Source of the DNA: an uncultured Bacteroidales bacterium
GTDB lineage: Bacteria; Bacteroidota; Bacteroidia; Bacteroidales; Paludibacteraceae
Direction: 5' to 3'
Length of the DNA: 64,000 bases
NCBI GenBank assembly: GCA_946406195.1
Contig: CAMJJT010000005.1
Location: forward strand, 62,010 to 126,009
The translations under genes were made by a program, and so were the position numbers. The first letter of the stretch is position 1, and each line of letters begins with the position of its first letter. Shown here piece after piece: positions 1 to 64,000 of this stretch. The notes under the pieces are model-generated. The model made no database searches. It was not told where the DNA came from and was given only the letters and a program-made list of their open reading frames with translations.

Positions 1-1815
1 CTCCAGATTGAGTCCTCCCACCCACGCCGCCTTGGCATTCGTACGGGTGAAGATGACATTCCCTGCCTCATCATTGCCGTCCTCGCGCAAGAAGAACACA
101 TCTTGCAGATAGGTATAGAATCCCTCCGCGGTCAGGTTCACTTCCCAGTTTCCGAATTGACGATACCAATCGGCACTGAGGGTAGCGCTATGCGAGTATT
201 CGGGCTTGAGGTTCGGGTCCAAGCGGATGAGGGAGACATTGCCACCCACCGCAGCCACGTGCAGGTCCTCATCATAAGTCTGGGGAGCACGGTAACCACT
301 GCTATATCCGGCGCGGAGCACCAAGCCGTCCAAAGGCGTATAACGGAACGTAGCACGAGGATTACAAACCACGGTCTTGAGCAGATTATGCTTCTCGAGA
401 CGAGCGCCGAGGAGCACCGACCAATTCTCTTGTTTCCACTCATTCTGGGCATATACACCCGCCACATGGACATACTGCGAAATGTCGCGGTTATAACCCA
501 CCATACGATCGTGAAGTCCATTGAAGGTATATTCCGCCCCAACCGTCAGATCTCCTTTCGCCCGTCCGCAGGGATAAGAGAAACGATATTGGAGGCCGGT
601 AATGGAGGTCAGATCACTACTGCGCCCATAAGCGGCTGTGTCCCTACCCGCTCCAAAATAACTCTCCCGACCGATATTCTGCAAGGCGGAATAAGCCGAG
701 ACGAAATGTTTGTTATCCGGAGAGAACCAATCGAACGCCAACTGTCCGCCATCGATATTATGGCGTAGCTGCTCCGCTATATCGGCTTGGTGAGGCTCAA
801 ACTCAAAGCGGTTACCTCCCCGACGGAAATCCGTTGTATGATGATACTCAGCGGTGATCTTACTATACGCGCTCGTTTTGAAGAACACGCGCGCGCCTGC
901 AGTAGTGGAGCGCATCTTAGGCACTTCGCTGAACCCGTCATCATCGCGGTCATAAGCGCTTCGGGTACGATGACTGGCAAAGATATAAGCTCCAATCTTT
1001 CGATTCTCGCTCAAGACCGAAGCATTGAGATCCGTATGGATATCATAGCCGGCATGCTCGTTGACCATCGAGGTGTTGGATATATTCAAGAAATTACGGA
1101 CAGGCTCCTTGGTGATGATATTGACCACTCCCGCAATTGCGTTCGCGCCGTACATCGCCGAACCGCCGCCACGGATGACCTCTATGCGGTCTATCATCGC
1201 GGCAGGTACCTGCTCCAAGCCATAGACCGACGCCATGCTGGAGAAGACCGGACGGCTATCCATCAGAATCTGGGTGTACTGGCCTTGCAGACCGTTGATG
1301 CGGAGTTCGGTTTTACCGCAGTTAGAGCATGTGTTCTCCACCCGCAAGCCCGGCTGATAATTCAGCACATCCGCCACACATGCCACGGCGGTGGTCTCAA
1401 AGAGTTTCGGAGAGAGGACGTTCACAATGGTAGCCGCCTCCTGACGCTTGGTCTCATAACGATTGGCGGTAACAACTACACCGTTGAGTAACTGCGTTAT
1501 CTCGTGGATAGCCGCTTTCAGCTCCACGGTCTTGTTCTCCTCTATGCGTACGGGCAACTCTGCATTTTCATAACCGACATAGGAAAAGACAATCACCTGC
1601 TTTCCCAGCGGCAGGTTTTTCATAAAGAAGTGTCCCGACTCATCGGTAACAGTACCTATATTCGTACCCTTCACTTGTACATTGACATATGGTAGGTGTT
1701 CCCCTGTACGCTCATCCAAAACATGCCCCACCAAATGGGCATCATACTCCTCTTGTGCCCATAAAGACACTGCGCTAAACAGCGCTAAGACTAATACACT
1801 AACTATTTTTCTCAT
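1..1815 (-). CDS. TonB-dependent outer-membrane receptor, N-terminal ~605 codons (3' end lies beyond the window start)
   Basis: Minus-strand frame is open from ATG at 1813-1815 to position 1. It is absent from the ORF track because no stop lies in the window. Own translation: signal peptide MRKIVSVLVLALFSAVSLWAQ, a carboxypeptidase-regulatory-like domain (VKGTNIGTVTDESGHFFMKNLPLGK), and plug motifs NCGKTELRINGLQGQYTQILMD and IEVIRGGGSAMYGANAIAG. Confidence 0.8.
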   Translation of the reverse strand, partial: MRKIVSVLVLALFSAVSLWAQEEYDAHLVGHVLDERTGEHLPYVNVQVKGTNIGTVTDESGHFFMKNLPLGKQVIVFSYVGYENAELPVRIEENKTVELKAAIHEITQLLNGVVVTANRYETKRQEAATIVNVLSPKLFETTAVACVADVLNYQPGLRVENTCSNCGKTELRINGLQGQYTQILMDSRPVFSSMASVYGLEQVPAAMIDRIEVIRGGGSAMYGANAIAGVVNIITKEPVRNFLNISNTSMVNEHAGYDIHTDLNASVLSENRKIGAYIFASHRTRSAYDRDDDGFSEVPKMRSTTAGARVFFKTSAYSKITAEYHHTTDFRRGGNRFEFEPHQADIAEQLRHNIDGGQLAFDWFSPDNKHFVSAYSALQNIGRESYFGAGRDTAAYGRSSDLTSITGLQYRFSYPCGRAKGDLTVGAEYTFNGLHDRMVGYNRDISQYVHVAGVYAQNEWKQENWSVLLGARLEKHNLLKTVVCNPRATFRYTPLDGLVLRAGYSSGYRAPQTYDEDLHVAAVGGNVSLIRLDPNLKPEYSHSATLSADWYRQFGNWEVNLTAEGFYTYLQDVFFLREDGNDEAGNVIFTRTNAKAAWVGGLNLE

Positions 1816-1829
1816 TCTAATTTTATTGA

Positions 1830-2360
1830 TCAATGCGCCTCTTTGAACCAAAGTACGACATCGCTCTCCAAGGTCCATGAAGGCAAGACGGAAGAGGCGG
1901 TATAACCGGCATTGCGATAGAGCGCCGAGCAGGCTTCGTTACGCGTAGCGATCACCGCATAAATAAGGCGCAGATGAAGAAATCCGAAGGCATATTCTTC
2001 CAGCAAACGCACCGCCTCACGTCCAATTCCTTGCCCTCGGTACTCGGGTGCGATATACATCCCTATCGCGGCACGGCGGTTACGCGGATCCAAATCAAAG
2101 AGGTCAATGCAACCCAATGTCATTGGTAATTGGTCATTGGTCATTGGAGATTGCTCAATGATCAGACGAAGTTGTCCGTCACGGTAGATATCTCCGGTAG
2201 TGGAAGAAATATATTCGCGCAAATCCTGCTGGGAGAGCGGATTATGATTCGCCCCGTCCGCCCAAACGGCAGCATCGTTCTCCCAACGATAGAGATAGGG
2301 CAGATCGGAAGGCTCGAGCTTGCGCAATTTAATTATTTTCGCATTTTCGCATTGTTGCAT
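1830..2360 (-). CDS. GNAT family N-acetyltransferase (RimJ/RimL-like)
   Basis: 176 aa ORF with an ATG start. Acetyl-CoA binding motif RGQGIGREAVRLLEEYAF. Carries an in-frame heptamer-repeat insert (SPMTNDQLPMT). Confidence 0.8.
   Translation of the reverse strand: MQQCENAKIIKLRKLEPSDLPYLYRWENDAAVWADGANHNPLSQQDLREYISSTTGDIYRDGQLRLIIEQSPMTNDQLPMTLGCIDLFDLDPRNRRAAIGMYIAPEYRGQGIGREAVRLLEEYAFGFLHLRLIYAVIATRNEACSALYRNAGYTASSVLPSWTLESDVVLWFKEAH
2120..2147. repeat. 4 x 7 bp tandem repeat (TCATTGG/TAATTGG) inside the GNAT CDS
   Basis: Direct reading: tcattgg taattgg tcattgg tcattgg. Confidence 0.85.
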
Positions 2361-2362
2361 TG

Positions 2363-2785
2363 TTAATCAAAGAGTTTGGCGAAGAAGCCTTTTTTCTTAG
2401 GACGGAGGTCCTCCATATTTCCCTGTGGAGCAGGCTCGAAACAATGCCCTGTATGAATCATGTTATAAATAACTCCCCAATCGGGCAGACCGCCTAAATT
2501 GCGATCATCAATCCACAGGTCCGCTACCAGTTTACGGGCAGGCTTATGCTCGGGTTCCTCCTCCGGATAATTGGAATTAACGGCGTAGAACTCAAGCCCT
2601 TTGGACTTACAATAATCCACGGCCTCTTTCAGCAAATCGCCTTCTCGCACGGTCCAAAGGATAATCTGGTGATGATCCTCCTCCTGCAGTTTTATCAAGG
2701 TCTGGATGGCAAACGGGATGGGTTTACCGATCTTCGGGTACTCATGGGTCACAATCGTACCATCAAAATCACAAGCTATAATCAT
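2363..2785 (-). CDS. HAD-superfamily-like small hydrolase (function unknown)
   Basis: 140 aa ORF. N-terminal MIIACDFDGTIV matches the HAD motif I (DxDGT). Lies 2 nt from the downstream GNAT gene. Confidence 0.6.
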   Translation of the reverse strand: MIIACDFDGTIVTHEYPKIGKPIPFAIQTLIKLQEEDHHQIILWTVREGDLLKEAVDYCKSKGLEFYAVNSNYPEEEPEHKPARKLVADLWIDDRNLGGLPDWGVIYNMIHTGHCFEPAPQGNMEDLRPKKKGFFAKLFD

Positions 2786-2806
2786 TTTATTTTAACATTT
2801 TTTCAT

Positions 2807-3244
2807 TTAGTATGTGGGGATGTTCGGGTCTTCCGGGGTCATTTCCTGCTCCATCTTACCGAGGGTGGGTTTTGTGAAATACCAAGCCACCGCGCTGATA
2901 GCAGCCACCCAAATCATGGGACGATAGCAGCCGAGCAGAAAATAGATCAAAATAGCAGGGATCATGTTACCGCCCACAATAAAGATACGAACGGCTGCTA
3001 ATTGCTCATATTCGGGAAGAGTTTTCGGTTTCTTCCATTTGATAAGATAGAGCCCCAACGGAATACAAATCAGCGCAGTGATAATAACCGCAAATTGAAG
3101 TACTTGTCCAAGTTGAGAATTCGGGTCGTAGAAATCAAGCAAGCCCTTTGAAACGGCATAGTACATCCCCGTATAAGCCACAATAGCTGCGACCATGAGA
3201 CCGTAATAAATCCAATTCAGATGTCGAATAATTTTCTCTTCCAT
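2807..3244 (-). CDS. Small integral membrane protein (4 predicted TM segments), function unknown
   Basis: ORF 2807..3316 trimmed to the internal ATG at 3242-3244 (MEEKIIRHLNWIYYG...), because the longer form overlaps recR. The protein is strongly hydrophobic. Confidence 0.55.
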   Translation of the reverse strand: MEEKIIRHLNWIYYGLMVAAIVAYTGMYYAVSKGLLDFYDPNSQLGQVLQFAVIITALICIPLGLYLIKWKKPKTLPEYEQLAAVRIFIVGGNMIPAILIYFLLGCYRPMIWVAAISAVAWYFTKPTLGKMEQEMTPEDPNIPTY

Positions 3245-3251
3245 ATACTGT

Positions 3252-3866
3252 TTATCCTTTAAATTCCGTTCGGTTGACGATAGAACGCCCAAGGGTGATC
3301 TCGTCCGTGTATTCAAGCTGGTTACCCACCGCTATACCGCGTGCAATCTGCGAGATCTTGATATCCAATCCGGCGTTCTGTATTCTTCTGTAAATATAGA
3401 AATTGGTGGTGTCGCCCTCCATGGTGGTAGGCAGCGCCAGAATAATCTCCTCCACCTCTCCTTTTGCGAGCCGCTCCATGAGGGAATCGATCTCTATATC
3501 TTTGGGACCGATACCTTCCATCGGGGAGATCACGCCGCCCAGCACATGGTACACACCGGTGTATTGACCTGTATTCTCAATCGACATCACGTCCTGCACG
3601 TTCTCCACGACGCATATCGTCGAATGGTCGCGGCGCGGCGAACCGCAAATAGGACAAATCTCGGTATCGGATATATTATGACATTCGCGGCAATAAACGA
3701 CATCTTTTTTGAGACGCGTGAAGGCATTGGAGAATGCCTCTACCTCTTCGTCCGTTTGACGTAACAGATGCAAGACCAAGCGCAGAGCGGTTCTGCGCCC
3801 TACTCCCGGCAGCGATGCCATCTGGTTGACCGCTTGCTCTAATATGACAGAAGGATAATCACTCAT
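3252..3866 (-). CDS. recR: Recombination protein RecR
   Basis: Helix-hairpin-helix [12 protein letters not shown], zinc finger [16 protein letters not shown], Toprim region. Start taken at the ATG at 3864-3866 (MSDYPSV...), which overlaps the upstream stop as ATGA. Confidence 0.9.
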
Positions 3867-5302
3867 GCTTTCTTCGCCCAACGGGCAGGTAATACTCTAT
3901 AGGGATAACGCGTTTGAATATCCACGGCGTTAGGGCAATCACATCGGTGAATACGGATACCTTTGAGCACCGAGACGAACGCAAAGATAGGGTCTCCGGG
4001 CTGCGGATTGCAACATTTAGAGAGGTTATAATCCACGTTCTTGACGTTCATATCCACCTCTATCGCCAAGCCCTTCAGCTCCGAACGATCGACATACTCC
4101 GTATGTTCGCGCGGCACGTTGGTCTGTTCTTCTGGCTCCAACAACACATCCCTCAGACGCTGGATATCCTCTTTGCCGGTAGCGACCGACTGGTACATAT
4201 CCGAGACCGCCTTGTAGCCCAAACGGGTCGCCATCTTGGTGATATCCCCTTCGGTGTAATTGATTTTCCAGTTCTTGAATTTGCGGTCGATGATCTCTTT
4301 TCCCTCCGCTGCCTGCTTGTACTCCACCTCTTTGAGGGCTTGGCGAATCTTGTTCTTCGCCTTCGTGGATACCACGATATTGAGCCAATCAGCATTAGGA
4401 TGCTGGTTAGGCGAGGTCATGACGGACACTTGGTCGCCGTTCTGCAGTTTCTGCCGGATCGAGACGTTCTGATTGCGGATAGTACCACCCACGCAATGCG
4501 AACCGATGTCCGTATGGATTGAATACGCAAAATCGAGCACCGTAGCCCCTTCGGGCAGACGTCTGAGATCGCCTGTAGGAGTGAAGACATAGACGTCTCC
4601 GCGCTCCTTGTTCACGATCGCACCTTTGACACCTTTGTATGCCCAGTGCGCCGCTACTCCCTGCTCCGCCACTTCGTCCATACGACGGGTACGAATCTGT
4701 ACCTCCACCCATCGTTTCTGAGGTCCAAGCACCGTGGTATGCAACGACTCATAGCCGTTTTCTTTGGGAACGGATAACCAATCGCGTAAGCGCTTCGGGT
4801 TAGGCGGGAAGATATCCGTGATCAAGGAATAGACCTGCCAACAATCCGATTTCTCCTTCTCCGGCGGAGAGTCCAGAATGATACGTATAGCGAACAAATC
4901 GTATATCTTATCCACATCACAATGCTGGGCTTGCATCTTATGGTAGATGGAGTGAATCGATTTGGGACGTCCCTTGATTGTGAACGTAAATCCTTCCGCT
5001 TTGAGCTTCGCCTCCAAGGGGGCTATGAACGAAGCAATATATGCCTCGCGCTCCGTCTTCTTGGCGTTCAAAGCGTGGGCAATATATTTATAGGTATCGT
5101 AGTCGAGAAATTTCAGAGCGAGGTCTTCCATCTCCGTTTTGATCTGGTATAGACCCAAGCGGTGCGCCATCGGAGCATGCAAATTTTGCGTCTCGCGAGC
5201 GATGTGCCGCCTGCGCTCCGAATCACCCTCCGCATCCAATTGACGGAGCAGCTCCAACCGCTCATTGAGTATCGAATATAAGACCTTGTTACTATCTTCC
5301 AT
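3863..5302 (-). CDS. RelA/SpoT-family (p)ppGpp synthetase lacking the HD hydrolase domain and the C-terminal ACT/RRM domain
   Basis: ORF trimmed to the ATG at 5300-5302 (MEDSNKV...). Alignable by eye to long RSH proteins from [32 protein letters not shown] onward. Synthetase core ([38 protein letters not shown]), TGS domain ([27 protein letters not shown]), and Cys-rich CCNPQPGD...RIHRCDCPN. The protein ends directly after that. Confidence 0.8.
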
Positions 5303-5326
5303 AAGTGAGTTTTCAAAAAAACGCTG

Positions 5327-5356
5327 CAAAGTTACGATTTTTTTTGCACATATCAA
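5327..5356 (-). promoter_or_regulatory. Bacteroidota-type promoter (-33 TTG, -7 TAACTTTG) for the RSH-recR operon
   Basis: Minus strand reads ttgatatgtgcaaaaaaaatcg TAACTTTG. The 23 nt from TTG to the -7 box is the same spacing seen at the other promoters in this window. Confidence 0.55.
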
Positions 5357-5374
5357 AATTTTTTTGTACCTTTG
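5344..5374 (+). promoter_or_regulatory. Divergent Bacteroidota-type promoter (-33 TTG, -7 TACCTTTG) for the 5456..6214 / rsmD unit
   Basis: ttgcacatatcaaaatttttttg TACCTTTG. Shares the near-palindromic core ttgcacatatcaa with the opposite promoter. Confidence 0.55.
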
Positions 5375-5455
5375 CAGCGATTTTCAAAAAATAAGTTACG
5401 AAAATCGTCTAAGAGACGCCAAATTTCAGAAATAAATAAAAAAATTATACCAATA

Positions 5456-6214
5456 ATGAAAACAACAAGACCAATTTTAATTTGTGCGCTTGCTATCGCA
5501 GCTATCGTGATGGCAGTATTCTGCGTACAGAGCGTTACTACTCCTATTAAGTTTGAGGACACACGTGCACAGCGTGAAGTGAGTGTTATCAAGCATTTGG
5601 TAGATCTGCGTACGGCAGAGGTGGAGTACCACCACCAGAAGGGCGTATTCACCGCCAGCATGGATACACTGCTGATGTTTCTCAAGAATGCACCGAAAAA
5701 AGAGGTGCTCAAGGAAGGTAGTTTGACCGATAAGCAGTTGGAGGCAGGTCTGACAGAGCCGAAGGCTGTTAAGATTTTGAATGAGGCGAAGAAGAAAGCG
5801 CTGAAGAAAGGTACGTTCGAGGATAGCGATGCATTATATGCCTATATCTGGGAGAACGACGCCGATGTAAAGAAGAATGGTTTGGCAGGTTTCCGTCGTG
5901 ATACCATCGAGCTGAACATGCTCGCTTCGCTGTACAAAGGTGAGTACGACGAGAACACCATCGATGCAATCGTAGAGATTCCGTTCAGCGATGGAAAACG
6001 CTTTGAGGTAGAGGTGAACAATGATTATAAGACCAGCCAAGGAATCCGCGTTCCGCTGTTTGAGGCTCGCGCTCCGTTCGAGAGCTATCTGAGCGACCTG
6101 AACGAGCAGGAGTTGGTGAACCTCATTGACCGCGAGACCAAGCTCGACCACTATGCAGGTCTGAAGGTAGGTGATATCTACGCACCGAACAACAACGCCG
6201 GTAACTGGGAATAA
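5456..6214 (+). CDS. Membrane-anchored hypothetical protein (single N-terminal TM)
   Basis: ORF 5372..6214 trimmed to the ATG at 5456 (MKTTRPILICALAIAAIVMAVFCV). I recognise no catalytic motif. Confidence 0.55.
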   Translation: MKTTRPILICALAIAAIVMAVFCVQSVTTPIKFEDTRAQREVSVIKHLVDLRTAEVEYHHQKGVFTASMDTLLMFLKNAPKKEVLKEGSLTDKQLEAGLTEPKAVKILNEAKKKALKKGTFEDSDALYAYIWENDADVKKNGLAGFRRDTIELNMLASLYKGEYDENTIDAIVEIPFSDGKRFEVEVNNDYKTSQGIRVPLFEARAPFESYLSDLNEQELVNLIDRETKLDHYAGLKVGDIYAPNNNAGNWE

Positions 6215-6247
6215 TTGATAATTGAGAATTGACAATTGAGAATTATT
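6213..6247. repeat. 5 x 7 bp tandem repeat (AATTGAN) spanning the stop of the upstream gene and the start codon of rsmD
   Basis: aattgat aattgag aattgac aattgag aattatt. Confidence 0.85.
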
Positions 6248-6766
6248 AGTGGCATATACGGGGGGCGGCGATTGTCGCCCCCTAAAAATATTACCGCGAG
6301 GCCTACTACGGACTTTGCGAAAGAGAGTTTGTTCAATCTGCTCAATAACCGAATCGATTTTGAGGGGATAGATGTGCTGGATCTCTTTGCCGGTACAGGA
6401 GGAATCGGTATCGAGTGCGTGAGTCGAGGTGCACGGGATGTAACGGCTGTTGAGATTGCACATGTGCAGCAAAACTGGATTATCAGTTGTTGCAAACAAT
6501 TAGGCATCAGGAACCTTAGTGTAATCCGGGGAGATGTATTCAAGTTTCTCAATGCCTGCCGGACCAAGTACGACCTGATCTTCGCGGATCCTCCTTATGC
6601 CTTGGAGCAACTCCCCACCCTGCCGGATGTGATTTTAGGGCAGGACATCCTCAAAGAAGATGGTTGGCTCGTCATTGAGCACGGAAAAGATACTGATTTC
6701 ACCACCCATCCGCGGCACGTTGAGACCCGGACATACGGAAGTGTACATTTCAGTTTCTTCCAATAA
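6236..6766 (+). CDS. rsmD: 16S rRNA (guanine966-N2)-methyltransferase RsmD
   Basis: MRIISGIYGGRRL, the LDLFAGTGGIGIE SAM motif, and DLIFADPPY. The start codon is TTG at 6236, inside the heptamer array. Confidence 0.85.
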   Translation: MRIISGIYGGRRLSPPKNITARPTTDFAKESLFNLLNNRIDFEGIDVLDLFAGTGGIGIECVSRGARDVTAVEIAHVQQNWIISCCKQLGIRNLSVIRGDVFKFLNACRTKYDLIFADPPYALEQLPTLPDVILGQDILKEDGWLVIEHGKDTDFTTHPRHVETRTYGSVHFSFFQ

Positions 6767-6771
6767 AAAAA

Positions 6772-6793
6772 AGAGGCACGTGCCTCTTTTTTA
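6772..6793 (+). terminator. Rho-independent (bidirectional) terminator between rsmD and manA
   Basis: Perfect hairpin agaggcacgtgcctct flanked by an A-run upstream and a T-run downstream. Confidence 0.7.
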
Positions 6794-6812
6794 TAATTTC
6801 ATTCCCCGATTA

Positions 6813-7808
6813 TCAGATTTCCATATAAATCTCCATGAGTTGGCATTGTCCCTGCGGGTCGATGATTATATCATTGAGCGTAGCAGGAATGAGCACCGCT
6901 TCGCCTACACGCAGCGCCACCGCTGAGTCTTGGGTATCGGCATCCAGCGCTTTGACGACACAAGCCCCCTCTACACACATATACGCCACAAACGAATCCA
7001 GCGGCGCATAATCGCGCTGTACGGCGCGGGTGAGAGACAATAGATTGGTAGTGAAATAAGGCGTCTTCTGCAAATTCACCGCCCCGCCTTGTACCGGTTC
7101 GGGATGCGCTAACGATGCCTCGTTATCAGGTGCAAAATCCATGACCTCCAGCGCTTTGTCGAGTTTGAGCGGTCTCATCTTACCGTCATTTCCCACGCGG
7201 TTATAATCGTAGAGACGATACGTGATATCACTATTCTCCTGAATCTCCGCCACGATCGTGTTACGCCGCATAGCGTGGACCGTGCCGGAAGGGATATAAG
7301 CTACATCGCCCGCGCGTACCTTATAATCGTGCAGGTAACGCGCAAGAGAACCATCCTCTATCGCAGCATGGATAAGAGAAGGGTTCATCGGTTGGTTCCA
7401 ACCCAGATAGATAGATGCGTCTCCCTGCGAGGGAAGGACATACCACATCTCTGTTTTTCCCAAGGATTCTTCATTCTCCAGGGCATAATCATCATCAGGG
7501 TGCACTTGGATCGAGAGATCATCCGTGGCATCAATGAACTTGAGTAACAGCGGGAAATGATTTCCGAAGACATCGTACACTTTCTCCCCCACCAGTTCGT
7601 CCATATAGACTTCCAACAAATCCTGCAAGGTATCACCTTCGTGTGAACCATTGATGACCTCGGTCGGATATTTCGCCACATCCGACATCACCCATGCCTC
7701 GCCGACGTTCTCATAATCAGCAGGCACATGGTCGTACCACTGAGCGATCGTTTGTCCTCCCCAGATCTTATGGAATAACTGCGCTCTAAATTTAAAGGGA
7801 TAAAGCAT
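6813..7808 (-). CDS. manA: Mannose-6-phosphate isomerase, class I
   Basis: ORF trimmed to the ATG at 7806-7808 (MLYPFKF...), because the longer form overlaps galE. Motifs KIWGG, LSIQVHPDD, KTEMWYV, SGTVHA. Confidence 0.8.
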   Translation of the reverse strand: MLYPFKFRAQLFHKIWGGQTIAQWYDHVPADYENVGEAWVMSDVAKYPTEVINGSHEGDTLQDLLEVYMDELVGEKVYDVFGNHFPLLLKFIDATDDLSIQVHPDDDYALENEESLGKTEMWYVLPSQGDASIYLGWNQPMNPSLIHAAIEDGSLARYLHDYKVRAGDVAYIPSGTVHAMRRNTIVAEIQENSDITYRLYDYNRVGNDGKMRPLKLDKALEVMDFAPDNEASLAHPEPVQGGAVNLQKTPYFTTNLLSLTRAVQRDYAPLDSFVAYMCVEGACVVKALDADTQDSAVALRVGEAVLIPATLNDIIIDPQGQCQLMEIYMEI

Positions 7809-7809
7809 A

Positions 7810-8838
7810 TTAAATCTTCCGGATATGTTTTTCCCACGCCCAAGCGGAGGCGAGTACGTCACGAATGGGGGTATCTGCTTTCCAGCCGAGCACTTCGTTT
7901 GCTTTTTTCGGCGCTGCCCATACCTGCTCAATGTCGCCTTCACGACGACCGACGATGGTATAAGGGATCTTCACGCCCGTAGCGGCTTCGAACTCATTGA
8001 TAAGAGTGAGGACGCTCAGACCGGTTCCGGTACCGAGGTTGAAGATCTCCACCTGCTCGCGGTCCTTGGCGTTGATCATTCTCTCAACGGCTTTGACATG
8101 AGCCTTCGCCAGATCCACTACATAGATATAATCGCGGATACAGGAACCATCCGGGGTGTTGTAATCATTACCAAAGACTTTGAGTTCAGGACGCAGTCCT
8201 GCAGCCGTCTGGGTAATGAAAGGCAGAAGGTTCTGCGGTACACCGTTGGGGAGTTCACCAATCTTAGCTGACGGGTGTGCTCCGATAGGATTGAAATAAC
8301 GGAGGATGGTAGCGTGCAGAGACTTATCCGCATGCGCCTCATCGCAGATGATCTCCTCGTTAATCTGCTTGGTGTTGCCGTAGGGCGAGAGGGCTTTCTG
8401 AATAGGCGCGGTCTCGTCAACCGGCAGATGGTCCGCGTCGGGCTGACCATACACGGTACAGGACGAAGAGAAAACGAGGTTCTGCACTTGGTGAAGGCGC
8501 ATCACGTCCAAGAGCGTACAGAGACTACCGACGTTATTGCGATAATAGAGCAGCGGTTTCTCCACCGACTCACCTACCGCCTTGCTGGCAGCAAAATGGA
8601 TAACACCTACGATGTCAGGGTATTGTTTGAAGACATTATCTAAGTCCACGAAGTTACCGCAGTCGATATTCGCGAACTCAGGTTTACGTCCCACAATCTC
8701 CGTGATACCATCCAAGACATCCACAGAGGAATTACTGAGGTTATCGACAATTGTAACGTCGTAGCCCTGCTGCATCAATTCGACAGTAGTATGCGAACCA
8801 ATATATCCGGTTCCACCGGTAACAAGTATTCTTGCCAT
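7810..8838 (-). CDS. galE: UDP-glucose 4-epimerase
   Basis: ILVTGGTGYIGSH Rossmann motif and YGNTK (YxxxK). Start taken at the ATG at 8836-8838; the track start at 8850 is TTG. Confidence 0.9.
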   Translation of the reverse strand: MARILVTGGTGYIGSHTTVELMQQGYDVTIVDNLSNSSVDVLDGITEIVGRKPEFANIDCGNFVDLDNVFKQYPDIVGVIHFAASKAVGESVEKPLLYYRNNVGSLCTLLDVMRLHQVQNLVFSSSCTVYGQPDADHLPVDETAPIQKALSPYGNTKQINEEIICDEAHADKSLHATILRYFNPIGAHPSAKIGELPNGVPQNLLPFITQTAAGLRPELKVFGNDYNTPDGSCIRDYIYVVDLAKAHVKAVERMINAKDREQVEIFNLGTGTGLSVLTLINEFEAATGVKIPYTIVGRREGDIEQVWAAPKKANEVLGWKADTPIRDVLASAWAWEKHIRKI

Positions 8839-8866
8839 TTGAGATTTCAAATTTACAGGTTATGAA

Positions 8867-9766
8867 TTAGAATAATTTCGCAGGGTATTCGCCTTTCGCA
8901 ATGAGTTGGTTGATCTTCATTACCACTTGCGGACGATCCTCGGCATACGTGACTCCAAACCACTTGGAGGGCGTATCGAGCACTTTGCAGGTAGCCTTTC
9001 CCGCGACGATGAGATCGTTCACGAGCGTCGGGATATAATATTCGGATTTGAGTTCCTGTCCGCGCTTAAGAAGGAAATCGGTGAATCCCTCTTCGGAGTA
9101 TTGGAAATACTCAGGAGTGAAGCCCCACATATTCATCGAGACGGGAGTATGCGGCTCAAGCGGAGTGTCGATACCCTCTTCGGTAAAGACGATCTGCCCG
9201 TTCTTGTCCTCAATCTTCGTGCGCTCCACAACGTCTGTAAGCAGCCCGTTCTCATCGGTCGAACAAACACCACGACTAACGGCGCCATTCTCGCTGAGCG
9301 TGTTGCATACACGATACCCCACCATGCAATACTTCCCTTGCGTACCCTCTACGGAGCGGAGATAATCCGCCAGCACTTGGAACGACTCCTTGCCGTAGAA
9401 ATCATCGGCATTGATGACAGCGAAAGGCTCATGGATGAGGTCTTTTCCCATTAGCACAGCGTGATTGGTGCCCCAAGGTTTCGCACGCTCAGGGTTATAG
9501 GTGCAACCTGCCGGCACTTTGTCGATAGACTGGAAACACACTTCGCAGGGCACTTTGTCCTCGTATTTGGAGAGCACTTTCTCACGGAAATCCGCCTCAA
9601 AATCCTTACGGATAACAAACACGATCTTCCCAAATCCCGCGCGCAGCGCATCAAAGACGCTGTAGTCCATGATGGTCTCGCCATTGGGGCCAAGTCCATC
9701 TAACTGTTTCAGTCCTCCATAACGGCTACCCATACCGGCAGCCAAAATAAACAATGTTGGTTTCAT
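8867..9766 (-). CDS. Sugar-phosphate nucleotidyltransferase family protein
   Basis: N-terminal LAAGMGSRYGGLKQ (the GxGxR nucleotidyltransferase loop). 299 aa. Same strand as galE and manA. Confidence 0.75.
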   Translation of the reverse strand: MKPTLFILAAGMGSRYGGLKQLDGLGPNGETIMDYSVFDALRAGFGKIVFVIRKDFEADFREKVLSKYEDKVPCEVCFQSIDKVPAGCTYNPERAKPWGTNHAVLMGKDLIHEPFAVINADDFYGKESFQVLADYLRSVEGTQGKYCMVGYRVCNTLSENGAVSRGVCSTDENGLLTDVVERTKIEDKNGQIVFTEEGIDTPLEPHTPVSMNMWGFTPEYFQYSEEGFTDFLLKRGQELKSEYYIPTLVNDLIVAGKATCKVLDTPSKWFGVTYAEDRPQVVMKINQLIAKGEYPAKLF

Positions 9767-9782
9767 ATAATAGATACTTTTT

Positions 9783-9815
9783 ATTGACGATTTGACGATT
9801 GACGATTGGTCGATT
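9783..9815. repeat. 4-5 x 7-8 bp tandem repeat (ATTGACG/ATTGGTCG family) in the spacer between the YitT-like gene and the nucleotidyltransferase gene
   Basis: attgacg atttgacg attgacg attggtcg attt. Ends on the stop codon at 9815-9817. Confidence 0.85.
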
Positions 9816-10921
9816 TATTCGGTGACGGCTTCGACTTTGCCGTGAATTTTCTTGTGTCTGATCCAAAGACCATACACCTCGGAGCAGTTTCCGGCGGTGA
9901 TAAAGGCTTGGATCTTGTTCTCGCGGATGAACGCCATGACGGACGAGAACTCGTCTTGGGTCAGCAGGGATTGGATCTCTATATGTTCCTCTCCGCTGTA
10001 ACCGCCTTTTACATTGTATAATGAACACCCGCGCACGAGATCTTCCACGATATACTTACGGATTCGTTCAGGTTCGTTAGAGACGATGCAGACACGTTTG
10101 CGCTTATTGATGGCGGCGGTGAAATAATCGATTGCCAGACCGTTGATCCATGTACCGAGCAGACCGATGACCACCACGCGGAAGTCATTGATTAAGAAGG
10201 CAGTACAGCAGATGATCACACCGCCGATAGCGACCGAAGTACCGATATCAAAATGGAGGTACTTATTCACGATCTTACCCAAAATATCCAGACCTCCGGT
10301 GGAGGCATTGATGCGGAACATCGTAGCCTGACAAATACTGAGCAAGAGCACAAAACAGATGAGGTCAAACCAAAGGTCGCCCATCCCGAGACCGCCACTC
10401 ATGACGCTGTCCCGTACTTGTTCCAACACTTCGCCAGAACGGCTCAGCAGATAAGGGTTATTATGCGCATCGAGGACCGTCTGCCCTGCCTGCAGTTGGG
10501 CAAGGATATCCGGGTTCTCAATCACTTTATGGGTCAAGTTGGTATAAGGATAAATGCGGTCCCAAACTTGAGTAAGCGGACCTAAGATCATCGCCGTATA
10601 GACGGTCTTGGCGCCGAACTCATTGCCAATCAGCACAAAAGCGAGGAGCAAGAGGAAGGCATTGATACCCATTACCCAGTAGGAGAAAGTGTCCGCTGTT
10701 CCTCCGCAGAGTGTGTTGAGCACGATCGAGAGACCGGAGATTGAACCTACAATCAGATGACTTGGAATCAGGAAATAATAGACGGCTGCCGCTCCAAAAC
10801 TCATACCGACCGTCATGAAAAACAATTCACGCCAAAACTTCTTTGTGCGCATTGCTTGCCAGAACGTGCGACCCAAATCGTACCAATATTCTGCACTTAC
10901 AAATTGTTTGAGATGATCCAT
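9815..10921 (-). CDS. YitT-family membrane protein (DUF161 + DUF2179)
   Basis: 368 aa polytopic ORF with GGLDILGKIV and a C-terminal soluble domain (SLYNVKGGYSGEE...). Confidence 0.75.
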   Translation of the reverse strand: MDHLKQFVSAEYWYDLGRTFWQAMRTKKFWRELFFMTVGMSFGAAAVYYFLIPSHLIVGSISGLSIVLNTLCGGTADTFSYWVMGINAFLLLLAFVLIGNEFGAKTVYTAMILGPLTQVWDRIYPYTNLTHKVIENPDILAQLQAGQTVLDAHNNPYLLSRSGEVLEQVRDSVMSGGLGMGDLWFDLICFVLLLSICQATMFRINASTGGLDILGKIVNKYLHFDIGTSVAIGGVIICCTAFLINDFRVVVIGLLGTWINGLAIDYFTAAINKRKRVCIVSNEPERIRKYIVEDLVRGCSLYNVKGGYSGEEHIEIQSLLTQDEFSSVMAFIRENKIQAFITAGNCSEVYGLWIRHKKIHGKVEAVTE

Positions 10922-10951
10922 ATACTCATTTATTGTTTGGTCATTTATCTT

Positions 10952-12187
10952 TTACTCTTTCACCACCAGTCTTGCTGTGCGTCGGGTGGTCTGACTTAAC
11001 ATTACCGTGCGGCCGTCCTTGGCTCGATCGAGGATCTCGGGTGTCGTTCCGCGGATGGTCAGGAGCGAGAGATGGTCGTTATAGGTGACATTGAAATGTT
11101 GTTTCAGTTCCTCAATCGCATCGTTCACAAAGCGTGTGTTATCCACGCAGACAGAGATGGTGACTGCAGAAGACTGGATGAGCGACACTTTGAGGCGGTG
11201 ACGATGGATGATTTCGAAGATCTCGCTCAGGCTCTCCTCCAACACGAACGCAAAATCCTTCGCGCGCATGGTAATAAGGAGTTGGTTCTTGCGCCAGATA
11301 TAAACGGGCACATCGATCGGTCCTACGCCATCTTCCGCAATGCGACTACCAGCGGCGGTAGGATCTCCGAAAGGCTTGACGAGGAGCGGAATACGCTTGT
11401 TTTCCAGCGGACGGATGGTCTTGGGGTGAATGATCTGCGCGCCCGAATAACTCAACTCCACCGCGTCTTGGTAACGAAGCGACGGAATAAGCACTGTGTT
11501 TGCTTCGATACGAGGATCAGCGTTGAGGATTCCCGGCACATCTTTCCAGATAGTAACAGATTCGGCATCGAGATAGTTACCGAGCAGGGCGGCAGTGTAA
11601 TCCGATCCTTCGCGACCGAGCGTCGTCCGTTTGCCATCCGCTGTGCCGCCAATGAAACCTTGGGTCACCACGATCTGGGGCCGTTGGGCTCTCTCCCACC
11701 CTGCGCGGATGAGAGACGCACTGACCGCGTCGTCCACTTTAGCTTCGCGCCATGTGTTATCCGTGCGAAGCAGTTTGGGCATGTTCCACCATTCGACGGA
11801 AAGACCTTGTTTGAGCAGATAAACGGCAATGATCTGGGTAGAGAGGATTTCGCCCATCGAAACGACTTGGTCGTAGTTCTCATCGAAAGGTAGCGTCGGG
11901 TCATAGGGGATTTCCCCTTGCAGACGGATGTCCGATCCGGGCTGAAGACCCAACTCCTTCATGACGGCTACGTGGAAATCAATTATATCGACCCATTGAG
12001 ATAGTGCCTGTTCTTCTTTTCCGGCATCGAGCAGTTCCACCACTCGCTCAAGCGCGTTGGTGGTCTTGCCCATGGCAGAAACAACGACCATGAGGTCGTC
12101 TTCCACCATTCGGACTATTTTCTCCACGTTCCGGACGCCATTGGCGTCCTTCACCGAGGCTCCACCAAACTTATAAACGATAGCCAT
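10952..12187 (-). CDS. Aspartate kinase (first of two in the window)
   Basis: VYKFGGASV, VVVSAMGKTTN, GREGSDYTAA, plus a C-terminal ACT-like region. Confidence 0.85.
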   Translation of the reverse strand: MAIVYKFGGASVKDANGVRNVEKIVRMVEDDLMVVVSAMGKTTNALERVVELLDAGKEEQALSQWVDIIDFHVAVMKELGLQPGSDIRLQGEIPYDPTLPFDENYDQVVSMGEILSTQIIAVYLLKQGLSVEWWNMPKLLRTDNTWREAKVDDAVSASLIRAGWERAQRPQIVVTQGFIGGTADGKRTTLGREGSDYTAALLGNYLDAESVTIWKDVPGILNADPRIEANTVLIPSLRYQDAVELSYSGAQIIHPKTIRPLENKRIPLLVKPFGDPTAAGSRIAEDGVGPIDVPVYIWRKNQLLITMRAKDFAFVLEESLSEIFEIIHRHRLKVSLIQSSAVTISVCVDNTRFVNDAIEELKQHFNVTYNDHLSLLTIRGTTPEILDRAKDGRTVMLSQTTRRTARLVVKE

Positions 12188-12190
12188 CAG

Positions 12191-12211
12191 TATTCAGCAT
12201 TCAGAGATTCG
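12191..12211. repeat. 3 x 7 bp tandem repeat (NATTCAG) spanning the ribH stop codon
   Basis: tattcag cattcag agattcg. Confidence 0.6.
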
Positions 12212-12677
12212 CCATGCGGATGGCGGTATATGCGCCCTCGATACCTTTGTTGCCCAATTTGCCACCACAACGGTCCAGAGCTTGCTGCTTATTGAGGACC
12301 GTGAGGACAGAGAAAATTACCGGCACTTTGCCTTGTGTATTGAGCATCGCTACCCCTTGAGTCACGGATTGACAGACATAATCGAAATGCGGCGTCTCTC
12401 CTTGGATGACACACCCGATAACCACCACTGCGTCCACGTGTTCCTCACGCATGATACGCGCTGCGCCGTAAGTCAGCTCCACCGTTCCGGGCACATGCAT
12501 CACGTCGATATTCTCCTCGGGCACGCCATGTTTGATGAAGGTATCGATGGCTCCTTGTGCCATGGCATAAGTGATTTCACTATTCCAATCCGCCACTACA
12601 ATTGCATAGCGCTGACGTCCGAGGACATCAGCGCCAGGCAGTTGGTTCGCATCGTATTTAGATAGATCTGTTGTCAT
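12201..12677 (-). CDS. ribH: 6,7-dimethyl-8-ribityllumazine synthase
   Basis: ORF trimmed to the ATG at 12675-12677 (MTTDLSKY...). Motifs VVADWNSEIT, VPGTVELTYGA, VIGCVIQGETPHFDYV. Confidence 0.9.
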   Translation of the reverse strand: MTTDLSKYDANQLPGADVLGRQRYAIVVADWNSEITYAMAQGAIDTFIKHGVPEENIDVMHVPGTVELTYGAARIMREEHVDAVVVIGCVIQGETPHFDYVCQSVTQGVAMLNTQGKVPVIFSVLTVLNKQQALDRCGGKLGNKGIEGAYTAIRMANL

Positions 12678-12678
12678 A

Positions 12679-13359
12679 TTATTCAGCAACAGCGATGTAT
12701 TTGTCGATATCCTGTGCTTCAGCTGAAGAGGGATAATTCTCCTTGATGGCTTTGAAAGCATCCAGAGCCTTTCTGTTTTCGCCCTCGTGGAGATAAACGA
12801 TACCTGCTTTCTTGAGGCTCATCGGAGCGATGATCTCATTGCCGGACTCAGCAGCAGCTTCGAAAGCCTTCGCTGCCTTGCCGTACTCACCAAGCTCTAC
12901 ATAAGCATCTCCCAAGAGCTGACGAGCCGCGGGATCGATATTGAGGTCGTCCGCCGAGAATTTCTTCAGATACTTGGCAGCCTCTTCGTACTCGCCCTTC
13001 TCGTAATAGCAGATACCTGCATAGAGCGCAGCAAGCTCGCCCTGCTGGTTGCTATATTCATCGGCGATAGCTGCAAAACCGATACACTCAGCGTCGTCTC
13101 CGTTGAGGGCTTTGTCAAAATCGCCTGCTTGGAAATAAGCGGCAGCCTTTGCGTTCTCATTGGAAGCCTCCAGCGCTTTCGGCTTGATCACGTACTGGTT
13201 GATAGCGATGATACCCATCACTACAACTGCGATTCCGCAGACGATCCAAGAGATGAGGTTGGAGTTGTCCTCAATCCATTTACCTGCGCCCGTGAGCGCA
13301 TCATTTACTTCTTGTAATTGTTCGTCCTGTTTAACGAACTCTTCTTTCTTTTTTGCCAT
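12679..13359 (-). CDS. Membrane-anchored tetratricopeptide-repeat protein (YfgM-like)
   Basis: One TM (LISWIVCGIAVVVMGIIAI) followed by TPR-like AxxYxxG repeats. Confidence 0.7.
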   Translation of the reverse strand: MAKKKEEFVKQDEQLQEVNDALTGAGKWIEDNSNLISWIVCGIAVVVMGIIAINQYVIKPKALEASNENAKAAAYFQAGDFDKALNGDDAECIGFAAIADEYSNQQGELAALYAGICYYEKGEYEEAAKYLKKFSADDLNIDPAARQLLGDAYVELGEYGKAAKAFEAAAESGNEIIAPMSLKKAGIVYLHEGENRKALDAFKAIKENYPSSAEAQDIDKYIAVAE

Positions 13360-13420
13360 TTTATTTAGATTTTTTATTATTTTACAATGGGTGCTTTGGG
13401 TGTTCTAACGAAAAAGCGTG

Positions 13421-13451
13421 CAAAATTACAAAAAAAAATTGACATACACAA
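13421..13451 (-). promoter_or_regulatory. Promoter (-33 TTG, -7 TAATTTTG) for the TPR-ribH-aspartate kinase unit
   Basis: Minus strand reads ttgtgtatgtcaatttttttttg TAATTTTG. Confidence 0.5.
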
Positions 13452-13595
13452 GAGTGTATGCCATTTTTTCGAAAATTAGTGCAAATTTTATTGTTTCTTG
13501 CACGAGAAAGGGTTCTGTCATTTACGAGAAAACCTCGAACCAAAGTCTGAAATTTAATTAAGTATGGTTATTATACCACCCTATCCCTTTTACAG

Positions 13596-13883
13596 TCAGT
13601 AGATATTTTTGGCGCGGCGGTTAGCGAGAGAGTCGTGCCATTTATGGAGCCATTCATCGTGCTTAATGGGGTCACGAAGATCGGCGTCTGCTAAGGCGGA
13701 GGCTTGCTTGATGAGTTGGAAGGCCTGACGTTGGGCATCAGTGACAGAGTCCGGATCACGATGTTCGGGCATGTGAGAAATGACCTCTTCGCCAAAACGG
13801 TTAGTGAGATAGAAACGATGTCCGTTAGGCGGGAGTATTCCCGTATACTTTTTGTACTTTTTATTTAATGTTACTCTTCCCAT
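13596..13883 (-). CDS. Small hypothetical protein (95 aa)
   Basis: ATG-initiated ORF downstream of the promoter at 14031-14061. I recognise no motif. Confidence 0.45.
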   Translation of the reverse strand: MGRVTLNKKYKKYTGILPPNGHRFYLTNRFGEEVISHMPEHRDPDSVTDAQRQAFQLIKQASALADADLRDPIKHDEWLHKWHDSLANRRAKNIY

Positions 13884-14030
13884 ATTTATTAGTGTTTTGA
13901 TAGGTGTTGCATAGGACTTTACCCCGAGATTCCCCCGATCCGATTCTCTCTCGATAGTGTCTCGCTAGTCTGATTTGGCTATACAACCCTTAATGTCAGG
14001 CAACAAAATCCTCTTATTGGAAATCGATTG

Positions 14031-14061
14031 CAAAGGTACAAAAAAAATCCCACATATGCAA
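14031..14061 (-). promoter_or_regulatory. Promoter (-33 TTG, -7 TACCTTTG), about 140 nt upstream of the 13596..13883 ORF
   Basis: Minus strand reads ttgcatatgtgggattttttttg TACCTTTG. Confidence 0.5.
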
Positions 14062-14080
14062 ATATATGCGGGAGTTTTTT
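14041..14080. terminator. Bidirectional hairpin terminator downstream of the 14103..14780 gene
   Basis: tcccacatat-gcaaat-atatgcggga (one mismatch), flanked by an A-run and a T-run. Confidence 0.45.
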
Positions 14081-14102
14081 GCAGTTTTTGATCTTTTTCG
14101 TG

Positions 14103-14780
14103 CTATTTTATTTCCTGGCCGGTGAGGGTGTAAGTACGATCGGCGTTTTCTATACGCACCTGGTCGTTTTGGAGCACCTTACGAGCAGATTTACGAGGAA
14201 CAGAAGGAGCTACCACATCTAGAAACTCACCATTACCAGGGAGAGAATAGACGTAATATCTTTCTTTTGTTTCCGGAATATAATCATCTCCCATATTGTA
14301 CAGATACTCATGAATAATTAATTTCCACTTACCATTTATAGTCATCAAGCCAAAACTATAATCGGAATCTTGTAAATCACTTACTAATTCTCCATCCTCA
14401 TTATACACAGAGATATGTGAATTTACATATTTTATGAATGTCACCTTTCCATCCGTTGTGAAGATATTTCGCGTAAACATACAGAAAGCATAATCCGGCG
14501 ATCCTTTAAGTGCAGCTGGAGCTTTGCGCGCGGGAGCAGAGGGCGAAGGAGTATTAGAAGAATGCGCGAAACGAATTGATTTATACAACGACATATCATC
14601 GTTATAAAGTTCAATTAAAGTATCTCCATAAACCATAGGTAATTTGCCACAGTCAAAATAATAATCTTCGTATGAAAGCCATTTAGGGAAAGACCCTTCA
14701 AACACTTTCTCCAAATAGATTTGGGCATTGGCAAATGTAGCCGCAAATAGGGCTGCGAGAACAAAGATAGATTTTTTCAT
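14103..14780 (-). CDS. Secreted hypothetical protein (signal peptide, Pro/Ala-rich linker), AT-rich gene
   Basis: MKKSIFVLAALFAATFANAQ signal peptide. The lines I counted in the gene body are about 27-35% GC, against about 50% in the flanks. Confidence 0.55.
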   Translation of the reverse strand: MKKSIFVLAALFAATFANAQIYLEKVFEGSFPKWLSYEDYYFDCGKLPMVYGDTLIELYNDDMSLYKSIRFAHSSNTPSPSAPARKAPAALKGSPDYAFCMFTRNIFTTDGKVTFIKYVNSHISVYNEDGELVSDLQDSDYSFGLMTINGKWKLIIHEYLYNMGDDYIPETKERYYVYSLPGNGEFLDVVAPSVPRKSARKVLQNDQVRIENADRTYTLTGQEIK

Positions 14781-14805
14781 AATGTTAAATGTATTAAATG
14801 GTTAA
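14781..14805. repeat. 3 x 8-9 bp tandem repeat (NNNGTTAA family) immediately upstream of the 14780 start codon
   Basis: aatgttaa atgtattaa atggttaa. Confidence 0.6.
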
Positions 14806-15009
14806 ACATAAAAATGGACGTTCCTTATCTTTCTTCGAGGCTGTAGGAATTGCCCAAACACCGATAAGTCACGCCCATACATAGTACGGACGCTTGCTGA
14901 CTTATTATTGGTGTTTCTCTTGAACTTCCTACATTCCGAAGAAACCAAATAAACCGCAAACGCGAAAAATCAATATGTCCTTCTGTTTAACGTCGGGAAG
15001 CGACGATGG

Positions 15010-15471
15010 TTAGAGATCGCCGGACCAGCCGTGACCGAGATCCCAATGTTCGTCATAACGGAACTCGAAATACGGCAAGGCGAAATATTTCTCCAAAAGT
15101 GCGGTCAATTCGTCCTCAATATCCTTAGCCCACTGACCGACAAAGACCACAAAATGATCGACCGCCCATGCTACACGACCTCGCGGCACCTGGGTATAAT
15201 CGCCGCTGAACTTGGTAGGCTCGTGTTTGGCCAAGGCCTTGAAATACTGTTTCTGCCAAATTTGACGGTGAAGCGTCTGATAGTTGATATAAGGCAGGCC
15301 TTTATCAGCCGCCTCTTCTACCATTTTGGGCGTCAGTTCTTTCTTGTACACGCCGAAGAAATCGTGCTCTTGAGGATCATACCAAAAGATACCGACCGCC
15401 GGCATGGGTTCATCGAAAGACTTCATGTCTGCCATAATGGCTTCTTTTTCACTATGCGATAATGTGGTCAT
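15010..15471 (-). CDS. Hypothetical cytoplasmic protein (153 aa)
   Basis: ATG-initiated ORF with a canonical promoter 25 nt upstream. I recognise no motif. Confidence 0.55.
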   Translation of the reverse strand: MTTLSHSEKEAIMADMKSFDEPMPAVGIFWYDPQEHDFFGVYKKELTPKMVEEAADKGLPYINYQTLHRQIWQKQYFKALAKHEPTKFSGDYTQVPRGRVAWAVDHFVVFVGQWAKDIEDELTALLEKYFALPYFEFRYDEHWDLGHGWSGDL

Positions 15472-15497
15472 AATTGTTACTCAAACCTTTGCGGGTG

Positions 15498-15528
15498 CAA
15501 AGGTACAACAAATTTTGCACATATGCAA
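15498..15528 (-). promoter_or_regulatory. Promoter (-33 TTG, -7 TACCTTTG) for the 15010..15471 gene
   Basis: Minus strand reads ttgcatatgtgcaaaatttgttg TACCTTTG. Confidence 0.55.
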
Positions 15529-15972
15529 ATTTTTGTAAGATTTTTTATAAAAACGGCATCCCGGAACAGCGGAATCACGGAATCCCGAAGAAGAGAGGAG
15601 AGATGGATATTGGGGCTGCGTATGACGCGGATATGCCGAACGCGAGGGGCGAATACGGCGCAGCGGAGGGTTAATGGGAGGGAGCGCCGGCGAAGGGCTA
15701 AACCGCCTATGCCCGAGCCCCTGAGGTAAATGGGCACAAAAAAAGCGTTCGATAACTTTGCTCGAGAAAACTTCCTGAGAATAGGATTTGAGGCCTGCTT
15801 TTTCCTCTGTAATCCGGCCACCTCATCGCTACCCGGGGGTTAGGAATGTAAACTAACCCAATGCACGGGGTCTCGGCGTAGAGTACCGGCACGCCATTAG
15901 TGAAGCATTTGCACTCGGTTAATTGTTATTTGTTGAGTTTTCCGGTTCCTATTGTTATCGAACGCTATACTT

Positions 15973-16037
15973 ATTGACGATTGGACGATTGACGATTTAC
16001 GATTTATTGACAACTTATTATTATTGACGAATTATTA
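15973..16037. repeat. About 65 bp array of 7-8 bp units (ATTGACG/ATTGGACG/ATTTACG), just downstream of and running into the stop codon of the beta-barrel gene
   Basis: attgacg attggacg attgacg atttacg atttattgac ... attgacg aattattatta. Same unit family as 9783-9815. Confidence 0.85.
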
Positions 16038-17378
16038 TTAACGATGCCAGCCGATGGTGACTACTACACGGTGGGTATCGGCATTGATGTCATAAGGGTC
16101 ATTGACTGCTTCATGTGCCCATATTTTGACGCGCTGCATGCGATATTGGTAGGCTGCTTGAACCAACAGATAACGTCCTCTATATCCCACAGCTCCGGAG
16201 ATATACTGCGTACGATGGGTACGCAGGGAATAGGTATCCTGCCGCTCAAGGGACATATCCATCTCCTTCAAGGGATAAGACTTACGGAAAGGACTTTCGT
16301 AGGCGTATCCGGCATTGAGGTACACACCCGGGTAAGGCACAACCTCCACACCCGTACGGAGCGAATGACGGTCAATCTCACCGGGTTGGTGGAAATAGTC
16401 ATACTGGAACGCCAAGAGCGCATAATTGGTGATTTGGAATGCCGCAGAAGTACTCAGATGTAACGGCATATGGAAGCCCGACACTTCGAAACGCTGGTTA
16501 GGAGCTGAGGAAGAACCCGGTGCTACCGAATCAGCTTGCGCTTCGAAATACCCCGATGTAGAGGTTCGGAACGTGCTGACAGAAGGAGTCTCCAATCCAA
16601 AACCGAGACGGAACCATTGTGCAGGGCGATAGATAGCGCCGACAGCAAGAGATGCACCTACTCCATTAAAGATCACGCGGGATTGGTTGTAGTTATAGAA
16701 ACGTACCCCTTTCGTGTTATAATGATCGAACCACTCCTGATATTTGCCTTCGGAGGACATAGAGAAAGAGTTGATTCTCAGACCCGCACCGACGTACCAG
16801 CGGTTGGAAATATTCATTGCCCAATCAAAAGCGTACTCATTGACATAGCCGCTCTCAAAGAGATCCATCCGTTCAGAGGCATTGAGTCGGTCCTGACAAT
16901 AAGGCCCTCCCAGATCCGCGGTGGTAGTAGCAAAGAGTGCTCCGAGCGAGGGGCTATTCTCCGCCGTGTCGCGTAACGCACGGTTGTAGGCATGGATACG
17001 CTGATACGAGATCTGGACGTTATGGTATTGAATGCCGGACACTTTATTGGTTGGGAAAGAGAGTACCAAAGCCGCCTGCGGAGCCATGAACAAACGCGCC
17101 CTGCCCTTTGTATCCGGAACACCGACCTGCCAAGCTCTATCAGCCATATAATCAAAGGAAACGAGAATCTCTGCACGTCGGTACATTCCCAGACCAGCCA
17201 CATTATCCAAGGTAGCAGAAGGATCTGCTCCGATGGCACTCATTGCCCCCGACATACCTACATAACGCGCAGTTCCCATGATCGAACGCTCACCCATACG
17301 GGCAAAATCTTGAGAAAAGCCTACCCCAACCCTCCCTAAAAGGAGGGAGATAAGAATTATGAATCGGAGCTTTTTCAT
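16038..17378 (-). CDS. Outer-membrane beta-barrel protein (FadL/PorV-like)
   Basis: Signal peptide. N-terminal ARYVGMSGAMSAIGADPSATLDNVAGLG resembles the FadL/PorV motif. Alternating aromatic beta-strand pattern, ending ...VTIGWHR. Confidence 0.55.
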   Translation of the reverse strand: MKKLRFIILISLLLGRVGVGFSQDFARMGERSIMGTARYVGMSGAMSAIGADPSATLDNVAGLGMYRRAEILVSFDYMADRAWQVGVPDTKGRARLFMAPQAALVLSFPTNKVSGIQYHNVQISYQRIHAYNRALRDTAENSPSLGALFATTTADLGGPYCQDRLNASERMDLFESGYVNEYAFDWAMNISNRWYVGAGLRINSFSMSSEGKYQEWFDHYNTKGVRFYNYNQSRVIFNGVGASLAVGAIYRPAQWFRLGFGLETPSVSTFRTSTSGYFEAQADSVAPGSSSAPNQRFEVSGFHMPLHLSTSAAFQITNYALLAFQYDYFHQPGEIDRHSLRTGVEVVPYPGVYLNAGYAYESPFRKSYPLKEMDMSLERQDTYSLRTHRTQYISGAVGYRGRYLLVQAAYQYRMQRVKIWAHEAVNDPYDINADTHRVVVTIGWHR

Positions 17379-17605
17379 CGCTTTATACGAATTGTGACGG
17401 TTGTGTCTTGAACATTAGTGAACTCTACGGGAGAAACCTTAGCCGGACTAGCGGGAGTAGCGGGAGTAGAAGCACTAGATACAGCAGAGGGATTCGATTT
17501 CTCCCAATAATACGCGTCATCCATCGGCACTTGCCCTATAGAGGCACAAGCGGTAAAGAGGAGAGAGAAGGAGAAAGCGCGCAATATGTGGACAAATTTC
17601 GACAT
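17375..17605 (-). CDS. Small lipoprotein (76 aa)
   Basis: Lipobox LLFTAC. Overlaps the downstream beta-barrel gene as ATGA. Confidence 0.5.
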   Translation of the reverse strand: MSKFVHILRAFSFSLLFTACASIGQVPMDDAYYWEKSNPSAVSSASTPATPASPAKVSPVEFTNVQDTTVTIRIKR

Positions 17606-17624
17606 TTCGTTATTACGGGATTAA

Positions 17625-18614
17625 TCAGACTTTTCTAAAACCGATGATCTCACGCACCTCTTCGATGGTTTTTTCAGCGCGGGCAGCTGCTTTCTCAGCC
17701 CCCTGACGCATAATACGGTCGAGGAGTGCGTCATCGGACGAATAGGCAAGAATACGCTCGCGGATAGGCGCAAGAAGTGTATTCGCGTCAGCTGCCATCT
17801 GCTTTTTCATATCTCCGTAGCGGATGGTCATGTTGTTATAGAGGTCGTTGTAATACTCCGTAGCTTCTTTACCGCAGAGCAGTTCGCAGAGGATAAAGAG
17901 GTTTTGGATGACCTCGGGTTTCTCTTGGTTGAGCTGTGTCGGTCCCTGATCGGTCACGGCACGCATGATCTTCTTCGTGACGGTCTTTTCGTCATCGCAG
18001 AGATAGAGACAGTTTCCTTCGGATTTGCCCATTTTACCGGTTCCATCGAGACCCGGCACTTTGACTGCTTTGTCGGCAAAATGGAAGGAAGCGGGTTCTT
18101 TGAAATACTCCACATTATAGATGCGGTTGAAACGACGAGCAAAGAGTCTCGCCATTTCCATGTTTTGCTCTTGGTCCTTCCCAACGGGCACTTTGTCCGC
18201 CTTGTGCATCAAGATATCCGCTGCCATCAAGCAGGGGTAAGTCAGCAAGCCTGCATTCACATTATCAGGCTGTTTGCGCACTTTCTCCTTGAAAGAGGTG
18301 ACGCGCTCGAGTTCGCCCAGATAGGCGTTCATATTGAGATAGAGATAGAGTTCAAGAACTTGCTTGACATCGGATTGCACGTAAATAGGTGCTTTCTCGG
18401 GGTCTATACCACAGGCGAGATACTCGCTAAGAATAGTCTTAACCGATTTACGGATATTATCCGGTGTAGGATGGGTAGTGAGAGAATGCCAATCTGCAAT
18501 AAAGAACATGCAATCATACTCATCCTGCATCTTCACAAAGGATTTCACGGCTCCGAAATAGTTGCCCAAATGGAGGTTTCCCGTCGGTCTTATTCCACTA
18601 ATAACACGTTCCAT
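17625..18614 (-). CDS. trpS: Tryptophan--tRNA ligase
   Basis: GIRPTGNLHLGNY (HIGH-type motif) and KMGKSEGN (KMSKS-type motif). Confidence 0.92.
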   Translation of the reverse strand: MERVISGIRPTGNLHLGNYFGAVKSFVKMQDEYDCMFFIADWHSLTTHPTPDNIRKSVKTILSEYLACGIDPEKAPIYVQSDVKQVLELYLYLNMNAYLGELERVTSFKEKVRKQPDNVNAGLLTYPCLMAADILMHKADKVPVGKDQEQNMEMARLFARRFNRIYNVEYFKEPASFHFADKAVKVPGLDGTGKMGKSEGNCLYLCDDEKTVTKKIMRAVTDQGPTQLNQEKPEVIQNLFILCELLCGKEATEYYNDLYNNMTIRYGDMKKQMAADANTLLAPIRERILAYSSDDALLDRIMRQGAEKAAARAEKTIEEVREIIGFRKV

Positions 18615-18616
18615 GA

Positions 18617-18656
18617 AACGTTAAATTGTTAAATTGTTAAAACGTTAAATTGTTAA
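18617..18656. repeat. 5 x 8 bp tandem repeat (AACGTTAA/ATTGTTAA) filling the trpS-lrp spacer and covering the lrp stop codon
   Basis: aacgttaa attgttaa attgttaa aacgttaa attgttaa. Confidence 0.9.
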
Positions 18657-19111
18657 ATCTCGATCGGTAATTGACGATAGATGGGTTGCGCGAGGGCGGT
18701 AAGGGTCGTTGTGTTAGAGACACCCGGGATCTCTTGGATCTTCGTATTAAGGAGCTGCAAGAGGTGCTCATTATCGCGCGCGAATACTTTAATAAGGAGT
18801 CCGAACGCGCCCAGCGTATATTGCGCCTCCACTACTTCGGGAATCTGCTCCAACGCCGCAATGACTTGGTTGTACATCGAAGCCTTCTCCATCGTGATAC
18901 CAATATACACACAGAGTTGGTAACCTAACGACTTGGGGTACACGTGGTAACTGGAACCCGTGATAATACCGTTATCGAACATTTTTTGCACGCGTTGGTG
19001 TACGGCAGCACGGGAGACTCCGCATTGCTCTGCTACATCCTTAAAAGGCACACGCGCGCTCTGCGTGATTATCTTCAAAATCTTTCGGTCTAATTCGTCA
19101 ATTTTTTCCAT
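18653..19111 (-). CDS. Lrp/AsnC family transcriptional regulator
   Basis: LDRKILKIITQSARVPFKDVAEQCGVSRAAVHQRV HTH region plus a C-terminal RAM/AsnC domain. Confidence 0.85.
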   Translation of the reverse strand: MEKIDELDRKILKIITQSARVPFKDVAEQCGVSRAAVHQRVQKMFDNGIITGSSYHVYPKSLGYQLCVYIGITMEKASMYNQVIAALEQIPEVVEAQYTLGAFGLLIKVFARDNEHLLQLLNTKIQEIPGVSNTTTLTALAQPIYRQLPIEI

Positions 19112-19140
19112 TATTTCAGTAAAACGTTAAAATTTGAGTG

Positions 19141-19188
19141 CAAAGGTACAACTTTTTTTGCATATGTGCAAGATTTTTTGTAATTTTG
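19141..19188. promoter_or_regulatory. Back-to-back divergent promoters (TACCTTTG for lrp on the minus strand, TAATTTTG for the methyltransferase on the plus strand) sharing one palindromic -33 core
   Basis: caaaggta-caactttt-TTTGCATATGTGCAAG-attttttg-taattttg. TTG to the -7 box is 23 nt in both directions. Confidence 0.6.
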
Positions 19189-19207
19189 CAGCGATTTTTG
19201 TAACATT

Positions 19208-19837
19208 ATGATACTTGAAGAGTATATTTCGACCCATTCTACGCCAGAAAACGACATTTTGGCGTCCATTACGCGAGAGACCCACTTGCATGTTTTGAAC
19301 CCTCATATGCTGAGCGGTCATGTGCAAGGCAGAGTGCTGAGTATGATCAGTCATATGCTTCGTCCGAAGCGGATTTTGGAGTTAGGCACGTTCACCGGTT
19401 ATTCGGCACTATGCTTGGCGGAAGGACTGGAGGAAGGCGGCAAGTTGGTGACCATTGAGCACAACGACGAGCTGGAGGAGATGATAAGACGCAATTTCGC
19501 TCGTTCACCACTTGGCGAACGAATCGAATTGCGTATTGGAGATTGTATATTGGAGATTGAAAAATTGGAAGGTCCTTTTGACCTGGTGTTTATCGATGCG
19601 GATAAACGCGAGTACTGCGCTTATCTGGAGATGGTGTATCCGCTTGTGCCCGTCGGAGGATTCATCTTGGCGGATAACACGCTCTGGGACGGACATATCA
19701 TCGATCCGGCGTACGACAAGGACAAACAGACACTCGGGTTGCGGGCTTTCAACGACCATGTAGCAGCGGACGAACGGTTCGAGCAAGTGATCCTTCCCCT
19801 GCGCGACGGATTGACTATTATACGGAAAGTGAAATAA
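19208..19837 (+). CDS. Class I SAM-dependent O-methyltransferase (caffeoyl-CoA OMT / YrrM-like)
   Basis: ILELGTFTGYSALCLAEG SAM motif and FDLVFIDADKREY. Confidence 0.85.
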   Translation: MILEEYISTHSTPENDILASITRETHLHVLNPHMLSGHVQGRVLSMISHMLRPKRILELGTFTGYSALCLAEGLEEGGKLVTIEHNDELEEMIRRNFARSPLGERIELRIGDCILEIEKLEGPFDLVFIDADKREYCAYLEMVYPLVPVGGFILADNTLWDGHIIDPAYDKDKQTLGLRAFNDHVAADERFEQVILPLRDGLTIIRKVK

Positions 19838-20097
19838 ATTTACATATTTATTTGCATATTTGCAAAATTTGTTGTACTTCGGCACGCCCTTATTTGTCTA
19901 AAGACAAACAAGGAATCCTCCGAAGGAACGTTCGCATTTTGCGGGATATATGGACACGGGCGAGAATTTTTTTTGCCGAGCATGAAGGCTTCCTATTTTG
20001 CACGCATACATATCGACTTATGCAAGCATAGCCGCTATCTATTCGTGCAAAATAGATAGAATTTTATTCTATTCGGCAAAAAAAAATTCCCGAACGC

Positions 20098-20128
20098 TTG
20101 CATATATGCAAAATTTGTTGTACCTTTG
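20098..20128 (+). promoter_or_regulatory. Promoter (-33 TTG within TTGCATATATGCAAA, -7 TACCTTTG) for lysS-gpsA-pgi
   Basis: ttgcatatatgcaaaatttgttg TACCTTTG, 62 nt upstream of the lysS ATG. Confidence 0.6.
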
Positions 20129-20189
20129 TACCCGATTTTATGTATTCACATAAATTTAACCAAACAGTAAATCAATTTATACAGATAAA

Positions 20190-21770
20190 ATGGAATTAAG
20201 CGAACAAGAATTAGTACGACGACAGAGTCTGCAGACCATGCGCGAAATGGGCATTGATCCTTACCCTGCTGCCGAGTATGAAGTAACAGGTTATTCAACC
20301 GAAATCAAAGCCGGATTTGTAGATGAAGGCGCGGTCAGCGACCGAGGCGAACAGCCATGCGGCGTGAGGGAATGGCACACAGGTGACACCGTACGTATTG
20401 CCGGACGTCTGATGTCCAAACGTATTATGGGCAAGGCTTCTTTCATTGAGATTCAGGACTCAAAGGGACGTATTCAGGTGTATGTCAGCAGAGATGACAT
20501 TCAAGAGCCCGTTGCTGAGGGTGAACAAGCTACGACTGTGGAGCAGCAGATGTACAATGTGGTATTCAAGAAACTTCTGGATATCGGCGATTTCATCGGC
20601 ATTGAGGGATTCGTTTTCCGCACACAAATGGGCGAAATCAGCGTTCATGCGAAGAAACTGACCGTGTTGGCAAAGAGCCTGAAACCGCTGCCGATCGTAA
20701 AATACAAAGATGGTGTGGCGTACGACGGATTCAATGATCCGGAGCAGCGTTACAGACAGCGTTATGTGGATCTGGTTGTGAACGAGGGTGTTAAGGACAC
20801 CTTCCTTAAACGAGCCACTATCCTCCGCACGATGCGTCAGGTGTTCGACGAGGCAGGTTATACCGAGGTGGAGACACCTATTCTGCAACAGATAGCCGGC
20901 GGTGCGAGTGCTCGTCCGTTCATTACGCATCATAACTCGCTCGACGTAGATATGTACCTGCGTATTGCCACCGAGCTCTATCTGAAACGACTGATTGTCG
21001 GCGGTTTTGAGGGCGTGTATGAGATCGGTCGTAACTTCCGCAACGAGGGCATGGACCGCAGTCACAACCCGGAGTTTACCTGCATGGAGCTGTATGTACA
21101 ATACAAAGACTACAACTGGATGATGGGCTTCACGGAGCAGCTGTTGGAGAAGATCGCGATTGCCGTAAACGGTACGACGAAAGTGAAAGTGGGTGACAAC
21201 GAGATCGATTTCAAGGCACCTTACAGAAGATTGCCGATTTTGGATGCTATCAAGGAAAAGACAGGTTTGGACTTGGCTTCGATGAGCGAAGATGAGATCC
21301 GCATAGAGGCAAAGAAACTCGGCGTAGAGGACACGGAGCACATGGGTAAAGGTAAGCTGATTGACGAGATCTTCGGCGAGACTTGCGAGGGTTCGTTTAT
21401 CCAGCCGACCTTTATTACCGATTATCCGGTTGAGATGAGCCCGCTGACGAAGATGCACCGGAGTAAACCCGGTCTGACCGAGCGTTTTGAGCTGATGGTG
21501 AACGGCAAAGAGCTGGCAAACGCATACTCGGAGCTGAACGACCCAATCGACCAATACAACCGTTTTGTAGAGCAGATGAAGTTGGCAGACAAGGGTGACG
21601 ACGAGGCAATGGTAATCGACCACGACTTTATGCGCGCGTTGGAATATGGTATGCCGCCTACATCGGGTATCGGTATCGGTATCGACCGTCTGGCCATCCT
21701 CATGACCGGACAGCCGACAATTCAGGAGGTTTTGTTGTTCCCGACGATGAAACCGGAAGTCAATGAATAG
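20190..21770 (+). CDS. lysS: Lysine--tRNA ligase, class II
   Basis: OB-fold RIMGKASFIEIQDSKGRIQVY. Class II motifs FRNEGMDRSHNPEFT, ELANAYSELNDP and GMPPTSGIGIGIDRL. Confidence 0.93.
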   Translation: MELSEQELVRRQSLQTMREMGIDPYPAAEYEVTGYSTEIKAGFVDEGAVSDRGEQPCGVREWHTGDTVRIAGRLMSKRIMGKASFIEIQDSKGRIQVYVSRDDIQEPVAEGEQATTVEQQMYNVVFKKLLDIGDFIGIEGFVFRTQMGEISVHAKKLTVLAKSLKPLPIVKYKDGVAYDGFNDPEQRYRQRYVDLVVNEGVKDTFLKRATILRTMRQVFDEAGYTEVETPILQQIAGGASARPFITHHNSLDVDMYLRIATELYLKRLIVGGFEGVYEIGRNFRNEGMDRSHNPEFTCMELYVQYKDYNWMMGFTEQLLEKIAIAVNGTTKVKVGDNEIDFKAPYRRLPILDAIKEKTGLDLASMSEDEIRIEAKKLGVEDTEHMGKGKLIDEIFGETCEGSFIQPTFITDYPVEMSPLTKMHRSKPGLTERFELMVNGKELANAYSELNDPIDQYNRFVEQMKLADKGDDEAMVIDHDFMRALEYGMPPTSGIGIGIDRLAILMTGQPTIQEVLLFPTMKPEVNE

Positions 21771-21814
21771 ACCGCTTCGCTAAAAGAACAAAGACCGCTT
21801 CGCTAAAAGAATAA
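21769..21814. repeat. 2 x 23 bp direct repeat just 3' of lysS, with an inverted partner at 21879-21890
   Basis: agaccgcttcgctaaaagaacaa / agaccgcttcgctaaaagaataa. The downstream agcgaacggtct is complementary to the repeat head. Confidence 0.75.
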
Positions 21815-21906
21815 AGACTTAACACATTCGACTATACCAGACATTTAAGTCCTTAATCCTTACTCATTTAGTGAGCGCAGCGAACGGTCTATAATCCAAA
21901 ATAAAT

Positions 21907-22896
21907 ATGTATAGAAAAGTAGCTATTCTCGGTTCTGGGTCATGGGCGACAGCGCTCGCGAAGATCGTCATGCAGAACCAAGGCGAGATCAACTGGTTCA
22001 TCCGCCGTCAGGAAGTCATCGATGAGTTTATCTCGACGGGTAAGAACCCCTCATATCTGGGCGCCGCAGAGTTTGACGTAAGCCGTATTCATTTCTCGTC
22101 GGACATCAACCAGACTGTAGCCCAGTCGGATGTACTGATCCTCGCTATCCCTTCACCCTATGTGAAGCAGTCGTTAGCTAAGATTCGTCGTGACATGACG
22201 CACAAAGTGGTTATCTCAGCCGTGAAGGGTATGATCCCCGACCTGAACGTGATCATTACCGATTATCTGCACAACCGTTTTGGTATCAGTTACGATCAGT
22301 TAGGCGTTATTGCCGGCCCGTGTCACGCGGAGGAGATTGCGCTGGAACGACTCAGTTACCTCACTATCGGTTGCGAGAACCGGCAGAACGCGGAGACATG
22401 GTCGAAACTGTTCCAGACGAGTTATGTACGCACTACGATCTCGAACGACGTCATCGGATTGGAGTACAGCTCTGTGATGAAGAATATCTACGCGATCGCG
22501 GCAGGAATGTGTCAGGCGCTTCATTACGGCGATAACTTCCAAGCGGTGCTACTGAGTAACGCTATTCAGGAGATCCAACGTTTTGCGACCGCAACGAGTA
22601 ATGTACCGCGTGACATCACTGCGTCGGGTTATCTGGGCGACGTACTCGTTACGGGTTATTCGCAGTTCAGCCGTAACCGTCAGTTCGGTCAGATGCTCGG
22701 TATGGGTTATTCCGTCAAAGCCGCCCAGATGGAGATGGAGATGGTAGCCGAAGGTTATTACGGCACGAAAGCGATCCACGAGGCGAACCAACGGATGCAA
22801 GTATCCCTTCCCATCGTGGACGCGATGTACGAGATCCTATACAACAAACAAAAAGCCAAACCAATCATTAAGTCATTAACAACTAAATTACAATAA
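21907..22896 (+). CDS. gpsA: NAD(P)H-dependent glycerol-3-phosphate dehydrogenase
   Basis: [13 protein letters not shown] Rossmann motif, [16 protein letters not shown]. Confidence 0.9.
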
Positions 22897-22900
22897 GATC

Positions 22901-24244
22901 ATGCAATTATGTCTTAAAAACGCTGCCTGCTTCGTTGAAGCAGAGGCATTGAAGAAATTGGAGTCTCAGACCGAAGCTGCTAATCTCCTCTTGGAGAATG
23001 GTCAGGGAGCCGGAAACGATTATATCGGTTGGGTACATCTGCCCTCTTCTATCACCGACGCATTCCTGGACGAGGTACAAGCCAGTGCGGATGAGTTACG
23101 CAAGCGTTGCGAAGTAGTTATCGTAGCCGGTATCGGAGGTTCGTACCTTGGAGCCCGCGCTGTGAACGAAGCTCTCTGCTCCGCTTTTGATGCGTTTGTA
23201 GCCAAAGACCGCAAGAACCCGTACGTCGTGTATGCAGGAAATAATATCGGCGAGGACTACTTAGCAGAACTCATGGAGTTCTTGGCAGACAAGCAATTTG
23301 GTATCATCAATATCTCTAAATCCGGAACGACGACCGAGACTGCACTCGCTTTTCGTCTGTTGAAGACCATGCTGGAGAAGCAGGTAGGCAAAGAGGAAGC
23401 GAAGCATCGTATCGTAGCTGTGACGGACCGTGCGAAAGGTGCGCTCCGCAGTCTCGCCACCAAAGAGGGTTATAAGACTTTTGTTATTCCTGATAACGTA
23501 GGCGGACGTTTCTCTGTCCTGACGCCGGTAGGATTGCTGCCGATCGCAGTGGCTGGTGGTGATATCAAAGCGCTGGTTAAGGGTGCACAAGATATGGAGA
23601 AAGCAACGGACGTCAAGGTGCCCTATGCTGAGAACCCGGCATGCCAGTACGCAGCGATGCGTAACGCCCTCTATCAGAGCGGCAAGAAGATTGAGATTCT
23701 CGTGAACTTCAACCCCAAGCTGCACTATTTCAGCGAGTGGTGGAAACAGCTCTACGGCGAATCTGAGGGTAAGGACCACAAGGCTATTTTCCCTGCATCG
23801 GTAGATTTTACGACTGATCTGCACTCAATGGGTCAATGGATCCAAGATGGTGAGCGTACGATCTTCGAGACCGTGATCTCTATTGAGAAAGCGAACAAGC
23901 AAGTATTGGTTCCGATGGACGAAGAGAACCTCGACGGACTGAATTTCCTTGCCGGTAAGCGTGTGGATGAGGTCAATAAGATGGCCGAACTTGGTACGCA
24001 ACTCGCGCACGTGGACGGCGGTGTGCCGAATATTCATATCTCGTTTGAGAAGATCGACGAGTACAACATCGGTCAGTTCATTTATTTCTTCGAGCGCGGA
24101 TGTGGTATCTCCGGTTATGTACTGGATGTCAATCCGTTCAACCAACCGGGTGTGGAGGCATACAAGAAGAATATGTTTGCGCTGCTCGACAAACCGGGCT
24201 ACGAGGCTGAATCGAAAGCTATCAAAGAGCGTTTAGCTAAATAA
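22901..24244 (+). CDS. pgi: Glucose-6-phosphate isomerase
   Basis: [39 protein letters not shown]. Confidence 0.92.
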
Positions 24245-24256
24245 ATCAAGATCATT

Positions 24257-24691
24257 ATGAAACGAATCGTATTTGTAGCGCTCCTGAGCGCACTGAGTCT
24301 TACCGGCTTTGCACGCGGTAAACAACCCATAACCTTCCAGAAACTACCGCAGGCGGTACAGGAAGCGGTGCTTGCTAACTTTGAGCAGAGCGAGGTACAA
24401 TTGATCACCAGTGAGAAAATCATGCCCAAACACTATAAATATGTGTTTAACATGGCAGATGGCACGAAGATGGAGTACAACAACAAAGCCGTGCTGCGCA
24501 AAGTGACCAATAAGAAGGGCATCAAAGAGGTGTTTGTGCCGGAGAATATATGTACCTACGTACATGAGACTTTCCCGAACGCCACTATCACGGAGTACAA
24601 ACGGGAGACGATGAAACAGCAGATCGAATTGAATGACAAAATGGATTTAATCTTCAGCACGAAAGGAAAATTCATCCGTATAGACGACTGA
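24257..24691 (+). CDS. PepSY-like secreted protein
   Basis: Signal peptide and two repeated halves, each carrying LPxAV / ..TFPNA..I.E motifs, as in PepSY-like domains. Confidence 0.6.
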   Translation: MKRIVFVALLSALSLTGFARGKQPITFQKLPQAVQEAVLANFEQSEVQLITSEKIMPKHYKYVFNMADGTKMEYNNKAVLRKVTNKKGIKEVFVPENICTYVHETFPNATITEYKRETMKQQIELNDKMDLIFSTKGKFIRIDD

Positions 24692-25963
24692 TTAATGCAC
24701 GAACGAGACGCCTACTAATCGGTCATACCGCGCACCGAAAGGCCGGTAATAGACATAGACGGCGTATTCGTTCTCCGTTTGCCAATAACTACCATCCGCT
24801 CGTTGGGTGGTAGTTTTGTTATTTATGATTGGGGATTTGTCATTTGTGATTGGTGACTTGGGCACAAACCAATACTGATAATCGTATCCGCCCTGTTTGA
24901 CGAGCGCTGTGAGCCAATAACACTTCAGCTCGGAGTCATACTGCATTCGATTACGGAGACTCATCTCATTGGAGAACAACTCCCCGCCTATGTACAAGGA
25001 GCCATCAAGCCAAGGACGCTCCACGGGCAAGGTCCAATGCACCCACATATATTCGCCCTCCGTGTCGCTATCGATGGTATGCTCGGCATTGATGAGGTAT
25101 GCGCCATTCGCATCAAAATGATGCATATACTCTCCCTTCGCCAACTCATCCGCAAAAAGAACGACCTGATAATCGCCCATCTCATAGAACACACGGTCAA
25201 TCGCCGTGCCGGCATAGAAACGCGAGAAAGCATCGAAATGATGGTACTCGTTGCCGCCCTCAAAAATAAGATCCTTGAGTTGCTGGTATTTCAGATGGTT
25301 CTGGGCTAGATAGGTAGGTCTCGTCAACCATACCGAATTGTCCACGCGGTTATTCTGGGTGACCAACACACGGATCTCGTTCGGATCCTTGACATTGAGG
25401 TTGGTGGTATTCACATCGAGGTCCAGCTGCTGATACCTGCCGTTGAACTCTATATCCGTATTACTGCGAACACCTGCCTCTATCTTCACCATCGGTTCGA
25501 CTACGCTGAAATCGACCTGCGCGACCTGTTTGTCGCGGTCTCCGTCCTCATAGATGGTAATCCGGTAATTGCCGCTGAGAGTAAGCACCATGTCGGAGTT
25601 AGGGAAAGCGAAGCTATAATGTGTGTATTCGCGATTCGTGTTGATCGAGTGCTCATAATCTGTAATATCCTGAGTAGTAAAACCCCTCAGATACTCACCG
25701 GATAGAATATTGCTCTCAGCCGTCCAATCAGCTTTCATATGATGTACTGTATAGGTGTAGAAATGCACGTCATGACTCATCTCGTCGAAGGATATATACA
25801 AGGTATTTTCCGGATCGGAACCATCCAGAGGTGCATTTAAAGTAAGGAACGTGCGCGCAACGCGTAACGTGCGTATACGCTCGTCATAGACACGCGTATG
25901 CGTCTGCGCCTGCAGGCCGACAAACATAGCTATAAAAGCGATTATGCACCCTATTATTTTCAT
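24692..25963 (-). CDS. DUF5103-like (type IX secretion plug-like) protein
   Basis: ORF trimmed to the ATG at 25961-25963 (MKIIGC...). YDERIRTLRV, ISFDEMSHDVHFYTYTVHHMKADW and SGNYRITIYEDGD resemble the DUF5103 family as I remember it. Contains an in-frame repeat insert. Confidence 0.6.
   Translation of the reverse strand: MKIIGCIIAFIAMFVGLQAQTHTRVYDERIRTLRVARTFLTLNAPLDGSDPENTLYISFDEMSHDVHFYTYTVHHMKADWTAESNILSGEYLRGFTTQDITDYEHSINTNREYTHYSFAFPNSDMVLTLSGNYRITIYEDGDRDKQVAQVDFSVVEPMVKIEAGVRSNTDIEFNGRYQQLDLDVNTTNLNVKDPNEIRVLVTQNNRVDNSVWLTRPTYLAQNHLKYQQLKDLIFEGGNEYHHFDAFSRFYAGTAIDRVFYEMGDYQVVLFADELAKGEYMHHFDANGAYLINAEHTIDSDTEGEYMWVHWTLPVERPWLDGSLYIGGELFSNEMSLRNRMQYDSELKCYWLTALVKQGGYDYQYWFVPKSPITNDKSPIINNKTTTQRADGSYWQTENEYAVYVYYRPFGARYDRLVGVSFVH
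24817..24860. repeat. About 6 x 7 bp degenerate tandem repeat inside the DUF5103-like CDS
   Basis: gttattt atgattg gggattt gtcattt gtgattg gtgactt. Coding strand gives KSPITNDKSPIINNK. Confidence 0.7.
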
Positions 25964-25972
25964 TTCCGGTTG

Positions 25973-26002
25973 CAAAATTACAAAAAATATACCAAAGTAC
26001 AA
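25973..26002 (-). promoter_or_regulatory. Promoter (-7 TAATTTTG) for the DUF5103-like gene
   Basis: Minus strand reads ttgtactttggtatattttttg TAATTTTG. Confidence 0.5.
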
Positions 26003-26020
26003 AATATTTTTGCAAAAAAT

Positions 26021-26051
26021 TTGCGTATATCAAAAAAAAGCAGTACCTTTG
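26021..26051 (+). promoter_or_regulatory. Promoter (-33 TTG, -7 TACCTTTG) for tRNA-Thr
   Basis: ttgcgtatatcaaaaaaaagcag TACCTTTG, 20 nt upstream of the tRNA 5' end. Confidence 0.6.
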
Positions 26052-26071
26052 CACCCGCTTTTGCGATTTCT

Positions 26072-26144
<73 letters not shown>

Positions 26145-26145
26145 C

Positions 26146-26172
26146 AAGGGGAACGGTTAGTTCCCTTTTTTT
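26146..26172 (+). terminator. Hairpin plus T-run after tRNA-Thr
   Basis: aaggggaac-ggtta-gttcccttttttt. Confidence 0.6.
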
Positions 26173-26177
26173 GTACA

Positions 26178-26792
26178 ATGTCCAAACAACCCGCTATCAT
26201 AGTGCCCGAAGGTTGCAGCAAAGTGTTGCTGCATGCCTGCTGTGCTCCCTGCTCCAGTGCGATTGTAGAATGGCTAATGGCGCATAAGATTGAACCCGTT
26301 ATCTTTTATTTTAATCCGAATATATACCCGCAGGAGGAATACGAGATTCGCAAGAATGAAAGCAAGCGTCACGCGGCGTCTTTAGGGATTGAATGGATAG
26401 ACGAAGACTACGCCCATGAAGCATGGCGGCAGGATATTTGTGGATTAGAGAGCGAGCCGGAGAGGGGAAAACGATGCGAGGCATGTTTCTACCATCGTTT
26501 AGTTGTGACTGCCCGCAAAGCGCAGGAGTTAGGCATCCCGTATTTCGCTACTACCCTTGCTTCATCGCGATGGAAGAACCTCGACCAGATCAACCGAGCC
26601 GGAGAGAAGGCAGCACAAGCGGTCGGCAATGCGGTTCATTTTTGGCCGCAAAACTGGCGAAAGGACGGCTTACAGGAACGAAGAAACCAATTATTGAAAG
26701 AATATGACTTTTACAATCAAACGTATTGCGGCTGTGAGTTTAGTATACGTACCGGCTCTGACAGCTTTCGCAAACAGTCTGCTAACTCCTGA
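26178..26792 (+). CDS. queH: Epoxyqueuosine reductase QueH (DUF208)
   Basis: ORF trimmed to the ATG at 26178 (MSKQPAI...). LLHACCAPCS, CxxC (KRCEACF), and C-terminal YNQTYCGCEFS. Confidence 0.85.
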   Translation: MSKQPAIIVPEGCSKVLLHACCAPCSSAIVEWLMAHKIEPVIFYFNPNIYPQEEYEIRKNESKRHAASLGIEWIDEDYAHEAWRQDICGLESEPERGKRCEACFYHRLVVTARKAQELGIPYFATTLASSRWKNLDQINRAGEKAAQAVGNAVHFWPQNWRKDGLQERRNQLLKEYDFYNQTYCGCEFSIRTGSDSFRKQSANS

Positions 26793-26817
26793 AGAGATTA
26801 CGAAATTCAAATAATCC

Positions 26818-28767
26818 TTATCGGATAGCCTCTACTGCACGTAGTATCGGTTCGATAGAGGGCGCCTCGCCTACCGCTTGGATCATCCATTCTTTGGGAG
26901 TCAGACGTCCCAACCGATAGATGCGCATATACTCGCCGGCAAACTCTGCCGGCGTTTTATATTGCGAGAGATGCTCCTCCAATTGGAACTGCACGATGTG
27001 CCCCAAAGGATAATTAGGAAGATACATCGGTGCGTTCACCATATGGCTATACACAGCAAGGAGCGTACAATCATGTTCGCCCAAGACGGGTTCGTAATAG
27101 GTGTTCCATATGTCCTTGGCGATCTGCATCGTTGCCGCACATAGTTCCGCCGGAGTGGCTTTGGGATGAGCATAGATCCACTGCCACATCTCCATGTCCA
27201 CCAGACTGACGCCCATGATCTCGTACATGGACCAGAACTGGTCGAAGACTTCGTCTTTCGACATTGAAGATTTAAGATTTGAGATTTCAGATTTGGGTAA
27301 GAGTTGCAAATCGCGTTGTTGCCAAAGGAAAGCGGAGGCTTCGGTGTAGGCGGTATTGGGTACACCGGAAAGCATGTAATAATCGATGAAATACATGTCC
27401 AGTATCTGTTCAACACAATGCCCGAACTCATGCACAGCGATGTTATATCCCTTATAGTCCATGCCGGTAGCAGGAATACGTGTACGCAGACGCGCATCCT
27501 CTTTGCGTCCCAGACAAGGCCATGCATGCCCTGAGCCGCGCGCCGGTTCTACCGCTATATGGCTTGCTATACGGCGTGCATCTTCGGAGTAGAAACCCAT
27601 TTTGGTAAGCAGCCTATACATATCAGCCGCAAAAGCGTTTGCGTCGGGGTATAGAGCCCGAGTCTGCGCGGAGAGGGCATCTTCATTGAGGGATGCACGG
27701 GCTTTGAAACCATCGTACCAGATGTCATAGGGACGTAAGTCGCGCCCTAAGCGTTTGCGGATTAGAGAAGCTACTTTCTTCACCTCTTTGGAGCCCACCA
27801 GCGCACGGAAGAGGCTGTCGAGCTCCGAAGCAGGAATCTCTACTCCACCCTCGAAATTACGCATAATACCGGTAGGCATAGCGGGGCAATACGGGTCTTC
27901 GGCAAAGTACGCGCGCGCTATTTCAAGGATACGCGCGTAACGGGTGTAAGACTCCGGAGTATCTTGGGTGCTATACGGGAGCCAGATGTATTCCTTGCCG
28001 TTGATTGCTTGCTGCGGGATAGATTGATCTACGATACGTCTCATGAGTTGATAGATCATCTCCTGTTTCTCCTGACCGTTCTCGGCGCCATACAACGCTT
28101 TGAGTTCGTCGCGCAGATTCCAGTGACTAAGCAGGATTTTATCGTCCGACCATAACTGTCTGCCGTCCTCCGTGCGCAGGTTACCCATATAGATATTATA
28201 ATCGGCGATGTAGTTCTCCGCGTTCGCAAGAGCTTGCGCCATTTGGGTATTGACGGCAGCAGGCACACGGGTTGTGAAGACATCTCCCATTCGCGCAAAC
28301 GCCCATTCCTGACGCGTCCAATGACGCCCCAAGGTATTCTTCTCCTCCAAGGTATAATGCGGGAAATTGAGGATGGTGACGAACGCCAGTTTGTTAGCGA
28401 ACATGTCATCTGCGAAATGCGCCAAGGGGCTATAACCCGACATGATCCAATCGGGGTTTTGGGGGTCGGCAGCGTTGGTGAGTTGAGTAGGACAAAGGAG
28501 TTCTACGGTCAACATGTCTGCCGACTGATAGATGTTCTCGAGAATACGGCTGAGCGATTCAAAGAGCGCCAAGCGTTCGCTATCCGTCTTACACTCGTTT
28601 TCCGCAATAAACTGCGCTAATTCTTCCTGAGTGCCATCTTCGGCTGTCCATAAAGCCGCTACCTGTTGCGCGCCGCGAGAGAGGTTCATACTATTGTCTG
28701 TTTGAGGGGTACAGGAGAGTAACATAAAGACGGTACTCACCATCAAAATAATTGATTTATAGTTCAT
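26818..28767 (-). CDS. Lipoprotein zinc metallopeptidase (HExxH; M2/M3-like)
   Basis: ORF trimmed to the ATG at 28765-28767 (MNYKSIILMVSTVFMLLSC lipobox). HEFGHCVEQ zinc motif. Contains an in-frame repeat insert. Confidence 0.55.
   Translation of the reverse strand: MNYKSIILMVSTVFMLLSCTPQTDNSMNLSRGAQQVAALWTAEDGTQEELAQFIAENECKTDSERLALFESLSRILENIYQSADMLTVELLCPTQLTNAADPQNPDWIMSGYSPLAHFADDMFANKLAFVTILNFPHYTLEEKNTLGRHWTRQEWAFARMGDVFTTRVPAAVNTQMAQALANAENYIADYNIYMGNLRTEDGRQLWSDDKILLSHWNLRDELKALYGAENGQEKQEMIYQLMRRIVDQSIPQQAINGKEYIWLPYSTQDTPESYTRYARILEIARAYFAEDPYCPAMPTGIMRNFEGGVEIPASELDSLFRALVGSKEVKKVASLIRKRLGRDLRPYDIWYDGFKARASLNEDALSAQTRALYPDANAFAADMYRLLTKMGFYSEDARRIASHIAVEPARGSGHAWPCLGRKEDARLRTRIPATGMDYKGYNIAVHEFGHCVEQILDMYFIDYYMLSGVPNTAYTEASAFLWQQRDLQLLPKSEISNLKSSMSKDEVFDQFWSMYEIMGVSLVDMEMWQWIYAHPKATPAELCAATMQIAKDIWNTYYEPVLGEHDCTLLAVYSHMVNAPMYLPNYPLGHIVQFQLEEHLSQYKTPAEFAGEYMRIYRLGRLTPKEWMIQAVGEAPSIEPILRAVEAIR
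27266..27296. repeat. About 4 x 7 bp tandem repeat (AAGATTT/GAGATTT family) inside the metallopeptidase CDS
   Basis: gaagattt aagattt gagattt cagattt ggg. Coding strand gives PKSEISNLKSS. Confidence 0.8.
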
Positions 28768-28785
28768 AAGTACGTAATTTGGGTG

Positions 28786-28833
28786 CAAAATTAGTGAATT
28801 ATTTGCATATATGCAAAAAAAATCGTATTTTTG
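28786..28833. promoter_or_regulatory. Divergent promoters (TAATTTTG on the minus strand for the peptidase, TATTTTTG on the plus strand for the PagL-like gene) around the palindrome ATTTGCATATATGCAAA
   Basis: caaaatta-gtgaatt-atttgcatatatgcaaa-aaaaatcg-tatttttg. Confidence 0.55.
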
Positions 28834-28842
28834 CAGCCGAAT

Positions 28843-30192
28843 ATGAAAAAATTAGTCTCTTTTATCGTGTTTATGGTCGGCATGCAGGTGTTTGCGTTGC
28901 CGCATTATGAGCTTGCTTACCGTCTGAGCGGAGCAGGAGGAATGATTATGCCGGATGGCAAAGTGGATAAATGGGTAGATCGTCCGGTGTTGGGAGGACA
29001 ATTCGCCGTGGAGTTTCTGCCGACAGGCAGATGGCACAGTCTGCAACAATGGAACAATGCGTCTATCGGTGTGGGAGTGAGTTATCTGAACCTTGGAAAT
29101 GACGCTAAATTAGGTTCCGCTTTTGCGGCGTACGGATATATGAACCAGCCTTTTTATAACGGCAAACATTTCCGTATCGGTGTGCGACCAAGCGTGGGTT
29201 TGGCAGCGGTAACGAAACGCTATATTAATACCTTGCCCGAAGGGGCTCAGCCGTATTATCAGGGAGACGGTGGTTTTAAGCAGGCAAATCAGTCTATCGG
29301 TTCGATTTTGAATGCCTATTTAGCGATGGAGTTGTATATGGATTTTCCTATTAAGGACGGATGGGAGATCACTCTTGCAGGAGGTTGGCACCATATATCC
29401 AACGGTTCGGTCATGCACCCGAACGCAGGCTATAATATCTTCGGCGGAGAACTCGGCGTGCGCTATCATCCGAAGGTACAAGGGACAAAGGACAAAGGAC
29501 AAGGGACGGAGTATGAAATGCCGAAACCGGATGTACCGAGGAAGTTGTATGACGGCGTAGATAAACCATGGGCGGTGGAGATCAGCGCGACAGGCGGTAT
29601 GAAGCAGAACTACTACGCTGATAACCAGAACGGTCAGCGTTTCTACGGAGTAGCGACCCTCAAAGCCGCAGCATATTGGGTACCGGTTAGTATTTTCCGA
29701 ATAGGAGGTGGTTTCGATGCGTTCTACGATGGTTACTACGGAGCGGTCAACGATGAGTTTGCCGCACAAAACCCGGGTGCTCCGATCACGTATTTCGGCA
29801 AGACTTACCTAAAAGAGAGCAAGGTAGCTAACTGTTTTCGCGTAGGATTCAGTATTCAGCCGGAGTTTATTATAGGGCGTCTTACCGCAGGTATTCACGT
29901 AGGATTCTATCTCTACGATCCGGTGAAGAACTTAGAGCCCTATTCCACGATTACTAACCCCGAAGACAAAAAATACGACCCCAATGCTCTGCATCCTGGA
30001 GATGAGCCTTTCAATCGCGGCATTTTCTATGGATATGATTTCACGAAAGCGAGCAATTATCAGGACGGATGGTGTTACATGCAGTTTGTGATGAAATACC
30101 ATGTCTTGGATCATCTGTTTGTCCAACTCGGTTTGAAGACGCACGGTGTGCGTGCCGAGTTTATCGATGCCGGTATCGGTGTAGCATTTTAA
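28843..30192 (+). CDS. Outer-membrane protein with an N-terminal acyloxyacyl hydrolase (PagL-like lipid A deacylase) domain and an extra C-terminal beta-rich half
   Basis: ORF trimmed to the ATG at 28843 (MKKLVSFIVFMVGMQVFA). GGWHHISNGS matches the PagL H-x-S-N catalytic motif. A repeat insert sits at the junction between the two halves. Confidence 0.55.
   Translation: MKKLVSFIVFMVGMQVFALPHYELAYRLSGAGGMIMPDGKVDKWVDRPVLGGQFAVEFLPTGRWHSLQQWNNASIGVGVSYLNLGNDAKLGSAFAAYGYMNQPFYNGKHFRIGVRPSVGLAAVTKRYINTLPEGAQPYYQGDGGFKQANQSIGSILNAYLAMELYMDFPIKDGWEITLAGGWHHISNGSVMHPNAGYNIFGGELGVRYHPKVQGTKDKGQGTEYEMPKPDVPRKLYDGVDKPWAVEISATGGMKQNYYADNQNGQRFYGVATLKAAAYWVPVSIFRIGGGFDAFYDGYYGAVNDEFAAQNPGAPITYFGKTYLKESKVANCFRVGFSIQPEFIIGRLTAGIHVGFYLYDPVKNLEPYSTITNPEDKKYDPNALHPGDEPFNRGIFYGYDFTKASNYQDGWCYMQFVMKYHVLDHLFVQLGLKTHGVRAEFIDAGIGVAF
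29479..29506. repeat. 4 x 7 bp tandem repeat (CAAGGGA/CAAAGGA) inside the PagL-like CDS
   Basis: caaggga caaagga caaagga caaggga, encoding QGTKDKGQGT. Confidence 0.85.
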
Positions 30193-30197
30193 TGCTA

Positions 30198-30258
30198 CAC
30201 GTTAAAGGGTTAAATAGTTAAAATGGTTTCTTTTTTCAAAGAAACGTTAAATTGTTAC
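30198..30258. repeat. NNNGTTAA 8-mer units (3 + 2 copies) flanking a terminator hairpin
   Basis: cacgttaa agggttaa atagttaa ... hairpin ... aacgttaa attgttac. Same family as 18617-18656. Confidence 0.65.
30226..30245. terminator. AT-rich hairpin between convergent genes
   Basis: gtttcttt-tttc-aaagaaac (8 bp stem). Confidence 0.45.
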
Positions 30259-31481
30259 CCATTTATCAATTGGTCTTCTAAGAGATAGACGGTTTCGACG
30301 GGGATGCCGTGATCGACTAATTGACGGCGGTCGGGACGATAGAGGGCAAAGAAATCCTTGGGCGATTTGCACATGTTGCGTGCCTGACGATAGTGTTCGT
30401 ACGCCATCATTTTATCGCCTTGTAGCAACATACAATGTCCATAGTTAATATAATCCATAGGCGATTTACTGCCGTCCCGTAACTGTTTTCTGAGCCAACG
30501 AGCGGCGACATCGGTATGATCCCAAAGGAGGTCCATTCGTCCGACAGAGAGATAGACGATCGCCATCTGCTGGGTTCTCTCCTGCGAATCGCCCATGAGG
30601 GCAGAATAGACCCACGTCTCGGGCAGTATATCCACCAAGCCTTGCATGTACGCCTGTTCGGTAGCCGGCATCCATGAGACGACGCCGTCCATGTTTTCTT
30701 TCTCGCCCGTCAGTTCGAGCAGGCTCTGTAGTTCTTCGGGCAGGTCTTCTACTTTCAGTTCACCGGAGGCAATACTATCCCGCCAGTTGTATTTGACCGA
30801 GCGTACTAACGCACAGAGGGTATGGAACGCGTCGTCGCCTTCATCGTCCATCGAAGAGACGGCATCCATGAAGGCGTTTTGGAGTTCGGGGAAGAAATCG
30901 ATACGTACGTCATAGTGCGCCAAGATGATTAAGACGTTTGCCAGACATTGCTCCGCCACTACTGCGTTCTCCGCGTTGATTCCTTCGATGAGGGCTAATA
31001 AGGCGCGTTCGTTGAAACATTCGCGGATGTTCTTCGCTAAGGCAGCGATTGCCATGAGAGCGATAGCTCCATGGTCGGCGTCATTGCTGATATTATGCAA
31101 CCAGAGATAATCGTCCTCGGTCAGGTTCATGCAAAAAGTGAAATACTGCATGACGGACTGGGGACTTTGCTTATTGAACGCCCGCATATCGGGTGAGAGC
31201 CCGCGATGGATGCGCAGGGCCGCATAAGCTGTGTCGGCAAGGCGGTAGGCATTTCCGGTCATCCGGTTCAGCTCTACATCGTGCTCCGGGTCGCTGGAAG
31301 TCAACCACTGTTTGAAGCGCTCGGTATATTCTTTGCGCAGTTTTTCGTACGCCTGTTCGTACGGATTATTCTCTCCCAACTCATTGAGCCAAGAGCGCAC
31401 GATGACCAGTGCATGGTCTATCATTCGTTCTCCTAATGCCTTTTCTACGGTTGCTATTTGGTCATCTAGTTTTTGGGACAT
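30255..31481 (-). CDS. Hypothetical protein (408 aa, helical / TPR-like C-terminus)
   Basis: Clean ATG-initiated ORF. I recognise no catalytic motif. Confidence 0.55.
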   Translation of the reverse strand: MSQKLDDQIATVEKALGERMIDHALVIVRSWLNELGENNPYEQAYEKLRKEYTERFKQWLTSSDPEHDVELNRMTGNAYRLADTAYAALRIHRGLSPDMRAFNKQSPQSVMQYFTFCMNLTEDDYLWLHNISNDADHGAIALMAIAALAKNIRECFNERALLALIEGINAENAVVAEQCLANVLIILAHYDVRIDFFPELQNAFMDAVSSMDDEGDDAFHTLCALVRSVKYNWRDSIASGELKVEDLPEELQSLLELTGEKENMDGVVSWMPATEQAYMQGLVDILPETWVYSALMGDSQERTQQMAIVYLSVGRMDLLWDHTDVAARWLRKQLRDGSKSPMDYINYGHCMLLQGDKMMAYEHYRQARNMCKSPKDFFALYRPDRRQLVDHGIPVETVYLLEDQLING

Positions 31482-31483
31482 GG

Positions 31484-31514
31484 CTGGTCGATGGTCGTTG
31501 GTCGATGGGCGTTA
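31484..31514. repeat. About 4 x 7 bp tandem repeat (GGTCGAT/GGTCGTT) filling the 30 nt spacer between two genes
   Basis: ctggtcg atggtcg ttggtcg atgggcg tta. Its reverse complement (cgaccaacgaccatcgacc) matches the 62550-62570 family. Confidence 0.75.
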
Positions 31515-32501
31515 GATCTCTTCTTTGATGAGATAATCGTTACGAGAGGGAGAGTTACGGATGACGAGTTCGGCAAGGAAGCCAGCCAAGAAGAGCATAC
31601 AACCAAGGATCATCATTAGGATAGCGATGTGGAAATAAGGGTTCACACCTACTAACATCGCCGGTACGTGGTTCGAGAGGGCATATAGTTTCATACCGCC
31701 TACTACCACGACGGAAATGAAGCCGATGAAGAACATCAGACTGCCTACCAAACCGAAGAAGTGCATCGGTTGTTTGCCGAACTTATTGAGGAACCAAAGG
31801 GTCATAAGGTCGAGATAGCCGTTCACGAAGCGGTTGATACCAAATTTCGTTGTGCCGAACTCGCGTTTGCGGTGTTGCACGACTTTCTCGCCTATCTTGG
31901 TGAAGCCCGCGTTCTTAGCGAGGTAAGGGATGTATCGGTGCATTTCCGAGAAGACCTCAATATTCTTCACCACCTCTTTACGATACGCCTTGAGACCGCA
32001 GTTCATGTCATGGAGTTGAATGCCGGTGACCCATCGGGCGGTGGCATTAAAGAGCTTGGAGGGCAGGTTCTTGGTCAGGGCGTTGTCATAGCGTTTCTGT
32101 TTCCATCCGGAGACAAGGTCGTATCCTTCTTCGGTGATCATATGATAGAGTGCCGGAATCTCATCGGGGCTGTCTTGAAGGTCTGCATCCATGGTAATTA
32201 CCACATCGCCCTGCGCCGCTTTGAAGCCGCAATAGAGCGCGGCGGACTTGCCGTAGTTGCGGCGGAAGGAGATGGCACGGATGACTTGGTCATCCGATTT
32301 GAGATTTGAGATTTGAGATTTGAGATTTGTGATGACATCCCATGAAGCGTCAGTGCTGCCGTCGTTGACAAAGATGATCTCATAGGAGAAGTTATTCTCC
32401 TTCATAACGCGCGCGATCCATTCATAGAGTTTGGGCAGCGACTCCGCCTCGTTGTAGAGAGGCACTATAACCGAAATATTCATATTCTTATTTGTTTGCA
32501 T
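31512..32501 (-). CDS. Family 2 glycosyltransferase (polyprenyl-phosphate sugar transferase type, two C-terminal TM segments)
   Basis: ISVIVPLYNEAESL, VNDGSTD, RRNYGKSAALYCG and DADLQD motifs. An alternative ATG at 32481-32483 avoids the overlap with the upstream gene. Confidence 0.85.
   Translation of the reverse strand: MQTNKNMNISVIVPLYNEAESLPKLYEWIARVMKENNFSYEIIFVNDGSTDASWDVITNLKSQISNLKSDDQVIRAISFRRNYGKSAALYCGFKAAQGDVVITMDADLQDSPDEIPALYHMITEEGYDLVSGWKQKRYDNALTKNLPSKLFNATARWVTGIQLHDMNCGLKAYRKEVVKNIEVFSEMHRYIPYLAKNAGFTKIGEKVVQHRKREFGTTKFGINRFVNGYLDLMTLWFLNKFGKQPMHFFGLVGSLMFFIGFISVVVVGGMKLYALSNHVPAMLVGVNPYFHIAILMMILGCMLFLAGFLAELVIRNSPSRNDYLIKEEI
32296..32330. repeat. 5 x 7 bp tandem repeat (4 perfect GATTTGA + GATTTGT) inside the GT2 CDS
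   Basis: gatttga x4, gatttgt. Coding strand gives ITNLKSQISNLKS. Confidence 0.9.
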
Positions 32502-33687
32502 TGCAGTAATCTTTGAGCCGGTTGAGGGCTTCGACGAGTACCTCGCGTGAGGTAGCTAAATTGATGCGTATATAGCCTTCTGCGCCATACATCTCAGAAG
32601 GGTTGAAGAGGACATGGTTCTTTTTCGCCAGTTCGGTACAGAACTGCTCGGCGGAGAGACCGTAAGCGGAGATATCCACCCATCCGAGGTAAGTTCCTTC
32701 GGTCTCGTGAATACGGAGCAAGGGGAGCTCGGCGTGCAGGAAATCGCGGAGGTAACAGAAGTTAGCATAGACGTATTCGTTGAGTTCGTCGAGCCATGCT
32801 TCGGAGTCGTTATATGCTGCGACTTGAGCTACCAAGCCGAAGGGGTTGAGACCGTTCACTTCGTGAACCTCGAGGGCATGGTTGATCTGGAGGAAGAGAT
32901 CTTTGTTGGGGACAAAGATGTTCGCACAGAGCAATCCGGCGATGTTAAACGCCTTGCTGGCAGAGGTACAGACACAGAAGTCCGTGTCGTCAATCGCGAT
33001 AGAGGCGAAAGGTGTGTAGGCATGTCCGGGGAACGCGAACTCACAGTGGATCTCATCGCTGAGGACGAAGAGGTGCTCTCGGCGCATAATCTCCGCCAAG
33101 CGCTCCAACTCGGCACGGGTCCATACTCTACCCGTAGGGTTATGAGGGTTACAGAGGAGGAAAACATCCGCCTCTTTCGCTTTCTGCTCCACATCCGCCC
33201 AGTTGATCTCGAAGCGGTTATTGATGAGTACGAGGGGCGTCGGAACCAGTTCGCAGCCCATGTTCTCGATGCAGGAGAAGAAACAGTTATAGGCAGGTGT
33301 GAACGTGAGGACCCGTAAAGGCTTGCCTGCCATGTGTGTCTTGCCGTAAGAAGCACGGAATTCCTCCATCTTCACTTCTAAAGCCGCAAAGATAGCGGAG
33401 ATAGCCGGCACGACCGCGGTAGTAAAGAGGAGGTTATCGCGGTTGATACCTGTCCATCCGTGTCTGCGTTCAAACCACTTCGATACCGCGTCATAGTTCG
33501 CCTGCGGCACGATCGAATAGCCGAAGACGCCGTGGTCCAGCCGTTTCTGCATTGCCTCGCGGATGGGTTTTGCCGCCTTAAAATCCATGTCTGCTATCCA
33601 TAACGGCAGACAGTTCTCCGCACACTCCGAGTCCCATTTATAACAATCGGACCCCTTACGATCTACATACTCAAGCATTCTTCCCAT
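32488..33687 (-). CDS. PLP-dependent C-S lyase / aminotransferase class I-II (MalY/PatB type)
   Basis: KWDSE..., LPLWIADMDF, NPHNPTGRVW, TSASKAFNIAGL (PLP lysine). The start could be the ATG at 33687 or the one at 33678. Confidence 0.8.
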   Translation of the reverse strand: MGRMLEYVDRKGSDCYKWDSECAENCLPLWIADMDFKAAKPIREAMQKRLDHGVFGYSIVPQANYDAVSKWFERRHGWTGINRDNLLFTTAVVPAISAIFAALEVKMEEFRASYGKTHMAGKPLRVLTFTPAYNCFFSCIENMGCELVPTPLVLINNRFEINWADVEQKAKEADVFLLCNPHNPTGRVWTRAELERLAEIMRREHLFVLSDEIHCEFAFPGHAYTPFASIAIDDTDFCVCTSASKAFNIAGLLCANIFVPNKDLFLQINHALEVHEVNGLNPFGLVAQVAAYNDSEAWLDELNEYVYANFCYLRDFLHAELPLLRIHETEGTYLGWVDISAYGLSAEQFCTELAKKNHVLFNPSEMYGAEGYIRINLATSREVLVEALNRLKDYCNANK

Positions 33688-34166
33688 GTATATTCTTTGT
33701 TTTCAGTTTCGGATGGAATATAGCCCATTTTGTCCTTCGCCTCCTGATTTGGGAAGGTGAAATAGGTACAGGTACATTCGCAAAGGAGTTCTCCGTCGGC
33801 GCTGTATAGTTCGCCGGCTACGATAGCTACGTTACGGCGCATCTCCTTGAGGTATCCGCGCAACTTGATATAATCCTGCAGGGTGGAGACGGGCTTATGA
33901 TAGCGCATTTCCATCTTCGCGGTCACGCCGGCTGTTTTGAGCAGATGAAAGACGACCCAACCGCATACTTCGTCGAGCAGGACGGCTTGGATGCCGCCAT
34001 GGAGGGTGTTAATCCATGATTGATGGTTCTGGGTCGGACGCCAGATAGAGACGATAGACTCGCCATCTTCGAAGAATTGCATCCGAGTTCCGATCGGGTT
34101 ATCGGGGCTGCAACCGAAGCAGTTATAGCCTGGTAATTTTGTCCATGGATTGATGATTCGTTTCAT
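33663..34166 (-). CDS. PaaI-family (hotdog fold) thioesterase
   Basis: NCFGCSPDNPIG zinc-ribbon-like N-terminus and LHGGIQAVLLDEVCG hotdog motif. Confidence 0.7.
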   Translation of the reverse strand: MKRIINPWTKLPGYNCFGCSPDNPIGTRMQFFEDGESIVSIWRPTQNHQSWINTLHGGIQAVLLDEVCGWVVFHLLKTAGVTAKMEMRYHKPVSTLQDYIKLRGYLKEMRRNVAIVAGELYSADGELLCECTCTYFTFPNQEAKDKMGYIPSETENKEYTWEECLSM

Positions 34167-34198
34167 TCAATGCTACTTGTTTTAAACCTTTGCCGGTG

Positions 34199-34229
34199 CA
34201 AAGGTACTGCTTTTTTCGCACATATGCAA
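34199..34229 (-). promoter_or_regulatory. Promoter (-7 TACCTTTG) for the thioesterase / C-S lyase / GT2 unit
   Basis: Minus strand reads ttgcatatgtgcgaaaaaagcag TACCTTTG. Confidence 0.55.
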
Positions 34230-34399
34230 GTTTTTGCCTATTTTTTGAAAAATTCTTCAGTTTTTGAAAGCAAAAATTTGGATAAATGGAGAAAAAGTAT
34301 TATCTTTGCAGCGGATTTGAGAAAAGTCCGAACCCGCCGCATTTTCTTAGCTAATTCTTGGCTTTTGGTTGGGTTGAGGTCATAAGCAGCACCCTTTCA

Positions 34400-34443
34400 G
34401 CATCCATTGAGCATCCATTGAGCACCCATTGAGCATCCATTGC
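34400..34443. repeat. 4 x 11 bp tandem repeat (GCATCCATTGA) in a noncoding block
   Basis: gcatccattga gcatccattga gcacccattga gcatccattgc. Confidence 0.9.
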
Positions 34444-34588
34444 GAACAGGCGGAGACCTCGGTGTTCACCGGTAGTTGTTTCGGTCTTGTCGACGTGTTT
34501 TTCAAAAGAGTAAAAGCACTCAAAGCGACAAGCAGAAATAAAATATTTGCAGAAAATACTAATAATCGTAAAATAAATCTTGATTTAT

Positions 34589-34619
34589 TTGCGTATACGG
34601 ATTTTTTTTTGTACCTTTG
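34589..34619 (+). promoter_or_regulatory. Promoter (-33 TTG, -7 TACCTTTG) upstream of the glf relic and lepA
   Basis: ttgcgtatacggattttttttg TACCTTTG. Confidence 0.55.
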
Positions 34620-34644
34620 CAGCCGAAATATATTTTTTATATGA

Positions 34645-34977
34645 AATTTTCCAGACCGACAGCGATGGTCAGACCTTTCCGGAGGAGTCTGGCAGATGTG
34701 GGAGAACCGCACGAATTTTGAGTCGTTCGGCCAGGCGGTTTATGACAACCCGAAGACGGTGATCAGCCGCGAGTACTCGACCGAGTGGCAACCCGGAATG
34801 GAGCCTTATTACCCCGTGAATGACGACCGTAATGCGGCGCTCTACACGCAATACAAGGAGCTGGCGGAGCAAGAGAAGAGCGTACTCTTCGGTGGACGGT
34901 TGGCTGAATATAAATACTACGACATGGCGCCCACTATCGAACAGGCGCTACGTCTGGCTAAAAGCGAATTTAAATAA
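34645..34977 (+). pseudogene. glf: Relic of UDP-galactopyranose mutase (only the C-terminal ~95 codons remain)
   Basis: Translation ...KTVISREYSTEWQPGMEPYYPVNDDRNAALYTQYKELAEQEKSVLFGGRLAEYKYYDMAPTIEQAL matches the conserved C-terminus of UGM (PYYP..., GRL..Y.Y.DM). There is no FAD-binding N-terminus upstream, and the frame closes at the TGA at 34642-34644. Confidence 0.7.
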
Positions 34978-36800
34978 TGGATAAGATACGTAATTTTTGT
35001 ATTATTGCGCACATCGATCACGGCAAGAGCACGCTGGCGGATAGGATGTTAGAGATCACGCAGACCGTCGATGTGCGACAGATGGAGAATCAGGTGTTGG
35101 ACGACATGGATCTGGAGAAAGAGCGCGGTATTACGATTAAGAGCCACGCTATTCAGATGGCCTATAAATACAATGGTGGATTGCTAAATGGTGACGCGGC
35201 AAAGCCGCTTAATGGTGAATATACCCTCAACCTGATCGATACTCCGGGGCACGTGGACTTCAGTTATGAGGTCTCGCGTTCGATTGCTGCGTGCGAAGGA
35301 GCCGTGCTGGTGGTCGATGCGACGCAAGGCGTACAGGCGCAAACCATCTCAAACCTTTACATGGCGATCGAGCATGATCTGGAGATCATTCCGGTGCTCA
35401 ATAAATGCGACATGGACAATGCGATGCCCGAACGTGTGGAGGACGAGATTGTGGATCTATTGGGTTGCAAAAGGGAGGAGATCCTTCGCTGCTCCGCCAA
35501 GACAGGAGAAGGTGTGCCGGAGATCTTGGACGCCATCATCGAGCGTATTCCTGCGCCCAAAGGCGACCCGAACGCACCGTTGCAATGTCTCGTTTTCGAT
35601 AGCGTGTTCAATTCTTTTAGAGGTATCATCGCTTATTTCAAAGTGGTCAATGGTACAATGAAAACCGGCGACCAAGTGCGGTTTGTCAACACCGGCAAAG
35701 AGTACGATGCCGACGAGATAGGTATTCTCAAACTGGACATGTGTCCGCGCAAGGAGATCTCTGCCGGAAATGTGGGTTACATCATCTCCGGTATCAAGAC
35801 TTCGACGGAAGTGAAGGTCGGCGATACGATTACCCACGTGGCACGGCCTTGCGACAAGGCGATTGACGGTTTCGAGGAAGCCAAACCGATGGTCTTCGCG
35901 GGTGTGTATCCGATTGAGAGCGAGGACTACGAGGATCTGCGCGCGTCACTTGAGAAACTGCAACTGAACGATGCGTCTCTTACTTTCCAGCCGGAGAGTT
36001 CGATGGCGTTGGGTTTCGGTTTCCGCTGCGGATTCTTAGGTCTGCTGCACATGGAGATCATCCAAGAGCGTCTGGACCGCGAGTTCGACATGGATGTGAT
36101 CACCACCGTACCGAACGTTTCGTACAACGTCTATACCAAAGACGGCGGCATGGTCGAGGTGCATAACCCTGCCGGCATGCCGGATCTGACGGAGATTGAC
36201 CGCATCGAAGAGCCGTATATCCGTGCGTCTGTGATCACCACCGCCGATTATATCGGTCCGATTATGACGCTTTGTCTGGGCAAACGAGGTGAACTAGTCA
36301 AACAGGAGTATATCTCGGGCAATCGAATGGAGCTGCTCTTTGATATGCCGCTCGGCGAGATTGTCATCGATTTCTACGACAAGCTCAAATCGATTAGTAA
36401 GGGTTACGCCTCTTTCGATTGGCATATGAATGGTTTTAGACCATCTAACCTTGTGAAGTTGGATATCCTTTTGAATGGCGAGCAGGTGGATGCACTCTCT
36501 ACCCTCACCCACCGTGACAATGCCGTGGATTTCGGACGTCGTATGTGTGAGAAACTCAAAGAGCTCTTACCTCGTCAGCAGTTCGACATCGCTATTCAAG
36601 CCGCTATCGGCGCGAAGATTATTGCCCGCGAGACCGTCAAGCAGGTCCGCAAAGATGTGCTTGCTAAGTGCTACGGTGGTGACGTGAGCCGTAAGCGCAA
36701 ACTGCTCGAGAAGCAGAAACGCGGTAAGAAACGTATGAAGCAAATCGGTAACGTCGAAGTGCCACAGAAAGCGTTCCTCGCCGTGCTCAAGTTAGACTAG
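34977..36800 (+). CDS. lepA: Translation elongation factor 4 (LepA)
   Basis: [32 protein letters not shown], and the C-terminal [25 protein letters not shown]. Carries a roughly 12-14 aa extra loop before DTPGH. Confidence 0.95.
35172..35217. repeat. Short insert in the lepA G domain with three AATGGTG copies and an internal hairpin
   Basis: aatggtg gattgct aaatggtg a-cgcggcaaagccgc-tt aatggtg, encoding [15 protein letters not shown]. Confidence 0.55.
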
Positions 36801-36830
36801 GAGGCTTAGGACCCTATAAAAGACATTAAC

Positions 36831-38123
36831 ATGATTGTTCAAAAATTCGGAGGGACCAGTGTGGGTTCGGCGCAGCGGATAAAAGCTGTGGCAGAACTGA
36901 TCGCTAACGGCGAACAGAAAATCGTCGTTCTTTCCGCCATGTCCGGCACGACCAACCATCTCCTCCAAACCACCGAATATATCCGTTTGGGCAATGCTTC
37001 CGGCGCTACCGACATGCTCGATGCCCTTGAAACGAAATACCGCAACGAGTGCGAAGGTCTGGCGATCGATTATGCCGTTCTTCAACCGTTCTTTGCTGCC
37101 CTGAGGAAGATTTGCCTCAAGCCCTATACGCCGCAAACGGATAAGGATGTTGTCTCTTTCGGCGAGTTGATCTCTACCACGATGATGACTACGTATATGT
37201 CTCAGCAAGGCGAGGACGTTGTGTTGATGCCTGCGCTTGATTATATGCGTATCAACGCGGAGGGCGAACCGGATTTGATTGCCACAGAGCAACTACTCCA
37301 ACAGCAGATGGAGAAATACGGGGCGCACCGTTATATCATCACACAAGGCTTCATCTGCCGCAATGCCGAAGGGCAGGTTGATAACCTCAAACGCGGTGGC
37401 AGCGATTATACGGCTTCTATCGTCGGCGCGCTGTTAGAGGCGCAGGAAATACAGATTTGGACCGACATAGACGGCATGCATAATAACGACCCGCGGTTCG
37501 TGGAAGGGACACAACCGGTACGGCATATCAGTTTCGACGAAGCCGCCGAGCTCGCTTATTTCGGCGCGAAAATACTCCACCCGACCTGTATCCTGCCCGC
37601 CAAGATGCACAATGTGCCGGTTCGTTTGCTGAACACGATGTGTCCGGAGGCTCCGGGCACGCTTATCAATAACCAGACATCGCCTCAACCGGTCAAAGCG
37701 GTGGCAGCCAAGGACGGGATCTACGCCGTACGGGTGCAATCCGACCGAATGCTCATGGCTTATGGATTCCTGAGCCGCGTGTTCTCTGTTTTTGAGAAAT
37801 ACCGCACGTCCATCGACCTGATCACTACCTCCGAGGTGGCGGTTTCCATGTCAGTGGATAACAACAGTCAACTCGATGCCATCGTTGCCGAACTACGCAC
37901 ATTAGGTACGGTCTCCGTGGAGAATGGGATGACGATTATCTCTGTTGTGGGTGACCTCCGCGCCGATAACCGCGGCATCGAATCCGTGGTTGTACAGGCA
38001 CTCAAGGAGATTCCGATCCGTATGATCAGCTACGGAGGGTCCGAGCATAATATCTCCCTTCTGATTCACTCCGACCATAAAATACCTGCGTTACAATCGC
38101 TTAGCAAAGCCCTTTTCCAATGA
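36831..38123 (+). CDS. lysC: Aspartate kinase (monofunctional, LysC type)
   Basis: VQKFGGTSVGS, VVLSAMSGTTN, RGGSDYTAS, plus two C-terminal ACT regions. Overlaps lysA as ATGA. Confidence 0.9.
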   Translation: MIVQKFGGTSVGSAQRIKAVAELIANGEQKIVVLSAMSGTTNHLLQTTEYIRLGNASGATDMLDALETKYRNECEGLAIDYAVLQPFFAALRKICLKPYTPQTDKDVVSFGELISTTMMTTYMSQQGEDVVLMPALDYMRINAEGEPDLIATEQLLQQQMEKYGAHRYIITQGFICRNAEGQVDNLKRGGSDYTASIVGALLEAQEIQIWTDIDGMHNNDPRFVEGTQPVRHISFDEAAELAYFGAKILHPTCILPAKMHNVPVRLLNTMCPEAPGTLINNQTSPQPVKAVAAKDGIYAVRVQSDRMLMAYGFLSRVFSVFEKYRTSIDLITTSEVAVSMSVDNNSQLDAIVAELRTLGTVSVENGMTIISVVGDLRADNRGIESVVVQALKEIPIRMISYGGSEHNISLLIHSDHKIPALQSLSKALFQ

Positions 38124-39316
38124 TAACCGGACAATTTCCCATAGCACGCTTCGAGACACTTGAGACGCCTTTCTATTATTACGACATGGCGGTGCTTACT
38201 GACACGCTTCGTGCCGTTAATAAGGAGCGGTCTGAAGTTGAGGGACCGATGGCTCCTTTTGCCGTTCACTATGCAGTGAAGGCTTGCTCCACTCCGGCGG
38301 TTCTGCAAACGATTGCGCAAGCCGGCTTAGGAGCAGATTGCGTGAGCGGAGGCGAGGTGAGAGCGGCGATTGAGGCAGGATTCAATGCCGACAAAATCGT
38401 CTTTGCCGGGGTAGCCAAGAGCGATCGAGAAATTCGGTATGCTTTGGAGCAAGGTATTTTCTGCTTCAACGTGGAGTCGATGGAAGAGCTGGAGGTTATC
38501 TCGTCGCTGGCATCGGAGATGGGTGTTCGTGCGCGTGTATGCCTGCGTGTGAACCCTAATATAAACGCGCACACGCACGATAAGATCACCACGGGGCTGA
38601 GTGAGAATAAATTCGGTATTCCGATGCGCTTTCTCAATGAGGCGGTGGCACTATGCTATCGTCTGCCGGCTATCGATTTCCTCGGTCTCCATTTTCATAT
38701 CGGTTCGCAGATCACCGACATGACGCCTTTTGTGCATCTGGCGGAACGAATTAATGAACTGGTAGCGGAAGTGGAGCAAATGACTTGCAAAGACCCGGAT
38801 GGTAAGGCGGTACAGCCTGTCGTACGGCATATCAACGTAGGCGGCGGTTTAGGCATTCTCTATGAGCACCCAAACCATTTTCCGATACCGGATTTCAAGG
38901 CCTATTTCGACACATGGCGGAGCCATCTGCATCTTCGGGCAGACCAGCAGGTACATTGTGAGTTAGGACGTTCGATCGTGGCGCAATGCGGCAATCTGAT
39001 TACCCGCGTGTTGTACGTCAAAAAAGGCGAGAACAAGCAGTTTGCTATCGTCGATGCCGGCATGAACGACCTGATTCGTCCTGCCATGTACGGTGCTTTT
39101 CATCGCGTGGAGAATATTACCCACCCCGAAAAAGAGGAACAACTGTACGACATCGTCGGGCCTGTCTGCGAGTCGAGCGATGTGTTTGTGGAGAACTACC
39201 GGATAGCCGCCGTTCAACGGGGCGACCTCCTTGCGATGCGCAGCGCTGGCGCTTACGGCGAGACGATGGCATCCCAATATAATCTCCGCCGACTACCTGG
39301 GCATGTTATCTCGTGA
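38120..39316 (+). CDS. lysA: Diaminopimelate decarboxylase
   Basis: YAVKACS (PLP lysine), HFHIGSQ, GGGLGI, CESSD, AGAYG. Confidence 0.92.
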   Translation: MITGQFPIARFETLETPFYYYDMAVLTDTLRAVNKERSEVEGPMAPFAVHYAVKACSTPAVLQTIAQAGLGADCVSGGEVRAAIEAGFNADKIVFAGVAKSDREIRYALEQGIFCFNVESMEELEVISSLASEMGVRARVCLRVNPNINAHTHDKITTGLSENKFGIPMRFLNEAVALCYRLPAIDFLGLHFHIGSQITDMTPFVHLAERINELVAEVEQMTCKDPDGKAVQPVVRHINVGGGLGILYEHPNHFPIPDFKAYFDTWRSHLHLRADQQVHCELGRSIVAQCGNLITRVLYVKKGENKQFAIVDAGMNDLIRPAMYGAFHRVENITHPEKEEQLYDIVGPVCESSDVFVENYRIAAVQRGDLLAMRSAGAYGETMASQYNLRRLPGHVIS

Positions 39317-39433
39317 AGAAATTGGGACACAAAATGCCGATAAATGTGAAAAAATAAAATTATATTTGGCTATGTCAGAATAATTTTGTAAATTTGCAAG
39401 CAATTTCAGATCAATTTAAAACTTAAAACTAAT

Positions 39434-40735
39434 ATGATTGAGCATTTGATTCCTGCTTGGATGTTAATTCCATTTGTGGTGATGCTGCTTTGTATCGCCG
39501 TGCTGCCGCTCATTCCTCATGTAGGTGAGTGGTGGGAACACAATTTGCACAAGTTGTACATCTCTTTGCTGCTCGGTACCCCTGTGGGTGTTTGGCTCTG
39601 CCTCAACGGTATGGACCATGAGCTGATTCACCAGATGATCTACGATTATGTGCCGTTCATCTTGCTGCTGATGGCGCTGTTTGTAACCACCGGTGGTATT
39701 TGTATCCGAGGTGACTTGAAGGCTACTCCGACCACCAACACCGTTATTTTAGCCATCGGCTGGGTTCTGGCATCGTTTATGGGTACGACAGGAGCTGCTA
39801 TGCTGCTAATCCGCCTCTTGCTGGCGACGATCCAACAGCGCAAATACCGCGTGCACACGGTGTTGTTCTTCATCGCTATCGTGGCTAACTGCGGTGGTTT
39901 GCTCTCGCCGCTGGGTGATCCTCCTTTGTTCCTGCTCTTCCAGAAAGGTACGCCGTTCATGTGGTGGATGCAGAACATGATGCCTGAGTGGTTAGTGACG
40001 GGTGTTCTGCTGTTAGGTATCTATTTCCTCGTCGATCTCTATTACTACAAGAAAGAGCCGATTGAGCATATTATGGCGGATGTACGCGAGGCGAAGAAAC
40101 TGACGGCTACGGGTCTGATTAACATCTTCTGGTTGCTCTGCGTGATCATGAGCACGATGTTCATCAACTCCACTTATATCCCTGCGATGGGCGAGCACGA
40201 TGCACCGTGGTTCCTCAAACTGCTGCGCGAATGGGCATTCATCCTTATCATCCTCGGCTCGTGGGTAACCACCAAGAAAGAGGTGCGTGTCAACAACAAC
40301 TATTCTTGGACTCCGATTATGGAGGTGGCTTGCGTCTTCCTCGGTATCTTCGCTACGATGACCCCTGCTCTCATGTTCCTCCAGCAAAATCCGCTGCCCA
40401 TTCATGCACCTTGGCAATTCGTTTATTGCACCGGAGCCCTCTCGGCATTCCTTGACAACGCCCCGACTGCGATGGTCTTCCACGCTACCGCTACGACCCT
40501 GCCTGCAGGCGTGGATGCAGTGGCCGGTATTGCTCCGGAGTTCATGAAAGCGATCTCCATGGGAGCTGTCTTCTTTGGCGCACTGACCTATATTGGTAAC
40601 GGTCCTAACTTCATGGTCAAATCGATCGCGGAGCAGGAAGGCATTGACATGCCGTCGTTCTTCGGCTATATGATTAAGTTCAGCTTGATCATCCTCCTGC
40701 CGGTTTATGTAATCGTACAATTACTGTTTATCTAA
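39434..40735 (+). CDS. Ion transporter of the ArsB/NhaD (citrate transporter-like) superfamily, putative Na+/H+ antiporter
   Basis: 433 aa polytopic membrane ORF. The family call rests on overall resemblance only. Confidence 0.6.
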   Translation: MIEHLIPAWMLIPFVVMLLCIAVLPLIPHVGEWWEHNLHKLYISLLLGTPVGVWLCLNGMDHELIHQMIYDYVPFILLLMALFVTTGGICIRGDLKATPTTNTVILAIGWVLASFMGTTGAAMLLIRLLLATIQQRKYRVHTVLFFIAIVANCGGLLSPLGDPPLFLLFQKGTPFMWWMQNMMPEWLVTGVLLLGIYFLVDLYYYKKEPIEHIMADVREAKKLTATGLINIFWLLCVIMSTMFINSTYIPAMGEHDAPWFLKLLREWAFILIILGSWVTTKKEVRVNNNYSWTPIMEVACVFLGIFATMTPALMFLQQNPLPIHAPWQFVYCTGALSAFLDNAPTAMVFHATATTLPAGVDAVAGIAPEFMKAISMGAVFFGALTYIGNGPNFMVKSIAEQEGIDMPSFFGYMIKFSLIILLPVYVIVQLLFI

Positions 40736-41391
40736 TGAGTTTCGTTGATAATGTAATCACGTGGTATTCGGCGCATATGAACTATGCGTCGATTACTGCG
40801 TTGATGGCTGTAGAGTCATCGTTTATTCCATTCCCGAGCGAGGTAGTTATCCCTCCCGCCGCCTTCGTAGCCGGTCAGCCGGAGAGCATACTTTGTACCA
40901 CCGGCAACTACCCTATCGATGTGCTGCTGATCATCCTTTTCGGTACGCTGGGAGCTATGATAGGGGCTATCATCAATTATGGTCTCTCTGTTTGGTTGGG
41001 GCGGCTTATCATCTATAAGTTCGCCGACAGCCGTCTGGGGCACATGTGCCTGCTCTCGAGCGAAAAACTGCAACGCGCAGAGGAATATTTCCGCGAGAAA
41101 GGGAATGTCTCCACCTTCGTCGGTCGATTTATTCCGGGTATCCGGCAGTTGATCTCCATCCCTGCGGGACTTAGCCGGATGCACTTCGGGTCCTTCCTTT
41201 GGTGGACTTTCCTCGGAGCGTTCATCTGGAACTGCATCCTTGCGCTGGTGGGCTACATTGCTGCGGGACAAATGGACCTCATAAAAGAATATAGCCACGA
41301 ATTATCCGTGGCCATATTGGTATTGCTTGGCGTAGGTATTGTTTATTTTGCTATCAAGCAATACCTCCGCGTCAAAAAGTCAAAGGATTAA
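40735..41391 (+). CDS. DedA family membrane protein
   Basis: FIPFPSEVVIPPAAF and GRFIPGIRQLISIPAG motifs. The ATG overlaps the upstream TAA (TAATG). Confidence 0.85.
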   Translation: MSFVDNVITWYSAHMNYASITALMAVESSFIPFPSEVVIPPAAFVAGQPESILCTTGNYPIDVLLIILFGTLGAMIGAIINYGLSVWLGRLIIYKFADSRLGHMCLLSSEKLQRAEEYFREKGNVSTFVGRFIPGIRQLISIPAGLSRMHFGSFLWWTFLGAFIWNCILALVGYIAAGQMDLIKEYSHELSVAILVLLGVGIVYFAIKQYLRVKKSKD

Positions 41392-41425
41392 AAACGGTTT
41401 TCTGACGTTAAAACGTCCAAGACAG

Positions 41426-42376
41426 TTAAGCCTTCAACCAAGCGTTGATGGCTTTTCTTTTGTCCAACAGTTCCGCTAATACGCAACCTCCTATCCATCC
41501 CATTAACACAAAGAGAAAGAGGATTTTCTTGCGTCCGTTAACAGGATTGGGATCCAGCGTAAAATGGTTCTCCAATACCACCGGCGCGGTAGCAAACTGC
41601 ATCCTTTGATCCATCTTGTCTGTATGGGTCTGATGATCGTAGATTTCATCTAAGAAAAGATGCACTCTCCAATCGCCCATGAACACCATTCCATCGCGCA
41701 CTGTACCGAGAGGCTCAGAGCCCGGATGACCATGAAAATAGTAATGGGTAGTCAAACTATCCAGTTTCACAAACTGCGAATGATTGAATTTCACTTGATC
41801 TTCCATACCCTGCAAATACACCTTATACGCGCGCTGCAATGCCTCATTCGCATTGAGGATTGACAACATCTCCTGCTCCACCTCGGGCAGCAACTCCAAA
41901 TGGCGCGACTTAATCCGGAATTGGAGACATATACGATCTTGCATCTGGACGTTCACGGTGTCCGTCGAAGAAGAGCTGCCGCTGAAATCAATTTTATCCG
42001 CCACATCGTCTCCCAAACAGTCGATCACGCGATAGGTGTTGAAATTGGACACCTTAGATTCCTTCATCAACTGTAGCAGCTGAGAGTCTTCCGGCAGGAG
42101 TTTAGCGGAGCGAAAAGGCGCATATGCCTGCTCAAACTGCTGAATAGAGACACCATTCAAGAAGGCTACCGCGTTCGCTTTGTAAATCGTGTTCTCCTCA
42201 CGCGTGTAATAGAGCGCTGCAGCCGCAGCCAAAATCACCAGCGTGATCACGATCCACCAATACCGGTACGTGAGACGAATCATATGCCCCAATAACCGTC
42301 CCAAAGCGGCACAGCCACGACCGATTGCGCGACCGGTTAGCACACAAAGGTCAAAAAAATTCAATTCTCTTTCCAT
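41426..42376 (-). CDS. Hypothetical bitopic membrane protein (N- and C-terminal TM segments, polysaccharide co-polymerase-like topology)
   Basis: TM1 WWIVITLVILAAAAALYY and TM2 ILFLFVLMGWIGGCVLAELL. No motif recognised. Confidence 0.5.
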   Translation of the reverse strand: MERELNFFDLCVLTGRAIGRGCAALGRLLGHMIRLTYRYWWIVITLVILAAAAALYYTREENTIYKANAVAFLNGVSIQQFEQAYAPFRSAKLLPEDSQLLQLMKESKVSNFNTYRVIDCLGDDVADKIDFSGSSSSTDTVNVQMQDRICLQFRIKSRHLELLPEVEQEMLSILNANEALQRAYKVYLQGMEDQVKFNHSQFVKLDSLTTHYYFHGHPGSEPLGTVRDGMVFMGDWRVHLFLDEIYDHQTHTDKMDQRMQFATAPVVLENHFTLDPNPVNGRKKILFLFVLMGWIGGCVLAELLDKRKAINAWLKA

Positions 42377-42397
42377 ATAATTTTTTCTTTAAATGTT

Positions 42398-43642
42398 TCA
42401 CTTTCTTCTAATCCAGCCGAAGACACGATGCTCCGGTTTGGGCGTTTCTTCTTCTTTGGTCTCTTCTTCCACAGCGATGACCACCTCATCCGCCGACGTA
42501 GAAGCAGCGCGCTCACGAGGCGTATTCGCCGCCGGCTCCTCCACGGGGAAGAGCGTAGCGCTCAGATCTATCGTCTGCACAGGTTCATCCTCCATCGGGT
42601 TGGGTACCTGCGGAGGATAGTTCTCATCGATTGCCTCTTCGATCGTCTTCTTGCCTTCCTCCGCCTCTTCCGAGGGCAGACCGTCCACTTTATAACCCGT
42701 AGCAATAACGGTTACGCGTACCGCATCGCCCAGAGACTCATCGATTGACGCACCCCATTGCACCTCGATATTATCGCCTACTTCCTGCACGAAATCATTG
42801 ATCTGGTCAATCTCCTCCATGACTATTGCATGCTCCGTGGAGCAGTAGAATTGCAGCAGGATTCGCTCCGCGCCGTGTACGTCGTTGGTGTTCACGAGCG
42901 GCGAATTGAGGGCATCGTTGATGGCGTTGGTAATACGTTTCTCACCCGATGCGCGACCTATATTCATGATCGCTACACCACCCTTCCGGAGGGTATTGCG
43001 CACATCGGCAAAGTCGGTATTGATATACCCGGGTACCGTAATGATCTCCGCAATCGAACGGGCAGCATTCGCCACTACGTCATCCGATTTGCTGAAGGCA
43101 TTGAGCAGATTGAGCTCCGGATAAATCTGCTTGAGTTTTTCATTATTGATGATCAGCAAGGCGTCCACATGTTTCGCCAAACGCGCCACACCGGTCATCG
43201 CTTTCTCAATCTTTTTCTTTCCCTCAAAAGCAAAGGGGATGGTCACGATTCCGACGGTCAAAATGCCCATCTCTTGCGCCACTTCGGCTACGACGGACGA
43301 AGCACCGGTTCCGGTTCCGCCACCCATTCCTGCAGCAAGGAACAACATCTGCGTACCATCGTTCAGCGCCTCACGAATATGATCCCTGCTCTCTTCGGCA
43401 TACTGGCGAGCGGTCTCGGGATCACCTCCGGCGCCTAAACCCGGTCCTAATTGCAACTTACTGGGCACCGAACTCTTGATAAGCACCTGCCGATCGGTGT
43501 TGCATACAAGGAAAGAGACATCTTTCAGTCCCTGACGATGCATGTAATTAACGGCATTGCAACCTCCGCCGCCGACACCGATCACCTTGATTATACTATC
43601 TTCCGTCAAGCCTTCCAAAGGCAATGTAATGAGATCTTCCAT
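42398..43642 (-). CDS. ftsZ: Cell division protein FtsZ
   Basis: IKVIGVGGGGCNAVN and GMGGGTGTGASSVVA tubulin signature. Confidence 0.95.
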   Translation of the reverse strand: MEDLITLPLEGLTEDSIIKVIGVGGGGCNAVNYMHRQGLKDVSFLVCNTDRQVLIKSSVPSKLQLGPGLGAGGDPETARQYAEESRDHIREALNDGTQMLFLAAGMGGGTGTGASSVVAEVAQEMGILTVGIVTIPFAFEGKKKIEKAMTGVARLAKHVDALLIINNEKLKQIYPELNLLNAFSKSDDVVANAARSIAEIITVPGYINTDFADVRNTLRKGGVAIMNIGRASGEKRITNAINDALNSPLVNTNDVHGAERILLQFYCSTEHAIVMEEIDQINDFVQEVGDNIEVQWGASIDESLGDAVRVTVIATGYKVDGLPSEEAEEGKKTIEEAIDENYPPQVPNPMEDEPVQTIDLSATLFPVEEPAANTPRERAASTSADEVVIAVEEETKEEETPKPEHRVFGWIRRK

Positions 43643-43646
43643 AATT

Positions 43647-43667
43647 ATGTTTGATGTTTAATGTTTA
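43647..43667. repeat. 3 x 7 bp tandem repeat (ATGTTTN) in the ftsA-ftsZ spacer
   Basis: atgtttg atgttta atgttta. Confidence 0.65.
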
Positions 43668-43678
43668 CTAATTGTGAT

Positions 43679-44962
43679 TTATTGCTGGTCGATAAACATA
43701 TCCAGCGTTGACTCCTTGAACCGATCAAAGAAACCGGGCTTGCGCACCAACTGATTCTTATGGCTCTCGCGGTAGTCCTGCCCGAGCAGAATAGTACCTA
43801 CCAGCGAGGTATAAACCGGCGACAGATATTTATCTTCCGTATCCCGATGGAGCAGCAGATTATGCGCGCCATATTGTACCTTGACCGACGTCATACTCTG
43901 GATATATTCCTCCATTCCCATCAGCATACTACCGCCTCCGGTGATGTACAACGTGGATATACGGTTCTCTACTTTCTTGAGTTCCTCCATCAGCGGCGCC
44001 AGTATTTCCTGTAACTTCAGTTCGATAGCCCCTGCCAGTTCAGTAGAGGCAATCAACATATCTCCGCCTATCTCGGGACTCGCCGGCACACGCAGACGAA
44101 CGTTCCGCTCCACCAACGAGGGAGCTGCATATCCATACTCTTTCTTGAGCGCCTCGGCGGTAACAAAACTCATGCCCTGTTGCTCGAGCATTCGGGTTAT
44201 GTGATAGCCGCCTTTGGGCACCACTTTATTGAGCAAATACTGGCCGCCTTTATACACCGTTAGGGTCGTGGTCTGCGCGCCAAAATCGATGACAGCGCAA
44301 CCTCCCATCAGCACATGGTTTCCGTCGCAGGTGGCGAAAGTCGACAACAATGCCTCCGGACGCACGAACGCATGTTCAATACTCCGCGCCGCTTGTGAGA
44401 ACGCTTTCTGCAACTGAGTGTCAATCGCCTTACGGCCGTAGAAAGCGATATAATGTGCCTCCACCAGCGCCGCTCTCTGTTCCGGCGAAGGAGTCTCATC
44501 TTGCTCCACCCCATCCAACTTAAAGAAACTCGGCACTAATCCCAAGACTGCCACCTCGGGGTTACGGGACTCGATTTTCTCCTTGCATTCCTGCTCCATC
44601 TCATCCAACAACTCCTGACTAATCTCTTTCCTGCGGGCCTGATCCCGTTTGGAGTGCACCGCTACGATCTGCATCGATTGACCACCTATACTGATGAATG
44701 CAGTCGGCAGTTCATTCACTCCGATGCGGTTAGCCAGCAGCTTAAGCACCTCGGCGATGACGTATCCGGCACTGCTGGATTGGGTGATGATACCCTGCTC
44801 CACGCACACGTTTCCCATCTTCTGAGGACGTTCCTCCACGCCTAAGACCTGAAACAAGTCCGGCGCCATACAACGCGCCGCCATGGCGCGTACACTGTCG
44901 CTGCCCAAGTCGATTGCCACTAACGGCAGCGTGTCTGCTAATTGAGCTTGTCTTCTTGCCAT
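43679..44962 (-). CDS. ftsA: Cell division protein FtsA
   Basis: Actin-like fold motifs VAIDLGSDSVR, VIDFGAQTTTLTVY, LYITGGGS. Confidence 0.9.
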   Translation of the reverse strand: MARRQAQLADTLPLVAIDLGSDSVRAMAARCMAPDLFQVLGVEERPQKMGNVCVEQGIITQSSSAGYVIAEVLKLLANRIGVNELPTAFISIGGQSMQIVAVHSKRDQARRKEISQELLDEMEQECKEKIESRNPEVAVLGLVPSFFKLDGVEQDETPSPEQRAALVEAHYIAFYGRKAIDTQLQKAFSQAARSIEHAFVRPEALLSTFATCDGNHVLMGGCAVIDFGAQTTTLTVYKGGQYLLNKVVPKGGYHITRMLEQQGMSFVTAEALKKEYGYAAPSLVERNVRLRVPASPEIGGDMLIASTELAGAIELKLQEILAPLMEELKKVENRISTLYITGGGSMLMGMEEYIQSMTSVKVQYGAHNLLLHRDTEDKYLSPVYTSLVGTILLGQDYRESHKNQLVRKPGFFDRFKESTLDMFIDQQ

Positions 44963-44983
44963 ATATTCATATTCGGTTTAGAT

Positions 44984-45724
44984 TTATTTTCTTGCTACCA
45001 CTTGTCCTTGAAAGCGCAGATCCAACTCTCTGTACTGCTTTCCTGCCGTCTCTTCCGCGCCTTCCTCTATAAACGTGCGCAGTTTGGCGAATTTCTTTTC
45101 ATAACCACGCATCGCTCCCAACACCACACGCGGCTTCTCTTCTCCGCGCAGCAGGGCATAGATCATGTACGGGTTCTGCACGTATAGATGGTGTACGCGG
45201 CTTCGCCAGTAACGATCCGCCTGCAACCACTCCGCATAATCCGCCAGCGAAGAAGCCGCCATCGTCGGACTGATGTTTCCCGCCACAACCGGCACACTGT
45301 CCCGTACCGCCGCACGAGCTTGCATCACACGCCGGTCGGTATCTATCAAATAATGCTCATGGGGTGTCTGCACACGCAAAAGCGGTACACGTTGGGTCAG
45401 TTGCACGCGCACCTCATTGCGCGGAGTCATGTAACACTCCGCCGTACGTACCATCGGATGATGTCCGATCGACCGCTCTATGCGATGCAACGACACGGTG
45501 TTCATCATCTGCCCAACCGGATAAATACCTTCTGCACGCAGCAAAGCGTTCAACTCGCCCTCCGACAAATACATCCGCTCCTCTGCATCTTCTATCGTAT
45601 AGCGCAGCGACACACAGGGCGAAGCGGTCGAGGTCAATTCATACCCCGCCACCACAGCTCCGACCAGCAACAATGCCATGATGCCGATCCCGATGCTCTT
45701 CCATATGATCTGTGCTTTACTCAA
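44984..45724 (-). CDS. ftsQ: Cell division protein FtsQ (POTRA-containing)
   Basis: Position between murC and ftsA, one N-terminal TM, POTRA-like region. The only in-frame start before the TM is TTG at 45722-45724, so the start is uncertain. Confidence 0.7.
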   Translation of the reverse strand: MSKAQIIWKSIGIGIMALLLVGAVVAGYELTSTASPCVSLRYTIEDAEERMYLSEGELNALLRAEGIYPVGQMMNTVSLHRIERSIGHHPMVRTAECYMTPRNEVRVQLTQRVPLLRVQTPHEHYLIDTDRRVMQARAAVRDSVPVVAGNISPTMAASSLADYAEWLQADRYWRSRVHHLYVQNPYMIYALLRGEEKPRVVLGAMRGYEKKFAKLRTFIEEGAEETAGKQYRELDLRFQGQVVARK

Positions 45725-45755
45725 CTTTCAAACAAGGCACTCTGTGCCCAAACTT

Positions 45756-47123
45756 TCAAACCTTCAAGCCCTTTATCACCTCTGGGACCAAACGATCAAT
45801 ATCTCCGGCTCCGATTGTCAACACCACCACCGGCTCCTGACTCCGGGCAATTCTCTCTTTCAGCACACGTACCAGCTCACTCTTTTGCACCACTTGACCA
45901 CCCAGCATTTCGCTCGTCACACCCGGAATAGGCTCCTCCCTCGCCGGATAAATCGGCAATAAAATAGCCTCATCCATCGTACCGAGCACCGCCCGAAAAC
46001 CCTCCGCAAAATCACGGGTACGCGTGTATAAATGCGGTTGAAAAACACCGATCAGACGATGCGTGGGGTATAATTTACGGACAGACTCAATCGTCGTAGC
46101 GATCTCCTGCGGATGATGTGCATAATCGTCAATATAGACCACTTGCGGGGTGTTCAAATGGATATTAAACCGCCTCCAAACGCCCTTGAAAGTAGAGATC
46201 CGGGAGCTAATATCCGAGAGCTTAGAATCTCCCGTCAAGTACGCAACCGTCATCGCTGCCACCGCATTCTCAATGTTCACATACACCGGCACACCCAAGC
46301 GCACATCGGCAATCTCCTCCTTCGGGGTATGAAAATCAAAATAGATCTCCCCGTTCGCTATGCGTATATTATCGGCATAGAAATCCGGACGATCGGACGG
46401 CTGTGTGCTGTTTGCGGAAGACTCCATCACCCCGTACGTGTAACATTTCACACCGGGCTGAAGTCTGGGCTGCAACGCGATGCCGTGTTTCATCACCAAC
46501 GCATGTGTGATAAGACTGGTATATTGGGCAAATGCCTCACGGTATGCTTCTTCCGTCCCGTAGATATCCAAATGGTCCGCATCAACCGCAGTCACTACGG
46601 AAATATACGGCGTCAACTGATGGAAAGAGCGGTCGTATTCATCTGCTTCCACTACCACCCATTCGCTCTGCTCTTCCAGCAGCAGGTTCGTCCCGTAGTT
46701 CATACTGATCCCGCCCAGAAAAGCATTCGTCGGGTGCAATAGATGCGCAATCATCGTACTGGTGGTCGTCTTCCCGTGTGTACCGGCTACGCAGAGCGCT
46801 TTCTTTTGCCGCGTCACCATGCCCAACACCTCCGCGCGCTTCTTAATGGTAAAACCATTCTTCCTCAAATACGTATAGATCACGCTGTCCTCCGGTACGG
46901 CAGGAGTCCTGACTACAAGCGTAGTATCTGCTGTTAATCCTAGACCTTTCACCTGATCTACAGCATCTCTGTACGTAATCTCTATGCCCTCATTCTCCAA
47001 TTCTCTGGTCAAATCGGACGGTGTACGGTCATAGCCGCAAACACGATAGCCTGCATGCTTAAAATAGCGCGCCAACGCACTCATTCCTATACCGCCTATG
47101 CCTAAAAAGAATAATCCACTCAT
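45756..47123 (-). CDS. murC: UDP-N-acetylmuramate--L-alanine ligase
   Basis: ORF trimmed to the ATG at 47121-47123 (MSGLFFLGIGGIGMSALA). VAGTHGKTTTS P-loop and DDYAHHP. Confidence 0.92.
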   Translation of the reverse strand: MSGLFFLGIGGIGMSALARYFKHAGYRVCGYDRTPSDLTRELENEGIEITYRDAVDQVKGLGLTADTTLVVRTPAVPEDSVIYTYLRKNGFTIKKRAEVLGMVTRQKKALCVAGTHGKTTTSTMIAHLLHPTNAFLGGISMNYGTNLLLEEQSEWVVVEADEYDRSFHQLTPYISVVTAVDADHLDIYGTEEAYREAFAQYTSLITHALVMKHGIALQPRLQPGVKCYTYGVMESSANSTQPSDRPDFYADNIRIANGEIYFDFHTPKEEIADVRLGVPVYVNIENAVAAMTVAYLTGDSKLSDISSRISTFKGVWRRFNIHLNTPQVVYIDDYAHHPQEIATTIESVRKLYPTHRLIGVFQPHLYTRTRDFAEGFRAVLGTMDEAILLPIYPAREEPIPGVTSEMLGGQVVQKSELVRVLKERIARSQEPVVVLTIGAGDIDRLVPEVIKGLKV

Positions 47124-47133
47124 AATTCGGGTG

Positions 47134-47164
47134 CAAAGATACAATAAAAAAATGACATATGCAA
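47134..47164 (-). promoter_or_regulatory. Promoter (-7 TATCTTTG) directly upstream of murC
   Basis: Minus strand reads ttgcatatgtcatttttttattg TATCTTTG. Confidence 0.55.
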
Positions 47165-47215
47165 GCATATGCCATTCTTTTTGTGTTTTTTTTTATTTAT
47201 CTGATAAAACAGACA

Positions 47216-48070
47216 TTAAACAAGCGCTTTCACCAGCGTCTCTGTTGTACCCGGCAGAAGATCAATCGGCGCTATTTCAATCATGGTTTTTGCGCCATAG
47301 ACACCACGCTCTTTCATTCGCATCGCAGCTCGTGCACAAGAGACCATGACTTGACCTGTAAGCGCAGGGTTATTGATCTCCATATTGAACTCAAAACGCT
47401 GATTATGTGTCTCTCCGGAAACACCTGAACGAACGAGATTCACGCCGTGCGCTACGTTATTGAGTTGATCAACACTCGCTACAGGAATAACGTGCGTCTC
47501 ATCGTGTGCAAAATAATCATCCGCAAGGATAGCTGCCTCAACCGTCTTGAAATCAGCGCCTTCTTCCAATTCAATATACACCATTCGACGATGGATTCCT
47601 GTTCCCAAAGGAATGGTCATCGAGAGAGCGTTCTTGACACCTTTGATCGCTTTCGCGGCAACCGTGTGACCCATCGAACGACCGGGACCGAAATTGGTAT
47701 AAGTCAATCCTTTCGGAGCCATCGCCATCAACAGTGCACGGATCATCGAATCCGAGCCAGGATCCCAACCGGCAGAAATAACCGAAACAGTCTTATTCGA
47801 CTGACACACAGCGTCTAAGGACTCACGAAGCGACCAAATCTGCCCGTGAATATCGAAACTGTCCACGGTACAAATACCTCTCGCCGCCAACACGGTTGCA
47901 AACTTCTGCACTTCGCGTGTCGGAGTTGCTACCAGCACTACATCCGCATCGATGCACTCAAGACAATCATTGTGGTGAAAAATACCTGCCAACTCCATAT
48001 CCGGAGCCGCTTTGATGGCTTCTTCGGCGGCACGGCCTATATTGCCGTAACCTAAAATTGCTACTTTCAT
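47216..48070 (-). CDS. ddh: meso-Diaminopimelate D-dehydrogenase
   Basis: VAILGYGNIGR, SAGWDPGS, FGPGRSMGH, as in Bacteroides/Corynebacterium Ddh. Confidence 0.85.
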   Translation of the reverse strand: MKVAILGYGNIGRAAEEAIKAAPDMELAGIFHHNDCLECIDADVVLVATPTREVQKFATVLAARGICTVDSFDIHGQIWSLRESLDAVCQSNKTVSVISAGWDPGSDSMIRALLMAMAPKGLTYTNFGPGRSMGHTVAAKAIKGVKNALSMTIPLGTGIHRRMVYIELEEGADFKTVEAAILADDYFAHDETHVIPVASVDQLNNVAHGVNLVRSGVSGETHNQRFEFNMEINNPALTGQVMVSCARAAMRMKERGVYGAKTMIEIAPIDLLPGTTETLVKALV

Positions 48071-48079
48071 ATTTCTTTG

Positions 48080-48111
48080 GTTATTACGTAATTACGTTAT
48101 TTCGTTAATTA
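48080..48111. repeat. 4 x 8 bp tandem repeat (GTTATTAC/GTAATTAC family) in the ddh-glmS spacer, ending on the glmS stop codon
   Basis: gttattac gtaattac gttatttc gttaatta. Confidence 0.75.
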
Positions 48112-49953
48112 TTCCACCGTAACGGACTTCGCCAAATTCCTTGGCTGATCGACATCGCAGCCTTTGACAACCGCTATATGGTATGCCAATAACTGCAAAG
48201 GAATGACGGTCAGCAGCGGTGTAAGGCACTCTTCTGTCTCAGGCACCTCAATGACATAATCCGCGATCTTGGATACCAGTTCGTCACCTTCCGTCACTAC
48301 GGCAATCACTCTACCCTTGCGAGCTTTGATCTCCTGAATATTGCTTACCACTTTTTCGTACGTGCCGCAACGAGGCGCCACTACAACCACAGGCATCTCC
48401 TGCGAAATGAGAGCGATAGGGCCATGCTTCATCTCCGCAGCAGGATAGCCTTCCGCGTGTATATACGAGATCTCTTTCAGTTTGAGCGCACCTTCCATCG
48501 CTACCGGGAAATTATATCCGCGTCCGAGATAAATGAAGTTCTGCGCGTAGGTAAACGTCTTCGCAAAATCCGCAATACGCTTGTTCTGTCCCAAAACCCG
48601 CTCAATCTTATCGGGAATCTGACCGAGTTCACGCACAATCTTCAAATATTGTTCGTGGCTCATCGTGCCTTTCTCCTTGCCTATACAGAGCGCGAGCATT
48701 GTGAGAGCTACCACTTGCGCCGTAAACGCTTTGGTGGACGCAACGCCTATCTCCGGTCCGACGTGCGTATAACAGCCGCTATCCGAAACGCGCGGAATAG
48801 ATGCGCCGACGACATTACAAATCGAGAAAATGAATGCCCCTTTAGACTTCGCCAACTGGATTGCCGCTAAGGTATCCGCCGTCTCGCCGCTCTGCGAGAT
48901 AGCAATAACGACATCGTCCTTGTTAATCACCGGTTTGCGGTAACGGAACTCCGACGAGTACTCCACTTCAACGGGTATCTGCGCATATTCTTCGATGGCG
49001 TACATAGCAATGAGCCCTGCGTGCCAACTCGTGCCGCAAGCGGTAATAATGATACGTTTGGCATTCAAGAATCGCTCCTTGTTATCAATGAATCCCGACA
49101 GCGCAATATTGTCCTGCCGCACGTTCACACGGCCTCTCATGGAGTCTGTCAGCGTACGAGGTTGTTCAAAAATCTCCTTGAGCATGAAATGCGGGTATCC
49201 GCCTTTCTCGAGTTGGCTCAACGAGAGTTCAAGACGCTTGATCTCCGGGGTCTTGGTGACATTATTGATGGTCGTGATATCTACTTTCTCGCCTATACGC
49301 AAGGACACCACTTCTTCATCATCAATATAGATCACTTTATCGGTATATTCGACGATAGGCGTAGCATCGGAAGCAAGGAAATACTCGTTCTCACCGATAC
49401 CGACTACCAGCGGCGAACCCTTGCGGGCCGCGATGAGGGTATCGGGATGGGTCTTATCAAGAATAGCGATGGCATAGGCACCGATGACCTGCTGAAGAGC
49501 CAATTGGACAGCCGTCTTAAGGTCGACGTGTTGGTTAACCTGCGTATATTCAACGAGTTGCACGAGCACCTCGGTGTCGGTGTCGGACTTAAAGGTATAA
49601 CCCTGCTCCATGAGTCCGGCCTTGAGTACGGCGTAGTTCTCGATGATGCCGTTATGGATGATGGCGAGGCGTTCCGACTCGGAATAATGCGGATGGGCAT
49701 TGACCGTATTGGGTTCACCGTGCGTAGCCCAACGGGTATGAGCGATACCGATACAACCTTCCGTATCTTTCTCGGCACAGAAAGCTTCGAGTTCGGCTAC
49801 CTTGCCTTTGGCTTTATAGACATTAAGTTGTCCGGCCTCGTTGATAAGCGCAACACCGGCACTGTCGTACCCACGGTACTCGAGACGATGCAAACCTTTA
49901 ATCAAAATCGGATACGCTTTGCGTTTACCGATATATCCAACTATTCCACACAT
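48109..49953 (-). CDS. glmS: Glutamine--fructose-6-phosphate aminotransferase (isomerizing)
   Basis: N-terminal MCGIVGY (Cys2 nucleophile), two SIS domains, C-terminal NLAKSVTVE. Confidence 0.95.
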   Translation of the reverse strand: MCGIVGYIGKRKAYPILIKGLHRLEYRGYDSAGVALINEAGQLNVYKAKGKVAELEAFCAEKDTEGCIGIAHTRWATHGEPNTVNAHPHYSESERLAIIHNGIIENYAVLKAGLMEQGYTFKSDTDTEVLVQLVEYTQVNQHVDLKTAVQLALQQVIGAYAIAILDKTHPDTLIAARKGSPLVVGIGENEYFLASDATPIVEYTDKVIYIDDEEVVSLRIGEKVDITTINNVTKTPEIKRLELSLSQLEKGGYPHFMLKEIFEQPRTLTDSMRGRVNVRQDNIALSGFIDNKERFLNAKRIIITACGTSWHAGLIAMYAIEEYAQIPVEVEYSSEFRYRKPVINKDDVVIAISQSGETADTLAAIQLAKSKGAFIFSICNVVGASIPRVSDSGCYTHVGPEIGVASTKAFTAQVVALTMLALCIGKEKGTMSHEQYLKIVRELGQIPDKIERVLGQNKRIADFAKTFTYAQNFIYLGRGYNFPVAMEGALKLKEISYIHAEGYPAAEMKHGPIALISQEMPVVVVAPRCGTYEKVVSNIQEIKARKGRVIAVVTEGDELVSKIADYVIEVPETEECLTPLLTVIPLQLLAYHIAVVKGCDVDQPRNLAKSVTVE

Positions 49954-49974
49954 ACTGATTTATTATTTGGGTTG

Positions 49975-50005
49975 CAAAATTACTATATTTTTTTGAATTA
50001 TGCAA
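49975..50005 (-). promoter_or_regulatory. Promoter (-7 TAATTTTG) for glmS, overlapping the dapL stop codon
   Basis: Minus strand reads ttgcataattcaaaaaaatatag TAATTTTG. Near-identical to the glnN promoter. Confidence 0.6.
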
Positions 50006-51161
50006 GCGTTTTCATTCTTTTTAGTGCTTCTTCGACTTCTTTTCTATTGGAGAAGGCCGAAAAACGCACAAATCCTTGTCCTGCATCACCAAAACCGACA
50101 CCGGGTGTACAGACGACCTGGCATTGGTTGAGCAAGCAATCGAAGAACGCCCATGAGTCTATATGGCCGGGCGTCTTGCACCATATATAGGGTGCGTTTG
50201 CGCCGCCATAGACCGTATATCCTAATGAACGCAAGCCTTCCGAGAGGATGCGAGCCGTCTGTTTGTAATAGTTCAGATTCGCTTGAATACCGGTTTTTCC
50301 TTCGGGTGTATAGGTAGCCAATGCGGCGCGTTGGGCAATATAGGAAGCGCCGTTGAATTTGGTGCACTGTCTGCGCGACCACATAGCCTGCAGTCCCGTT
50401 GCTTTCGGCAAGACCGTATAACCGCACCGCACCGCCGTAAAACCGGCCGTCTTACTGAAACTACGAATCTCTATAGCTACCTCATCTGCGCCTTCTATCT
50501 CATAAATAGAATGCGGTATATCCGGGTCTTCTATAAAGGCCTCATACGCGGCATCAAAGAGGATGATGCTATGGTTCGTACAGGCATATTCAACCCACCG
50601 CGCTAACTCGTCCCGCGTCAGCACCGTACCGGTAGGGTTATTCGGAAAACAGAGGTATATGATATCGGCTTTTTGTGCAGGCAGATCTGGATAGAAATTA
50701 TTCTGCTCCAAACACGGCAGCCAGACGATTTCTCTTCCGGCCATGCGATTCGTATCCACATAAGCGGGATATGAAGGTTCTAAGATCGCGACGGTATTGG
50801 CTGTATCGAACAGTTCACTCAGGTTACCCAGGTCACTGCCTGCTCCGTCACTGATGAAGACCTCTTCGGGTGTGAGATGGATACCGCGCGGTACGTAGTC
50901 GCTGTCAATGATCGCTTGTCGCAGCCAATGATAGCCCTCTTCTGGACCATAGCCGCGGAAGGTCTCCACATGCGCCAGTTCGTCCACGGCACGATGCATC
51001 GCATCGATGATGACCGATGGTAAAGGCAGCGTGACATCGCCTATGCCAAGACGCAGGACGTGCGCCTCAGGATGGACTTGCTGATAAGCCTGCGTGCGAT
51101 TCGCTATCTCAGTAAAGAGATAATTGTCCTTTAACTGTTGTAAATGCGTATTAATTTGCAT
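49998..51161 (-). CDS. dapL: LL-diaminopimelate aminotransferase
   Basis: LKDNYLFTEIA, LGIGDVTLPLP, NNPTG, SFSKTAGFTAVRCGY (PLP lysine). Confidence 0.85.
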   Translation of the reverse strand: MQINTHLQQLKDNYLFTEIANRTQAYQQVHPEAHVLRLGIGDVTLPLPSVIIDAMHRAVDELAHVETFRGYGPEEGYHWLRQAIIDSDYVPRGIHLTPEEVFISDGAGSDLGNLSELFDTANTVAILEPSYPAYVDTNRMAGREIVWLPCLEQNNFYPDLPAQKADIIYLCFPNNPTGTVLTRDELARWVEYACTNHSIILFDAAYEAFIEDPDIPHSIYEIEGADEVAIEIRSFSKTAGFTAVRCGYTVLPKATGLQAMWSRRQCTKFNGASYIAQRAALATYTPEGKTGIQANLNYYKQTARILSEGLRSLGYTVYGGANAPYIWCKTPGHIDSWAFFDCLLNQCQVVCTPGVGFGDAGQGFVRFSAFSNRKEVEEALKRMKTLA

Positions 51162-51927
51162 ACCATTTTCCCCTAAAAACTTCGGTAGCCGGACCGGTCA
51201 TGAGGACCGGAGAGGTATTGTCTTTCCATTGGATGAGTAAGTCCCCGCCGGGCAGATGAACGGTGACGTTCCGTTCTGTCAAACCATGATAGATAGCGGC
51301 AACCACCGAAGCACAAGCCCCTGTACCGCAAGCGAGCGTCTCCCCGGAACCGCGTTCGATGACGCGTACATCAATTTCATGCTTGTTACGCACATGCACG
51401 AACTCGATATTGGTGTTGGTAGGCAGTTGCGGAACGGTATCACGGAAGAAGACGGCATGGGGATTGCCCATGTTGACGGACGTGTAACCGATCGGATCCA
51501 TGCCGCTTTGGATAGAGTCCGGTTGTATCACCGGTTTACCCATATTCACCGTCACCGAATCTACTTTCTCATTGTCCACATGCAGAGATAGTGCACGGAT
51601 ACCGGCAAGCGTCTCTATCTCCATATGTACGTCGCGACACAGATTACTCTCGTACAGGTATTTCGCCACACAACGAATGGCATTACCGCACATCTCCGCT
51701 TCGCTTCCATCTGCATTGAAGATACGCATCTTCGCGTCCGCTTCTTTGGATGGCATGATAAGCACCAGTCCGTCCGAACCGATACCGAAATGGCGGTCAG
51801 AGACGGCACGCGCTAAAGCCCGCAGATCGGTCTTGGCAAGGATGTCTGCCGTGGTCTTTTGGAAACAGTCGATATAGACGTAGTCGTTTCCCAGACCGTG
51901 CATTTTGATGAAAGGAAGGATTTTCAT
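51151..51927 (-). CDS. dapF: Diaminopimelate epimerase
   Basis: FIKMHGLGNDY, MCGNAIRC and ETLACGTGACA (the two catalytic Cys). Confidence 0.9.
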   Translation of the reverse strand: MKILPFIKMHGLGNDYVYIDCFQKTTADILAKTDLRALARAVSDRHFGIGSDGLVLIMPSKEADAKMRIFNADGSEAEMCGNAIRCVAKYLYESNLCRDVHMEIETLAGIRALSLHVDNEKVDSVTVNMGKPVIQPDSIQSGMDPIGYTSVNMGNPHAVFFRDTVPQLPTNTNIEFVHVRNKHEIDVRVIERGSGETLACGTGACASVVAAIYHGLTERNVTVHLPGGDLLIQWKDNTSPVLMTGPATEVFRGKWYAN

Positions 51928-53537
51928 TAGTCCTTTGATGCTTTAATACATGCCGCAATAAAATCCAGGAACAATGGATGCGGATGTAAGACCGTTGAAC
52001 TGTATTCGGGGTGAAACTGCGTGCCGATATACCAGCGTAAGGCCGGAATCTCCATAATCTCCACTAAATCAGAAGAAGGGTTGATACCCGCACATTTCAT
52101 TCCACGCTTCTCATATTCATCCTTATAGGAATTATTGAACTCATAACGATGACGGTGTCTTTCCTTAATGAGTGTTTGCCCGTGATAGGCCTGCGAGGTA
52201 CGGCTACCTTGGGTTATGGCACACTCGTACGCGCCGAGTCGCATCGTTCCTCCCTTTTGCGTAATGTTCTTCTGTTCCGCCATCATGTCGATGACATTAT
52301 GCGGCGTCGATTCGTCCATCTCACTGCTGTTTGCATCTTGGTAGCCTAATACATTACGCGCGAATTCTATCACCATCATCTGAAAGCCGAGACAGATACC
52401 GAATGTGGGAATATCGTGCGCACGGGTATATTCTGCGGCCAGAATCTTGCCATCTATACCTCGTTGCCCGAATCCCGGACAAATAACGATACCGGCCATA
52501 CCGGATAGTTGTTCGGCTACGTTCTCTCGGGTGATAAACTCACTGTTGATGAAATGAATCTTCACCTTATATCCCCTGTATGTGCCCGCATGTGCGAGGC
52601 TCTCACGGATACTCTTGTATGCATCTTGCAGGTCGTATTTGCCGACCAGACCTATATGTAGCACTTCGTCTGCACGTTTACGGCAGTCCAAAAAGTCCAA
52701 CCACGATTTCAGATCAGGTTTTGTAGGTCTTTTGATGCCCATCTTACTCAAGATAACCCTGTCCAGTTGATGCTCATACATATTGATGGGCACTTCGTAG
52801 ATACTCGGCAAGTCTTGACTTTGAATCACCGCCTCCGGTGCAACGTTGCAGAAATGCGCCACTTTATTACGCAATTCATCGCTCAGATGATGTTCCGTAC
52901 GAAGTATAAGCACCTCCGGTTGGATTCCAAGTCCTTGCAGTTGTTTGACACTGGTCTGCGTCGGCTTGGTCTTCAGTTCGTCTGCGGCAGCCAGATAAGG
53001 CACGTAGGTGAGATGCACATTGAGCGCCCGCTGGGGGCCGAGTTCCCATCGTAATTGACGGATAGCCTCTAAGAATGGCTGACTTTCTATATCGCCTATT
53101 GTACCGCCTATCTCCGTAATAACGAAGTCTAACGGTTGTTTGGTTGCGTTGCACAGAATACGCCGTTTTATCTCGTCCGTGATGTGCGGAACGACCTGTA
53201 TCGTTTTACCTAAATAATCTCCACGGCGTTCTTTCTCTATCACACTCAAGTAGATACGACCGGTCGTAACACTATTGTCGCGCGTGGTCTCTATACCCGT
53301 AAATCGCTCATAGTGCCCGAGGTCAAGGTCGGTCTCCATACCGTCCGCCGTCACGTAACACTCGCCGTGCTCGTACGGATTCAATGTGCCCGGGTCGATG
53401 TTTATATAGGGATCGAACTTCTGAATCGTTATCCGATACCCACGCGCCTGGAGTAACTTACCCAAGGATGCCGAGATGATACCCTTACCCAACGACGAAG
53501 CTACACCTCCGGTAATAAAGATATACTTCGTTTCCAT
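51927..53537 (-). CDS. pyrG: CTP synthase
   Basis: KYIFITGGVASSLGKG, and a GATase domain with GICLGFQ. Confidence 0.95.
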   Translation of the reverse strand: METKYIFITGGVASSLGKGIISASLGKLLQARGYRITIQKFDPYINIDPGTLNPYEHGECYVTADGMETDLDLGHYERFTGIETTRDNSVTTGRIYLSVIEKERRGDYLGKTIQVVPHITDEIKRRILCNATKQPLDFVITEIGGTIGDIESQPFLEAIRQLRWELGPQRALNVHLTYVPYLAAADELKTKPTQTSVKQLQGLGIQPEVLILRTEHHLSDELRNKVAHFCNVAPEAVIQSQDLPSIYEVPINMYEHQLDRVILSKMGIKRPTKPDLKSWLDFLDCRKRADEVLHIGLVGKYDLQDAYKSIRESLAHAGTYRGYKVKIHFINSEFITRENVAEQLSGMAGIVICPGFGQRGIDGKILAAEYTRAHDIPTFGICLGFQMMVIEFARNVLGYQDANSSEMDESTPHNVIDMMAEQKNITQKGGTMRLGAYECAITQGSRTSQAYHGQTLIKERHRHRYEFNNSYKDEYEKRGMKCAGINPSSDLVEIMEIPALRWYIGTQFHPEYSSTVLHPHPLFLDFIAACIKASKD

Positions 53538-55726
53538 TAATGGATGAACATGAGTTCGCGGTACTTAGGCAGGGTCCACATCTCGTCATCAACGATGAGC
53601 TCGAGGGCATCAGCATGTTCGCGGATCTCGGCCATAAGCGGCAAGACGTTGTCGTGATAGGCAACAGCTTTGCTGCGCTTGTCCGGTTGACGATTGGCTT
53701 TATGACGCGCATCGGTCATACGCTCTACCCCTTCAAGGATAGCACCTGAGTGCTCTTCAATCTGCTTGATGATGCTGTAGTCCATTGCATTCAGACTTGC
53801 GGTCTCGTCAGCTGAGAAGACCTGTTTAACGGCAAGTACGTTCTGCAGCAGCATCGTCTGATAGCGTTTGGCGGCAGGCAGCACGTGGTTCACTACGAGA
53901 TCTCCCATCACGCGACTCTCAATCTGCAATTTCTTGACGTAGGTCTCCCATTTGACCTCACAACGGCTCTGCAATTCCGCGTGCGTGAGTACGCCTGTGC
54001 GCTCGAACATATTTATACTGCTGTCACTCAGGTAACGGTCAATCACTACCGGCACCGAAGTCTCGCAGTCCAAACCGCGTTTCTCCGCTTCTGTTTTCCA
54101 TTCCTCGCTGTAGCCGTTGCCGTCAAAGCGGATCGCCTTGCAAGCCACGATATATTTCTTGATTACGTCAAACAGCACACGCTCTTTGGCTTCGCCCTTC
54201 TCAATACGCGCGTCCACTTCTTCCTTGAATAGCGTCAACTGCTCCGCAACCGCCGCGTTCAAGGCTAACATCGCTGCACCGCAGTTCGCGGACGAACCTA
54301 CTGCACGGAACTCGAACCGGTTACCGGTGAAGGCAAACGGCGAGGTGCGGTTGCGGTCGGTGTTATCCAAGAGGATCTCCGGGATGTTGGCCACACCGAG
54401 CTTCATCTCTTTCTTGGCATTGATGATGATGGCTTCCTCAGCCTTAGCGTGCTCCAGTTTGTCGAGCACGGCGCTGATCTGCTTGCCGAGGAAAACGGAG
54501 ATGATGGCAGGCGGTGCCTCGTTGGCTCCCAGACGGTGCTCGTTGGTAGCACTGACGATGGAGGCTTTGAGCAGTCCGTTATGGCGTTGCACGGCCATGA
54601 GGACGTTAACGAGGAAGGTGATGAACTGCAAGTTCTGGTAGGGGTTTTTACCCGGTGCGAGGAGGTTAATACCCGTGTTGGTGGACATGGACCAGTTGCA
54701 GTGCTTGCCGCTTCCGTTCACGCCGGCATAGGGTTTCTCGTGCAGCAATACACGGAAATGATGCTTCTCCGCTACGCGCTCCATGATGGACATGATGAGC
54801 AGGTTATGATCGTTGGCCAGGTTGACCTCTTCGAAGATCGGCGCCATCTCAAACTGGTTAGGTGCCACCTCGTTATGACGCGTCCGAACAGGGATACCGG
54901 CTTTCAGCGCTTCGTATTCCAGTTCCCGCATGAAGGCTAACACACGTGCCGGTATCGCACCGAAATAATGATCCTCCAGCTGCTGACTCTTGGCGCTGTT
55001 ATGTCCCATCAGCGTGCGACCCGTCAGCATCAGATCCGGACGGGCGTTATACAAAGCTTCGTCCACTAAGAAATACTCCTGCTCCCAACCCAAATTCGCG
55101 TGTACGTGTTTCACTTGTTTATCGAAATACGCGCACACCTCACGCGCGGCATGACAGAGCGATGCCGTCGAACGGATCAGCGGTGTCTTATAATCCAGCG
55201 CCTCACCCGTATAGGCCACAAACACCGTCGGGATACAGAGCGTATCGCCGATCAGGAACACCGGACTCGAAGGATCCCAAGCCGAGTAACCGCGTGCCTC
55301 AAACGTGTTCCTAATTCCACCGCTCGGGAAAGAAGAAGCGTCCGGCTCTTGCTGATACAAACTGTCACCGCTGAACTCCTCCAACAACGCCCCTTGCTTG
55401 TCCAGCGAGAAGAACGCATCGTGCTTCTCAGCCGTTCCACCGGTCAACGGTTGGAACCAATGCGTGAAGTGGGTGGCACCGTGGTCCATCGCCCATTTGC
55501 GGATACCGATGGCTACGACACCGGCGATATCACGATGGATAGTTCGACCGTTATCCACATCGTCAAACAACTGATCTAATACCTCCTGCGCGATATATTC
55601 CTTCATCTTATCACGCGTGAAGACATCGCTTGCAAAATAGTCCTTTACTTTGCCTTCCGGCACCTCGACATAGGCAGGTTTATGCTCAAATGCCATTTTT
55701 AACACTTCAAAACGAACATTGCTCAT
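53537..55726 (-). CDS. glnN: Glutamine synthetase, type III
   Basis: 729 aa, with NEVAPNQFEMAPIF and NGSGKHCNWS motifs. Size and N-terminal extension are typical of GSIII. Confidence 0.92.
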   Translation of the reverse strand: MSNVRFEVLKMAFEHKPAYVEVPEGKVKDYFASDVFTRDKMKEYIAQEVLDQLFDDVDNGRTIHRDIAGVVAIGIRKWAMDHGATHFTHWFQPLTGGTAEKHDAFFSLDKQGALLEEFSGDSLYQQEPDASSFPSGGIRNTFEARGYSAWDPSSPVFLIGDTLCIPTVFVAYTGEALDYKTPLIRSTASLCHAAREVCAYFDKQVKHVHANLGWEQEYFLVDEALYNARPDLMLTGRTLMGHNSAKSQQLEDHYFGAIPARVLAFMRELEYEALKAGIPVRTRHNEVAPNQFEMAPIFEEVNLANDHNLLIMSIMERVAEKHHFRVLLHEKPYAGVNGSGKHCNWSMSTNTGINLLAPGKNPYQNLQFITFLVNVLMAVQRHNGLLKASIVSATNEHRLGANEAPPAIISVFLGKQISAVLDKLEHAKAEEAIIINAKKEMKLGVANIPEILLDNTDRNRTSPFAFTGNRFEFRAVGSSANCGAAMLALNAAVAEQLTLFKEEVDARIEKGEAKERVLFDVIKKYIVACKAIRFDGNGYSEEWKTEAEKRGLDCETSVPVVIDRYLSDSSINMFERTGVLTHAELQSRCEVKWETYVKKLQIESRVMGDLVVNHVLPAAKRYQTMLLQNVLAVKQVFSADETASLNAMDYSIIKQIEEHSGAILEGVERMTDARHKANRQPDKRSKAVAYHDNVLPLMAEIREHADALELIVDDEMWTLPKYRELMFIH

Positions 55727-55778
55727 ACTTTTGACGTTATTTTTCGTTTTTAATCCGATTAAATTTTAAAATCGACCG

Positions 55779-55809
55779 CAAAATTACTATATTTTTTTGA
55801 TATATGCAA
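55779..55809 (-). promoter_or_regulatory. Promoter (-7 TAATTTTG) for the glnN-pyrG-dapF-dapL chain
   Basis: Minus strand reads ttgcatatatcaaaaaaatatag TAATTTTG. Confidence 0.6.
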
Positions 55810-55819
55810 ATATTTCAAC

Positions 55820-55848
55820 AAAAAAAAGCGCCACGAGGACGCTTTTTT
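55820..55848 (-). terminator. Hairpin plus T-run downstream of the COG0523 gene
   Basis: Minus strand reads aaaaaagcgtcctcgtggcgctttttttt. Confidence 0.55.
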
Positions 55849-55867
55849 AAAAGAAACTGCTATTGGG

Positions 55868-57148
55868 TTACTGCAGGCAGTTGTCCAACGCCGCTTTGAG
55901 GGCTTGTTTATCCAGATGCTGCCCGATAAAGACCAGTTTCTGCATTCTGTCTCCGTATTGCTCATCCCAGTCTTTGCGCAACTGGGCATCGTCCGCCATG
56001 AGTTGCATGAGCTCCTCCTTCGGCATGGTAGCAAACCACTCTCCGGCCTTGCGGAGGTTGAATTGCCGTCCTGCCTGCTCAAAGAGATAACACATGTCGT
56101 ACTCCTCGGCAAAATAACACATTCCTTTGCACCGAAGCACGTTCTTAGGCCAATGAGCCGCCACGAACTCATCAAAGAGCCCGAGGTCGAAAGGCTTGCG
56201 CGCGTAATATACAAAGGTGTCAATACTAAACTCCGCAAGGTGATCGTGATCTTCGTGATCATGATCATGGTGGTGATGATGCTCATGGCCTTCGTGTTCG
56301 TGCTCGCAGGATCCATGTTCATGGTCGCAATGCGAGTGATCGTGCTCATCCTCATCGTCGTCATCGTCCCTTGTTCCTTGTACATTGTCCCCGTGTCCTT
56401 CCTCATGGTGTCTCGCATCCTCAACCTCCTGTATCCATTTGGCGGAAGTAGCCGTGCGGTCGAAGTCAAAAAGCTTCGTATTCAGCAGTTTATCAAGGTC
56501 CACATCGCAATAATTGGTCTCGATGATCTCAGCCGTCGGCTGGATACCACGAATAATCGCTTTGATGCGGGCAAGCTCTTCTGCACTCACCTCGGCGGCC
56601 TTGTTGAGCAAGATCATATTGCTAAACTCAATCTGCTCGATAACCAAAGCGGCAAGGTCTTCCTCTTTGGGAACATAATGGGCCAGTGCATCACCTTGAT
56701 CGAACTCATCGCGGAGCCGCAGCGCATCAACAACCGAGCAGATACAATCGAGCACAGGCAACCCATCGGTAGCAAACTGCGGAACCATCTGTGCGTACGA
56801 ACAAAGCGTCTGCGCAATCGGAGCGGGTTCACAGATACCCGAAGCCTCGATGACGATGTAATCAAAAGCTTTCTGGGCGCACAAATCATGAAGCTGCGTG
56901 ATGAGGTCGGTCTGCAAAGTGCAGCAGATACAACCGTTCTGCAATGACACGAGCGAATCGTCCTTCTGGCTCACCACTCCTCCCTGCTGAATCAACGACG
57001 CATCGATATTCACCTCGCCGATATCATTGACAATAACGGCAAAGCGAATACCTTTCTTATTCGTCAGGATGCGGTTCAACAAAGTCGTCTTGCCGCTTCC
57101 CAAGTATCCGGTGATTAATAGCACCGGAATCTTATTTACACTTATCAT
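55868..57148 (-). CDS. COG0523 / CobW-family G3E GTPase metallochaperone with a His/Asp-rich insert
   Basis: ITGYLGSGKTTLLN P-loop, GCICC metal motif, and HHEEGHGD...HDHSHCDHEHGSCEHEHEGHEHHHHHDHDHEDHDH. Confidence 0.85.
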   Translation of the reverse strand: MISVNKIPVLLITGYLGSGKTTLLNRILTNKKGIRFAVIVNDIGEVNIDASLIQQGGVVSQKDDSLVSLQNGCICCTLQTDLITQLHDLCAQKAFDYIVIEASGICEPAPIAQTLCSYAQMVPQFATDGLPVLDCICSVVDALRLRDEFDQGDALAHYVPKEEDLAALVIEQIEFSNMILLNKAAEVSAEELARIKAIIRGIQPTAEIIETNYCDVDLDKLLNTKLFDFDRTATSAKWIQEVEDARHHEEGHGDNVQGTRDDDDDEDEHDHSHCDHEHGSCEHEHEGHEHHHHHDHDHEDHDHLAEFSIDTFVYYARKPFDLGLFDEFVAAHWPKNVLRCKGMCYFAEEYDMCYLFEQAGRQFNLRKAGEWFATMPKEELMQLMADDAQLRKDWDEQYGDRMQKLVFIGQHLDKQALKAALDNCLQ

Positions 57149-57188
57149 TCGTAATTTGTAATTCGTAATTCGTAATTCGCAATTTTAT
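57147..57188. repeat. 6 x 7 bp tandem repeat (ATTCGTA family) spanning the COG0523 start codon and the DUF2723 stop codon
   Basis: attcgta atttgta attcgta attcgta attcgca attttat. Confidence 0.9.
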
Positions 57189-60100
57189 TTCGCGTACGCA
57201 GCGTAATCCGCGTAGTACTTATCCACTAACGCCGTTTCGCCGTAACGCTCACATGTCTGGAGAACATATCCGAGGATAGCGGCTTCGCGTCCGGTCGTGG
57301 ATTCCATCAGCGCACGTTGACGACGACTCAGCGACGCCGCAAAATGCAGATACTCAACGCACGTGTTGGCCACATTATCCATAATTGCCACCGCCTTCTC
57401 GTTCTGTTTGAGCAGGAAATAGAGCTGTCCCATCGAAGCGGATGTGTAGTCGTACGGAATATTGTATCCGGGCAGTTGTTCCTCGGCAAAATCGAGCACT
57501 TCCAGCGCTTTGTCGCGTTGGTTCTCGCGAACCAGCTGTTCCGCCAACTGCGCAAACATCATCCGGTGTGTGCGGCACATCCGCATCAGGTTCTCGTCGA
57601 TATAGATACCCGGTTTGTTCATGTTGCCGTATTGGAACTTATGCATCATGTTCTCGTACATCACCTCCGTATTAACGCGCGGTTGTCCGTCGCGGCTGCG
57701 CGTCGGTGTGATGCGATAAGCGAGACCCGTGAGCTCCATGTATGGCTCCAGACCAAGGTAATAATCATTGCCCACAGTAGCGCAGAAATACATCGGGCGC
57801 TGCCATTTATTCGTGGACAACATCTCCATGATCATCATCTCCGAACGGGTGTACATTCGTTTTTTCTTCAAGAAGATCTGCTCGCCATCCGGCGTCTCTA
57901 CGTACAACTGGTCGGAAGGCAGGTAGTTATCGCCTTCGCGCGTCTTGGTCCGCGGATCATCCGAACGCAGGAAATTGAACGCTTTCTCCACCGAAATCGG
58001 CTGACCAAGCTTGTTATCCACACGCGCAATCTCATTCGCACCCGGCATAAAATCCTTGTACTCCCAAGAAATGGGCAGCGCAACGGACTCATAATACGGT
58101 CTCTTCATCTGGCTAATATACCAATCCGTCTGGAGATAACTCAGGTTGCACACACGCAGGTCGGTTCCTACTTCCTCCACCTCTTGGTTGTACCAAAGCG
58201 GGAAAGTGTCGTTATCGCCGTTCGAGAAAAGGATCGCTTGCGTCTCGCAGGATTTCAGGTAGTTAGCTCCGAAATCGCGGCACGAGTAACGATTCGAACG
58301 ATCATGATCGTCCCAGTTCTGCTGCGCCATCAATGCCGGCACACCCAGACACACAACAGACACAACGACAGCTACGGTATTTTTAACGACTTTCGACCAA
58401 CGACCATCGACCAACGACTGATTGATCCAATCAATGATACCCAACACGCCCAGACCAATCCAGATACAGAACGCATAGAACGAACCGGCGTACGCGTAAT
58501 CTCGTTCACGTGGCTGGAAAGGCGTCTGGTTGAGGTAAATGACAATCGCCAGACCCGTTAGGAAGAACAGCAGGAAAGTCAGCGTAAAGCTCTCCCAACC
58601 TTTCGCTTTGCCGTCTCCGCTTTTCTTGCTGCATTGCCAAACGATACCGATGATACCTAACAGTAACGGCAGGAAATAATAGACGTTATGTCCCTTATTC
58701 TCTTTGAGTTCCGTAGGCAACAACGATTGGTCACCAAGCATCGCATTGTCGATAAACGGAATACCGGAAATCCAGTTACCCTTGGTAATATCGCCGTACG
58801 ACTGCAGGTCGTTCTGACGTCCCACGAAGTTCCACATGAAATAGCGCCAATACATGAAATTGACTTGGTACCGGAAGAAGAACCGCATATTCTCCGCAAA
58901 GGTCGGACAGTACTCCGTTTTCTGCTGACCACAGTAGTCGTACCGCACACGTTTGCCTTTCACATTCGCCCATTCCTTATAAGCGGACACATGGCTTCCC
59001 TGTGACGAATACATTCGCGGAAAAAGCATGCAGAATTGCGGCATGAACTTGTACGACGTCTTGTAACCCGTGATCACATAATGGTCTTTCTCTCCTTCTT
59101 TTTTAGGAGCCGGCGCATACTGCGCGTGACCCTGATTTTCCACAGGAACACACATGTTGCCTTCTATCCGCAGCTCCACCGGCGCGTTGTAGGTCTGCCC
59201 GTAAAAGAGCGGACGGTCGCCATACTGCTCGCGGTTGAGATAATACTTGAGACTGAAGACATTGTCCGGACTGTTCTGATCCATCGGTGTGTCTGCGTTC
59301 GAACGAATCACCAGCGCGGCATATGAGCTGTAACCGATAAGGATTACAGCCAACATAACAACCGATGTGTTTGCCCAACGCCATTCACGCTTTCGGGTGT
59401 ACCAGATCGCCCAAACAATCGCCGCTACCGTCAGAACCAGACATACCCACATTCCCGTGTTGAACGGACATCCGAAACCATTGACAAACGCCAACTCAAA
59501 CCAACCGATCAAGGTCGGGAATCCCGGAATAATACCATACAGGATGACCAGCAAAACCGCGCACGAAGCGAGGAAAGCATAGACAAGACCCTTCCACGAA
59601 AACTCGTATTTACGGAAGTAATAAACGAGTCCGATGGCAGGAATCGTCAACAGGTTCAGCAAGTGAACACCGATACTCAAACCCATCAGATAAGCGATGA
59701 GAATAAGCCATTTATCCGATCCTTCTTCATCCGCTTGTTCATCCCATTTGAGGATCAACCAGAACACCACAGCGGTAAACAGAGACGAACTGGCATACAC
59801 CTCGCCTTCAACCGCCGAGAACCAGAAAGTGTCAGAGAACGTGTAAGCCAACGCTCCCACCGTTCCTGCGCCTAAGATTCCGATTCCCTTCCATAAAGGA
59901 AAACTCAACTCTCCACTTTCAACTAGTTTTCTCGCCAGCGCCGTGATCGTCCAGAACAAAAACAGGATCGTGAATGCACTCGCCAGCGCCGACAACGCGT
60001 TGACACACATCGCTACATGAGCCGTGTCCGACGCAAACAGACTAAAGAAACGCCCCATGAGCATAAAGAAAGGTGCTCCGGGCGGGTGTCCAACGTCTAA

Positions 60101-60235
60101 TTTCCAGGCGCTGGAGATGAACTCACCGCAATCCCAAAACGAAGCGGTGGGCTCCATCGTCAGGAGATACGTAGCCGCAGCGATCGCAAAAACCAACCAG
60201 CCGCAGATCGTATTCCACAATTTGAAATGTTTCAT
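57185..60235 (-). CDS. DUF2723-domain membrane protein (GT-C-like putative glycosyltransferase) with a C-terminal TPR-like region
   Basis: 1016 aa. N-terminal TMEPTASFWDCGEFISSAWKLDVGHPPGAPFFML is the DUF2723 signature as I remember it. Many TM segments. Confidence 0.75.
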   Translation of the reverse strand: MKHFKLWNTICGWLVFAIAAATYLLTMEPTASFWDCGEFISSAWKLDVGHPPGAPFFMLMGRFFSLFASDTAHVAMCVNALSALASAFTILFLFWTITALARKLVESGELSFPLWKGIGILGAGTVGALAYTFSDTFWFSAVEGEVYASSSLFTAVVFWLILKWDEQADEEGSDKWLILIAYLMGLSIGVHLLNLLTIPAIGLVYYFRKYEFSWKGLVYAFLASCAVLLVILYGIIPGFPTLIGWFELAFVNGFGCPFNTGMWVCLVLTVAAIVWAIWYTRKREWRWANTSVVMLAVILIGYSSYAALVIRSNADTPMDQNSPDNVFSLKYYLNREQYGDRPLFYGQTYNAPVELRIEGNMCVPVENQGHAQYAPAPKKEGEKDHYVITGYKTSYKFMPQFCMLFPRMYSSQGSHVSAYKEWANVKGKRVRYDYCGQQKTEYCPTFAENMRFFFRYQVNFMYWRYFMWNFVGRQNDLQSYGDITKGNWISGIPFIDNAMLGDQSLLPTELKENKGHNVYYFLPLLLGIIGIVWQCSKKSGDGKAKGWESFTLTFLLFFLTGLAIVIYLNQTPFQPRERDYAYAGSFYAFCIWIGLGVLGIIDWINQSLVDGRWSKVVKNTVAVVVSVVCLGVPALMAQQNWDDHDRSNRYSCRDFGANYLKSCETQAILFSNGDNDTFPLWYNQEVEEVGTDLRVCNLSYLQTDWYISQMKRPYYESVALPISWEYKDFMPGANEIARVDNKLGQPISVEKAFNFLRSDDPRTKTREGDNYLPSDQLYVETPDGEQIFLKKKRMYTRSEMMIMEMLSTNKWQRPMYFCATVGNDYYLGLEPYMELTGLAYRITPTRSRDGQPRVNTEVMYENMMHKFQYGNMNKPGIYIDENLMRMCRTHRMMFAQLAEQLVRENQRDKALEVLDFAEEQLPGYNIPYDYTSASMGQLYFLLKQNEKAVAIMDNVANTCVEYLHFAASLSRRQRALMESTTGREAAILGYVLQTCERYGETALVDKYYADYAAYAK

Positions 60236-60283
60236 TTTATTTTAGTTTTTTTAGTATAGGCACACATTTAGCCAATTTGGGTG

Positions 60284-60313
60284 CAAAGGTACTACAAATA
60301 TTTGGAATTTCAA
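60284..60313 (-). promoter_or_regulatory. Promoter (-7 TACCTTTG) for the DUF2723 / COG0523 unit
   Basis: Minus strand reads ttgaaattccaaatatttgtag TACCTTTG. Confidence 0.5.
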
Positions 60314-60372
60314 AATGGAACATGGAAAATTTGCATATATACGTGTTTTTTTTCAAAAAAGTACGCGCGCGC

Positions 60373-60403
60373 TTGCATATATGAAAAATATGTTGTATCT
60401 TTG
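60373..60403 (+). promoter_or_regulatory. Promoter (-33 TTG, -7 TATCTTTG) for the ugd-like / ugd / flippase unit
   Basis: ttgcatatatgaaaaatatgttg TATCTTTG, flanked by a GC-rich inverted repeat. Confidence 0.55.
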
Positions 60404-60442
60404 CGCGCTTTTTTCGAAAATTTATTAAAATTAATATACAAT

Positions 60443-61198
60443 ATGATTAAAGTTGGAATTATTGGGTGTGGCTTCGTGGGAGGAGCCCTCAAAAACTGGT
60501 TGGAGAACAATAACCCCGAGTGTAAACTGTTCATCAGCGATCCTTACAAAGGATACAACGATGACTTAAGCAACATTGACATCGCTTTCCTGCAAATCCA
60601 TGTGCCTACAGAAGAAGATGGCTCGCAAGATCTGCGACTCATGAAAGAGTTAATCACCAAACTGCCGGACGTGCCTGTCTTTGTCCGCACAACCATCCTG
60701 CCGGGTACCAGCGAAATGCTCACCCGCGAAACCGGACACAATGTCTATTACATGCCGGAGTTCCTCACCGAGCGCACGTTCATCGAGGACTTCAACAAAC
60801 AGACCATGGTCTTCACCGGCGCACAGGACCTGCTCACCAAAATCTTCGTCGGCAAGAAATTTACCGTTATGTCGCCGCTCGAGGCGGAACTCACCAAGTA
60901 CATGCACAATGTCTTCGGCGCCTACAAAGTAACCTATTTCAACGCCTGCAAAGAGTACTGCGAGAAAATGGGAGCCGATTGGCGTAAGGTGCACACCGGT
61001 GTCCTACTCTCCGGTTATATCAACGATACCCATACTTACGTTCCCGGACCGGACGGCAAGTACGGTTACGGCGGTAAATGCTTCCCGAAAGACGTCAACG
61101 CCTTCGCAGAAATGACCAAGGGCACCTCGCTCGGTACCCTGCTTGAGCACCTCCACGAACTCAACGTCCATTTCCGTGGTGTCGAGGAACATATTTAA
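60443..61198 (+). CDS. Truncated UDP-glucose/GDP-mannose dehydrogenase-family protein (NAD-binding and central domains only)
   Basis: ORF trimmed to the ATG at 60443 (MIKVGIIGCGFVGGAL Rossmann motif). Catalytic-type motif YGGKCFPKD. 251 aa, with no C-terminal UDP-sugar-binding domain. Confidence 0.65.
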   Translation: MIKVGIIGCGFVGGALKNWLENNNPECKLFISDPYKGYNDDLSNIDIAFLQIHVPTEEDGSQDLRLMKELITKLPDVPVFVRTTILPGTSEMLTRETGHNVYYMPEFLTERTFIEDFNKQTMVFTGAQDLLTKIFVGKKFTVMSPLEAELTKYMHNVFGAYKVTYFNACKEYCEKMGADWRKVHTGVLLSGYINDTHTYVPGPDGKYGYGGKCFPKDVNAFAEMTKGTSLGTLLEHLHELNVHFRGVEEHI

Positions 61199-61317
61199 TC
61201 CGCATAATTACCATTTTTTAATTTGTTTTAGACAGATTTTTGATTTCCGGTAAGGGAGTTATGGGGTCCATAATGACCGAACCGAAATCTAAAAGATGGC
61301 AAAAGAAATAAAAAATT

Positions 61318-62556
61318 ATGAGAATAGCAGTTGCAGGAACAGGATATGTAGGCCTCAGCATCGCGACCCTTTTGGCCCAGCACAATGATGTGATGGCGGT
61401 GGACATCGTCCCTGAGAAAGTGGAGATGATCAACCGCCGCATCTCGCCCATACAAGACGAGTACATCGAGAAATACCTCGCGGAAAAGGCACTCAATCTC
61501 ACCGCCACACTCGATGCCGAAGCAGCCTACAAGGATGCCGAATACGTGGTTATCGCAGCTCCGACCAACTATGACAGCCAGCGGAACTATTTCGACACAT
61601 CGGCGGTAGAGAATGTCATCGAGACAGTCCTTCGTATCAACCCGCAGGCAATCATGGTCATCAAATCGACCATCCCTGTCGGCTATACTGAGTCCGTCCG
61701 TCGCAAATATAACTGCGACAACATCCTCTTCTCGCCTGAGTTCCTTCGCGAGTCCAAAGCGCTCTACGACAACCTCTACCCTTCCCGTATCATCGTCGGA
61801 ACGGTCAAAGGAGACGAACGCCTCACCAAGGCTGCAGAGCGTTTTGCTGCACTCCTCAAAGAGGGCGCCATCAAAGAGGACATCGAAACCCGTATCATGG
61901 GACTTACCGAAGCCGAAGCGGTCAAACTCTTCGCGAACACCTACCTCGCGCTCCGCGTCAGCTATTTCAACGAACTTGACACCTACGCGGAGATGAAAGG
62001 CCTCAACACCCAGGACATCATCGACGGTGTTTGCCTCGACCCGCGTATCGGCACGCACTATAACAACCCCTCTTTCGGCTACGGCGGTTACTGCCTCCCG
62101 AAGGACACCAAGCAGCTCCTTGCCAACTACCAGGACGTCCCGGAAAACCTCATCGAGGCGATTGTCGAATCCAACCGCACACGCAAGGACTTCATCGCCG
62201 ATCGCGTGCTTGCGAAAGCCGGCTACTACGATTACTACAACAACGGCCAGTTCAACGCCGCCGAAGAGCATCCCTGCGTCATCGGCGTCTATCGCTTGAC
62301 GATGAAGTCGAACTCCGACAACTTCCGTCAGTCCTCCATTCAAGGAATCATGAAGCGTGTCAAAGCGAAAGGTGCGCAAGTGATCATCTACGAACCTACT
62401 CTCGAAGATGGTACCACCTTCTTCGGTTCTCTCGTGGTAAACGACCTCACAGAGTTCAAGAGCCGCAGCCAAGCCATCATTGCAAACCGCTATGACGCTT
62501 CCTTGGATGACGTCCAAGAAAAAGTATATACCCGTGACATCTTCCGCCGCGACTAA
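61318..62556 (+). CDS. ugd: UDP-glucose 6-dehydrogenase
   Basis: [21 protein letters not shown] and [10 protein letters not shown], with a full-length three-domain architecture (412 aa). Confidence 0.92.
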
Positions 62557-62570
62557 CGACCAACGACTAA
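62550..62570. repeat. 3 x 7 bp tandem repeat (CGACTAA/CGACCAA) spanning the ugd stop codon
   Basis: cgactaa cgaccaa cgactaa. Confidence 0.75.
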
Positions 62571-62571
62571 C

Positions 62572-63927
62572 TTGTCTGAAAAAATCGAACATATAGGCAA
62601 GCGTGAAATTGCATGGAGCTATGCAGGAACCGCATTCATGATCGGAGCAGGAGTAATCCTCCTGCCCTTCATCCTGCATATGATGCCCCAAGAGACAGTG
62701 GGCATCTGGAACATCTTCCAAACCATCACCGCCCTTGTCCTCCTCCTCGATTTCGGTTTCCGCCCTTCCTTTGCGCGCAACATCAGTTACATCTTCTCCG
62801 GCGTCAAGACGCTCCAGAAAGAAGGAGTGGCGCATGTAGATGCCAATGCGGAAGTGGATTACGGACTGCTGAAAGGAACACTGGTCGCCATGCGGCGGTT
62901 CTACCGCTGGATAGCAATAGGGGTCTTCGTTATTCTCGCTACTGCCGGAACCGCTTATTTCTACTATATCCTGCAGAAATACTCCAGCGACCGGCAAGAT
63001 GCGATGGTAGCCTGGGTGCTTCTGATCGCCATCAACTGCTATAACCTCTACACCTTCTACTACGATGCACTGTTGACCGGCAAAGGTTATGTCAAAGAGA
63101 CCCAGCAGATCAATATACTGAGTCAGGTGGTGTACATCTGCTTGGCTATCGGACTGATTTACGCCGGATTTGGTCTGACAGCGATCATCAGCTCTCAATT
63201 GACAGCTACAATCATTCGCCGCGTAGCCACCTACCGGGTGTTCTTCAAACCCGAACTGCGCGCCAAACTGGAAAACGCGGAACCGCAAGATGCCGGCAAC
63301 ATCCTTCGTGCTATCACACCCAATGCCATCAAAATCGGCTTGACTCAATTAGGAGCCTTCCTTATCAGCCGCTCTGCAATCCTCATCGGATCTGCATACC
63401 TCACGCTGGACGAGATAGCCTGCTACGGCATCACCATGCAGGTAATGGAAGTGCTGGCGCGATGCGGACAGGTGATGTATATTGCTTACACTCCGCGTCT
63501 GGCGCAATGCCGCGCTGCCAATGATTTGCACCAGCTGAAGATCTATTATACATGGTGTGTACTCGCATATGTCGGTATCTTCGCTGTAGGCGGATTGGTA
63601 TGGATCGGTTTGGGCGACTGGGCGCTTCAGCTCATCGGCAGCCGGACCTCTTTTGTTCCTACCAACCTGCTGATTCTGGCTTTAGTAATCGGCTTTCTGG
63701 AGCATAACCACGCTTTGGCAGCCGGATTTATCATGGCGGACAATAAGATTCCCTTCTTTATCCCTTCGCTTTTGAGCGGAGCAGCCACGATTGTATTGCT
63801 GTGGATTTTCCTCGGTCCGATGCATTTGGGAATTATGGGCATGATTTTAGCGCCCGGCGTAGCGCAGCTGGCATACCAGAACTGGAAATGGCCGAGCGTG
63901 GTGATCAAAGAACTGAAAGACGCATAA
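62572..63927 (+). CDS. Polysaccharide flippase (MOP/Wzx-like), 12+ TM segments
   Basis: 451 aa polytopic ORF immediately after ugd. The start is a TTG at 62572, so it is uncertain. Confidence 0.7.
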   Translation: MSEKIEHIGKREIAWSYAGTAFMIGAGVILLPFILHMMPQETVGIWNIFQTITALVLLLDFGFRPSFARNISYIFSGVKTLQKEGVAHVDANAEVDYGLLKGTLVAMRRFYRWIAIGVFVILATAGTAYFYYILQKYSSDRQDAMVAWVLLIAINCYNLYTFYYDALLTGKGYVKETQQINILSQVVYICLAIGLIYAGFGLTAIISSQLTATIIRRVATYRVFFKPELRAKLENAEPQDAGNILRAITPNAIKIGLTQLGAFLISRSAILIGSAYLTLDEIACYGITMQVMEVLARCGQVMYIAYTPRLAQCRAANDLHQLKIYYTWCVLAYVGIFAVGGLVWIGLGDWALQLIGSRTSFVPTNLLILALVIGFLEHNHALAAGFIMADNKIPFFIPSLLSGAATIVLLWIFLGPMHLGIMGMILAPGVAQLAYQNWKWPSVVIKELKDA

Positions 63928-63928
63928 G

Positions 63929-64000
63929 GTGGACGGTCTGTTGACAGATATTATCCTTTTCGGCAGTTTGATAATGGAAGTAATCCTGCTGACCATGGCT
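63929..64000 (+). CDS. Possible start of a further membrane protein gene (partial)
   Basis: GTG at 63929, 1 nt after the flippase stop. Open to the window end, encoding the hydrophobic VDGLLTDIILFGSLIMEVILLTMA. Confidence 0.25.
   Translation, partial: MDGLLTDIILFGSLIMEVILLTMA

Follow-up and report, generated by a model that had tools for sequence, protein, structure and literature searches.

Do the short tandem repeats scattered over this stretch of DNA each arise where they stand, or are they also copied from place to place? The stretch, a window of 64,000 nucleotides, comes from an uncultured, rumen-type member of the Paludibacteraceae (Bacteroidales), and a first-pass annotation had reported in it at least 20 arrays of degenerate 7-8 bp units, a genuine observation that our analysis confirmed.

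Census and placement of the arrays

After merging, Tandem Repeats Finder (TRF, score ≥30) gave 21 arrays with at least three copies of a 6-9 nt unit in the window, compared to 0.32 ± 0.51 (maximum 2) in its dinucleotide shuffles (n=50), a control that the annotation had itself proposed. TRF placed an array at 15 of the 19 heptamer or octamer coordinates listed there (2120, 6213, 9783, 15973, 18617, 24817, 27266, 29479, 30198, 31484, 32296, 43647, 48080, 57147 and 62550), and the other four (8839, 12191, 14781 and 30243) hold 1.5-3 degenerate units each, sub-threshold for TRF and recognisable by eye. An 11-mer array claimed at 34400 was recovered at 34388-34442, and the list lacked 8-mer arrays at 2335 and 15553, a 9-mer at 17440, 7-mers within genes at 19535 and 58385 and a 23-mer at 21769. 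Since independent assemblies (ENA, Logan, JGI) have identical arrays, those of the window are not assembly artefacts.

Placement is indeed non-random, as had been claimed: 12 of the 19 period-7/8 arrays are intergenic in a window with 7.9% intergenic DNA (binomial P=1.7e-9), and most of them span the whole 20-40 nt that separate two co-directional genes, covering a stop or start codon. The remaining seven (2115, 19535, 24815, 27263, 29473, 32296 and 58385) lie in frame within genes, where at least five had been reported; a possible sixth, in lepA (34977-36800), is not there, as no heptamer array was found even under permissive TRF settings. Over 693 kb, genes have 0.07 arrays per kb, convergent gaps 2.8, co-directional gaps 1.8 and divergent gaps 0.45; the co-directional arrays touch the stop codon in 72 of 101 cases and fill the whole gap in 45.

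Arrays at gene junctions and within genes

Unless stated otherwise, the arrays described here are TRF calls. Several of them were plainly born locally from native stop or start context. At 18617-18658 (minus strand) an 8-mer array (the 18620 array; sense ATTTAACA, 5 copies) fills the gap from the stop of an AsnC-family gene to the trpS ATG, and the native gene end ATT TAA serves as its unit 1; relatives without the array read ATT TAA T ATG, and L009 and L013 have arrays made of their own stop context. Likewise, the UDP-glucose dehydrogenase gene ends natively in CGC GAC TAA, which forms unit 1 of the array CGACTAA CGACCAA CGACTAA (62550-62571, plus strand) that separates this gene's stop from the TTG start of the following gene, and AATTGAG x4.6 (6213-6244, plus), lying between the stop of 5510-6214 and an RsmD-like methyltransferase gene with a TTG start at 6236, has its source in the native start context A-ATG-AGA-ATT. 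At these three junctions (trpS, rsmD and 62550) each species' units are made from its own stop/start context.

A weak minus-strand array below the TRF threshold (TTTGAGA TTTCAAA TTTACAG, 8839-8866, by eye) lies between the stop of 8867-9766 and an NAD-dependent epimerase gene (ATG at 8838), a junction at which relatives have stronger arrays with other units or a 1-nt gap; the weak 2.5-unit array CAGTATT CAGCATT CAGA (12188-12205, minus, likewise sub-threshold and by eye), from the ribH stop to the aspartokinase ATG, has counterparts in nearly all relatives, with at least eight different units. At 2335-2364 (minus) 8-mers (ATTTTCGC/ATTGTTGC) run from the stop of 2363-2785 through the start of a GNAT gene, which thereby gains a new ATG and about 8 additional N-terminal codons, and in relatives without this array CAT and TTA are separated by 1-8 nt. 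Also on the minus strand are ATGTTTA x3 (43647-43667) from the ftsA stop to the ftsZ ATG, identical in L203; the 8-mer ATTACGTA x3.5 (48080-48111) from a glmS-like stop to the diaminopimelate dehydrogenase ATG, the same in four independent assemblies; ATTCGTA x5.4 (57147-57184), which takes up the entire 36-nt gap from a TMEM260-like gene stop to a CobW-family ATG; and a weak 8-9-mer array (AATGTTAA ATGTATTAA ATGGTTAA, 14781-14812, by eye, below the TRF threshold) immediately upstream of the ATG of 14103-14780. Longer non-coding regions hold the 8-mer ACGGAATC x4 (15553-15584, in a long intergenic region), adjoined by a promoter-like element, and the 11-mer AGCATCCATTG x5 (34388-34442, plus) in the 800-nt region upstream of lepA, with a promoter-like -7 box upstream; a homologue of 118 nt with 75% identity occurs in L175, an unrelated contig. 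The 9-mer TAGCGGGAG x3.3 (17440-17469) is intergenic.

Within genes the arrays bear the mark of the reading frame. In the GNAT acetyltransferase gene 1830-2360 (Pfam GNAT) the minus-strand array 2115-2164 (sense CAATGAC, period 7/14/21) encodes ..SPMTNDQLPMT.., and the single unit with a potential in-frame TGA reads TTA instead; in the array 27263-27295 (minus, sense TNAAATC), within the gene of a 649-aa protein, two variant units abolish the stops expected in a perfect array. Among gene-internal arrays, 23 have a stop on the antisense strand only and one on the sense strand only: the orientation nearly always leaves the sense strand stop-free, and this is selection. These sites hold other repeats in relatives: 11+ of them have a 16-mer repeat or units of another family in the GNAT loop, the 27263 array is replaced in L002 (a 90%-identical contig) by the 16-mer repeat AGACCGCTYCGCT, and in the O-methyltransferase gene 19208-19837 the loop with ATTGGAG x3.6 (19535-19559, plus) has other arrays or a AGCGAAGCGGTCT repeat in relatives. 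A loop hit in many species by unrelated units would have to be either a hot spot for insertion or the site of an old array whose units were replaced. The remaining gene-internal arrays are sense CCAATCA in the gene of a T9SS plug-domain protein, close to its C-terminal end (24815-24861, minus; product PKSPITNDKSPIINNK), AAGGGAC x5 in a PagL-like gene (29473-29507, plus), at which site L002 is 12 nt shorter, GATTTGA x5.4 in a family-2 glycosyltransferase gene (32296-32333, minus; product ITNLKSQISNLKS), the purest of the window (96% matches) and identical in strain contig L001, and plus-strand CGACCAA (sense TTGGTCG) in a TMEM260-like O-mannosyltransferase gene (58385-58419, minus).

The arrays are a trait of the lineage, sporadic within it (0.5 to 6.6 per 10 kb in close relatives) and at about 0 per 10 kb in most other Bacteroidota, with a sharp period-7 peak (close relatives, 402 kb: 88/150 arrays; metagenome contigs, 840 kb: 404/583). 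Comparison of orthologous loci, as the annotation had suggested, revealed that junctions and protein loops of different species have differing units or lack the array. Between 98%-identical relatives copy number shifts in 7-8 nt steps, and where L005 and L006 (98.1% identical) differ by larger indels, of 5-8 nt, these are located in arrays; among strains 98.6-100% identical none of 11 arrays differed in copy number.

Copying between loci

The unit families proposed for distant loci of the window were recovered (as repeat families D6, D7, D9, D10, D18 and I24), and distant arrays share 27-30 nt stretches, 90-96% identical, irregular units included. TGGTCGA/TGGTCGT x3.4 (31485-31513, minus), filling the gap from a GT2 stop to the ATG of 30255-31481, is 90% complementary across 30 nt to the array at 58384-58413 (I24). 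At 30198-30258 (convergent gap, D9), where GTTAAA-type 8-mers flank a hairpin (GTTTCTTT/AAAGAAAC), 17 nt recur without a mismatch at the end of the 18620 array.

The clearest case is the 22-nt 7+8+7 pattern ATTGACG-ATTKGACG-ATTGACG, found in the window at 9783 and 15973. At least 120 metagenome contigs contain the exact 22-mer, in 108 distinct flank contexts. It sits in frame in unrelated genes, and 37 of 129 sites are gene-internal (Pfam-confirmed hosts: PglZ, M24 peptidase, BadF, PS decarboxylase, KAS, GSCFA and DUF4886). Because the matches were picked by that 22-mer, their count alone is compatible with many independent ATTGACG arrays, and the argument for copying rests on conservation beyond it. 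The 22-mer is an arm of a conserved dispersed inverted-repeat element of 130-150 nt, whose near-invariant arms (40-45 nt) recur in 22+ different contexts around a variable centre, and which also has non-repetitive conserved parts. In the window this composite element is present as one-arm or fragment copies only, the full element being absent: the one-arm copy at 15973-16044 (minus, ATTGACG-type units) adjoins the stop of 16038-17297, and 15973-16034 matches positions 3-64 of the element profile (nhmmer, E=2.7e-10). The array ATTGACG / ATTTGACG / ATTGACG / ATTGGTCG (9783-9816, minus; TRF) begins at the stop of a YitT-family gene (9815-10921) and ends 16 nt upstream of the ATG of 8867-9766; it is 96% identical to 15971-15997 (D18), matches the element profile (nhmmer E=5e-4) and reads CGTCAAT on its sense strand, as in the start-proximal arm of the element.

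A second dispersed sequence is the core AGACCGCTTCGCT of the 23-mer repeat (x2.2; 21769-21818, plus; TRF) that overlaps an aminoacyl-tRNA synthetase gene at its stop codon: this 13-mer is exact at at least six non-orthologous sites (6 loci; ~0.04 expected). Moreover, array pairs share a unit family more often within genomes (13.6%) than between them (6.3%; permutation P<2e-4). These data show inter-locus copying, beyond independent slippage, for the ATTGACG family and the AGACCGCTTCGCT core. The conserved arms and variable centre point to the composite element as a non-autonomous, MITE/REP-like element, with solo arms and fragments that would show up as simple arrays; we infer its mobility from distribution, since no transposase, target-site duplication or empty/filled site pair was found.

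Origin of the arrays and their meaning

Could local slippage alone suffice, each array being independent and its units recurring through A/T-rich composition and common stop/start contexts? The locally born arrays and the 7-8 nt indels fit this, as do the diversity of units (86 canonical heptamers in 146 arrays) and the weak overall consensus (3.23 bits vs 2.84 ± 0.12 in controls). For the ATTGACG and AGACCGCTTCGCT families, however, it is already contradicted by the invariant arms, the homology of 15973-16034 to the element, the recurrent 13-mer, the shared irregular stretches and the within-genome bias, and as a whole we regard it as rather unlikely. The annotation, which preferred dispersal to slippage only, was thus right for at least one family (ATTGACG) and underweighted local birth (18620, 6213, 62550). 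Templated addition, in which a dedicated activity (e.g. a short-template reverse transcriptase or primase-polymerase) heals breaks with family-specific 7-8 nt units, would account for genome-specific families and hot spots, and is consistent with the genome-specific dominant families, the sites hit repeatedly by different families, the exchange of a heptamer array for a 16-mer one between sequences no more than 10% divergent and the irregular 7/8 alternation. Yet no candidate enzyme emerged among the ~40 of 56 window genes scanned against Pfam, locally derived units oppose an external template for many arrays, each genome has many families and a short template cannot make the non-repetitive conserved parts of the composite element, making such an activity very unlikely.

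Placement near start codons raises the question of function. Of co-directional arrays 54 of 101 end ≤5 nt from the start codon; in large gaps 9 of 28 lie ≤10 nt from a start and 5 of 28 from a stop, far above random placement and left unexplained by a purely neutral model of tolerated positions. Arrays are A-rich on the sense strand (A>T in 71 vs 29), the composite element always ends 5-15 nt upstream of an ATG, and the 6213 array (TAATTGA), in forward orientation upstream of a start, differs by one mismatch per unit from TAACTGA, the heptamer reported beside start codons in Paludibacter propionicigenes and four other Bacteroidetes (MacGregor 2015, PMC4679880), which also speaks against the annotation's tentative view that such repeats were undescribed in Bacteroidota. 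That start-adjacent arrays tune translation of the downstream gene nevertheless seems unlikely, as the arrays have no common motif, density peaks in convergent 3'-3' gaps, one quarter of arrays are gene-internal and array-bearing gaps have no less structure than shuffles of matched composition (z=-0.7). Housekeeping-operon junctions of close relatives lack the array or have an unrelated unit, so no conserved regulatory requirement is evident. Least probable by far are contingency loci, the annotation's other analogy, in which hypermutable tracts would switch or modulate genes within populations: gain or loss of one non-triplet unit would shift the frame, several hosts are envelope-related (GT2, PagL, T9SS plug, O-mannosyltransferase) and HMW adhesin expression in Haemophilus is reportedly controlled by heptamer tracts, but the arrays are short (3-5 units) and imperfect, did not vary among strains (0/11, and 48080 unchanged in four assemblies) and often sit at housekeeping junctions (ftsA-ftsZ, ribH-ask, trpS). 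Their in-frame stops are repaired by point mutation, implying long residence in one frame.

We therefore consider the arrays to be, more likely than not though with real room for doubt, lineage-specific heptamer microsatellites shaped by local slippage, a selection filter and inter-locus copying. Slipped-strand mispairing in a 7-8 nt register starts and resizes them, often seeded by A/T-rich sequence at a stop or start codon, as is shown by native gene ends inside units and by 7-8 nt indels between near-identical relatives. Selection, also shown by the data, confines them to intercistronic gaps, 3' ends and tolerant protein loops; those in loops have a total length divisible by 3, a stop-free orientation and residual in-frame stops mutated. 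Finally, multi-unit modules are copied among loci, as shown for the ATTGACG family and the AGACCGCTTCGCT core, by a putative enzyme or repair pathway, giving rise to the recurring unit families.

Heptameric simple-sequence repeats are already known as a kind, though poorly understood; the window arrays appear to be of the same kind as the cyanobacterial STRRs, an apt comparison as analogy, and as the heptameric long simple-sequence repeats of other bacteria. They are fast-evolving spacers and loop insertions that turn over between species and are stable between strains, and thus not phase-variation switches. The arrays might also affect expression, for instance if they uncoupled neighbouring cistrons or if their A-rich sequence served as a leader for Shine-Dalgarno-independent initiation, but any such effect would probably be secondary. 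The arrays represent a little-studied bacterial microsatellite, at least one family of which has been copied to more than 100 other places.

Tandem arrays in the window and in related genomes

Tandem Repeats Finder (TRF; score ≥30) returned 54 rows for the window, which were merged before counting. This left 21 arrays that have a period of 6-9 and three copies or more, compared with 0.32 ± 0.51 (maximum 2) in 50 dinucleotide-preserving shuffles, so that the short arrays recorded by eye in the first-pass annotation do exceed chance. Fifteen of the 19 heptamer and octamer sites listed there were recovered by TRF, while the other four (8839, 12191, 14781 and 30243) consist of only 1.5-3 degenerate units seen by eye and fell under the threshold. 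The 11-mer array of that list was found at 34388-34442, and TRF revealed arrays absent from it at 2335, 15553, 17440, 19535 and 58385, as well as a 23-mer at 21769. The window arrays hold 3-5.4 units with 73-96% matches and are present, letter for letter, in independent ENA, Logan and JGI assemblies, indicating that they are not assembly artefacts.

On a gene map derived from a codon-usage model and checked with Pfam, intergenic DNA (7.9% of the window) holds 12 of the 19 period-7/8 arrays (P = 1.7e-9), in keeping with the non-random placement noticed by eye. Most of these make up an entire 20-40 nt co-directional gap and overlap a stop or start codon, as seen at 57147-57184, 62550-71, 31485-513, 18617-58, 48080-111 and 43647-67. 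The other seven arrays (7/19, about a third) lie in frame inside CDSs, where at least five had been reported; their hosts encode a GNAT acetyltransferase, an O-methyltransferase, a T9SS plug protein, a 649-aa protein of unknown function, a PagL-like protein, a GT2 glycosyltransferase and a TMEM260-like mannosyltransferase. A further array suspected in lepA had to be dropped, as no heptamer array was detected in this gene even with permissive TRF settings.

The comparison set the 64-kb window, assigned to Bacteroidota by a T9SS plug domain among other markers, against loci of ±10 kb from relatives. The RibH protein had no exact counterpart among recorded sequences. A genome scan with the aspartokinase identified uncultured rumen Bacteroidales/Paludibacteraceae MAGs as nearest relatives (83-89% amino-acid identity), with identity falling gradually to 53% in Paludibacter and ~45% in other Bacteroidota. 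The window has 3.3 arrays per 10 kb, compared with 0.5-6.6 in the closest relatives, ~6 in some more distant gut Bacteroidales (locus L026 and the Candidatus Aphodosoma loci L053 and L055) and ~0 in most Spirosoma, Flavobacteriales and other loci. The period spectrum in 402 kb from close relatives peaks sharply at 7 (88/150 arrays, with 28 at period 8 and 9 at period 11), and period 7 is also dominant in the metagenome contigs listed (404/583 arrays), which were chosen by the exact pattern ATTGACGATTKGACGATTGACG.

In the 693 kb surveyed across the clade, the number of period-7/8 arrays per kb is 0.07 in genes, 0.45 in divergent gaps, 1.8 in co-directional gaps and 2.8 in convergent gaps, co-directional gaps being ~26-fold denser in arrays than genes. 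Among 101 co-directional arrays 72 touch a stop codon, 54 end within 5 nt of a start codon and 45 do both, the gene calls in relatives coming from a simple codon model with approximate start positions. In long gaps 14 of 28 arrays are located within 10 nt of a gene end. The sense strand of intergenic arrays is rich in A (39% A versus 31% T; A>T in 71, A<T in 29).

Turnover of the arrays and local origin of several

Alignment of orthologous junctions in up to 29 relatives revealed that one junction or protein loop holds different heptamer units, no array, or a repeat of the 16-mer AGACCGCTTCGCTGAC, depending on the species; such a comparison of orthologous loci had been proposed in the first-pass annotation. 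At least eight different units occur among relatives at the ribH/aspartokinase junction and at least five unit families plus the 16-mer in the GNAT loop, and in species without an array the stop-to-start distance is 1-10 nt. In L002, a relative's contig 90% identical to the window, the 16-mer repeat stands where the window has its in-gene heptamer array at 27263, and the array at 29473 lacks 12 nt. Indel polymorphism at the arrays was detected between the loci L005 and L006 (98.1% identical), in which all larger indels (5-8 nt) sit in arrays and include whole-unit changes of 7 and 8 nt. Copy number was equal at 11 of 11 arrays between window positions 20219-52510 and the contig ERZ12289776 NODE_465 (98.6-99.6% identical), and the 48080 array is the same in four assemblies. 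Thus, with units differing among relatives and copy number unchanged among strains, the arrays evolve fast between species and are stable between strains.

The PagL-like gene showed a different kind of variation at window positions 29939-30013, where the 99%-identical strain contig L001 carries a divergent segment, 36 nt shorter, and L002, in spite of its 90% overall identity, agrees with the window. L002 is also ~100% identical to the window over 30150-31540, and the 408-aa protein encoded there is identical in the window, L001 and L002. This mosaic pattern of identity suggests recent recombination between lineages.

At the junction between an AsnC-family gene and trpS, relatives without an array read ATT TAA T ATG and the window reads ATT TAA CA-ATTTAACG-... 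ATG; because the array-less relatives show ATT TAA at the same place, the first unit of the window array is the native gene end. Two relatives (L009 and L013) carry other arrays at this junction, each made from its own stop context. Likewise, the 6213 array (AATTGAN) stems from the native rsmD start A-ATG-AGA-ATT, with the start codon now being TTG, and the 62550 array opens with the native end CGC GAC TAA. Evidence of selection comes from arrays inside genes: of those in the clade whose unit has a stop codon on one strand alone, 23 have it on the antisense strand and one on the sense strand. Perfect versions of the 2115 (GNAT) and 27263 (649-aa protein) arrays would hold in-frame stops, and the variant units that are actually present remove exactly those. 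The peptides encoded by in-gene arrays are S/T/N/K/Q-rich, such as ITNLKSQISNLKS and PKSPITNDKSPIINNK. Selection for sense-strand stops in intergenic arrays was considered as well and rejected, as there is no bias (sense-only in 29, antisense-only in 22).

Recurrence of modules, a composite element and other repeats

Several observations speak for copying between loci. Within the window, 9781-9807 and 15971-15997 are 96% identical over 27 nt and both have a 7+8+7 structure, irregular units included; 31485-514 is 90% identical over 30 nt to the reverse complement of 58384-413, and 18609-31 is 91% identical over 23 nt to 30235-57. The earlier impression that unit families recur at distant loci holds beyond the window, since families are shared in 13.6% of within-genome array pairs versus 6.3% of pairs between genomes (0 of 5000 permutations as high).

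A metagenome scan for ATTGACGATTKGACGATTGACG, the 22-mer with 7+8+7 structure, unearthed at least 129 sites on at least 120 contigs, in at least 108 distinct left-flank contexts, with several of the listed contigs carrying 2-3 sites on both strands. Three listed contigs overlap the window at 70-80% identity, and at least some of the contigs are therefore from relatives. Other window families (GATTTGA, GTTAAATY, GTSATTG, AATTGAN, ATTCGTA, CGACNAA and the 11-mer) were found again in these contigs. Thirty-seven of the 129 listed sites are inside genes, with CGTCAAT on the sense strand in 36/37. These in-gene modules are direct heptamer arrays of 22-90 nt that encode SSIVNRQ-type peptides (36 listed sites), and seven hosts were confirmed by Pfam: a PglZ response regulator, an M24 peptidase, a BadF ATPase, a phosphatidylserine decarboxylase, a ketoacyl synthase, a GSCFA protein and a DUF4886 protein.

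Forty-three of the listed 22-mer sites run on into a conserved composite element of 130-150 nt. Its left arm, ATTGACGATTGGACGATTGACGAGGTACGATTGATTGACGATTGA, is near-invariant, its centre is variable and sometimes contains small GC hairpins such as CCGCGAAGCGG, and its right arm, AAATCGTAAAT..., consists of complementary units and ends 5-15 nt before an ATG, the two arms being ~80% inverted repeats of each other. A profile of the element gave 249 nhmmer matches in 117 of the listed metagenome loci and matched the window at 15973-16034 (E = 2.7e-10) and 9783-9818 (E = 5e-4), where the copies are single arms. Two metagenome contigs, L135 (8.8 kb) and L132 (6.6 kb), contain nine profile matches each (~1 per kb), and their source genomes must be extremely rich in the element.

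Single copies of the composite element fold more stably than shuffles (z-scores of -1.7 to -5.3), but the consensus structure is weak (-4.1 kcal/mol); a selected RNA hairpin was rejected, with no compensatory pairs in 22 copies. Inspection of the element ends gave no obvious target-site duplication. No pair of empty and filled sites turned up; in L164, taken as an empty/filled comparison, the window-orthologous part is without the module. No transposase family of Pfam matched among the ~40 of 56 window genes scanned, Rfam at gathering thresholds found only tRNAs in the window and in five composite-element contigs, and neither the 22-mer nor a dimer of the 16-mer had matches in IMG/VR viral contigs.

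A second dispersed family has the 13-mer core AGACCGCTTCGCT, which is exact at at least six non-orthologous sites in six loci, and usually takes the form of the 16-mer tandem repeat. It shares hot spots with the heptamer arrays, lying at window 21769-21818, L002 ~4689-4717, the GNAT loop of L004, L008 and L017, L009 5043-5090, and L017 117 and 1270-1330. In variants, the centre is swapped for the small hairpins GTCC-TGC-GGAC or CAAGC-TTT-GCTTG, and AGCGAAGCGGTCT is the sense-strand reading at the three sites examined inside genes (GNAT, O-methyltransferase and 649-aa protein). The family includes GCGAAGC, a very stable DNA mini-hairpin. In the clade at ~70% amino-acid identity, small GC-rich hairpins whose loops are stable (GCCC-TTCG-GGC, GGCG-CAAG-CGCC, CAC-GAAA-GTG) are connected by linkers resembling TATAGGACG into tandem modules that fill intergenic gaps, a further kind of short modular repeat at these gene boundaries that occurs in L022/L023 (orthologous to the 6213 junction), L021 (ribH junction) and L020/L026 (2335 junction).

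The window also contains a promoter-like family of ~60 nt in which the palindrome TTTGCATATATGCAAA lies ~20 nt upstream of TTTG-TAccTTTGCA, a sequence that resembles the Bacteroidetes -33/-7 promoter consensus. Its members (5325-5384, 14016-14084, 15483-15555, 19126-19198, 19833-19892, 20079-20138, 26015-26069, 28784-28843, 34184-34256, 34570-34629, 39347-39406, 47123-47164, 49973-50032, 55761-55817 and 60279-60413) stand before transcription units on either strand, frequently in divergent pairs, and the palindrome could be a binding site common to many promoters. The 11-mer array (AGCATCCATTG x5) lies ~80 nt downstream of the -7-box-like TATCTTTGCA in an 800-nt region upstream of lepA; the public contig has no gene at 34166-34977, for which our codon map gives a short ORF at 34696-34977. 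An unrelated contig (L175, ~1860-1980) contains a 118-nt homologue of the 34300-34510 region (75% identity) that keeps array and flanks and has a similar promoter before it. The region had no Rfam match and may be a small RNA or a leader that includes the repeat. The sole Rfam or ARAGORN match in the window is tRNA-Thr (CGT) at 26072-26145, between the divergently oriented genes for the T9SS plug protein and a QueH-like protein.

Relation to known repeats and significance

The arrays belong to a known, poorly understood class of heptameric simple-sequence repeats that comprises the LSSRs of Mrazek et al. (2007), the Xanthomonas and Nostoc repeats, the cyanobacterial STRRs and the TAACTGA repeats (PMC4679880, PMC4692102, PMC6749651). 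The discussions of LSSRs in PMC4679880 and PMC4692102 portray tandem heptamers far over chance, with a dominant heptamer period, mostly intergenic location and sporadic phylogeny, for which polymerase slippage was proposed and no function is known. Those of Xanthomonas and Nostoc are GGGNATC repeats, and in Xanthomonas they occur at the same gene pairs in related species with much variation in length and sequence (PMC4692102). Taking LSSRs as head-to-tail units of 5-11 nt that are longer or more numerous than chance for the genome, the arrays described here agree with them in their excess over chance, dominant period of 7, mostly intergenic location, sporadic occurrence by lineage, variability at the same junctions and whole-unit copy changes between relatives. 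They differ in having many unit families per genome that are A/T-rich rather than G-rich, in lying unusually often in frame inside window genes despite a period that 3 does not divide, in typically forming the whole intercistronic gap, and in the link of one family to an inverted-repeat composite element. TAACTGA repeats are known from marine Beggiatoaceae, cyanobacteria and five Bacteroidetes including Paludibacter, as sets of 2-6 copies that are intergenic, often a few nt from a start codon and occasionally in genes; they were suspected of spreading horizontally or dispersively, though a mechanism was not identified (MacGregor 2015, PMC4679880). Our arrays are likewise short and present in Bacteroidota, but they comprise dozens of units with no common motif instead of a single unit, and are no less frequent against stops and convergent 3' ends than against starts. 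No TAACTGA dimer (≤1 mismatch per unit) was found in the window except TAATTGA at 6212. A perfect TAACTGA x5 array is present ~70 nt upstream of the aspartokinase gene of a Flavobacteriales MAG (L057, 9900-9934), the only such array in the loci examined.

The STRRs of heterocystous cyanobacteria have the units CCCCAGT, TTGGTCA and CAACAGT, and GTCATTG, the unit of the window array at 2119, is a rotation of TTGGTCA (STRR2). In both cases several tandem-heptamer families are dispersed through the non-coding DNA of one genome, but the host here is a member of the Bacteroidales, in another phylum, and there is no evidence of homology. We know of no reports of STRRs as in-frame insertions in genes. 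The STRR heptamers are known from Calothrix and Anabaena, according to the citations in PMC4692102. In-frame insertion is known from Rickettsia palindromic elements, dispersed ~150-bp palindromic units that add a conserved peptide to unrelated metabolic genes (PMC10969869). The seven in-frame window arrays and the CGTCAAT modules with their SSIVNRQ-type peptides in unrelated genes are alike in this respect; unlike those elements, the in-gene insertions here are direct heptamer arrays and not palindromes of 100-150 bp. As in intragenic MITEs, the arms of the composite element are inverted and conserved while its centre varies, and its many dispersed copies with conserved ends in unrelated contexts are MITE/REP-like, but the combination of terminal inverted repeats and target-site duplication expected of such elements was not found in it. 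REP/BIME and REPIN sequences are short extragenic repeats in hundreds of copies that are mobilised by RAYT transposases; a REP is a single imperfect palindrome of ~20-40 nt, hairpin-forming, solo or in inverted doublets, concentrated in intercistronic and 3' regions and scarce at divergent promoters. The arrays share this preference and rarity in divergent gaps, and the composite element has inverted arms, but the repeats here are tandem heptamers and the composite element shows no covariation for a selected hairpin.

The first-pass annotation had pointed to simple-sequence contingency loci, and as in Haemophilus, Neisseria and Campylobacter the repeats are short, tandem, in or near genes, and some of these genes are envelope-related. 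This analogy, and with it phase variation, is not supported, however, as there is no length difference at the 11 arrays compared between strains or at 48080, the tracts are short and imperfect, and housekeeping operons are hit (ftsA-ftsZ, ribH-ask, trpS). Binding by a single sequence-specific regulator is also unlikely, because the units are almost without a common motif, convergent gaps are the densest in arrays and housekeeping junctions do not conserve them; all rotations of 79 sense units aligned to 3.23 bits versus 2.84 ± 0.12 for letter-shuffled units, which is too weak for any one such factor. Arrays as unstructured spacers were rejected too, as gaps with arrays fold no less than shuffles matched in composition (mean z = -0.7; +0.08 for array-less gaps). 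A/T content alone accounts for their weak folding. The best-supported account is a combination in which slippage would act in a 7-8 nt register, strong filtering by position and frame would follow, and modules would be copied between loci. The architecture of the composite element suggests that the route of copying may be MITE/REP-like, and the in-frame spread of modules resembles, by analogy, that of Rickettsia palindromic elements (PMC10969869).

A bolder possibility, to which we give little credence, is that rumen and gut Bacteroidales have a hitherto unrecognised mechanism by which family-specific tandem modules of 7-8 nt are written into their chromosomes. If so, the writer would be either a tiny non-autonomous mobile element with a separate mobiliser or a templated repair activity, favouring gene boundaries and a few in-gene hot spots, such that intercistronic spacers would be constantly remodelled and peptide loops added to otherwise conserved proteins; the 130-150 nt ATTGACG/CGTAAAT inverted-repeat element would be the full version, with the simple arrays as fragments or seeds of it.

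Heptamer microsatellites have been recorded in scattered bacterial lineages since 1990, and this lineage is an unusually rich and tractable case: repeated hits at the same junctions are natural replicates, one family (ATTGACG) has a recognisable composite form in more than 100 contexts, and comparing sister species from array-poor to array-rich could point to the gene, be it for replication, repair or mobility, that is responsible. Here, repeats with non-triplet units routinely become domesticated as in-frame protein loops, and the annotation of rumen MAGs is affected, since start and stop codons arise inside arrays and enzymes carry low-complexity peptide insertions. Because many intercistronic spacers are arrays in their entirety, the lineage could also shed light on the translation of operons in Shine-Dalgarno-poor Bacteroidota.
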